From Anaeramoeba ignava BMAN (taxonomy: Eukaryota; Protista; Anaeramoebae): 64,000 bases of DNA. The stretch is from contig JAPDFW010000057.1 of the NCBI GenBank assembly GCA_028826165.1, positions 434,001-498,000 on the forward strand. The letters run 5' to 3'. Made by a program: the position numbers and the translations under genes. The notes below the pieces were generated by a model, which ran no database searches, was not told the DNA's origin, and saw only the letters and a list, made by a program, of their open reading frames with translations. Shown one piece after another: positions 1 through 64,000 of the stretch (within the stretch, counting starts at the first letter, position 1; every line of letters begins with the position of its first letter).

Positions 1-1410
1 TAATGCTTTTTCAATTGGTACTTTATCATCAATATCTTTTTGTGAGCGATTAATAACTGGAATATATCCTAATTTGAGCGGATAAACTTTCCCATTCAAA
101 ATTTCAATAACATCAGTTCCTTTGTTCATTATATCTATTTTGGTTAATACTCCTATTGTTCTATCTCCTGCTTTATCTACTTTGGATGACATTTTGATTG
201 CTTGATTTAGTGCAAAATCTTCGTTTGCTGGAATTACTGCTAAAATTATTGCATTTTCATTTGAAATATATTTTTTCACTAAATTTTCAATTTCTTCTAC
301 TATTTCTTCTGGTTGTCCTTTGATTGGAACTTGTATTAATCCTGGGAGATCAACTAATGTAAGTTCTGGAACATTTGGTAAATAGAACTTTTTTTTAAAT
401 TTTAATTTTAATTTTAATTTTAATTTTAATTTTAATTTTAATTTTAATTTTAATTTTAATTTTAATTTTGAATTTAAAAATGAATTTAATTTTGATTTTA
501 TAAATGAATTTAATATTAATTTTATAAATGAATTTAATTTTAATTTTGATATTAATTTTAATATTTAATTTTAATATTTAATTTTATAAATGAATTTTAT
601 AAATGAATTTTATTTTAATTTTGATTTTTAATTTTATAAATGAATTTAATTTTAATTTTATAAATGAATTTAATTTTAATTTTATAAATGAATTTAATAT
701 TTAATTTTAATATTTAATTTTAATATTAATTTTATAAATGAATTTAATTTTATTTTTAATTTTAATTTTAATTTTATAAATGAATTTAATTTTATAAATG
801 AATTTAATTTTAATTTTATAAATGAATTTAATATTAATTTTATAAATGAATTTAATTTTAATTTTAATTTTAATTTTAATTTTAATTTTATAAATGAATT
901 TAATTTTAATTTTATAAATGAATTTAATTTTGATTTTAATTTTGATTTTAATTTTAATTTTAATTTTGATTTTATAAATGAATTTTATTTTGATTTGAAA
1001 AAAAGAAAACAAACTGTTAAATCAATTGGTTCAGATGAAACGTGAAAAGGTTGAGTAAGAATATTTGTAAATCTTTCAATTTCCTTTTTAACATCATTAA
1101 AATTAGTAAAAGTTTTATCTAAATGAGAAAAAACAGCCCATTCAGTAACATTTTCATTAGGAAATTCTGGATTAGGAATAGCAACTCTTTGAATATGAAG
1201 AATTAAAGGACATCTAGTTACCATATTAATTCCTCTTGGAAGAAAATCTTTTTCAACAATATGTTCAAGTACAGATGATTTTCCTGAACTTTGTCCTCCT
1301 ACTACTACTATTTGTGGTAAATCTAATAATGTTGGATCTATTCTTAAAAAATCAAATTGTATTTTCCTTATAACTGAAATTAGACTTGAAAAATTTTTAT
1401 TATGTTCCAT
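1..1410 (-). CDS. Dynamin-related GTPase (5' part; runs off the left edge). Exons 1410-1015, 387-<1
   Basis: G1 'VVVGGQSSGKSSVLE' and G2 'VTRCPL' in exon 1. After GT-AG intron 1014-388 the frame continues 'FYLPNVPELTLVDLPG' (G3) and 'RTIGVLTKID' (G4). Confidence 0.95.
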
Positions 1411-1544
1411 TTCAAAAAAAAAATGAAGAGAAAAAAATGAAAAAAAATTAAATTTAAAAAAGGAAAAAAGGAAAAAAGGAAAAAAATTTGAATTTTTTTT
1501 TCCCAAGTTTCTTTTAATTTTTTTTAATTGAAATGATCAAAAAT

Positions 1545-1815
1545 TAAATCAAAATTAAATCAAATAATATTTTTCAATTCAATTCAAATATTCTTTTTCT
1601 ATTTAATTTAAATATTCTTTTTCAATTTAATTTAAATATTCTTTTTCAATTTAATCTAAATAATATTTTTCAATTCAATTCAAATATTCTTTTTCAATTT
1701 AATTTAAATATTCTTTTTCAATTTAATTTAAATATTCTTTTTCAATTTAATTCAAATATTCTTTTTTAATTTAATTTAAATATTCTTTTTCAAATCAAAT
1801 ATTCTTTTTTAAATA
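1545..1815. repeat. ~23-bp intergenic tandem repeat (AAATATTCTTTTTCAATTTAATTT-like)
   Basis: About 10 imperfect copies between the FG-GAP stop codon and the dynamin start. Confidence 0.85.
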
Positions 1816-1833
1816 TTCTTGTTAAATTTAAAT

Positions 1834-4317
1834 TCATTTCATATCTTTTTCTTCAACTAAATCATGGAATAAGAAATATCTTCTTTCATTTTTCTTTCTT
1901 CTAACAAAAATAATAACCAAAATAACAATCAAAATAACAACAACAGGAACAATAATTCCAACTGCAATTTTGATACTTTTTGAATTTTTGCTAGTTGAAC
2001 TTCCTTCACCAGTTTCAACTTGAGTTGATGAAACATAACCACATTGATTAATTGAATCACAAGCAGAAACATTGACTTGATATTCTTGATTTGAATAAAC
2101 AGCTTTAAAATCTTCGGAATTCAACATAGAAATCAAACTTTTGGAATCATCATTTGAAATTGATTTGTAATTGAAATCATAATAAGAAGGAGTTATCGAA
2201 TCATTTGGTGGATCCCAAGAACATAAAACATCGAGTCCTGAAGACATACAAAAAAGATTCAAAACTTGACTAAAAAGTGTGATAATAGTTAAGGAAATCA
2301 CTTCCCCTTTTTCTTCTCCCATACATTGATCTGTTTCACATCCGCATATTGATATTGTATAATTTGTCAATGCTTTTAATCCTGTTAATTCATATGATTT
2401 ACTATGATTTGAAACTGATACTTGGTTTGTTTCGTTGGATGATTCTTCTTGATAGTAGATAATGTAATGATCCAATTTTGGAACAGAATTAATAATAGGA
2501 ACATTTGGATAATTCCAAGTCATGAAAACTGCTGATGTTGATAAATACTCTAATTGATAATTTTTCACACTATCAATTTTTGTGGTTAAATTCCATTCAC
2601 CTGAATAATCTCCACATGCTTTTGTTGTTTTGTTGCAGGACCGGATTTTGATTGAGTATTCTTCGTTTCCCGTTATGTTCGGATACAAAGAAGAGTTAAA
2701 TTGCTGGTAATAAATATTTCCTTCCTCTAGAATTGGTGATTCGATTAATTCCCAATTTGAAATATTATTATCAAAATTGATTTGATATTCAATATCATTT
2801 AATGTTGTTTGGATCTCATCCCAATAGCATTCAAAAGATGAAAACAAAGAGCTGCAATTCAAAACATTAACATTTGGTGGTTTAGTAAATCCTTTATAAC
2901 AATATGCCTTGCCTTGATAGGAGTTTGCTCCATAAGCTGAGATGAAAAGAAAATTTGATGATATTGAAGCACTACTACCAAATTTATCATCAGCTTTTCC
3001 ATCATTTGCTATTAATGTTTCTTCTTGATTGCAATAAGTTTCGTTACAATTAAAAACATAAGATTTTCCTTGATATGAATCTGTGCCATATGCCCCAATA
3101 ACAATATAATTTTCTGCTATCGCAACACTACTACCAAAATTATCTTCTGAATTTCCATCACTTATTTTTAATATTTGGTTTTGATTCCAATAACTTCCAT
3201 TAAAATTGTAAATATATGCTTTTCCTTGAGCATAATTATTCCCAACTTGAGCATTTCTTGCTCCAATAACAATATAATTTTGTGAAATTGAAATACTAGT
3301 TCCAAAATTATCTTCTGGATTTCCATCACTTGCTATTAAAATTTGATGTTGATTCCAATAACTTCCATTAAAATTGTAAATATATGCTTTTCCTTGAGTA
3401 TAATTATTTCCAACTTGAGCATTTGGAGCTCCAATAACAATATAATTTTGTGAAATTGCAACATTTATTCCAAAACTGTCACCTGAATTACCATCACTTG
3501 CTGTCAATATTTGATTTTCATTCCAATAACTTTCCATTAAAATTGTAAATATATGCTTTTCCTTGCTCTGAATTATTTCCAACTTGAGCAAAAGGAGCTC
3601 CAATAATAATATAATTTTGTGAAATTGCAACATTATCTCCAAATTTATCATTTGAATTACCATCACTTGCTATCAATATTTGATTTTCATTCCAATAACT
3701 TCCGTTATAATTGTAAATATATGCTTTTCCTTGCTCTGAATTTTCTTCCAACTTGAGCAAAAGGAGCTCCAATAACAATATAATTTTGTAAAATTGAGAC
3801 ACTATCTCCAAAATTATCATCAGCTTTTCCATCACTTGCTATTAATGTTTGATTTTCATTCCAATAACTTCCGTTATAATTAAAAATATATGCTTTTCCT
3901 TGATTGTTGTTAATATCAATTCGTGCAAGAGAAGCACCAATAATGAGATTATTTGAATAAATTGAAGAACTGTAACCAAAATATTGATTTTTGGAAGGAT
4001 CATTTGGAGTTAATTCTTGAGTTTGAATCCAGTCAAAATTAGTTGAATTTTGATTTAAATTTAAATTTAGATTTAGATTTAAATTTAAATTTAGATTTTG
4101 ATTTTGATTTTGATTTTGATTTTGATTTTGATTTGATTTAGATTTTGATTTTGATTTTGATTTGATTTAAATTTTGATTTTGATTTTGATTTTGATTTAA
4201 ATTTAAATTTTGATTTTGATTTTGATTTTGATTTATATTTAGATTTTGATTTAAAACAAAAAAAAGAATGAAAAGAAATTGAAAAAAGAAAATTAAATTG
4301 TTTTGTTGAAAATTCAT
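1834..4317 (-). CDS. Type-I membrane protein: signal peptide, FG-GAP (integrin-alpha-like) beta-propeller, FN3 repeats, TM helix, short tail; interrupted by apparent 1-bp indels
   Basis: ATG at 4317 starts a hydrophobic leader. Repeats of 'LxASDGxxxDxFGxxVAISxNYIVIGA...GKAYIY' are recovered across frames (shifts at about 4160, 4133, 3745, 3531). FN3-like W/Y motifs ('MTWNYP...YIIYY...LTGLKALTNYTISI'); TM 'IAVGIIVPVVVILIVILVIIFV' followed by RRKK. Confidence 0.85.
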
Positions 4318-4462
4318 TATTAGAAAATAATGAAAAGAAATTGAAAAAAGAAAATTAAATTGTTTTGTTGAAAATTCATTATTAGAAAAAAATGAAAAAA
4401 AATGAAAAAAAAAATTTTCATTTTTTCTTTTTTTTTTTTTAAAATTTTCTTTTAATGCAAAA

Positions 4463-7400
4463 ATGTTGATGCATAATAGAATAAACTTCAGGGAAAAACC
4501 AGCAAACAAAACACCTACGGAATTAATGAAAGAAATGCGACAGGAAAGCCTAATTGAACTGATTGAAAATCCAGAAAAAACAAGTAACGAATTTCAGAAA
4601 TCACTACAAAATGAACGACTTCAGATCAACGAAAATCTAAACGAGACCATCTTCACATTTGGGGCGCATCAGCGGAGTTATGACCTACCAAAAGTACTGA
4701 ACATAATCACGCAAAACATAGAGAGTGGCGGGATTGAAAGGAAGCAAATGGAACGGGAAAAAGAAGAAAAGAAACATGATGAAAATAACGAGATTGAGAA
4801 GACACAAGGCAAGAAGAAGACGAAGAAACGGACGGAGAAGAAAAAGGAGCAGAAGATTGACAAGAAGAAAAAGAAGTTTGTTGCGAGTAAAAAGGTAGTG
4901 GAACTGACGCGAAAATTCCGACAGCAGCAGTTCGACCCCGTTCATACAACAAGGGAGTATTGCCGACAGAACAATGAAACGAAGATTGAGAAGACGTTGA
5001 ATATATTGGCAGAAAAGCGAGAGCAGGCGTCACAAAGACTACGTGAAAAAGTTCTCGAAAATTATCAAAGTTTTATTCAAACGTCAAACGTCATTTCTCA
5101 AATGGAAAATGACTTGCAAATTATGCATAAATTATTGGAAGAAAATGTTTCAAATGTCAAAGAAATGGAAATTTTTACTACTTACGAACATACGTTCAAT
5201 AACTTGGAATTAATACCTCTTTTTGCAGAAAAAAAAAACGAGCTTCTTCAACGCGAAATATCTGCAAAGCTCGTTTGGATTTTTAATTCACCACAAAGAC
5301 TTAAATTATCGATCAAACAACGCAACTTCCAAAATTGTGTTGATTTAATTGAAAAAGTTCTTGATGTTTTGAACAAAAATTCCAATTTGCAGAGGATCCA
5401 ACTTGTGAAAACACACAAGGATCATGTGCAACCTGATGAACTTTCAAAGCCCAAATTTTTTGTCGAAATTTTTAAACGGAAAATCGAAAAAAAACGGGAG
5501 AAATTGTGTAAAGTTTTATACGCCACTTTGAACAGTCCTGCAATTAACAAACAAGAAAGTCGCGAGTGCTTGAGTCTTCTTGTACGGCTCGGAAAGTCTG
5601 AGGAGGCTCAGAACTTCTTTCTTGAAAGCCGTCGCGAATTAATAACCAAAAAAATAAAGGAAATTCAATTTGAAGGCGATCTTTTAATTTATGTTTCCGA
5701 ATTAAGCAAGCGTGTTTTTGTTGCCTTGCGACAGACTTGTGAGGACTTTCGTTCCTCTTTTGTTTTCAAGCCCACGTTTTCAAGTCTTATTATTTGGCTC
5801 ACCCAAGAAATTGAGCGACTCATTTCCATTTTATATCGTCAACTTCATCATACTAATAATTTTCAAATCATAATTGAATGTGTTGGAATTGTTAATCGTT
5901 ATCATCATCTTACTCTACAGAATATTGGAATTGATATTTCTTTTCTTTTTCCTCAGTATTTTTTCCCTTTGATTGCAACTTCTTTATCTGGTTATGTTGA
6001 TAGAATTAAAAATACCTTCTCAAAATTAGTTGCTGAAGAGCAATGGGTTTCTAAGGAGTTGATTTTGCAGAGAAAGGAAGCTAATGTTCTTCAGCAAACA
6101 AATGAGAAGAGGAATACTTCTGGTAATTTATATATATAAAATTTAAATCAAATTTAAATCAAATTTAAATCAAATTTAAATCAATTTTAAATCAAATATA
6201 AATCAAATATAAATCAATTTTAAATCAAATATAAATCAAATTTAAATCAAATATAAATCAAATTTAAATCAAATTTAAATCAAATTTAAATCAAATATAA
6301 ATCAAATTTAAATCAATTTTAATATCAAATTTAAATCAAATTTAAATCAATTTTAAATCAATTATAAATCAAATTTAAATCAAATATAAATCAAATATAA
6401 ATCAAATATTAAATCAAATTTAAATCAATTTTAAATAAAATTTAAATCAAATTTAAATCAAATTTAAATCAAATTTAAATCAAATTTAAATCAAATTTAA
6501 ATCAAATTTAAATCAAATTTAAATCAAATTTAAATCAATTTAAATCAAATATAAATCAAATATAAATCAAATTTTAAATCAAATTTAAATCAAATATAAA
6601 TCAAATATAAATCAATTTTAAATAAAATTTAAAAAAATAAGAAATACCATCAAATACACCAACTTCAGTAATCATAAAACTTAGCCACAGCGCAAGAGAA
6701 TTTTACACATATATCAACAACTTTGTTGCAGATGTTAGTGAAATAGTCAGCATAGAACTCTATTCACATGTGATTAATTCAGTTGTTGAATTATTCAACT
6801 TTTACATTTCACTTTTAAACAAAAAAATGTTCCAATACATTAGCTCAGACATTCGAGACGCAATCACAATCATCTCGAATTCCTTGAACATTTTTAGCGA
6901 TCTTTTGCCTCGAGTAATCGATCGTTTTGAGCATTTACTCAAAAGACCAGCAAATCAACTGAATGCTCTTATTCATCAACTTTCACAAAAACATTATCAA
7001 ATGATTGAATCCTTTTCACAGCATTTCGCAAGAGTTCTTGTTTCTTCGGATTCATTCAGAGAATTAATGGCAACTAATTATTATGCAAAAACTGTTGATT
7101 TGGAATCAGCAGTTCCATCAAAAACAATAACAGATGCAATGATTGCAATTTTTTCACTTCCAACAAAATTCGAAAGATCAAATTTATCCATTGAAATGAT
7201 TGACGAAATCGTTTCTCTTTGTATTTATGAAATTACAGAAATTTATGCCAATGAAGCTAAAGACTGGGAAAAATTTAAGCATATTGTATTCTATGAAGGT
7301 GGATTGCAGCAAATTGTTCTTGATATGCAATTCATCCGCAGATGTTCAAGATTTCTTGATAATAAAAAAATTCTTGAAAATATCACTCAAGTTACTAAAT

Positions 7401-7570
7401 CTGCTATTATTTCTTATTGCAAAATGAACAAGACTGATCCTCAGTCTGTTCTTCAACCCGAAATTTGGTTCTCTTCTCGTCTTGATGCTTTTGTTTCAAA
7501 TAATCAATTTTTATCACGTTCTCGTTATCTTGAAAATCCAAGAAATCGCAAAAAGAAAAAGAATAAATAA
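4463..7570 (+). CDS. EXO84: Exocyst subunit Exo84/EXOC8. Exons 4463-6122, 6642-7570
   Basis: Vps51/Exo84-type N-terminal motif 'FDP...LREKVLENYQSFIQTSNVISQME'; Exo84_C motifs 'LLVRLGKSEEAQNFFLESR' and 'FEGDLLIYVSELS'. GT-AG intron 6123-6641 joins the two ORFs in frame. Confidence 0.85.
6138..6630 (+). repeat. Intronic 11-bp satellite (AAATTTAAATC)n
   Basis: Fills the Exo84 intron. Confidence 0.93.
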
Positions 7571-7687
7571 AATGCAAAAAACACAAAAAAGTTATTATTA
7601 TTATTATTATTAAATTATTTTAATTTCCAAAAAAAGCAAAAAAAGTTCCAAAAAAAAAAATAAAAAATAAAAAAGTTCCGAAATTGT

Positions 7688-10994
<3,307 letters not shown>

Positions 10995-11135
10995 TTTTAT
11001 TTTAAAAGTTAAATCAAAAAAGGAAAAGTAAAAGGAAAAAAAAAGAAAAAATGAAAAATAATTTTGAGTTTTTTTTTTCAAATCCAAAAAAAAAATTTCC
11101 CTTTTTCTTCTTTTATTTTTATTGGTTTTTTTCTT

Positions 11136-13259
11136 TTAAAAAGTTTTTTGAATATATTTTGGTTGAGAATAAAATCTAAGAATGAATATAAAAAACGTTA
11201 TCAATATAAAAAATATTCCTTTAAATACAAATTTTCTTAATTTTCTTTTTGTATTATTTTCAACTTGATTTGAATTAAAAATTATTGGTTTATTTTCTAA
11301 ATTTAAATTAGAATTAATTTCATTAATCTTTTTTTTTTCTTGATTTTGATTTTCTTTAATATTTTTTGGAATATTTTCTGGAATATTTCTTAATTGATTT
11401 TGATTTTGATTTTGATTTTGATTTTGATTTTGATTTTCTTTAATATTTTTTGGAATATTTTTTAATTGATTTTGATTTTGATTTTGATTTTGATTTTGAT
11501 TTTGATTTTGATTTTGATTTTGATTTTGATTTTGATTTTGATTTTGATTTTGATTTTGATTTTGATTTTGATTTTGATTTTGATTTTGATTTTCTTTAAT
11601 ATTTTTTGGAATATTTTTTGGAATATTTTTTTCTTGATTTTGATTTTCTTTAATATTTTTTGGAATATTTTTTGGAATGTTTTTTGGAATATTTTTTGGA
11701 ATATTTTTTAATTGATTTTGATTTTGATTTTGATTTTGATTTTCTTTAATATTTTTTGGAATATTTTTTAATTGATTTTGATTTTGATTTTGATTTTGAT
11801 TTTCTTTAATATTTTTTGGAATATTTTTTGGAATGTTTTTTGGAATATTTCTTGGAATATTTTTTAATTGATTTTGATTTTGATTTTCTTTAATATTTTT
11901 TGGAATATTTCTTGGAATATTTCTTGGAATATTTTTTGGAATATTTTTTAATTGATTTTGATTTTGATTTTCATTTTGATTTTGATTTTGATTTTGATTT
12001 TGATTTTTAATTTGATTTTCATTTTCATTTTGATTTTCTTGATTTAAAGCAATTTCTTTCAACAAAGATTGGGAATTAATTAAATTATCATTCGCATAAA
12101 AATTAGAATAAATAGAAGAATAATTTTGAAAATCTTGTTGTTGATTTTTTGATTGAAATTGAGAAATTTGTAATTGATTTTTTGATGATTTAAGAAGATA
12201 TAAATCGCGAACCATTTTTTTGTTTTTTTGCAAAATTTCTAATAATTTATTTTGATTTGGAAGCACTTGTTTCATCTCTTCTATTGTTTCTGATCTCTTT
12301 CTAAATTTTTCTATAAGTGCTGTATTTTCTGTTTGAAGTTCAGAAACAGCAAGAGTAAGATCTCCGTAATTTGATTTGTATCTTTCCAAATCACTTTTTA
12401 ATTTGTTTAACAAAAGAAATTTTTCTTTTCTTTCTTCCAAAGAATTTTCAAGTTGTTCAATGTTTTCAAGTTTTTGTTGAAGATTTTTTTGAACTGAATT
12501 CAATTGGAAAGTTTGAGCAATTTTATCCTTTTTTAATTCCGTAATTTTATTCAAAACAGAATTATGGCTTTGAGACATTTCTTGTATTTTTCTTTCTCTT
12601 TTTTTAATCCACTGTTGTATTTTCAAAGATTCTTCTTTCGCATTTTTTAAAGAATAAAAATCATTTTCGAATTTTTTAACAATTAATTGAGTATCACAAT
12701 TCTGAATTAAAATGAAAAAATCTTGCATATTTATTTTCTCGCAACACATTTTTGGTATTTCAGATTGATGATATTCAATTTCATTTTGAAATGCAGTTTT
12801 TTTCTTTTGGAGATCTCTTATACGATTGTATGCAAGAACAAACATCTTTACATATTCATTTGCTAGATATCTTAAGTTTGTCATAAATTTACTATCTTTT
12901 TTTTCAAGTATTCTTTTATTTTCCTTGTTTTTTTCTGATAAATAAATCATGCAAATTATGAGTATTCTAATGATTTGTTTTATTGATTTAATTGTTGGTT
13001 CTTTTTCTGTCACATAAAAATATAGATTTGGATTAACAAATCTTTTTCTTATGTTATTTAAAGATATTTTCAATTTTTGAAATTGTTCTGTTTTGTTTCC
13101 TTCTGATATTTTTAAAAGTAAATTATTTCCACAATTCGTTATTTTTCCAAAAATTTCAATCAAAATTTTAAAATCTAAAAGTTCCTCAAATTTTTTTATT
13201 TTTTCTGTTTGGAATAAATTCACAAATTCAAGTAAAATTTCGTCTTCTGAAAGATCCAT
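11136..13259 (-). CDS. Coiled-coil protein with NQ/NIPK repeats and a C-terminal transmembrane anchor (golgin-like topology); function unknown
   Basis: 707-aa open frame with a long heptad-rich region, a single hydrophobic segment 'FVFKGIFFILITFFIFILRFY' about 10 aa from the C-terminus and no signal peptide. Confidence 0.75.
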   Translation of the reverse strand: MDLSEDEILLEFVNLFQTEKIKKFEELLDFKILIEIFGKITNCGNNLLLKISEGNKTEQFQKLKISLNNIRKRFVNPNLYFYVTEKEPTIKSIKQIIRILIICMIYLSEKNKENKRILEKKDSKFMTNLRYLANEYVKMFVLAYNRIRDLQKKKTAFQNEIEYHQSEIPKMCCEKINMQDFFILIQNCDTQLIVKKFENDFYSLKNAKEESLKIQQWIKKRERKIQEMSQSHNSVLNKITELKKDKIAQTFQLNSVQKNLQQKLENIEQLENSLEERKEKFLLLNKLKSDLERYKSNYGDLTLAVSELQTENTALIEKFRKRSETIEEMKQVLPNQNKLLEILQKNKKMVRDLYLLKSSKNQLQISQFQSKNQQQDFQNYSSIYSNFYANDNLINSQSLLKEIALNQENQNENENQIKNQNQNQNQNQNENQNQNQLKNIPKNIPRNIPRNIPKNIKENQNQNQLKNIPRNIPKNIPKNIPKNIKENQNQNQNQNQLKNIPKNIKENQNQNQNQNQLKNIPKNIPKNIPKNIPKNIKENQNQEKNIPKNIPKNIKENQNQNQNQNQNQNQNQNQNQNQNQNQNQNQNQNQNQNQNQNQLKNIPKNIKENQNQNQNQNQNQNQLRNIPENIPKNIKENQNQEKKKINEINSNLNLENKPIIFNSNQVENNTKRKLRKFVFKGIFFILITFFIFILRFYSQPKYIQKTF

Positions 13260-13356
13260 TTAATTTTATAAAAAAAATTGAAAGAAAAAAAATGGAAAAT
13301 GATTTGACTTTGAAATTTGTTTTTTAAATTTTTTTTTTCAAATGACTTTTACTTGT

Positions 13357-14884
13357 GATTTTAAATAACTTTCTTAATTAAATATTAAATTAAACTTATT
13401 AATATTTTGAATAAAAAATATATTTAATTTTTATTCCATTTTTTTTAATTAAATAAATTAATTTTAATTAAATTTTAAGTTTATAAATTATTTATATTTT
13501 TGATTTTAAATAACTTTCTTAATTAAATATTAAATTAAACTTATTAATATTTTGAATAAAAAATATATTTAATTTTTATTCCATTTTTTTTAATTAAATA
13601 AATTAAGTTTAATTAAATTTTAAGTTTATAAATTATTTATATTTTTGATTTTAAATAACTTTCTTAATTAAATATTAAATTAAAGTTATTAATATTTTGA
13701 ATAAAAATATATTTAATTTTTATTCTATTTTTTTAATTAAATAAATTAAGTTTAAATAAATTTTAAGTTTATAAATTATTTATATTTTTGATTTTAAATA
13801 ATTTTCTTAATTAAATATTAAATTAAACTTATTATTATTTTAAATAAAAAATATATTTAATTTTTATTCTATTTTTTTTAATTAAATAAATTAAGTTTAA
13901 ATAAATTTTAAGTTCATAAATTATTTATATTTTTGTTTTTAAATAACTTTCCTAATTAAATATTAAATTAAAGTTATTAATATTTTGAATAAAAATATAT
14001 TTAATTTTTATTCCATTTTTTAATTAAATAAATTAAGTTTAAATAAATTTTAAGTTCATAAATTATTTATATTTTTGATTTTAAATAACTTTCTTAATTA
14101 AATATTAAATTAAAGTTATTAATATTTTAAATAAAAAATATATTTAATTTTTATTCCATTTTTTTAATTAAATAAATTAAGTTTAAATAAATTTTAAGTT
14201 CATAAATTATTTATATTTTTGTTTTTAAATAACTTTCCTAATTAAATATTAAATTAAAGTTATTAATATTTTGAATAAAAAATATATTTAATTTTTATTC
14301 CATTTTTTTAATTAAATAAATTAAGTTTAAATAAATTTTAAGTTCATAAATTATTTATATTTTTGATTTTAAATAACTTTCTTAATTAAATATTAAATTA
14401 AAGTTATTATTATTTTAAATAAAAAATATATTTAATTTTTATTCTATTTTTTTAATTAAATAAATTAAGTTTAAATAAATTTTAAGTTCATAAATTATTT
14501 ATATTTTTGTTTTTAAATAACTTTCCTAATTAAATATTAAATTAAAGTTATTAATATTTTGAATAAAAATATATTTAATTTTTATTCCATTTTTTTAATT
14601 AAATAAATTAAGTTTAATTAAATTTTAAGTTTATAAATTATTTATATTTTTATTTTAAATAACTTTCCTAATTAAATATTAAATTAAAGTTATTAATATT
14701 TTAAATAAAAAATATATTTAATTTTTATTCCATTTTTTTAATTAAATAAATTAAGTTTAATTAAATTTTAAGTTCATAAATTATTTATATTTTTGTTTTT
14801 AAATAACTTTCTTAATTAAATATTAAATTAAAGTTATTAATATTTTAAATAAAAAATATATTTAATTTTTATTCCATTTTTTTT
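13357..14884. repeat. Tandem satellite, ~144-bp unit, ~10.6 copies
   Basis: Unit start 'g(a/t)ttttaaataactt' recurs at 13357, 13502, 13647, 13790, 13935, 14077, 14221, 14365, 14509, ~14651 and 14795 (spacing 142-145). Confidence 0.97.
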
Positions 14885-15264
14885 GTTTTTTTTTTGTTTT
14901 TAATTAAAAAAGGGGGAAAAGATCTTATTTATAAAATTTATTTTTGTTTTTTTTTTTGTTTTTAATTAAAAAAAAAAAAGAAAGTGAATCAGAATTTCCT
15001 TTTGATTTAAATTTAAAATTGATAAGATCAATTTAATTCTTAACTTAAAAATAAAAAATTATTAAACAAAAAACCCAAAAAAATTAATAAAAAAAATTTT
15101 TTTTTTATTTTTATTTTTCTTTTTATTTTTTTTTTTTATTTTTTTTCCTTTATTAAAAAAAATATCACTAAAAAATTTTAAAACAAAATTAAACATAATA
15201 ACAAATAATAACTTAAAAATTAAATTAAAATTCTTTTTTTATAAAATTTTTCAGAAAGAATTCA

Positions 15265-15846
15265 ATGCAAAACAAAGAAAAAATTTCTAAAAGATTATCT
15301 CAACATATGATATTAAAACCATCACCAAATTTTGCCCCAAAAAATATGAAATGCAACATATTAATACAAAACAAATCAACAGGAAAACCAAGAAACAGTT
15401 TAATTCAAATAACCAACTCACCTAATTCAATAAATATAAAACAAGAAGAAAAAAACCAATTAGAAAATCAAGAAGAAAAAAATCAATTAGAAAATCAATT
15501 AGAAAAAAATCAATCAGAAAAAAAAGAAACATTTAAAGTTCTGCAACTTAAAATTGGTGATTGTGTTGGTATGAAAACCTTGTCTGGAATTGAAATATTT
15601 GGTGTTATTAAAGAACTTTTTTTGAATTCGAAAAATTCAAGAATTTTTTGTTTAGTTAAATGGCTTATTCCAAAAGAAAGAATTCAAAAAATTGAATCTC
15701 CTCAAAAAGATCCTTCTTTGTTTGAAAATTTAAGTATTGATGATTTCCAACTTGGTGAAGATGAACCTGTTCCTCAACCAATTGAATGCATTATTCATAA
15801 ACTTTCTTTTTGTTACACAAACTTTTGTAATCAAAATAATAATTAG
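15265..15846 (+). CDS. Small protein with a C-terminal BAH-like domain (resembles the GATAD1 C-terminus)
   Basis: 'LKIGDCVGM...IFGVIKELF...CLVKWLIP...FQLGEDEPVP' follows the GATAD1-type pattern (vGDvV...aqIr.f...tWLiP...iGpeEd.P), recognised by eye. No GATA Zn-finger cysteines. Confidence 0.55.
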   Translation: MQNKEKISKRLSQHMILKPSPNFAPKNMKCNILIQNKSTGKPRNSLIQITNSPNSINIKQEEKNQLENQEEKNQLENQLEKNQSEKKETFKVLQLKIGDCVGMKTLSGIEIFGVIKELFLNSKNSRIFCLVKWLIPKERIQKIESPQKDPSLFENLSIDDFQLGEDEPVPQPIECIIHKLSFCYTNFCNQNNN

Positions 15847-15929
15847 TTATTCTTATTCTGAATTTTGATTTTTGATTTTTGATTTTGCTTTTTGATTTTA
15901 ATAAAAAACTTAAAAAAAAGAATTTTGTT

Positions 15930-16580
15930 TTGATTTTTATTTATTTGAATTTAATTTAATTGATGTTTAATTGATGTTTAATTTATTTATTTGAATTTAT
16001 TTGAATTTATTTGAATTTATTTTCTTTTATTTATTTGATCTTTAATTGATTTTTTTTTGCTTATTTTCATTTAATTAATTTAATTTAATTTGCCGAATTA
16101 GTTTAATTGATTTTATTTTGCTTATTTTCATTTAATTTAATTTAATTGAATTTGATCTTTAATTTAATTTAATTTAATTTAATTTGTTGAATTTCTTTAT
16201 TTTCTTTTATTTATTTGATCTTTAATTGATTTTATTTTGCTTATTTTCATTTAATTGATTTTTAATTTATTTGAATTTAATTTAATCGAATTTCTTTAAT
16301 TAATTTTATTTATTTGAATTTAATTGATTTTATTTATTTTAATTTAATTTAATTTGTCGAATTTCTTTATTTTCTTTTATTTATTTGATCTTTAATTGAT
16401 TTTTTTTTGCTTATTTTCATTTAATTAATTTAATTTAATTTGTCGAATTTCTTTATTTGAATTTAATTTTATTTGATCTTTAATTGATTTTTTTTTGCTT
16501 ATTTTCATTTAATTGATTTTATTTATTTGAATTTCTTTATTTGAATTTAATTTAATTTGTCGAATTTCTTTAATTAATTT
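15930..16580. repeat. Degenerate AT-rich intergenic repeat between convergent genes
   Basis: Recurring blocks 'tttatttgatctttaattgattt...tgcttattttcatttaatt' and 'tttgtcgaatttcttta'. Confidence 0.8.
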
Positions 16581-16594
16581 TGGAATATCGAAAA

Positions 16595-23789
<7,195 letters not shown>

Positions 23790-24334
23790 TTTTTTAATTT
23801 TCTTTTTCTTGTTTATTTTAAAATTTATTTTGTTTTATTTTATTAGTTTTATATTATTATATTTTGCTAAATTAAAACAATAAAAAACAAGAAAGAAAAA
23901 AATGAAAAAAAAAAATGAAAAAAAAAATTTTTTTTTAAATTGTTTTATTTTATTTTATTTTATCAGTTATAAATAAGTTTTTAAAAATTTTAAATTTTAA
24001 AAAAAAACTAACTGTTAACTGATTTTTATTTTTATTTCTTAGAGGCTCTACCAACTTTTCAATTATATTTTTCTTTTTTTTGGTTTTCTTTTATATAAAA
24101 AAAAAACAAACAAAAAAAAAACGAAAATGAAAGCTATATATTATTTTTTTTCTTTCTCATTTTATTTAAAACAGTATATTGAGAAAGAATAAATAATAAC
24201 CTCTTTATTTTTGCTTAAATAGAAAAATGAAAAATCAAAATTCAAAAAAAAAAATTAAAAATTAAAAAAAAATTTTTTTCTTTTATTAAAATTTAATCAA
24301 TAAAAAAAAAAGTGGAATAAATTTAATCAATCTA

Positions 24335-25490
24335 AATAATTTAATTCCAAAATATATATTTAATTCCAAAATAAATATTTAATTCCAAAATAAATATTTA
24401 ATTCCAAAATATATATTTAATTCCAAAATAAATATTTTATTCTAAAATATATATTTAATTCTAAAATAAATATTTAATCAATCTAAATTATTTAATTCCA
24501 AAATATAATAAATATTCCAAAAATAAATATTTAATTCCAAAATAAATATTTAATTTCAAAAATAAATATTTAATTCTAAAATATATTTAATTCCAAAATA
24601 AATATTTAATTCTAAAATGTTTAATTCCAAAATATTTAATTCCAAAATAAATATTTAATTCCAAAATATATATTTAATTCCAAAATGAATATTTAATTCT
24701 AAAAATAAATATTTAATTCCAAAATATATTAATTCCAAAATATTTAATTCTAAAATAAATATTTAATTCCATAATAAATATTTAATTCCAAAATAAATAT
24801 TTAATTTCAAAATATTTAATTCCAAAATAAATATTTAATTCTAAAATATATATTTAATTCCAAAATAAATATTTAATTTCAAAATAAATATTTAATTCCA
24901 AAATAAATATTTAATTCCAAAATAAATATTTAATTAATTCCAAAATAAATATTTAATTCCAAAATAAATATTTAATTCCAAAATAAATATTTAATTTCAA
25001 AATAAATATTTAATTCCAAAATAAATATTTAATTCAAAATAAATATTTAATTCCAAAATAAATATTTAATTTCAAAATATTTAATTCCAAAATAAATATT
25101 TAATTCTAAAATATTTAATTCCAAAATAAATATTTAATTTCAAAATAAATATTTAATTCCAAAATAAATATTTAATTCCAAAATAAATATTTAATTCCAA
25201 AATAAATATTTAATTCCAAAATAAATATTTAATTCTAAAATAAATATTTAATTTCAAAATAAATATTTAATTCCAAAATATATATTTAATTCTAAAATAA
25301 ATATTTAATTCCAAAATAAATATTTAATTCTAAAATAAATATTTAATTCCAAAATAAATATTTAATTCCAAAATAAATATTTAATTCCAAAATAAATATT
25401 TAATTCTAAAATAAATATTTAATTTCAAAATATTTAATTCCAAAATAAATATTTAATTCTAAAATAAATATTTAATTCTAAAATAATTTT
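24335..25490. repeat. Minisatellite, 19-bp unit AATTCCAAAATAAATATTT, roughly 60 copies
   Basis: Direct tandem repetition with variants (AATTCT, AATTTC, short deletions), lying between the divergent CHD and Hsp20 genes. Confidence 0.95.
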
Positions 25491-25659
25491 ATTTAAATAA
25501 TCTTGATAAATTGAGAAACACCAAAGCAAAAACAACAAAGCAAAAAATAAAAATCCTTTTTCAAAGATCTTTCGAAAAAATAAATTTAAAAGAAATAATT
25601 TTGTAAAAAAAAAATAATTCATTTTTTTTCTTTTGAAAAAAAGTAAAAGTAATTTTAAA

Positions 25660-26124
25660 ATGAATCTTCAAAAAGTCCCTTCTTTTTTAGCACCATTTTG
25701 GATAAGTTCACCATTTGATGAAGATTATGAATTTTTTAGAGATGAACCAAACAAATTAACAAGATCATTTGATGGAAAATCATTTACACAATTTGGAATC
25801 AAAGAAACAGAAAATCAAATTCACATTTCAGGAAAAATTATGATTCCAAAAGAAAAAGTGAATATTGAATTTGATAAAGAAACTGGAATGCTTACAATTC
25901 ATGGAGAACATGAAGTTAAAAAAGAGGAAAGCAATGAAAATCAAAAGAGAGTTACTTGTGAAAGAAGTTTCCAAAGTTTCAAACAATCTTTTAGTCTTCC
26001 TCATAATGCTGAAATTGAAAAAGCTGATGCTTCAATTGAAAATGGAATGCTTGTTATTACAATTCCAAAAAAACAAGAAGAAAAACATCCTCAAAAAACC
26101 AAATTGAATATTAATTTCAAATAA
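25660..26124 (+). CDS. Small heat-shock protein (Hsp20/alpha-crystallin)
   Basis: 'LTIHGEH...ERSFQSFKQSFSLP...ADASIENGMLVITIPK'; ATG at 25660. Confidence 0.95.
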   Translation: MNLQKVPSFLAPFWISSPFDEDYEFFRDEPNKLTRSFDGKSFTQFGIKETENQIHISGKIMIPKEKVNIEFDKETGMLTIHGEHEVKKEESNENQKRVTCERSFQSFKQSFSLPHNAEIEKADASIENGMLVITIPKKQEEKHPQKTKLNINFK

Positions 26125-26245
26125 GAAATATTTTTTTTTCTTTTCTTAATTTTCAATCCAAAATTTGAGAAAAAAAAACAATCAAAATAAAAAATGAAAA
26201 ATAAAAAATCATTTTTTTTCTTTTTTCTTTTTTAAAAAAAAACAA

Positions 26246-27683
26246 ATGGGATTATTTAAACTTTTTAAAAAAAAGAAAAAAACAACAAAAAGACGCTCAA
26301 ATTCTAATTCCATTTCAAATTCAAATTCTATTTCTAATTCAAATTCAAATTCAAATTCAAATTCTAATTCTAATTCTAATTCTAATTCAAATTCTAATTC
26401 TAATTCTAATTCTAATTCAAATTCTAATTCTAATTCACCAATAATTAATCAAAATAACCGACGTTCTTTTTTACATCATCAAATTTATACATTTGATTCA
26501 AATCGAGTTTCAAATCATTCAATAAATTTTTATAAAGCAGAATTATCACCATTACAAGCTAATAAAAAACCTTTTTGTGAAGCTTTATTTGGATTTGATG
26601 CTCAAAATGAAGATGAATTAAGTTTTCAAGAAGGTGATAAAATTGAATTATTATCTGAAGATGGTGATTGGTGTTTAGGAAGACTTAATGGTCGTAGTGG
26701 TATTTTCCCAAAGAATTATGTGAAAATATTAAATGGTTTGTTCGAAATTTAAATATAATATTAAATATAATATTAAATATAAAATTAAATATAATATTAA
26801 ATATAAAATTAAATATAATATTAAATATAATATTAAATATAATATTAAATATAATATTAAATATAAAATTTAGAAGAAAAACAAGAATTAAAAATGGAAG
26901 CAATAAAGGATTATCGAGGATTTAATGAAACTGAAATTACTTTTCAAAAAGGTGATCTAATTAAAATTATAGAAAAAAGTAACCAACAATGGTGGAAAGG
27001 AGAAATAAATGGAAAAAAAGGACTTTTTCCAGCACATTATGTTAAAGAATATGTAGGTGAAAGAGTAAAATTACCAAAAGTTTTTGTTGATAAATTTGAA
27101 AATATGGGATTTGAAGAATCAATAATTCAAAAAGCTTATGAAAATTTAGGATATCCAAAAATTCAAGATGAAGATCAAATTTTCAATGAATTATTAGATA
27201 AAATTGTTGAAATGATTGATGAAAAAGAAAAATCAATAAAAGAAGAAAATGATGAACAAGAAAAATCAAACAGAGAAGAAAGTGATGAACAAGAAAAATA
27301 TATAGAAGATGAAGATGAAGATGAAGATGAACAAAAGAAATCAAATCCAAATCCAAATCCAAAATCAAAATCCAAATCCAAATCCAAATCAAAATTCAAA
27401 TCAAAATCAAAATCCAAATCAAATTCAAAATCAAAATTTAAATCAAAATCAAAATCAAAATCAAAATTTAAATCAAAATCAAAAAAAACTTGTTGATTTA
27501 GATTCTTTTAATGAAAATAAAATGTGTAAAATTTGTCTTGAAAGAGAAAAAGATTCTCTTCTTCTTCCTTGTCGACATTATGCTTTATGTTATCAATGTG
27601 CAAAAATGATTAAAGAAAAAACTAAAGAATGTCCAATTTGCAGAAAACCAATCATTTCAATTTTAAAATTATTTGATGTTTAA
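26246..27683 (+). CDS. SH3-SH3-UBA-like-RING E3 ubiquitin ligase with a possible N-myristoylation site. Intron 26736-26873; apparent +1 indel near 27361
   Basis: Two SH3 domains ('ALFGFDAQNEDELSF...W...GIFPKNYV' and 'AIKDY...EITF...WWKG...GLFPAHYV'); UBA-like 'FENMGFEESIIQKA'; RING-HC 'CKICLE...LLPCRHYALCYQCA...CPICR' in the next frame after an NP/NQ repeat; N-terminus MGLFKLFKKKKK. Confidence 0.85.
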
Positions 27684-27771
27684 TCAAAAAGATTTTTTTT
27701 TTTGTTTTTGAATTTGAAATAAAAAATTTTTTCACATTTTTTTTTTTTCATTTTTTTCTCTTTCAAAAAAA

Positions 27772-30700
27772 ATGACAGATTCACAAAAAATATGTCAATT
27801 AATACAAAAAAATGATTTAGAAGAACTTAAAAAAATTGATCAAGAAATTTTTCAAAAAATGAAAATGAAAAGAAACCAAACAATACTTCAATTTGTAATT
27901 TGGAGAAAAAAAAAAGAATTAATTCCGTTTTTTCTTTCAGTTGGAATTGATATTAATAATAAAGATACAGGACAAAATACAGCATTACATATAGCAATAA
28001 AAATGACACCAGATATAGAAATTATTGAGAAAATTGTTTCTTTAGGAGCTGATGTAAACAGTGTTGATTCAACAAAAAGAACACCTCTTCATATAGCAGT
28101 TGCAAATGGTGCTGATATAAAAATAATAGAATTTCTTATTAAAAATGGAGCTAATCTTGAAATCAAAGACCAGAAATATAACACCCCTTTTTTACTTGCT
28201 TTGAATAATCCTTCTACTAATTTGGAGTTGCTCAAAATACTTTTATCAGATTTAAATCAATTCCAAAAAACACACATTTTTAATGATTATCCTATTCATA
28301 TTGCTTGTACTTCTGCGAAAAAATTGGATGTTTTAGATTGGGTTTTTGAGAACTCTATTAGTTTAATAAACACAAATGGTAGATTTGGAAAAACTCCACT
28401 GCAACTTTTATGTTCTCGTAATGATTCAGATGAACTTATTAAGTTCGTCATGACAAAATACAAACCAGATCCACTTTTTCCAAGTTCAAATTCATCTATT
28501 GCACTTCATTACTATTGTGAAAGTTCTCCAAAATGTGAAATTCTTGAATTGTTGATTCCAAATCAATCTTGTGTGAACCATCAAAATAAAAACTTGGAAA
28601 CACCTTTACACAATTTATGCTCGCGACCTGCAGAGATTAACATTCCAGTATTAAAATTTTTGCACCAAAAAGGAGCAAATCCAAATATCCAAAATAAATT
28701 TGGATTGACACCTTTATTTTTTGCTGCTCAAAGAAACAGTATCCCATTTTTGAAAGTTTTACTTGAAATTGGAGCAGATTTGAATATTCTTGAAAATCAT
28801 AATAAAACAGCTTTGCATTATATTTTATCAACTTCATATTGGTTTCCATCAGAAATTGTTCGATTTTTGATTGAATCAGGAACTCGAATTGATACAGTTG
28901 CTGGTAATGGTGATACTCTTTTGACTTCCTTTTCCAAAAATGCAAACAAAGATAATTTGGATCTCTTCAAGCTTATTGCTTCCAAATTTCCTGAGCAACT
29001 TAATTCAGATCAAAAAAATAATACAGTTTTCGAAAATTTATGCATGTCAAAAGCAACTGTTGAATTTTTTCAAATAGTGAAAAAACCCAAATATTTAGAT
29101 CTTAATAAAGCAAATACAAGAATTGGTTTATCACCATTTCAAACCATACTCAGATTTAACCAAAATTATGATGTTATTAAATATTTTATGGATGAGTTCC
29201 GAATCGATATAAATCACATAGAAGGATCATCAACAACACCTCTTCATACAGCTGCTGAATTTTGCAATGAAGAAATTGTCTCAATTTTAATTCAATATGG
29301 AGCTAATTTGGATTCTTTTGATTATTACAAAATGACTCCTTTGCATGTAAGCTGTGGTAGGAATATGTGGAGCAAACCAGAAAAAGTTATTGAAGTATTA
29401 ATCAAAAGTGGAGCAGATATTAATATGAAAAATTCATATAACAAAACACCTTTAGAATATTTTATTCAAAAAAATTCAAGTGGATTTTGGGATTCAAATC
29501 AATACAATATTATTCAGTTGTTTATTGATTATGGAACTGATATTCGTGATTTTTTTGATAAAAATCCACTTCCAACTAGCACAAATATTATAGAAATACT
29601 GATCAAAAATGGAGCTAATATTAATTATATCAACAATGGAAAATCTCTTTTAGATAATATTTATTATTCTAAAAAAAAGGCTGTTTTTGAATGTTTAGTC
29701 TCATTTAATGCTCAATTTGCAAATCCAAATTTTTATTCTAATAATAATTTGAGGAAAATTTTAGCTCATCAATATCTTCAAAAAGATTTTGAAAATTTAT
29801 TAATTCGGCAAGAATATACAAATTATCGATTTTCAACAACAGGAGATCCAATATATGTTGATAAAATGTTTCTTCTTTTTCGATTAAAAGAAAATGAAAA
29901 AGAAAAACAAATTGAAAATGAAAATCAAAATCAAAATCAAAATCAAAATCAAAATCAAAATCAAAATCAAATTCAAATTGAAAATCAAAATCAAATTGAA
30001 AATCAAATTGAAATCAAAATCAAAATCAAATTGAAAATCAAATCGAAAATCAAAATCAAAATCAAAATCAAAATCAAAATCAAAATCAAAATCAAAATCA
30101 AAATCAAAATCAAAATCAAATTGAAAATCAAAATCAAAATTGAAAATGAAAATGAAAATCAAAATCAAAATGAAAATCAAAATCAAAATCAAAATCAAAA
30201 TCAAAATCAAAATCAAAATCAAAATCAAAATCAAAATCAAAATCAAAATGAAAATCAAAATCAAAATCAAAATCAAAATCAAAATCAAAATCAAAATCAA
30301 AATCAAAATCAAAATCAAAATCAAATCGAAAATCAAATTCAAAATCAATTATTGCTTAATAAAATATATAACTATTTATCAAAAGAAACACACCAAAATG
30401 CAATGAAAATTCTCAAATTTATTTATACAGGTATTATCGAATTTGAGAAATATCAAGAAAATTGGGATTTAATTTCAAAATTTACAAATGAAATTGGATT
30501 TGATAAAAAATGGATTTCTCGTAAAATTGGAAGGGAAAATTTTATTGGAGATTTAAAAAGATTAAAAGAAGATGAAGAATCAAAAGATTTTACAATTGTA
30601 GTTGAAAATGAAGAATTAAAAATCCATAAAGTTATTCTTTTTGCTCGTTCAGAATTATTTAGAGGAATGTTTTTAAGTGTAAATGATGATTCTAAGAAAG

Positions 30701-30927
30701 TTTCTGATTATAGTGGAAAAACTCCAAATGCTTTTAAACAAATAATCCACTTTTTTTATCTTGATGATTTTGATTTGGAAAATTTTAATGAAGAAATATT
30801 TACTGAATTATATGATGTAGAAAATTTTTATCAAATGAATTTAAGTGGATTATTTAATTTAAAATTAAATCAATTAAAAAATAAATTTAAAAGAGAAAGA
30901 AAACAAAAAAAACAAGAAAATAATTAA
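27772..30927 (+). CDS. Ankyrin-repeat protein with C-terminal BTB/POZ domain(s); candidate Cullin-3 adaptor
   Basis: Many TPLH/TALH ankyrin repeats; BTB '[31 protein letters not shown]'. A degenerate upstream BTB is split by an NQ tract. Confidence 0.92.
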
Positions 30928-30954
30928 ATTAAGAACTTCAAAAAAAAAAGAAAA

Positions 30955-31056
30955 TCCAATTCAAAATTCAATTCAAAATCCAATTCAAAATCCAATTCAA
31001 AATCCAATTCAAAATCCAATTCAAAATCCAATTCAAAATCCAATTCAAAATCCAAC
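30955..31056. repeat. 12-bp tandem repeat AAATCCAATTCA, ~8 copies
   Basis: Direct repetition in the short spacer between the ankyrin-BTB and USP genes. Confidence 0.9.
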
Positions 31057-31139
31057 TTTTTTTTTTTTTTCAAAATCATTTTTTTCATTTTTTTCATTTT
31101 TTTTTATTCATTTTATCTTTTTTTTTACAATAAAAATAA

Positions 31140-34100
31140 ATGCAAAATACTCAAGAATTTGATTATTTACTTCAAAGAGTAATTGAAGAATCTTTAAAAG
31201 ATGAACAAAAGGAAATGTTAATAAAAACTTTTTCAAGTTCAATAAATCCTAATGATCTTTTGAGAGATGAAAATGTTCCAGTTGGTTTATCAAATGTTGG
31301 AAATTCTTGTTTTATAAATGCGTTATTACAAGTTTATTTTATGATTCCAAAGTTTAGAATGGAAATACTTCGTTCTTATCCAGAAAAGAAAATGTGGAAA
31401 GAATTAAAGAAAAAAGAACCATCTCTTGAAAAAGCATTTCCTTATTATCCTTGTATTTTCAAAACCAAAATGATTTTATTTATTAATTTATTTATTAAAT
31501 TTATTTATTTTTAATTTATTTATAAATTTATTTATTAAATTATTTATTAATTTATTTATTAAATTATTTATAAAATTAATTATAAAATTATTTATTAATT
31601 TATATATTAAATTATTTATTAAATTATTTATTAAATTATTTATAAAATTATTTATAAAATTATTTATAAAATTATTTATTAATTTATTTATTAAATTATT
31701 TATAAAATTATTTATTAAATTATTTATAAATTAATTATTTATTAATTTATTTATTAAATTATTTATTAATTTATTTATAAAATTATTTATTAAATTATTT
31801 ATTAATTTATTTATTAAATTATTTATTAATTTATTTATTAATTTATTTATTAATTTATTTATTAAATTATTTATTAATTTATTTATTAAATTATTTATTA
31901 AATTATTTATTAATTTATTTATTAAATTATTTATTAATTTATTTATTAAATTATTTATTAATTTATTTATTAAATTATTAATAAAATTATTTATAAATTA
32001 TTAATAAAATTAATTATAAAATTATTTATAAAATTAATTATTAAATTATTTATAAAATTATTTATTAAATTATTTATTAATTTATTTATTAAATTATTTA
32101 TTAAATTATTTATAAAATTATTTATAAAATTATTTATTAAATTATTTATTAATTTATTTATAAAATTATTTATTAATTTATTTATTAATTTATTTATTAA
32201 TTTATTTATTAATTTATTTATAAAATTATTTATTAATTTATTTATTAAATTATTTATTAATTTATTTATAAAATTATTTATAAAATTATTTATAAAATTA
32301 TTTATTAAATTCTTATTTATTAATTTATTTATTAAATTATTTATTAATTTATTTATAAAATTATTTATAAAATTATTTATTAAATTATTTATTAAAATTA
32401 TTTATTAATTTATTTATTAAATTATTTATTAAATTATTTATTAATTTATTTATTAATTTAATTATTAATTTATTTATAAAATTATTTATAAAATTATTTA
32501 TTAAATTATTTATTAAATTATTTATAAATTATTTATAAAATTATTTATTAAATTATTTATTAAATTATTTATAAAATTATTTATTAATTTATTTATTAAA
32601 TTATTTATTAATTTATTTATTAAATTATTTATAAAATTATTTATAAAATTATTAAATTATTTATTAATTTATTTATAAAATTATTTATAAAATTATTTAT
32701 TAAATTATTTATTAAAATTAATAATTAATTTATTTATAAAATTATTTATAAAATTATTTATTAAATTATTTATTATTAAATTATTTATAAAATTATTTAT
32801 AAAATTATTTATAAAATTATTTATTAAATTATTTATTAAATTATTTATTAAATTATTTATTAAATTATTTATTAAATTATTTATAAAAATTATTTATAAA
32901 ATTATTTATAAAATTATTTATTAAATTATTTATTAAATTATTTATTAAATTATTTATTAAATTATTTATTAAATTATTTATTAAATTATTTATAAAATTA
33001 TTTATAAAATTAATTATTAAATTATTTATAAAATTAATTATTAAATTATTTATAAAATTATTTATAAAATTAATTATTAAATTATTTATAAAATTATTTA
33101 TTAAATTATTTATAAAATTATTTATAAAATTATTTATAAAAATTATTTATTAAATTATTTATAAAAATTATTTATAAAATTATTTATTAAATTATTTATA
33201 AAATTATTTATTAATTTATTTATTAAATTATTTATTAATTTATTTATTAAATTATTTATTAAATTATTTATTAAATTATTTATTAAATTATTTATTAATT
33301 TATTTATTAAATTATTTATTAATTTATTTATTAAATTATTTATTAAATTATTTATTAAATTATTTATTAAATTATTTATAAAATTATTTATAAAATTATT
33401 TATTAAATTATTTATTAAATTATTTATTAAATTATTTATTATTCAAAATTTATTAATTTATTTTCAAAAATTATTTTAAAAATTATTTATAAAATTATTT
33501 ATAAAATTATTTATTAAATTATTTATAAAATTATTTATTAAATTATTTATTAATTTATTTATAAAATTATTTATAAAATTATTTATTAATTTATTTATTA
33601 AATTATTTATAAAAATTATTTATTAATTTATTTATTAAATTATTTATCAATTTATTTATTAAATTATTTATTAAATTATTTATTAAATTATTTATTAAAT
33701 TATTTATAAAATTATTTATTAAATTATTTATTAAATTATTTATAAAAATTATTTATTAAATTATTTATTAATTTATTTATAAAATTATTTATTAAATTAT
33801 TTATTAAATTATTTATAAAATTATTTATTAAATTATTTATAAAATTATTTATAAAATTATTTATTAAATTATTTATAAAATTATTTATTAATTTATTTAT
33901 AAAATTATTTATTAAATTATTTATAAAATTATTTATAAAATTATTTATTAATTTATTTATAAAATTATTTATTAAATTATTTATTAAATTATTTATTAAT
34001 TTATTTATTAAAATTATTTATTAAATTATTTATAAAATTATTTATTTATTTATAAAATTATTTATTAATTTATTTATAAAATTATTTATTAAATTATTTA

Positions 34101-36853
34101 TTAATTTATTTATTAAATTATTTATAAAATTATTTATTAAATTATTTATAAAATTATTTATAAAATTAATTATTAAATTATTTATTAAATTATTTATTAA
34201 ATTATTTATAAATTTATTTATTAAATTATTTATTAATTTATTTATTAAATTATTTATTAAATTATTTATTAATTTATTTATTAATTTATTTATTAAATTA
34301 TTTATTAAATTATTTATAAAATTAAATATTAAATTATTTATTAAATTATTTATAAAATTAAATATTAAATTATTTATTAAATTATTTATAAAATTATTTA
34401 TTAAATTATTTATAAAATTATTTATAAAATTATTTATTAAATTATTTATAAAATTAATTATAAAATTAATTATTAATTTATTTATAAAATTATTTATAAA
34501 ATTATTTATAAAATTATTTATAAAATTATTTATAAAATTATTTATTAATTTATTTATAAAATTATTTATTAAATTATTTATTAATTTATTTATTAAATTA
34601 TTTATAAAATTATTTATAAAATTATTTATTAAATTATTTATAAAATTAATTATTAATTTATTTATAAAATTATTTATTAAATTATTAAATTATTTAGTAA
34701 TCCTTGAACTACAAGAACTATTTGCTTTTTTAATTCTTTCTAATAAGAAATACTTCAATCCTATTAATACTCTCAAAAAAATTTTTGAAATTCAAAATAC
34801 TTCACTCGCACTTGGAAACCAAGAAGACATTACAGAATTCAATCATTTATTTTGTGAAGCTGTTTCTAAAGCACATTCAGATATGGCAATCAAAAAATCA
34901 AATCAAAATCAGGAATCAAAAAAACAAATTGAAGAATTACTTTTTGGAAAAGAATTCCACAAAATTGAAGGAAAAAAAGTCAAAGACGGAAAAAGATTCA
35001 TGAGAATTCATGAACCAAGTTTTGGGCAAATTATTCTCAATTTAAATTCCAATGATTTATATTTAAGTTTAAATCAATATGTTAAACGAGTACCAATAGA
35101 TTTCAAATTGGATGATGAAGAAACTAAAGATTCAACACAGCAAATATTATTTGAGAAGTTACCACCGATATTAACATTTCAACTGCAAAGAGTTCAATAC
35201 GATTTTGTGAAAAACAAAGCAATCAAAAATAATACGCCTTTCCATTTTGATAAAATTATTTATATGGATCGTTATCTTCATTCCAAAAATGACGATTTGG
35301 CAAAAAGTGTTAATAAAACTTCTGATGAGGAAATTGCAAAGCGTAACAAGGAAATACAGCAATTAATCAACTACAAAGAATCTGGAAAGTCGGTTGTGGA
35401 GATTCTAAATCTTGCGATTGATTTTTTGGAGAATCAAGAAGAAAAACCAGACAAAAAAACAATTGAAGAATTAACTCAAAAAAGGGATCAAAACCAGAGA
35501 AAAATCAAGGAACTTGAGCGAGAAAGAGACTTGCTCAAAAAGGCAGAAAACATGCCTTTTCAAAACATGAGGGAACATCCTTATGCATTGTTTGCAGTTG
35601 TGATCCATTCGGGATTGGCAATGAGTGGACACTATTATTCATATATCAATGATATTCGAACAGAGAAATGGTGGAAATTCAATGACAGAATTGTTTCACA
35701 AGTTTCTGAGAAACAAGTTTTTGAGGAAGGAATTGGTGATGGTGTCTCAAAAGGCGCATATTGTTTGTTCTATCACAAAATCAGTATTCACAAAAAAAGC
35801 CAAAAAATTATCCAAAATTTATCTGATAAAAGTTCTGTGTTCTTTCTTCCAAAAAATTATGATTATATCCCACAAGAACTTAAATCAACAGTCGAAAAAG
35901 AAAATAAGAATTTAGAAGACGAAATTTTCGAATTCAATCTCGTAAAAGATTCTCAGATATCAAGAAAAATCAAGGAATTCAAAACACAAATTTCTCATCG
36001 TTTTAAACAAATTGAAACAGAAAATTCACAAAAAAATGAAACAGATGATCCTTTCTTGAAATCTTTTATCCATTTTGTTATTAGTAAAAAGCATTTTTCA
36101 TACGCAAAATTTTTGATTGCAAAACAAATATCTCCAGAATTTATTGATTCAAAAAACAAAGAAAAAGGATTAGAAACTTTAGTAAAAAAAGAAATGAACA
36201 ATTTATATGATTTAAAACAAGGCGAAGAAGAGAAATTGAGCAAAGAATGGGAAGAATATCAACTAGATACAAAAAAAGTTTGTTATAAAAACAAAATATT
36301 ATTTTTCCCTAATTCCAAAAAAAAAATTCTCACTTTTTTCTGTTTTCTTTTTCTTTTTTTTTAGATGTTATTTGGAATTCAATTAATACTTAAGAAAGAT
36401 TTGGAAAGAGCAACAATCCAATTATTATTAACTTATCATGAAATGAAATCAAATCAAAGAGATACTCAAGGAATCGAAATTATTCTCCAACAAGCTTTAT
36501 TAGAATATTATCAAGGATTTAATCAAAAACAATTTGTTTCATCAACTCCAAATTTAGAAAAGGCAAAAAGTATTTCATCACTTGTCGGAACTGTTTTCAA
36601 TCACGAGAAGATATTCGAACCCTTCTTTCAAAAAATTAGACCTTTTTTCTCAAATTTAGTTGAATTTGTTGTGACTAAAACAGAAAATTCCAAAGTTATT
36701 CCAGATCTTTATGAAATTAATCAAAATTTCATTTCTCCATCAAATACAAATTTTCAATTATTTGGATCACCTCAAATACTCAATTCAAAAAAATCTTTGT
36801 TTCAAAAAAGGAAAAGTTGTTTCATCAATTTACTTAAAAGATCTTTTATTTAA
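31140..36853 (+). CDS. Ubiquitin-specific protease (USP25/28- or Ubp2-like) with an N-terminal UIM-like motif. Introns 31453-34697, 36278-36364
   Basis: Cys box 'GLSNVGNSCFINALLQ'; 'GNQEDITEF' restored after the 3245-bp intron; 'LPPILTFQLQR'; His box 'YALFAVVIHSGLAMSGHYYSYI...WWKFND'; coiled-coil insertion inside the catalytic domain; 'LQRVIEESLKD'. Confidence 0.92.
31473..34695 (+). repeat. Intronic, almost pure A/T satellite (11-bp units such as AAATTATTTAT with T/A variants)
   Basis: About 3.2 kb in which I see no G and only four C. Confidence 0.95.
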
Positions 36854-36996
36854 AAGCAAAATTTTAAAAAAATTATTTTTGCTTTCTTTTATTAATTTGA
36901 ATTGGGTTCATTTTTTTTTTTGTTTTGGATTCAAATCCAAAGAAAAAGAAAAAGAAAAGAAAAAGAAATAAAAAGAAAAAAAAAAAGTTATTGATT

Positions 36997-38262
36997 TTAT
37001 TTATTCTTGATCTTAATTGTTTTTGTTGTTAAATCTCTGATTAAAATAACGAGATAAAAAGAAGAAGTTATCAAACATTGAACAAGATGTAAACTTCTTT
37101 GAATTTCTCTTTCCATTGAAAATAATAAGTAAGTTAAAAAAATAATTGAAATTGCACGAAGAATACATTTTTGAGCAATAAGAAAAGGATCTTTTGATTT
37201 GTTAACAATAACAGCTAAAGGATTTGAATTTGAATAACTGGAATTTTGATTTCGATTTTGATTTTGATTTCGATTTTGATTTTGATTTGGATTTTGATTT
37301 CGATTTCCTTTTGCTTTTTTTCTTAAGAAAAATAAATATTTTTGATAATCCAAATTTTTTGGAAGTGAAATTATTGTCAAAGCAGCAATGAAAATTGGAA
37401 ATAAAATATCAATCCATTTGAAAAAACTAATTAAAACACTGACATTTTTTGGATCAACCAAAGAAAAGATTTGGTTTTTAATAAAATTTTGGAATGATTT
37501 TTTATGTTTTAAAATATTTGGATTTTCATCTTCGAAAATCATTGTTTGAGATTGGAATTGATCAGGATCGACTTGAGGAAGTTGGGATTCAACACTGAAA
37601 ACAAAGCAAAAAGAAGAAAGGGAGTTTTTAATTGCTTGTAAAAGAGCATAAGAAAGAAACAATGAAATCATAATGGAATCCAAAATGAATCCTTTTTTGG
37701 TTGCCATGTTGAGTATGGAAACAACGATAATATAGAAAAGAATGATAAAAATTGTGCTCAATTCAAACCAAGTAAGATTTTGTAATATTTTGCATTGAAA
37801 AATTTGATAGAAAACAAGAGCAGAAAGAAAATAACCGACAAATCCAAGAAAAGTTTGTAAAACAAATAAAAGAGTGTTTGATTTTTGAAGTCGAAGATGA
37901 GTTTTGCGGTTGAAATAAAGAACAAAACGAACAACTTGAATTGCTTCAACAACAAGTAAAGTTGGTTTTGAATAAGAAAGAAATCCGTGATAAGATTTAA
38001 TTATTAAATGTGGAGTGTATTTGAAAGTAAGTGTTGAAAATATGAACAGGAGAGGCAGATATAATAAGGAAGAAAACATGATTCGATATATAATATTTGC
38101 TTTCATTAAAATTGATAATATTGCTGCTGTTAATTCATATGAAATCATCGCAAGTGATTGCTTTAATCCTTCTGTTGTTGATAATTCAAAATAAAATGCA
38201 ATGAGAACGAAAACTGAAACTGAAAAATTAAGAAATTTAATAAAATAAAGAAATAGATTCAT
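36997..38262 (-). CDS. Polytopic membrane protein, ICE2-like (SERINC/ICE2 superfamily, tentative)
   Basis: About 8-10 hydrophobic segments. 'FLSYSKPTLLVVEA' and 'GFILDSIMISLFLSY' resemble ICE2 motifs by eye. Confidence 0.5.
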   Translation of the reverse strand: MNLFLYFIKFLNFSVSVFVLIAFYFELSTTEGLKQSLAMISYELTAAILSILMKANIIYRIMFSSLLYLPLLFIFSTLTFKYTPHLIIKSYHGFLSYSKPTLLVVEAIQVVRFVLYFNRKTHLRLQKSNTLLFVLQTFLGFVGYFLSALVFYQIFQCKILQNLTWFELSTIFIILFYIIVVSILNMATKKGFILDSIMISLFLSYALLQAIKNSLSSFCFVFSVESQLPQVDPDQFQSQTMIFEDENPNILKHKKSFQNFIKNQIFSLVDPKNVSVLISFFKWIDILFPIFIAALTIISLPKNLDYQKYLFFLRKKAKGNRNQNPNQNQNRNQNQNRNQNSSYSNSNPLAVIVNKSKDPFLIAQKCILRAISIIFLTYLLFSMEREIQRSLHLVQCLITSSFYLVILIRDLTTKTIKIKNK

Positions 38263-38763
38263 TATTATTTATTATTTTTTTATCTTATTATTTTTTTGGA
38301 AAGGAAAAAAATGAAAAAAATAAAAAAGGGAAAAATTTTTTTTCAATAAGAATTTTTGTTAATTTTCTACTTTTCTAATTTTCTACTTTTCTATTTTGAT
38401 TTTTTAAAATGATTTGTTTTTTTTTTTTGTTTAAGATTTAAATAAATTAAAAAAATAAAATAAGATCTGATCAACCACTCTTTTTTTGGAAAAATAGCAA
38501 ATCATTTTAATTTGAAAAAGTTATTTTTTCTTTTTTATTCTATTTACTTTTTTGATGATTCATTTCACTATCATTATTGAAAAAAAAAAAAATAATAAAA
38601 ACAAAAATTAATCTTTTCGTTTAAAAAAATTTTTTACTTTTTTCCATTTAATTTTTTTTTTTTCTTCTTCAAATTTTTTTCGATTTTTCTGATTTTTTTG
38701 ATTAATTTAGTGAAAACAAAAAAATCTAAATAATAAATAATAACAATAGTTTTTTTTTTATAA

Positions 38764-41700
38764 ATGAATTCCAAAAAAGAAAAAATTCAAGTTCAATCAA
38801 TCAAAAAATATCCAAAAAAAGTAAATTTTTCTCAACAAAATTCCACTACTAATTATCAAATAAATACTGAAAGCATTAATAGAATTCCTTCAATTCTTGG
38901 AGAGAATGATTTACTTCCTTCTCATTTGTTTTATGAAGAAAAAGGAGTAAATAGACCTTCAATAGCACATTTGAAACAAAATGAAAAACCTTTAGAACAA
39001 AATTCTCAAGTATTGAAAAAAAATTGAAAACGAACCATCTTTTTGAATTTTAATTTTGATTTTGATTTTGATTTTAATTTTGTTTTTGATTTTGTTTTTG
39101 ATTTTGATTTTTGATTTTAATTTTGATTTTGAATTTTGATTTTGATTTTGATTTTAATTTTGAATTTAATTTTAATTTTAATTTGATTTTTGTAATTTAA
39201 ATAGATTCCAAGTAATGATGAAAGAATAAATCATAACATTGGAATGGGAGCTGGAGTTATTGCCAGGTCTATTTTAAGTTTAATTGGAGTAATTTACTTT
39301 CTTCGTCTTGGGTTTATTGTTGGATATGCTGGAATTGGATTTGCTATTCTAATCATCATTCTTTCAACATTAGTCACTATCATAACAACATTATCACTTT
39401 CAGCAATTTCATCAAATGGAAGAATCTCAGCAGGAGGTCCATATCATGTTATTTCACGTTCATTGGGTCATGCATTTGGAGGAGCAATTGGAATAGTCAT
39501 TTCTTTATCATTTGTTATAAGTGTAGCTCTATATGCAATGGGACTTGCTGAGACAATGGTTGAGACTTTGGGTTTGAGGATGAGCTCTTCTTTTTATGTT
39601 GAGAGATTATTGTGGGGCTGGATTTTCATGTCTGTTATGTTTCTTGGTATTATTAACGGACTTAGTGTTGTTATTAAAATCCAAGTTTTTCTTCTGGTTA
39701 TTTTGATCATTTCCATTTTATTCATTTTAAGTTCAAGTTTTGGAAGAAATTACTCAAAAGAAATTTTTTGTGAGAATTGGAAACCGTCTTTCACTCACAA
39801 TCAAGATTTTTTCAGTATTTTTTCTTTATTTTTTCCTGCAGTAATAGGTAAAAAAAAAAAAATTTCAAAAACAACTCAAAAAAAAAAGAGGAATAAAAAT
39901 TGATTAAGTAAAAATTATTATCAATGAAAAAAAGGAATTCTCCCACCGAGTAATATTTCAGGAGATTTGAAAACACCACAAAAGGCATTACCTAAGGGAC
40001 TTTTAACTGCTGTTTTGATAACAAGTACTCTTTATCTTCTTACAACACTTATGCTTGGAGCAATTGTTCCTCGTTCAGGAGATTTGGGATTAAAACATAA
40101 TTATTTTATCTTCAAAGAGATTTCTTTTTGGAAGCCAATAGCTTATGTTGGGTTATTTGCAGCAGCATACAGTTCCTCTCTTTCTTCATTTTTATCAGGA
40201 CCAAATATTTTTCAAGCTGTTTGTGAAGATCGGTTGTTTCCAAAAGCGATTAATTTTTTTGGGAAAATAAGTGGATCCAAAAAATTGCCATACAGAGCTA
40301 TTGTGCTAAGTTATTTTTTGTCATTTCTTGCAATACTTCTTGGAGAAATCAATAGGATAGCATCTTATACAACAGCTTTTTTTTTGCTTGCATTTTCATT
40401 GATTAATTGGGCATGTTTCCAAGCTTCAATAGCTCATCTCCCGAGTTTCAGACCTGCCTTCAAATACTACAATCCTTATCTTGCTTTGTTTGGAACAATT
40501 TTGAGTATTGCTCTGATCTTTCTTATCAATTGGATTTCTGCATTGGTTTCTTTAGTTGCTGTTTTGATTCTTTATAAATATCTTGATCTAAGGAAATTGG
40601 ATGTGAATTGGGCTGCAAATCGTGATGGAAGACAGTATTTGAAGGTGCTAAATTCACTTATTAGGTTTGGGAATGTGAAAGAGCACGCAAAAACATTTCG
40701 ACCTGGATATCTATATTTATCAACTTCTACTCCTACCTCTTCCAGAAATTTCTCTCTAATAAACTTCTTTTCTGAATCTTTGAAAGAAGGAAAAGGGATG
40801 TTTATGTTTGGAGAAATTTTGATGGCACAAGAATTGGAAGAGGAGATGAATCGTTCAAAATGGATTGAGCAACGAAATGGATTTATTCATTGGGCTCATT
40901 CTCATTCAGTTAAGATCTTTTATGATATTTTGATTGCAAACTCTTTTCAAAAGGGAGCCAAAAATTTACTTTTATTAACAGGAATTGGGAATTTTAGGCC
41001 GAATATTGTTGTTTTAGATTTTCTTGAGAATTGGAATCAAGAAGAAGAATTTACTAATAAAAATAATACTAATGAAGAAACAAATACTGAATTTATAACA
41101 GAAAACAATTTATCAATTATAGAAAATGAAAAAGAATTTAACAATAATTTAGAAAGAATTGATATTTTTAATACTATTAATAATGAAGAAACAAATACTG
41201 AATTTATAACAGAAAACAATTTATCAATTATAGAAAATGAAAAAGAATTTAATAATCAAAATAATACTAATGAGAAAGAATTTATAACAGAAAATAATTT
41301 ATCAATTGATAATGAAAAAGAATTTAATAATCAAAACAATACTAATGAGAAAGAATTTATAACAGAAAATAATCTATCAATTGATAATGAAAAAGAATTT
41401 AATGATCAAAACAATACTAATGAGAAAGAATTTATAACAGAAAACAATTTATCAATTGATAATGAAAAAGAATTTAATAATCAAAATAATACTAATGAAG
41501 AAACAAATACTGAATTTATAACAGAAAACAATTTATCAATTATAGAAAATGAAAAAGAATTTAATAATCAAAACAATACTAATGAGAAAGAATTTATAAC
41601 AGAAAACAATTTATCAATTGATAATGAAAAAGAATTTAATGATGATGACTTACAAAGAATTGATATTTTTGATACTATTTTTGGAGAAAATGAAAAAGAA

Positions 41701-42639
41701 TTTAATAATCATTTAGAAAGAATTGATATTTTTGATACTATTTTTGGAGAAAATGAAAAAGAATTTATTACAGAAAACGATTTATCAATAATTGAAAATG
41801 AAAAAGAATTTAATAATCAAAATAATAATAATAATATAGAAAGAATCAATATTAATAGTACTATTTCTGGAGAAAATGAAACAGAATTTATTACAGAAAA
41901 CGATTTATCAATTATTGATAAATCTGACTTAGAAAATCAAGAAATTCCTTTGGAAAATTCCAAATTAAAATTTATATATTCAGGAAAAAAATGGGAAATC
42001 CCAAATATTTTTGAAGAACCAAAAAAAAAACAAATCCCAATTAGTGAATACATTCAAATCATCTCTTTATCTTTTGATCTTTCTTATGGAGTGGTTATAA
42101 CAAAAGGAATCGAAGGAATTGACTTGGAAAAAAAATACACAGGAAATATCGATATTTGGTGGCTTTCAGACGATGGAGGATTGACAATATTGATTCCTTA
42201 TCTATTATCGAAAAATAAAAATTGGAGGAAAAGCAAATTAAGAGTATTCTCGCATACTCATCCAGAAAAAATGGGAGAAGACGAAGATGACACTTATTCT
42301 CAAATCAAAAATCTTCTTGAACAATTTCGAATTGATGCTGAAGTGATTGTAACTAAAGAGGTTTTTGAAAAACCCTCTTCAAAATATTTGCAAGATTGGG
42401 AAAACTATTCAGTCTCATCAGGAGAAAAACAAAATCAAACTTTGAAATTGATCAAATTGAGTGAAGTTATTCAAAAAAATTCAAGAAAATCAGATTTTGT
42501 TGTAATTTCAATGCCTTTTCCAGATAAATCAATGAATCCAAAATTATTTATGAGTTGGTTGGATTTTTTAAGTAAGGGAATGCCTCCTTTGATGTTTATA
42601 AGAGGAAATCATAAAAATGTTTTAACTTTCCAAATTTGA
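38764..42639 (+). CDS. SLC12 cation-chloride cotransporter family protein. Introns 39010-39204, 39848-39934
   Basis: 'TTLSLSAISSNG...GGPYHVISRSLG..FGGAIG', 'FFPAVIGILPPSNISGDLK' (across intron 2), 'FRPAFKYY', 'IDIWWLSDDGGLTILIPYLL', C-terminal 'IRGNHKNVLTF'. Confidence 0.95.
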
Positions 42640-42819
42640 AAAAAAAATTTTTTTTTTTGATTTTGATTTTTTCATTTTTTCATTTTTTCATTTTTCTTTT
42701 TTTTTTAAAAAAAAATAAATCCTTTTATTTATCAAAAAATCTGAAAATAGAAAGGAAAAAGATTAAGATTTATTTGTTCTATTACATTTTTTTAACAGAA
42801 AAAAAAAAAAGAAAAAAAA

Positions 42820-45800
42820 ATGGAATTCCAAAAAAATTATAAAATTCTTTTTAAACATTATCAAACTGTAAAATTTTATATGAAAACAAAAGCAATTACA
42901 AAAAAAAAGAAGTATCTTCAGCAATTATTTAGAAACTACATAAATCTACGGGAATTTATTGGAAGAAAAGGGTTTTCAATACAATTTCCAGAAATTTCAG
43001 AAATTTTAAGTGAATCAATTAAAATATTTTGGCGGGATTTTTCAATGATTTGCAAGAAACATGATAAAAAAAGACGAATTGAAGAAATGATTCTTTTCAC
43101 AAAACAGGAGAGCACACTAACAGCATTTGAGTTCTTTGAATTGTGTGCACTTAACCAGGATTTATATGTTCCAAAATTCGCAACATCAATAATATCTTTA
43201 TTGTTTATATTTACAAATGAAGAAAAATATTGGGAGTTTACTGGCGAAGTAAAAAATGATAAGGAAGAAGAGCCGCGGAAAGACGAAGAGAAGACATTGT
43301 TTGTGGACGATTTCTGCTATCAGTTGGTTCGGATTGTATTCAATTTGGTACAAAACAGGGAAGCTTTTCCCGAGATTATGAGACGCAAAAATTTCAGTGG
43401 ATTGGTCAGTATTTTAATTGATAAGCCGTGGATATCATCTCGCACAATATCTCTTCTAGTGCAGTTGTATGTGCAGGTTCTGCAGAAAGTAGGGTCTTTG
43501 AAGGAAACACAAAGAGCATTTGGAGTTGATGATTTGGTCAATTTATTTTTGACGTTAAATCAGAATTTAATTGAAAATAACAAACATCTTTCAATTGAAA
43601 TTTACAATGGATTTTTGACTTGTTTCAAAAACGGACATTTTGAAATTATGCGATCGTTTGAACGGTTGCATGGATATTCTTTTATGTATTCGCATCTTGT
43701 GAGTTTCATGCGCAGAAAAGAGAGCGGACTTTTCTTTTTGCTTCTGGGACTTGTCCACAAGATGCAGTTTCTTGAGACTGTGTATTGCCAACCCGAAGTG
43801 ACAACTCATTTGCGGATGGTGAAAGAGCGAGAAGGGTCACAGGTTCTAACAAATGCGCTTGCGTTCTCTGTGGTATGCGAAGTGTATAAGAATTATTCAA
43901 GCGAGTGGGGAATTGAGAAGGAAATGTTCGAGCGCATAGCATATACTGTACAGAGTCCAAGCACATTTTTCAAGCGGCATATATCACGGTTTCTGCAGGC
44001 GCTTTTCCACAACTTCGCTGTCCTCTCGGGGGATCTTCAGACTAAGACTCTTGATCTTTTTGAGGCTCTTTCAAATAAATACGAATTTACAAGTGAATTT
44101 CGTATTTATGCCAAGTTACTTTTGATCGAACAACCAATTCCGTTTCTTAATGCTTGCGGCAACATGTCGTATCTTGTCCAGAAAAGCAAAAAAAATGCTC
44201 AGTCACTTTGTCAACAAGGAATTTTTGGATTGATTTCCAAAAAATTATTTTTTCTCGGTAAACAAAAAACAGCGAACAAGAACCAAAACCAATACTTCGA
44301 GGAAACATGTTCTGGATTACTTAACTTGCTCGTTTTGCTTCTTGTGATGGATCCAAAAAACATCTCCGTTTTTAGAAAAATTGGAGGATACTCAAATTTA
44401 TTCCAACTTTTAAATTATGAAGAATTACGTCCAAACATTCTTGGAGACATTATCAAAATCCACCAGACAAGCACCAACGAAAACGCGCTGGAAATGGTAA
44501 CAAGTCTGTTCGAGATTGTGAAGAAAAGCGAGCAGGATCAAGATAACTCGGGGAAAGTGCTTGAAGAAAAAACGCTCTCAAAAAACATCGACATATTAAC
44601 CGCAATTGCGATTGCAATGAAAATCTATAAGGATTTAGCAGCTTCCGTCGATGCTTCGATGTGGATTGATTGGACCTTTTCTGTGCTCAAAAAAATCAAT
44701 CACGAATACATTTCGAATTCGGAACGTCCCGAAATGTCAAAAAAAATGGGGGATACTTTGAATTTGCAAGTGTTGATCTTTATTGAGAATATTTTGAAAA
44801 TTCTTGCGCAAGTTGTTCGACAGGGAAGAAAACAGAAGAAGCAACTTGAGCAGTATTTAGAGAAGGTTGGTGTAGAGAATACGTTCGAGTTCATGACGCT
44901 TGTGCCTAGCGCTGAGTTTGGATTGTTTGCAGAGACACTTCTTGACTTTGCATTGGGAGGACGTTTAAAACACGAACAAATAAGTGTTGATCTTAACAAC
45001 AGGATTTTTTCTGTCCTGCCGCCTTTCGCGCACCAACAGATCGGCAACAGTAGTGCGCAGCAAATATTATCCTCAGACACAACGTTTGTAGTTCCGCGCG
45101 TGTCGATAGCACAGTTTCTTTTTGAGAATTACAGCATAATCACTGGGGAAATGCGCATTGAGTATGCGAGGGTTGTGAATGCGCTTATACCTGTGATTGC
45201 GCGTAGAGCCCAGCGCGACACAACGGTTCAGCAAGTCGTCGCCTCTTTGATTAACAAAATATTCATCTTGGCTTCTGATCTCGCAAATGCGCAGAAACTG
45301 TGCAAGGTCGGAGTTGTGCGGATTGTTCTCGCAAATTTTCATGACGTACTTGAACAGGACACAAACTGGCTGCAGACTCTGGCGTTGAGGCTTGTGGAGG
45401 TGTTCGCAATAAACTCGGTTTCCGCGCAGGAGACAAAGATGCTTTTGGGATTCATGAAGAACCAAAAATTCTCTTTGAGTATTCTTCACACATTGATCCG
45501 AATTTGTCGTGTTCCTGAGCGTCCTGACAATTTCATACGCTTCTCCGCGAGCCAAAACAGCCTCAAAAGAACGCGTTGCGGAGAGATTGAGTTCCGAAAC
45601 ATTGAGTCCTTGTGGCCTTCTCAGGAAGGTTATAGTCTTGCTTTCTGGTTCGCTTATAAAGACACTGGATCAACCATTTCTTTGTTTACTTTCAGTTTCA
45701 GCAGCACGAAACCTGAAAATGCCGATCTGCGAACACAAAGCTCAAATGCAAAAAAGAAATCCCCCAAAAATGTGGACGTTGTTGTTATTTCGGTTGATTC

Positions 45801-48800
45801 TTTAGGACATCTTTTGTTCCAAAATAAGTTTTCTAAGGACGAATATTTATTTGAGAAAAAAAGACTCAAACCAGCAAAATGGCACCATATTACAATTACA
45901 CATGCTCCTGTTTTTGGGGAGAACAATTTCGGCCAGCTCTCGCTCTTTGTCAATGGCAGGCTCGTGGATACAGGTGTGTGCTGTTATCCGCAGGGTTTCC
46001 GATCTCCTCTTAAAATATCCTGCGGCGGGTTTTGTTCTGATGTCTCAGATTCACCTGATCCGCCGCAATGGTTCCTTGCATCTTCATATGTTTTCCTCGG
46101 CACATTCGATCCTAATAGGGCTCTTCTGTTATATCTGCTCGGCCCAAATTACTCTTCAAGTTTTGAGGAATCGATCCCCAAATACCTTCTATTCAATCAG
46201 GTCATGCAGCGTCGCAAACAAGATAAATTCTTCCAGTCAGAATTACTTCAAACAAACAAAAATATTTATCTTTCTTCTCTTCGCAACGATCTCATTTTCG
46301 CATTTATCCCCAAAACAAACCGTTTCATGTTCGCTGCAGAATGGCCGCAGATCATCGACACTCTCCCGAAATCATCGGCAGTCTCGCTCAAAAGACGCCT
46401 TATTCTTTATGCAAGCATACCGAAAATGAAAGGTTATTGCAAAAAAGAAGAGCGAATATCTCTGAAAAGTGCTATTCATTCAATCGGCGGCGTTCGTTCT
46501 GTATTGTATTTTGTGGCATCGAGTCTTCAGCGTTCTCGCGATTGCCAATATCTTGCGATTTGTTTTCTCAACTCTGTTCTTGAGAATAACCCTTTAAGCA
46601 TCCAAGAAATGAGTCAAATCGAGGGTTACGAACTAGTTGCGCGAATTTTAACCAAAAAGGCATGGAAACTTGACAAAGAAATACTGAGTGCATGCTTCTC
46701 GATGTGCGGATGCAGTGTGTTCGAGCTTTCGCCACTTCGATCAAGAGAAAGTATCACAAACGAAAATCGAGAAGTGAAATCCAATTTATCCGAAATGATC
46801 ACAAATGCATCTGCCTTTCGCAGTCTCGTTCTCAATTGGAAAATCTGGAAACGCGCGCCACTTCCTGTCCAAAGTCAGCTCTTCTCAAGTGTTTACCAAC
46901 TAATCTCTCCAGAATATTCCAAATACTCCCGGCATAATCGAATGCTTGTTGCCGATCTTGGTATTGTTTCTCATCTCCTCGACATATTCACCCAAGACCC
47001 TCTTTTCCCTTCAGAGTTAACAGGCACAGTGATCCAAATCATTGAGGAATTCATCTCCTCCACAAAAGACTACGAGCTTGTATTCGATTTCATCTTACAA
47101 TCACACCAACGTCCCCAGAAACTAACAATAACTTCAATTACTCCGCTCGATTCACCGATTCTTCCAGACACCACAGAGTTTCTCCAAATTGATCTCCATG
47201 AAACCACCAGTAAAAATATCCGCGAATCCTCCCAATCATCTCCAACAAATTCCGATAATCACCAGATCCCCGGCGAACTAGAAAACGATCTAAATTCTGA
47301 AAACGATGCCGAAATGTTCAAACAACTTCAGACAGAGGCTCTTCCCCAGCTTGAGTCAACACCAATAAAACGTCTGCATAAATCCCGTCGTAAGGCACGC
47401 AATCACGACTCTAAGTTCCATGTTCGAGCGTGTGTTATCAAATTATTTACCGAAATGATCCAAAACACAAACAATAAAAAATCAATTGTGGATTTTCTTA
47501 AAGATTGTTCTCCAAAACTTTTTCTTGCTCTTGTTTGTCACGAATCCAAGGAGATCCGTCTTGTTGTAGTTCAGCTTATAAAGGCTCTATTGTCCTGGGA
47601 TGTTTTTGCCAAGAAATTCAATTACATATACGCTTTCGATGTTCTTGGTCATCTTCTTCAGCAATTTCCTACCTCTTTACCAATTCTTGATGAACTCTAC
47701 TCAATGCTCGTTGATTTTACTGCGCTTTCCCCTGTTCTTATGGTTGTTGCAAACTGCAATTACAGCATACATCGTTATCATGCAATCCAATCTTTGCGTG
47801 GTATTTTTGAAAATTCAAATAAGGAAGAATTCCTTAAAAAAGGTCTTGTCGAGCTTCTTTGTGATGTTTTTATTGTTCTTGTTAATGAATCTGATGATAA
47901 TGTTGTCAAAAAATATTCTGATCCAAAAAGCATTGATTCTATTAAAAATAATTCAAAAAATATTAATTCTAAAAATATTGATTCAAAAAATATTGATTCA
48001 AAAAATATTAATTCTAAAAATATTGATTCAAAAAATATCGATTCAAAAAATATTGATTCCGATGGGATTGATTCACAATTCAGTCGCTCTTCTAATGAGA
48101 GCAAGAAAATTGACGATATTTCAGAATCGGATGAACATCAAAACATTGAGCTTGCCATTCTTAACTTTTTGGAGGAGATCTGTGACTATGGATGCTCAAT
48201 CCAAAATGGTATCCCAAATGTTGTTGCTCATGTTCTATGCACAATTCGTTATACTCCCAACATATCAAGCACAGAGATTCGTTGGTATCAGCAGAAATTA
48301 CTTCGACATGTTATCGAGTTTTTTCTCCAGAAAATACAAGTTCAAAAATTTCTTAATTCGAAGATTTTGCAAGTTAACGCTTGTGAATATTGGGAAAATC
48401 TTGTGAATTTTATGATTTATTGGGTTGAAATGTGTAAAACAAAGGATGATTTAAAAAATCAAATTGAAAATCAAATTGAAAATCAAAATCAAAATCCATT
48501 AAAAAATCCTAAATTAAAACAATTCATCTTCCCAACAAGAACCGACCTTGAATTCTTTCATTATGTCTTCGATAGACTCGCTTTAATAAGAGCAAAAATC
48601 GAAAAAACACCCACTTTATTATCTCATTCAACAAAAAAAGCAACATCAGCAGTTTCTTTACAAATAAACCGTCTTCTTTTATCCATTCTTGATTCTTCAA
48701 AACCAATCAAAATCCAAAAACTTGCTATCAATTTCTTAGCAGCACACTTGTTTTTATTAGCAAACCTCATAGAAAACGAATCAACAGCTCCAAGAATTGC

Positions 48801-51800
48801 TTTCTATCTTTCTCAAGTCGGTTCAATTCCTTCAAAAAAATTACAAACAAAAGCACAATTTATTTACAAGAGAGTTATCCAAAACCAAAAATTCATCACA
48901 AAAATTGTTGGAAAATCAAAGAAAAAACAACAATTTTTCTTCTCACAAATCCAAAAACAAAACCAAAATGAAAAGGAAAACTTCCAAATTTTGAAAAATT
49001 ATTCTTCTCAAAAAATAAAGAATTTATCAAAAAAAGATGAGGCAACTTTCGCGAAATTTCAGCAATTTATTGTTCAAATTGGAAACAAAATTACAGCAAA
49101 CAGAAAACGCAAAAATAACCATCTAAAAAAAATCACAAATCTATCAACAAATATGCTAGTAGAACACCAACAAAAACTCCAGAAAATTGCCATCGATGAA
49201 TTTGCAAAAAAATTGGAACACGAACGCATAATATCCGAAATATGGATCAGAATTATCAATGAAACAACTCACGAAAGAGCTATTTGGTATGTCCCGCCAA
49301 AGTTGACTTTGTATGCTATTGATGAAACAATGGATGCTCTTCGAAGGAGAAGAAGATTGAAAAAAATTTGTTTATTCAAAGAAGAAGAAATTCAACAACA
49401 TAAAGCAAAATTTACTTCTCATTTTTTCAAATATGAAAAAAATCAACTAAAAAACGAAAATGAGTTAAAAAATGGAAATCAAAATCAATTAAAAAATGAA
49501 AATGAAAATGAATTAAAAAATGGAAATATATTTTCCAAGAGCATAAATACGCAAAAACAAATAAACAAACAATTCTTTAATCAAAACTTACCAGAAAAAA
49601 ATAGCGTTCCAAAAAATAAACCCATTTTACATTTGGATATTATAGACATGATAATCCCAAACGAAAAAAATCAATCAACAACAAATTCATACGTTGATAC
49701 GATTGGAAAATCGCAGCAAACAGGACTCCATTCTAACGAAAAAATGGAGTATTTCATTAAATGTGTCCGAATCAATTTATTTACCGATTATTATGGAGAA
49801 TTAGTTTATTCCGATAAAAGAATACATTTTTTCATAGAGAAATACACAGAGCTTTCATCCTCAGGAAAAACGATCACAAAGCATACTCTTGCTATTGACA
49901 ATCACCTCCAAATTAGCTATTCCGAGATTCGAGAAATTCACAAAAGAAGATATTTACTTCAAAACAAAGCAATGGAAATTTTTTTAACAACAGGAAAATC
50001 ATATTTCTTCGCCTTCCAAACAAGCACTCAGAGAAACGATGCATACGACCGTCTTGTCTTGCACAACATGCCAAATTTCCTTCATTTTGAATCCGAATCA
50101 AACGGCAAAATCCTGCGCAAATCAATCACAAAATTGTGGCAAAATCACAAAATCAGCAACTTTGCCTATTTGATGCATCTCAACATTCTCGCAGGACGCA
50201 CATATTGTGATCTGTCACAATACCCTGTTCTCCCGAATATTCTGCGGGAGTTTGAGAGCGCGGATCTGAATCTCAGCTCAACTCACACTTTTCGCGATCT
50301 TTCAAAACCAATGGGAGCTCAAAATGCTGCCAGAATGAAATATTTTGCCCTAAAATTTAAGGATCTTCTTGAATCCGAACAGACTCCCTATCACTACGGA
50401 ACGCACTACTCAAATCCCGCCGTTGCGCTTTTCTTCTTAGTCAGAATTGAACCGTACTCTTCTTTGCTTGTTCATCTTCAAAGTGGAAAATTCGATCTTC
50501 CCGATCGACTTTTTGATTCATACGAGAAAATCTTCAACAAATCTGAAGACACAGCCTTTCCCTGATATAAAGGAGCTCATCCCCGAGTTCTTTTATCTCC
50601 CCGAAATGTTCATCAATCTGAACGGTTTCGATCTTGGAACAAAACAGATCGGGAAAATTGTTGATGATGTCGAAATTCCACTTTGGGCAAAAAGCAATCC
50701 TCGTTTGTTCACATATAAATTTCTTGAAGCTCTTGAATCCCCACTTGTATCAGAATCCCTCCATAACTGGATAGATCTCATCTTCGGTTATAAGCAGCAA
50801 GGACGCCATGCCGAAGAGGCTTTAAACTTATTCCATCCAAATACATATGAAGGAAATGTTCATATTGAATCCATTGAGGATGAAGAAGTAAAACGTAGTT
50901 TGATAATGGAAATTCAGAACTTCGGACAGACACCTGTTCAGATTTTCAGCAAACCTCATCCAAAAAGAAAATCTCAGAAAAGTACCTCCACAATCATTGA
51001 TATCATTCATTCTTATTCTTCCAACGAACAACTCTCCTCTTTGATCCAAAAATCAAATTCTAACTCAAAATCTCAAATTCCTTCTTTATTATCAAACCTT
51101 CATCTTTCAAGAGATCAAAAAAACTCACAAAATCTAATCAAGATCAAAAGTTCTCCTCTTCATTCTTCTCTTGGAGACTTTAATGTTCTTAAATCCTCAA
51201 ATAAAGCAATTTCTGATGATTATTCTTTGTTAAATCACCAAAATGTCAAATTTGAAATTCACACAAAATCCCAATCTTTATCCAAAATTTCTGATTCTCC
51301 TCTTCATAAACCAATCTCTTCTAATCACAAATCCAATCTCAATCCTTTTGAAAAAAAAATGAAAAAGAAAAATCAAAATGAAAATCAAATACAAAATCAA
51401 AATAAAAATCAAAATGAAAAATAAAAATAAAAATCAAAATCAAATTCAAAATGAAAAACAAAATAAAAATAAAATTCAAAATCAAAATGAAAAACAAAAT
51501 CAAAATAAAAATCAAAATCAAAATCAAATTCAAAATCAAAATCAAATTCAAAATCAAAATCAAAAGAAAAATCAAAATCAAAATAAAATTCAAAATCAAA
51601 ATCAAAATCAAAATCAAAATCAAAATCAAAATCAAAATCAAAATGAAGACAAAATGGAAAGTGATCAAGAGAAAAGTTTTTCAGAGGCATTTTTAACAGT
51701 CAAATCACTAGCGAATCTAAGTGCATTATCAATACAAACAACCAAGAAAAGAATCAGTGGATTATTTGCTGTTGGGAATAATGCGATTGGACTTCAAGGA

Positions 51801-52610
51801 TCGAGTGTGAGTCTAGCAAGAGATAACACAAAAATAATAACTTTTGGGAACTGGGATGACACAATCCGAATATGCATTCAAGACACGGAAAAAGTGATCT
51901 ATTCAATACAACCTGTGCATCAAGAAACAACAACAAGTTGTGTTTGTATACCTGATGGATCTGGAATAATCACTGGTGGATCAAAATCAATTATCACAAT
52001 TTGGAATTTAAATAATGATTCAAAAGAAAACTTTTTTATTTCGCTCAAAAGACAGCTTTTTGGCCATACAGACACTGTTCTTTCTCTTGATGTCTCTCTT
52101 GACTTCCGTATCTTTGTTAGCGGCTCAAAAGACTGTTCAGCTATTATTTGGGATCTTGATTCTCTTAACTGTGCTTTCTCTTTGGATGATCATGTCGGTT
52201 CTGTTACTCATGTTGCTATTAGTCCTCAAAATGGTGATATTGTTTGCTTTGCTTCTGATTCAATTTGTCAACGAAATCAATTGAGTTTATGGTCAATTAA
52301 CGGTCATCTTATTGCCAGAAAAAATTTCCCTAATTTTAACAATTCTTTGGTTAGTTCAATTTTATTTTCTCCAAAAAGTGTTGATCTTGTAAATCAATGG
52401 CTTTTTACAGGAATGGTGAATGGAGATATTATAATTTGGGATGCTTTTGATTTACAACAGGTTTTATGTTTGAATAGTCCTGAAAATTCTCCTGTAAATG
52501 GTCTTTGTTTTTCAACTGATTTGAAGATTTTATTTTCTGGTCATTCAAATGGAAAAATTATTTCTTGGGGATCTTCTTCTAAAAAAAAGAACAAAGAAAA
52601 GAATTATTGA
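42820..52610 (+). CDS. Giant BEACH-domain protein (ConA/LamG-like, PH, BEACH, WD40; LYST/neurobeachin-like). Intronless, with apparent +1 indels at ~50540-50562 and ~51420
   Basis: '[13 protein letters not shown]', '[28 protein letters not shown]', 'HYGTHYS', 'FDLPDRLF', then in the +1 frame '[11 protein letters not shown]' and '[12 protein letters not shown]', and after a second shift WD40 repeats such as 'GHTDTVLSL...[14 protein letters not shown]'. Confidence 0.93.
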
Positions 52611-52851
52611 AAAAAACAAAACAAACAAAATTATCATTTAAAAATTAATTCTTTTATCAATCAAATTTTTTGAAAATATTATTTTGTTCTTCTTTCTTTT
52701 TCTTTTCCATTTGATTAAAGTTTAAAGAATGTTTTTTTTTTAAAAAAAAAAGAAAAGAAAAGAAAAGAAAAGAAAGAAAGTCAATTTTAAATTTAATTTT
52801 TAAAAAAATTTTAAATTTAAAAGACTTAATCTATATTTTCTAGAAATGATT

Positions 52852-55800
52852 TCAGATATCATTATTAATATCATTTTCATTATCATTATCATTATCATTT
52901 TCACTTTCATTATCATTATCACTATCATTATTTTCATTTTCAATATCATTTTCATTATCATTTTCATTATCATTTTCATTTTCATTTTCATTTTCATTAT
53001 CATTTTCATTTTCATTTTCATTTTCATTTTCATTTTCATTATCAATATCATTTTCATTATCAATATCATTTTCATTATCAATATCATTTTCATTTTCATT
53101 ATCATTATCATTTTCATTTTCATTTTCATTTTCATTTTCATTTTCATTATCATTTTCATTTTCATTTTCATTTTCATTTTCATTTTGATTTTCATTATCA
53201 TTTTCATTTTCATTTTCAATATCATTTTCATTATCAATATCATTTTCATTTTCATTATCATTATCATTATCATTTTCATTATCATTATCATTTTCATTTT
53301 CATTTTCATTATCATTTTCACTTTCATTTTCACTTTCATTTTCAATATCATTACCATTATCATTATCATTATCATTTTCATTTTCATTTTCATTTTCATT
53401 ATCATTATCATTTTCATTTTCATTTTCATTTTCATTACCATTATCATTATCAATATCATTATCATTATCATTTTCATTTTCATTATCATTTTCATTTTCA
53501 TTTTCAATATCAATATCATTATCATTATCATTATCACTTTCATTTTCATTATCATTTTCATTTTCATTATCATTATCATTTTCAATATCATTTTCATTTT
53601 CATTTTCATTTTCATTTTCATTTTCATTATCATTTTCATTATCATTATCATTTTCATTTTCATTTTCATTTTCATTTTCATTATCATTTTCATTTTCACT
53701 TTCATTTTCATTTTCACTTTCATTATCACTATCATTATCATTTTCATTTTCACTATCATTTTCAATATCATTTTCATTATCACTAGGAGAAATATCAAAA
53801 ATATAAATGGAATTCTTAATACCATTAAGTCTTTTCCATCTTCCTAAACGATGTTCATAACTAACACAAACAAATAACTTTTTTAAATCTGAAGTAATCT
53901 CCATTGAATTAACACAACCATTAATTTGAATATTATCAATATTAACAAAAGATTTCAAATTTCTTGAAATTGCCCAAACTTTAACAAATCCATTATCACT
54001 TCCAGAAAAAAAAACATTTTTCTTTGGAATTGTAAGCAAAAAAGTGATCCAATTTCCATCATGAGCATTTTTCTTTTGAAATAATGGATTTTTTTTAGAA
54101 GTTTTCCAGAGAACTAAAGAGCCATCTTGTCCACCAGAAACAAATAAATTTGTATTGAGCATTTTAACACAATCAACTGAAGAAATGTGAGTATTTTCAA
54201 AAACTAAATGTGAATCTTGAGCACAGTTCCACAATCTGCATGTTTTATCAGCTCCAGATGTTACTGGTCCCATAAAATCAAATGAATCAATTGATGTGCA
54301 TATATTTGTATGTCCATAAAATGTTCCACTTTCTGCTTTTTCATCTAAATTCCATGATTTCATAGTTTCATCTTCTGAACATGTAAAAAATTCACTTGTT
54401 TCATTTCCAAATACTAATCCTGTAATTGCTGAATTATGTGCTTTCATTACAGTATTACACTCCATTGTTTTCCCATCTATTACATATACATATCCATTTG
54501 ATCCACCTGCAAGAATTCGATATTTTATACTATCAAATGCTAAAGATAATATTCTTGTTTTATCCTCATTAAAAAACATTTTGCATTGGAAATTGTTTGT
54601 ATTCACTATAAATTTAAAATAAATTGAAATAAATTTTAAATTTGAAATAATTTTGAAATAAATTTGAAATAAATTTGAAATAAATTTGAAATAAATTAAA
54701 ATAAATTGAAATTTAAATAAAATTGAAATAAATTTGAAATAAATTTGAAATAAATTTGAAATAAATTTGAAATAAATTTAAAATAAATTGAAATAAATTT
54801 GAAATAAATTTGAAATTAATTGAAATAAAATTGAAATAAATTTGAAATAAATTTGAAATAAATTTAAAATAAATTGAAATAAATTTGAAATAAATTTGAA
54901 ATTAATTGAAATAAAATTGAAATAAAATTGAAATAAAATTGAAATAAATTTGAAATAAATTTGAAATGAATTTGAAATAAATTTGAAATAAATTTGAAAT
55001 AAATTTGAAATAAATTTGAAATTAATTGAAATAAAATTGAAATAAATTTGAAATAAATTTGAAATAAATTTGAAATAAATTTGAAATAAAATTGAAATAA
55101 AATTGAAATAAATTTGAAATAAATTTGAAATAAATTTGAAATAAATTTGAAATAATTTGAAATAAATTTGAAATGAATTGAAATAAATTTGAAATAAATT
55201 TGAAATAAATTTGAAATAAATTTGAAATAAATTTGAAATAAATTTGAAATAAATTTGAAATAAATTAAAATAAATTTGAAACAAATTAATATAAATTTGA
55301 AATAAATTTGAAATAAATTTGAAATAAATTTGAAATAAATTTGAAATAAAATTTTAAATTTGAAATAAATTTGAAATAAATTTGAAATAAAATTTTAAAT
55401 TTGAAATAAATTTGAAATAAATTTGAAATAAATTTGAAATAAAATTGAAATAAATTTGAAATAAATTTGAAATAAATTTGAAATAAATTTGAAATAAATT
55501 TGAAATAAATTTGAAATAAATTGAAATAAATTTGAATTAAATTTGAAATAAATTGAAATTGAAACAAATTTTAAATAAAATTGAAATTAAAATAAATTTG
55601 AAATAAATTTGAAATAAATTAATATAAATTAAAATAAATTTGAAATTAATTGAAATAAATTGAAAATAAATTTGAAATAAATTGAAAATAAAATTGAAAT
55701 TAATTTGAAATAAATTTGAAATAAATTTGAAATTGAAATAAATTTGAAATAAATTTGAAATTGAAATAAATTTGAAATAAATTTGAAATTGAAATAAATT

Positions 55801-56543
55801 TAAAATAAATTTGAAATAAATTTGAAATAAATTTGAAATAAATTTGAAATAAAATTGAATTAAATTTGAAATAAAATTGAAATAAATTGAAATAAATTGA
55901 AATAAATTTGAAATATTGTTGAGTTACTTCTTGTAATATCTCCTCTTTTATTTCCAAAAAATAGATTTTGATTATCATTTGAAATGCAAGAACAAGTAAT
56001 TGGAAGACTTCTTTTTCTTTTTATGATTCCTTGACGATTCCCCATTTTCAAAGATTTCATATATAAAGTAATATCTTCTAAATAACTTTTCTTCTTCATA
56101 TCATCTTCTTTCTTCAATTTCTTTGATAATTCTTTTTTTTCTTTTTTTGAATATTGATATAATTCTTCATCTTCTTTTTTTGTTTTTGTTTTTTCTTTAT
56201 CCGTAAATTTTTCAAGTATTTTCCTCGCAATTCTAATACGTTTTTCATCAGGTGATTCATTGTCTTCAATACTTGGAATATCTTTTTCTGTTATTTTCCC
56301 CATTTCTCTTTGTGATTTGTTTGTTTTATTCCTTTTAATTCCGAAAAAATTTTGATTTTGATTTTGATTTTGATTTTGATTTTGATTTTGATTTTGATTT
56401 TGATTTTCATTTTCATTTTCATTTTCTGAAGATTCAATTTCTTCATCTTCAATTCTTTGATTTGGTAATTGTTGCACTTTTTTTCTTTTCTTATTTTTTC
56501 TTTTATTATGAATTGGAAGGAAAAAAGGATCTTTGAAAGACAT
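52852..56543 (-). CDS. RRP9: U3 snoRNP WD40 protein RRP9/U3-55K with a ~310-aa N/D/E tail. Intron 55927-54606
   Basis: 'DPFF', 'ESPDEKRIRIARKIL', WD40 repeats, 'VTSGADKTCRLW', 'FVSGGQDGSLVLW..SKKNPL', diagnostic 'EHRLGRW'. Confidence 0.88.
54620..55915 (-). repeat. Intronic 11-bp satellite (ATTTCAAATTT on the sense strand)
   Basis: About 1.3 kb of AAATTTGAAAT units on the + strand, inside the RRP9 intron. Confidence 0.93.
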
Positions 56544-56841
56544 TTTAAAAATAAATGAAAGAAAAAAAATGAAAAAAAATGAAAATGAAAAAAAAAATTT
56601 TTTTAATTTTTCTTTTTAAAAAAAAAACAAAAAAAAAATAAAAAAAAATTCAAAAGAAAACAAAGAAAAAAAATCCACAAATTGCAAATTAAATTTCAAA
56701 TTAATTCCAAATCAATTTCCAATTAAATTTCAAATCAAATTTCAAATCAAATTTCAAATCAATTTCCAATTAAATTTCAAATCAAATTTCCAAATCAATT
56801 TCCAAATTAAATTCCAATTAAATTTCAAATTAAATTGCAAA

Positions 56842-59800
56842 TTAATTTTGATTTTCTTGTAAAGAATTTGTTTTTTGTTGTGGATCTGAAAGAATTGAAT
56901 TTAATTTTTGAGTAAATGGATTATTACTAAGTGAAAATTTTTGTTGTGGTTTTTTTTTAGGTTGAAATTTAATTTCTTTTGAAGTATTTGTTCTTTGAAA
57001 ATTAATTTCTTTTGAAGTATTTGTTCTTTGAAAATTAATTTCTTTTGAAGTATTTGTTCTTTGAAAATTAATTTCTTTTGAACTATTTGTTCTTTGAAAA
57101 TTAATTTCTTTTGAAGTATTTGCTCTTTTTAATTTGTTTATATTTTGAATTTGATTTATATTTTGATTTATATTTTTATTTTTATTTATATTTTGATTTT
57201 GATTTTGATTTTGATTTTGATTCTGGTTTTGATTTTGGTTTTGATTTTGATTTTGATTTCTTTCTGGTTTTGGAAATCTATTTGGTTTTGGAAATTTATT
57301 TGGTTTTGGAAATTTATTTGGCTTTGGAAATCTATTTGGTTTTGATATTTGTTTTGCTCTTGGTATTTGTTTTCCTCTTGGTGATATATTTTGTTCTGTT
57401 CTTGGTATTTGTTTTGCTCTTGGTATTTGTTTTTCTCTTGGTGATATATTTTGTTCTGTTCTTGGTATTTGTTTTGCTCTTGGTATTTGTTTTCCTCTTG
57501 GTGATATATTTTGTTCTGTTCTTGGTATTTGTTTTTCTCTTGGTGATATATTTTGTTTTGCTCTTGGTATTTGTTTTCCTCTTGGTGATATATTTTGTTT
57601 TTGAATTTCACTTGGTTTTGGAAATTCATTTTGTTTTTGAATTTCACTTGGTTTTGGAAATTCATTTTGTTTTTGAATTTCACTTGGTTTTGGGAATTCA
57701 TTTTGTTTTTGAATTTCACTTGGTTTTGGAAATTCATTTTGTTTTTGAAATTGGCTTGGTTTTGGAAATTCATTTTGTTTTTGAAATTGACTTGGTTTTG
57801 GAAATTCATTTTGTTTTTGAAATTGGCTTGGTTTTGGAAATTCATTTTGTTTTTGTGCTTCTGCATTTCTTCTAATTGGTTTTTGTAAATTTTTTTGTAT
57901 TTTTGGTTTTTTATTATGTGTTTTTGGTGGAAGTGGTGGTTTTTCTGTTGGATTTATTTTTTTTACTTCATTTTGATTGTTTAGATTTATATTTTGATTT
58001 TGATTTTGAATTTCATTTTGAATTGAATTTTGAATTGAATTTTGATTATTAAATCGATTTTGAATTTGTTTGAACTTGTTTTGAGGTTTTTTATTTCTTT
58101 TTATATATTTATTTTCAATTTTGGTTTCAATTTTATTTTCAATTTTGGCTTCAGTTTCATTTTCAATTTTATTTTCAATTTTATTTTCATTTTGGTTTTC
58201 ATTTTGGTTTTCAATTTTATTTTCAATTTTATTTTTATTTTGAATTTGATTTTCATTTTTATTTTCAATTTTATTTTTATTTTGAATTTGATTTTCATTT
58301 TTATTTTCAGTTTCATTTTCAATTTTATTTTCAATTTTATTTTCAGTTTCATTTTCAGTTTTATTTTCAATTTCATTTTCAGTTTCATTTTCAATTTGAT
58401 TTTCAATTTTATTTTCAATTTCATTTTCAGTTTCAGTTTCAATTTTATTTTCAATTTTATTTTCAATTTTATTTTCATTTTCAATTTTATTTTCATTTTC
58501 AATTTTATTTTCATTTTCATTTTCAGTTTCAGTTTCATTTTCAATTTTATTTTCAATTTGATTTTCAATTTTATTTTCATTTTCAATTTTATTTTCATTT
58601 TCAATTTTATTTTCAGTTTCATTTTCAATTTGATTTTCAGTTTCAATTTTATTTTCAGTTTCAATTTTATTTTCAGTTTCAATTTTATTTTCAGTTTCAT
58701 TTTCAATTTTATTTTCAATTTCATTTTGTTGAGGAGAAAGGTATTGTTTTGGAATTTTTGGAGCAACCCTTCTTGGTTTTAGAGATTTAATATTATTTAT
58801 ATTTTCTAAATTTTCAGATTTTTCTTGATAAACTTCTGATAATTCTTGATTTTTATCATTTTCAGATTCTGTTTGCTTACTTTTTCTTGGAGGTGGTCTT
58901 GGTGGAAGTTGCTTTTCTTTGTCTTGATTTTCTTGAGATTCTATTTGCTTACTTTTTCTTGGAGGTGGTCTTGGTGGAAGTTTTCTTATTTGTGTTGTTG
59001 CTTGATTTTGTTCTTCATTATTTTCTTTTTGTTCTTTAATATTTTCTTTTTGTTCTTCATTATTTTGTGGATAATTTTCATCATATTGATAATTTTCATC
59101 ATATTTATAATTTTCATCTTGTTTATAATTCTCATCTTGTTTATAATTTTCATCATATTGATAATTTTCATCATATTGATAATTTTCATCTTGTTTATAA
59201 TTCTCATCTTGTTTATAATTTTCATCATATTGATAATTTTCATCATATTGATAATTTTCATCATATTGATAATTTTCATCATGTTTATAATTTTCATCAT
59301 ATTTATAATTTTCATCTTGTTTATAATTTTCATCATATTGATAATTTTCATCATATTTATAATTTTCATCATATTGATAATTTTCATCTTGTTTATAATT
59401 CTCATCATATTGATAATTTTCATCATATTGATAATTTTCATCTTGTTTATAATTTTCATATTTATAATTTTCATCATATTGATAATTTTCATCATATTGA
59501 TAATTTTCATCATATTGATAATTTTCATCATATTGATAATTTTCATCATATTGATAATTTTCATCTTGTGTATTTTCATAATTAATATCTTGACTTTCAA
59601 TTTTGTCTTGAGATTCTTCTAATTTTTCACTTTTATTTTCTTCTTTTGAATTTAATTGTGATTGTTTTAATTTTTGATAACAAATATCACAAACTCTACA
59701 ATTTTTTGAAATTCCAAGATGAGACAGAGGCATTCTATGAGAAGAACAAGATCCACAAACAATATTTCCACAATTACGACAATGATGCTATAAATGAAAT

Positions 59801-62074
59801 AAAAATAAAAATTATATTTAAAATGAAAATAAAAATTAAAATTAAAATTAAAATTAAAATTATATTAAAATTAAAATATGATATAAACCTTTCTTCGAAA
59901 AGTGCCAAAAATGCAATCACAAACATAGCATTCATTACATTGTTCATCTGGAATCCATTCAGGTGGTTCCATTTCTTTTTTTATTTCTTGTTCAATATGT
60001 AATGTTTTAGTATTTCTTTCATACTCTTCAATAGTATTTTTGAAATGTTTAATCCAATTTTCTCTTTTCTTCTTTAGATTCAGCAAAAATTGTATATTTT
60101 TTATCCATATTTTGTATAAAAAATTGCAATTCTAAAATTATAAAAATAAAGCAAATAAAGAATAAGGAAAATTTTTTCATATTTTCTTTGTTATTAATTA
60201 AATACGTTGTGGATCTCCTTCTTCAATTGAACAAAAATTAATTTTCATTATTCGATAAAGCTAAAAAGATTGATAATATAAATTTAAAAATAAATTTAAA
60301 AATAAATTTAAAAATAAATTTAAAAATAAATTTAAAAATAAATTTAAATATAAATTTAATAATGAATTTAAAAATAAATTTAATAATAAATTTAAAAATA
60401 AATTTAAAAATAAATTTAAAAATAAATTTAAAAATAAATTTAAATATAAATTTAAAAATAAATTTAAAAATAAATTTAAAAATAAATTTAATAATGAATT
60501 TAAAAATGAATTTAATAATGAATTTAATAATAAATTTAATAATGAATTTAATAATAAATTTAAAAATAAATTTACGGTATAACTCCCACTTGATTCTGTT
60601 CCATAAATGATAATATCATTAAAAAGAAAGAAGTGAAGTTTAATTTTTTTTGTTCCATATAATTTGTGAAGAGGAGAATCATAAATATATTTCCTATGTG
60701 GAGCAACAAGATCTTTCTAAAAAATATCAAAAACAAAAAAAAAACAGAATAAGAATAAGAATAAAAATAAATTTGTTTAAAAAAATGTAAATAATCAAAA
60801 TCAAACAAGAGCTTTATTTGAGAATTTTTTTTGGATTGCTAAAATTTTGGCATCATTTTCTCGTTTGTGAATTGATTCATTAACAAAATTATTAACTTTT
60901 GTAATCTCTTCTTGAGCTTTAACTAGGTCTGTATAATCACAATGGGATTGATCTGTATTACTAACTAATTCCTAAATATTATAGATTTTAAAAATTTTTT
61001 AAATAATTGAAAAAAAAAATAATTGTTTTTTAAAAATAATAAATCAATTCACTTTCAAAAGAAGTTGATAACGAGGAAGCCTTTGAACAGGCATGATTAA
61101 AAAACTTGGTAAATCAAGTAAATTATGTTCCATTTTTTTTTCCTTTAAAATTATAATTCATTTATAAAATTATAATTAAAATTAAAATTAAAATTAAAAT
61201 TAAAATTAAAATTAAAATTAAAATTAAAATTAAAATTAAAATTAAAATTAAAATTAAAATTATATTTAAAATTAAAATTATATTTAAAATTAAAATTAAA
61301 ATTATATTTAAAATTACTTGTGCCCATGATGAAAATTTAGGAGTTTTAGCAAATTTCTCTAATGTTTTTGTTGTATTATCATAATTTTCAATGTAATTTC
61401 GATAAATTTTTAAAAATGGAATCTAATCAAAAAAATAAAATAAATTTAATTTAATTTATTTCATTCATTTTCTAAAATTGATTACAAATTGTAAAAAAGC
61501 TTTTCCAATTTTTGCTTCATCATTCCAAGGATTCATACAAATAGCAAGTTCAGAATATAATTGAAAATTTACCTGTAAAAAAAATATTATTTATTATTAT
61601 TATTTATTTTTTTAGAATTTTAAATTGTTTTTTTTTTCTTTTTTTACTTCAAGAATAGATTTAATTGAATCAAAAATTGCTTTAATATCTTTTTCAGAAA
61701 TAAATGAACGATCATTTTTAGCGAAATTAATTAATTCATTTGAAAATTCCTAAATTAAAAAAAAAAAAAAAAGATTTAAAGAAGTTTTTTATTTATTTTT
61801 CCAAATTATTTTTCCAATTTATTTTTATTTTTACATTTGCAAGAATTGTTAATTTTTTTATATAAACATCTTCTGTTGTAAATATTTCATTTGCAACTTG
61901 ATGTCTCATTGAAGTAAATCCATTTATAGATTTTGGATTTTCTTGATTTATTTCATCTTTATTTATTTATATAATTTTTTTTTTAATAATTAATTAAATA
62001 AATAATTAAATTGAAAATAATAATAATTTTAAAATATTTATACTTAAATTTTGTTCTTTCTCTTGTTCAATCAT
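56842..62074 (-). CDS. FGD/Frabin-like RhoGEF (DH-PH-FYVE) with a long repetitive C-terminal tail. Introns 62043-61957, 61834-61750, 61647-61573, 61485-61423, 61317-61143, 61052-60972, 60806-60717, 60575-60261, 60205-60132, 59888-59788; apparent +1 indel at ~60065
   Basis: Spliced DH motifs 'RHQVANEIFTTEDVYIKKL' and 'LPSFLIMPVQRLPRYQLLLKEL'; PH 'FFLFNDIIIY...ENWIKHF'; FYVE 'WIPD..CNECYVC...FRRKHHCRNCGNIVCGSCS...RVCDIC'. Confidence 0.92.
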
Positions 62075-62304
62075 TTAAAAAAAGAATAAAAAAGAATAAA
62101 AAAGATGAAAAAAAAAATGAAAAATTAAAAGGAGAAAAAAAAATAAATTAAAAAATCTTTTTCTTTTTCTTTTTCTCCTTTTAAAAAAAAAATCAAACAA
62201 ATCAAAAATAAATTTTTTTTTTCATTTTTTTCATTTTTCTCTTTCATTTTATTATTATTTTTATTATTATTTTCATTATTATTATTATTATTTTTATTAT
62301 TATT

Positions 62305-64000
62305 ATGCAAAAAGTTAAAAATGAAGAAATAAATGAAGTTGAAAAACAAATTCAAAAAATTAGAGTTGAAATTGAAGAAATTTATCAAAAAGAAAAACAA
62401 TTTTCAAATAATATTTCAATTTTTTCATCATTACAAACACAACTTTCAATTCTTCAACTTAGATTATTATCATTTGAAGAAGATTTAAGACAATTAATTA
62501 AAAAAAATGAAAGTAAACATTTTCAAAATTGAATTTAATTTTGAATTTAATTTGAATTGATTTTAAATTGATTTGAATTGATTTGAATTTGAATTTAATT
62601 TGAATTTAATTTTAATTTTAATTTTAATTTTAATTTTAATTTTAATTTTAATTTTAATTTTAATTTTAATTTTAATTTTAATTTTAATTTTAAATTTAAT
62701 TTGAATTTAAATTTTAAATTTAAATTGATTTGAATTTTAAATTAATTTTAAATTGAATTTAATTTGATTTAAATTGAATTTAATTTTGAATTGAATTTGA
62801 ATTTAATTTGAATTGATTTTATGATAAAAAATTAGATCACGATTCATCTCATAAAAAATCAAGCTCAAGAAAACATAAACAAAATTCTAGATCAAATCAA
62901 AATCATAAAACAGATCATCATATTAATAGTAATGAAAAAAAAAGAACTAGAATTTCTTCTAGAAATTTACTTCCTGCTCTTCAAAGTAAATAAAATTTTT
63001 TTGTTATTATATTATATTATCTTTTATTTTATTGATAAAAAAAAAATAAAGATGTTTCTAATAATAGTAATCAACAAGAAAATGAAAATGAAAATGAAAT
63101 TGAAAATGAAAATGAAGTTGAAAATGAAGAAATGGAATATCAAGTAAATGAACTAAAATTTATTGGAAGAGATGATCAAATTATTAGATTAGCTCATGCA
63201 TTTTTTAAAAATATTGAAGCTCAAGAAAATTCTGCACATAAATTTATTCTTTGTTATTCTTGTCAAAATTATGGGATGGGAAAAACATTTTTTGCAAATC
63301 ATTTTCTTGAAAGACTTCGTGAAATAATCAAGGAATCTCAAGGAAAAAACTTACTTAGATTTACAAACATCGGCAAATTAATAAATGCTAGATATGTTTA
63401 TATTGATCTTCAAACAGCAATTACGGAAGGAAAAGTTAAATTTGATACATTTTTTATGAAGCAAATGCTTCAACAAATACCCGAATTGGAACAAGATTTT
63501 AAACCAGAGTTATTGCATTTTGAAACAGTTTTAGAAAATATGCAACAAGGAATATTTTTGCATATCGATAATTTAGATTCAATTATAAAAGTGAATAAAC
63601 ATGAAGAATTGAAGTAAAACAAAAACAAAAATCAAATCAAATCAAATCAAATCAAATCAAATCAAATCAAAATTATAAACTTAATATTAAATCCAAAGTA
63701 ACCAATTAGATCAATCATCTCGAATTTTTGATATTTTCTGGAGACAGCATTTAAAAAGACTTTTGAAAATCAAAAATTTATTCTTGCTTTGCTCATCTCA
63801 TTTGCCTGCATTCCAATTCTTAATAAACTTCCCTCCAAATAAAAGTGTCCCACCTTCTCGAACTTGCTCTTTGCAATTAAACCCTTTGAATAAAGAAGAT
63901 ATCAAACAAATTTTAGATTTGACTAAAATAAACAACCGCTACACATTATCATCGATAATGTTTGAACAAGAGGAACAAAAAAATAATTTTATTGAATATT
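62305..64000 (+). CDS. STAND-like P-loop NTPase with an N-terminal coiled coil (partial, runs off the right edge). Introns 62513-62835, 62986-63051, 63614-63698
   Basis: 'FIGRDDQIIRL', Walker A 'QNYGMGKT', Walker B-like 'IFLHIDN', later 'LNPLNKEDIKQIL'. All three splices keep an open frame to the end of the window. Confidence 0.75.

Follow-up and report, generated by a model that had tools for sequence, protein, structure and literature searches.

How does one genome read two kinds of 5' splice site within the same genes, one beginning GTA with G at +5 nearly absent and the other beginning GTTTG? The question is raised by a 64,000-nt window (the whole stretch of DNA analyzed) from Anaeramoeba ignava, an anaerobic, extremely AT-rich amoeba whose genome has >30,000 introns. 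Independent reconstruction of the 10 intron-bearing genes of the window yielded the same 31 introns as the initial annotation, all with GT-AG boundaries (31/31); they are listed here with the exon/intron boundary of each donor marked by a slash.

388..1014 (-), dynamin intron 1: donor ACA/GTTTGT, acceptor A8G; Pfam Dynamin_N unbroken over the junction
6123..6641 (+), Exo84 intron: donor CTG/GTAATT, A-run then TAAG acceptor; reading frame only
10844..10909 (-), AMPK/SNF1 intron 1: donor AAA/GTATTT; homolog alignment, position common to 31 comparison introns
9827..10658 (-), AMPK intron 2: donor ATG/GTTTGT; gap-free alignment with intronless homologs
9490..9685 (-), AMPK intron 3: donor AAA/GTAGAA; gap-free homolog alignment
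8397..9124 (-), AMPK intron 4: donor TAT/GTTTGT; gap-free homolog alignment
23026..23132 (-), CHD-family helicase intron 1: donor GGA/GTAGGA, the sole +3A/+5G donor; joined in a run X1 RNA-type contig
22240..22305 (-), CHD intron 2: donor GAA/GTAAAA; run X1 contig split into two parts separated by 6 letters, as predicted
21575..21873 (-), CHD intron 3: donor AAA/GTAAAA, A-run acceptor; between Pfam SNF2 positions 30 and 31
20626..20722 (-), CHD intron 4: donor AAG/GTAAAT; reading frame
20234..20307 (-), CHD intron 5: donor CAG/GTATAT, without in-frame alternative donor; homology/Pfam
19795..19893 (-), CHD intron 6: donor GAG/GTTTGA, alternative donors present; reading frame only
26736..26873 (+), SH3-SH3-RING gene intron: donor ATG/GTTTGT; alternative donors upstream would truncate the SH3 domain
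31453..34697 (+), USP intron 1: donor CTT/GTATTT; 3245 nt without internal AG
36278..36364 (+), USP intron 2: donor AAA/GTTTGT, one alternative donor; reading frame only
39010..39204 (+), SLC12 intron 1: donor CAA/GTATTG; reading frame only
39848..39934 (+), SLC12 intron 2: donor TAG/GTAAAA, acceptor A7G; Pfam AA_permease continuous
54606..55927 (-), WD40 gene intron: donor GAA/GTAACT; 1322 nt without internal AG
61957..62043 (-), RhoGEF-PH-FYVE intron 1: donor TAA/GTATAA; KAJ5077716.1 identity
61750..61834 (-), RhoGEF intron 2: donor AAT/GTAAAA; KAJ5077716.1 identity
61573..61647 (-), RhoGEF intron 3: donor GAA/GTAAAA; KAJ5077716.1 identity
61423..61485 (-), RhoGEF intron 4: donor TTT/GTAATC, shortest intron (63 nt); KAJ5077716.1 identity
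61143..61317 (-), RhoGEF intron 5: donor CAA/GTAATT; KAJ5077716.1 identity
60972..61052 (-), RhoGEF intron 6: donor AAA/GTGAAT; KAJ5077716.1 identity and Pfam
60717..60806 (-), RhoGEF intron 7: donor CTT/GTTTGA; KAJ5077716.1 identity
60261..60575 (-), RhoGEF intron 8: donor ACC/GTAAAT; KAJ5077716.1 identity
60132..60205 (-), RhoGEF intron 9: donor AAC/GTATTT; KAJ5077716.1 identity
59788..59888 (-), RhoGEF intron 10: donor AAG/GTTTAT, alone among +3T donors in lacking +5G, exonic AG present; between Pfam FYVE positions 24 and 25
62513..62835 (+), unnamed gene intron 1: donor AAA/GTAAAC; frame open from ATG 62305
62986..63051 (+), unnamed gene intron 2: donor AAA/GTAAAT; 3n length, stop-free, the least certain of all introns
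63614..63698 (+), unnamed gene intron 3: donor GAA/GTAAAA; from the reconstruction

Outside support was obtained for 21 of the 31 junctions, comprising two from an RNA contig, nine from identity to an NCBI protein, and 10 from homology (gap-free alignment to homologs or Pfam domain continuity); the reading frame was the sole basis for the remaining 10, and 14/31 introns had an in-frame alternative donor ≤45 nt away. Excision was observed for two introns, both of the CHD gene, in the RNA-type contigs of run X1, which are spliced and leave most of the CHD stretch uncovered, and the spliced RhoGEF model was identical to NCBI protein KAJ5077716.1, supporting nine junctions. A search with the annotated CHD protein at full length returned nothing. 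Further Anaeramoeba DNA was sought without success: metagenome contigs returned 52 AMPK loci at ≤63% identity (full query), and genome and viral contigs returned none.

The donor counts of the initial annotation were re-derived throughout: 22 donors began GTA, one of them with +5G (GTAGGA at 23132); eight began GTT, seven being GTTTG (1014, 10658, 9124, 19893, 26736, 36278, and 60806; 7/7 where first placed) with GTTTAT at 59888 as the exception; and one was GTG (GTGAAT). GTA or GTTTG opened 29/31 introns, the reported absence of GTAAGT was borne out (GTAAG, 0/31), and both donor types lay, as described, inside single genes (AMPK, CHD, USP, and RhoGEF). The +3A × +5G table for the 31 introns, [[1,21],[7,2]], gave a Fisher p=1.0e-4, the comparison of GTA with GTT donors for +5G gave p=3.0e-5, and independence of +3 and +5 was rejected over six backgrounds (likelihood-ratio p 2.5e-5 to 9e-3). 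Unused exonic GTs, which served as decoys, carried +5G in 23/205 GTA and 87/606 GTT cases and showed no +3/+5 link, ruling out a background dinucleotide artefact. The link that had been worded as near mutual exclusion of +3A and +5G is real, but the wording was too strong: +5G of GTA donors sits at the background level, a test of whether +5G donors actively shun +3A gave p=0.04-0.61 according to the background model, and active exclusion is not established once the intron trinucleotide background is modeled. AG avoidance was rejected as the cause of the absent GTAAG, with 14/14 internal AGs lying at or before intron base 61, a zone that tolerates AG. The two classes did not evidently differ in intron length or phase, and an introner-like family was discarded, a shared body being absent by eye from the GTT introns (87-832 nt).

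A sharp split produced by a small sample and local A- and T-runs, over a genome-wide continuum including GTAAG and GTATG, would suit the sample size (n=31, with 95% intervals reaching 23% for +5G among GTA donors and 11% for GTAAG), the family-wise permutation p of only 0.037 for +3/+5 as the strongest link among 36 position pairs, the 3.6 to 10 times greater frequency of TTG than ATG within these introns, and the 10 frame-only junctions. This reading is nevertheless highly improbable in view of the +5G in 7/8 GTT donors against a 4% background (p=5e-10), the persistence of the split in the 21 supported introns alone ([[1,13],[5,2]], p=0.0055), and the decoys.

The signals that accompany the two donor types are unevenly distributed. 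GTA donors were at background from +4 to +8, with no signal past +3. Exonic -2A occurred in 22/31 donors versus 12.5 expected and accompanied donors without +5G (19/23 vs 3/8 with +5G, p=0.027); -1G was weakly enriched. The exon score against the +4..+6 score gave rho -0.03. The disfavored class was that with neither +3A nor +5G (2/31, roughly 0.08 of the expected frequency when scaled to bare GTA), whereas +3A+5G donors matched or exceeded background (0.9 to 10-fold). At the 3' ends, the A-run acceptors noted at 388, 6641, and 39934 were all present (3/3), and the described lack of a polypyrimidine tract (pyrimidine fraction 0.53, against 0.50 inside introns, p=0.43) and of a conserved branch-point motif (CTRAC, 0/31) held; YTRAY was found in 14/31 introns versus 19.4 in shuffles. 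Many U2 systems have degenerate branch-point and polypyrimidine signals, and the absence of these therefore does not exclude U2-type introns. The acceptor was the first AG past intron base 61 in all 31 introns, with no AG from base 62 to the acceptor. Sense-strand G made up 1.9% of the window's introns, and across the whole genome the A+T content of A. ignava introns is 91.86%.

The initial annotation had offered either compensatory U1-led versus U6-led recognition or variant snRNAs. Compensation is supported because both types share genes and independent positions are rejected, but the label "U1-led" for GTA is weak, as no signal exceeds background from +4 to +8 and nothing is added but exonic -2A and, weakly, -1G. 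Variant snRNAs are not needed, since canonical U1 5' ends pair about equally with both classes (-3.6 kcal/mol for GTA vs -3.0 for GTT, p=0.56; decoys, -1.5) and GTTTG(T/A) donors are also present in comparison loci having ordinary donor sets. An Rfam search of the 64,000-nt window gave no match, there being no snRNA gene in it, and a supplement lists one copy each of the LUC7, U1C, and SNRNP27 family proteins for A. ignava. A U1 register shifted by +1 was rejected, with all eight GTT donors reading GTTT and none reading GTTRAG.

Two U1 types acting side by side in the same genes, canonical for GTA and Entamoeba-like ACAAAC for GTTTGT(T), would fit the computed pairing of an ACAAAC U1, which is strong and selective (-6.75 kcal/mol for GTT donors vs -2.26 for GTA), the resemblance of the GTT class to Entamoeba GUUUGUU (+4T in 8/8, p=0.001; +6T and +7T in 6/8 each, p=0.06 each), and the lack of intermediates among the 31 donors (GTTAG 0, GTATG 0). 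Such a U1 is present in Entamoeba, and both standard and modified forms are reported for Physarum, although most atypical-donor lineages retain the standard one (10.1101/2022.06.08.495308). We consider two U1 types quite unlikely: canonical U1 by itself treats both classes alike, donors are told from decoys hardly any better once the variant is included (AUC 0.77 vs 0.75), and a canonical U1 choosing GTA by pairing would enrich +4A and +5G, neither of which is enriched. Even less probable is one lineage-specific U1 (or U1 plus proteins) preferring +3U with +5G across Anaeramoeba, with GTA as a degenerate class read chiefly by proteins and exon/intron base composition. Such a U1 would agree with the GTTAGT donor of Anaeramoeba pumila (22 introns; 10.64898/2026.04.11.717937), with the 4 to 14-fold enrichment of GTTTG over bare GTA relative to background, and with the near absence of pairing information from GTA donors, but donors and decoys were less well separated by a U1 matched to GTTAGT than by canonical U1 (AUC 0.62 vs 0.75), GTTAG was found in 0/31 donors, and +3A is kept in 22/31.

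U6 offers another route. If all or some of it lacked methylation on the ACAGA adenosine, +5G would help only with +4U and harm with +4A, so that donors would fall into a UGU group paired with U6 and a second group shunning the U6 helix. The presence of +5G in 0/15 +4A versus 7/14 +4T donors (p=0.011) and the absence of //GURAG (0/31) accord with this, as do the description of +4U as favored without m6A and the Arabidopsis fio1 mutants, in which G+5 appears deleterious only with A+4 (PMC9803359). We regard unmethylated U6 as unlikely, because GTATG (0/6) is left unexplained, the +4U preference is described for intron-poor species whereas these genomes have >30,000 introns, and the relevant proteins are listed for A. 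ignava. The PTHR13393 family is presumably METTL16. The A. ignava supplement lists a member, M0811_11265, together with SNRNP27 (M0811_06005).

We lean, with slightly better than even confidence, to one ordinary major spliceosome that takes either half of the donor, AT-biased mutation likely stripping the redundant half. Either the 5' half (-2A plus GUA) or the 3' half (UGU) would be sufficient. GUA with -2A may be held through U1/U5-side contacts and the U6 G44:A+3 contact; +3U would lose the latter, so that +4U+5G(+6U) would have to pair with U6 ACA, and +5/+6 with U1. Under AT mutation pressure +5G would decay where +3A is present, GTTTG would be stronger than bare GTA, or harder to escape, and so stay at about a quarter of donors, and the acceptor would be located as the first AG past a minimum length in a nearly G-free intron. 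The extra GTTTG advantage must be added because a purely neutral either/or model, which we rejected, predicts 2-7% non-A/+5G donors where 7/29 were seen (p 3e-6 to 3e-3). RhoGEF intron 10, the lone +3T donor without +5G, has exonic AG and was counted for the either-half model. Against that model, the summed 5'-half and 3'-half scores showed no significant anticorrelation (rho -0.16 to -0.27, p 0.14-0.40), a U6-led +4U class fits badly with the PTHR13393 protein of A. ignava given that U6 m6A is described as destabilizing the +4U pair, averaged intron-intron consensus couplings are positive in 30 plant, animal, and fungal genomes, the conserved GTTAGT of A. pumila again combines +3T with +5G, and a real +3T preference is hinted at because, among +4T donors, GTATG was 0/6 and GTTTG 7/8 (p=0.005). 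The +5G loss in A. ignava looks derived, because 60/61 comparison GTA donors keep +5G and so do all 31 distinct introns of other eukaryotes at the AMPK intron 1 position, where A. ignava reads GTATTT.

A bolder alternative, which we rate as rather unlikely, has two routes in the same genes, an ACAAAC-type U1 or unmethylated U6 pool serving GTTTG and a nearly pairing-free route serving bare GTA, with first-AG acceptors past ~62 nt of G-free sequence and >30,000 introns defined mostly by base composition. An intron-rich genome may need little more than a terminal AG, an interior free of G, and three bases at the donor to mark its introns. In animals and plants the +3 contact is blended with the +4..+6 helix; should the split extend to the whole genome, A. 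ignava would be a natural experiment separating the two. It would also test whether U6 m6A (METTL16) fixes +4A at +5G donors, because every +5G GTT donor here has +4U.

In the literature searched, which took in the running text of Anaeramoeba papers, the splice signals of A. ignava were not described, and comparison was made with systems known elsewhere. U12-type introns were rejected (RTATCCT donor, 0/31). The U5/U6 two-class system (AG//GU vs //GURAG) likewise has two anticorrelated donor types, and A. ignava resembles it as an intron-rich genome listing SNRNP27 and PTHR13393, but AG//GU was found in 5/31 donors and neither type in 26/31, and -1G was not anticorrelated with +5G (p=0.39). Entamoeba shares the GTTTG(T) motif, often with +7T; it has (10.1101/2022.06.08.495308) GUUUGU(U) at 88-90% of donors, a co-evolved ACAAAC U1, few introns, and constrained branch points, whereas A. 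ignava is intron-rich, has no branch motif, and has GTTTG in 7/31 donors, far from the >95% GUUUGN of an Entamoeba-type system. The congener A. pumila (10.64898/2026.04.11.717937) shares +3T with +5G and conserves only AG at the 3' end, but its genome is 53% GC with a conserved CT(G/c)AC branch point, and its donor has +4A, whereas A. ignava has +4T, adds a GTA class of donors, and shows no branch motif. In mammals, donor positions -3..+3 are negatively correlated with +4..+6 (PMC4671708), and our data agree in the negative +3 versus +5 link and in -2A being rarer with +5G. The A. ignava pattern differs in being nearly all-or-none, in having U rather than A at +4 of the 3' half, and in a 5' half mostly without -1G (4/22 GTA donors). 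Because the negative correlation is already described in mammals, we conclude that the A. ignava pattern is an extreme form of mammalian +3 versus +4..+6 compensation and not a new kind of code.

The genes of the window were rebuilt by six-frame translation, which gave 31 GT-AG introns across 10 genes; all intron counts below refer to this window. This independent reconstruction yielded the same number of introns as the initial annotation and the same +5G split between donors with +3A (GTA, 1/22) and donors with +3T (GTT, 7/8; Fisher p=3.0e-5, or 1.0e-4 when the GTG donor was placed with non-A).

Donor hexamers of the 31 introns
GTAAAA, 6
GTTTGT, 5
GTATTT, 3
GTAAAT, 3
GTAATT, 2
GTTTGA, 2
Once each: GTAGAA, GTAGGA, GTATAT, GTATTG, GTAACT, GTATAA, GTAATC, GTAAAC, GTGAAT, GTTTAT

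The +3/+5 link ranked strongest among 36 position pairs (family-wise p=0.037), and a small-sample origin of the split is highly improbable. At unused exonic GTs, +5G followed GTA in 23/205 cases and GTT in 87/606, so the link is not made by base composition. Both donor classes occur together within four genes, and the pattern is real.

Junction placement was supported to different degrees. Contigs from run X1 (kind unrecorded) omit exactly two introns of the CHD helicase gene, with donors GTAGGA and GTAAAA; contig cover in that stretch was limited to these two introns, neither of which has a GTTTG donor. The spliced model of 326 residues for the RhoGEF-PH-FYVE (RhoGEF) gene is identical to NCBI protein KAJ5077716.1 of Anaeramoeba ignava (Metamonada), the source of the window, and nine of its junctions agree with that protein, a support that comes from annotation, not directly from RNA. 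Gap-free alignment against intronless homologs fixed the four junctions of the SNF1-type kinase (AMPK) gene, six more were set because a Pfam match continued across them or a domain stayed intact (4 of the 27 scanned exon pieces had no match), and 10/31 were placed by reading frame only. An in-frame alternative donor lies within 45 nt in 14/31 introns, and one intron has a 3n length and no stop. For the 21 supported introns, the +3A by +5G table was [[1,13],[5,2]] (p=0.0055).

KAJ5077716.1 ends at 326 aa, and the RhoGEF gene apparently continues to 56842; a frameshift at ~60050 (- strand), probably an assembly error, separates its RhoGEF-PH part from the FYVE part. More frameshifts, likely long-read errors and for the most part located at homopolymers or repeats, lie at ~3670-3740, ~27490, ~50540, and ~51400. 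Three genes carry these additional frameshifts, two of them labeled by inspection only:

1834-4320, - strand, repeat-containing membrane protein gene
42820-52610, + strand, BEACH-domain-like gene
SH3-SH3-RING gene

The gene at 62305-64000 (+ strand) has three introns and extends past the window edge; it matched no Pfam family confidently, with weak AAA_16 and PAS_8 matches (E ~0.01). For the C-terminal region of the ankyrin-BTB protein, 5/5 protein matches were A. ignava paralogs. Two intergenic arrays were seen, one at 13356-14883 (144-nt unit, 10.6 copies, 96% identity) and one at 24333-25486 (19-nt unit, 62 copies) upstream of an HSP20-like gene.

The two classes differ in their anatomy. 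GTA donors carried no signal over background from +4 to +8 (p 0.1-0.45), whereas 8/8 GTT donors had +4T (p=0.001), 7/8 had +5G (p=5e-10), 6/8 had +6T, and 6/8 had +7T (p=0.06 each). On the exonic side, -2A was enriched (22/31, p=0.0008, where codon position predicts 12.5), and there was a weak excess of -1G (8 versus 4.1, p=0.04); -2A was more frequent without +5G (19/23) than with it (3/8, p=0.027). The anticorrelation of half-site sums was not significant among the 31 donors.

When the contributions of +3A and +5G were modeled under six backgrounds, independence was rejected in each (p 2.5e-5 to 9e-3), and the clearly forbidden class was that with neither base (0.08-0.09 relative to bare GTA). 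A neutral either/or model was also rejected, non-A/+5G donors being 4-14x more common than predicted. The donor data therefore show compensation plus a GTTTG advantage. The initial annotation had called +3A and +5G almost mutually exclusive; compensation stands, but exclusion is not proven, as donors with both bases reach 0.9-10x bare GTA and are not depleted. The scarcity of +3A among +5G donors (p=0.04 on a single-base background) weakened on trinucleotide backgrounds (0.11-0.61) because TTG far exceeds ATG and AAG within these introns.

The A-run acceptors noted earlier are real: positions -16 to -4 were under half pyrimidine in 12/31 introns, and the mean pyrimidine fraction was equal at acceptors (0.53) and in interiors (0.50). 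The reported lack of a conserved branch-point motif was borne out: CTRAC was present in 0/31 introns, and the branch region had no 4- or 5-mer of its own. We add a rule that had not been stated: past intron position 62, the 31 introns hold 8,421 bases with 68 G and zero AG (e.g. 31453-34697, 54606-55927), so the acceptor is the first AG beyond ~62 nt, a cut-off picked post hoc in sequence that past it is largely simple repeat. All 14 internal AGs end inside the first 61 bases, and the shortest intron is 63 nt. Counting distinct contexts, A preceded G in 0/29 past position 62 versus 12/50 within the first 62 bases; the antisense dinucleotide CT occurred in 11/52 past it. GT was depleted within introns (15 versus 62 expected). 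Long introns are almost entirely degenerate tandem repeats of 6-12 nt, AG-free on the sense strand, with a unit that differs per intron.

Intronic tandem-repeat tracts
394-974
6139-6633
9846-10589
31476-34686
54608-55915

The sole CAG acceptor (61573, - strand) is followed directly by a donor-like GTAAAT that opens the next exon.

Among 52 metagenome AMPK loci, 37 contributed introns, 90 of them distinct, at three shared sites; the remaining 15 either lacked such an intron or went unparsed. These loci are 47-55% GC, mutually related, and probably fungal. At the position of A. ignava AMPK intron 1 (GTATTT), +5G was present in 31/31 comparison introns, and 60/61 comparison GTA donors kept it, which makes its loss in A. 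ignava look derived. Both comparison GTT donors are GTTTGT, and a plant-like locus has AG/GTTTGA, so GTTTG is usable where the donor set is ordinary.

The donor, first bound by U1, moves on to loop 1 of U5 and to the ACAGA box of U6, where C42 pairs with +5G, A43 lies opposite +4, and G44 touches +3A (PMC11732430, PMC9803359). In A. ignava, A+T content is 80.65% for the genome and 91.86% for introns (PMC11550330). We lean slightly toward a single spliceosome that would require either donor half, with AT pressure eroding a redundant +5G and the nearly G-free interior aiding intron definition. Counting against an either-half reading, GTATG was found in 0/6 of the +4T donors with +3A versus 7/8 for GTTTG (p=0.005). 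U6 could instead be unmethylated in A. ignava, an unlikely case. The +5G in 0/15 +4A donors is what fio1 mutants would predict (PMC9803359), but a PTHR13393 protein, putatively METTL16, is listed for A. ignava along with SNRNP27 (PMC11550330, supplement file 14), and +4U preference is linked to intron-poor species, unlike A. ignava (PMC10581693); Anaeramoeba isolates have >30,000 introns each, A. pumila excepted (bioRxiv 10.64898/2026.04.11.717937). Duplex energies calculated for the canonical U1 end (free register, pseudouridine handled as U, flanks assumed) were -3.6 kcal/mol for GTA, -3.0 for GTT, and -1.5 for 50 nearby decoy GTs. An ACAAAC U1 would pair with GTT donors at -6.75, and Entamoeba and Physarum offer precedents (bioRxiv 10.1101/2022.06.08.495308), but it gains little discrimination (AUC 0.77 versus 0.75), and two U1 types side by side are distinctly improbable. 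A +3U optimum throughout the lineage is very unlikely; it would fit the GTTAGT donor of A. pumila (bioRxiv 10.64898/2026.04.11.717937), but GTTAG is absent from the 31 donors.

Our literature searches found no description of the A. ignava splice pattern, and the available portion of PMC10710043 does not mention splice motifs. None of the 31 introns has a U12-type donor, despite the U11/U12 25K family protein M0811_12254 listed for A. ignava (PMC11550330, supplement file 14). In mammals the -3 to +3 half is negatively correlated with the +4 to +6 half (PMC4671708); across 30 species intronic couplings are positive on average, and the five lineage-marking coupling terms include no +3A:+5G (PMC10599564). 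With //GURAG in 0 donors, AG//GU in 5, and neither type in 26, the window is, by the features tested, a member neither of the U5/U6 two-class system of AG//GU and //GURAG donors nor of the Entamoeba system of GUUUGU(U) donors and ACAAAC U1; its donor pattern behaves like known donor-site compensation taken to an extreme.
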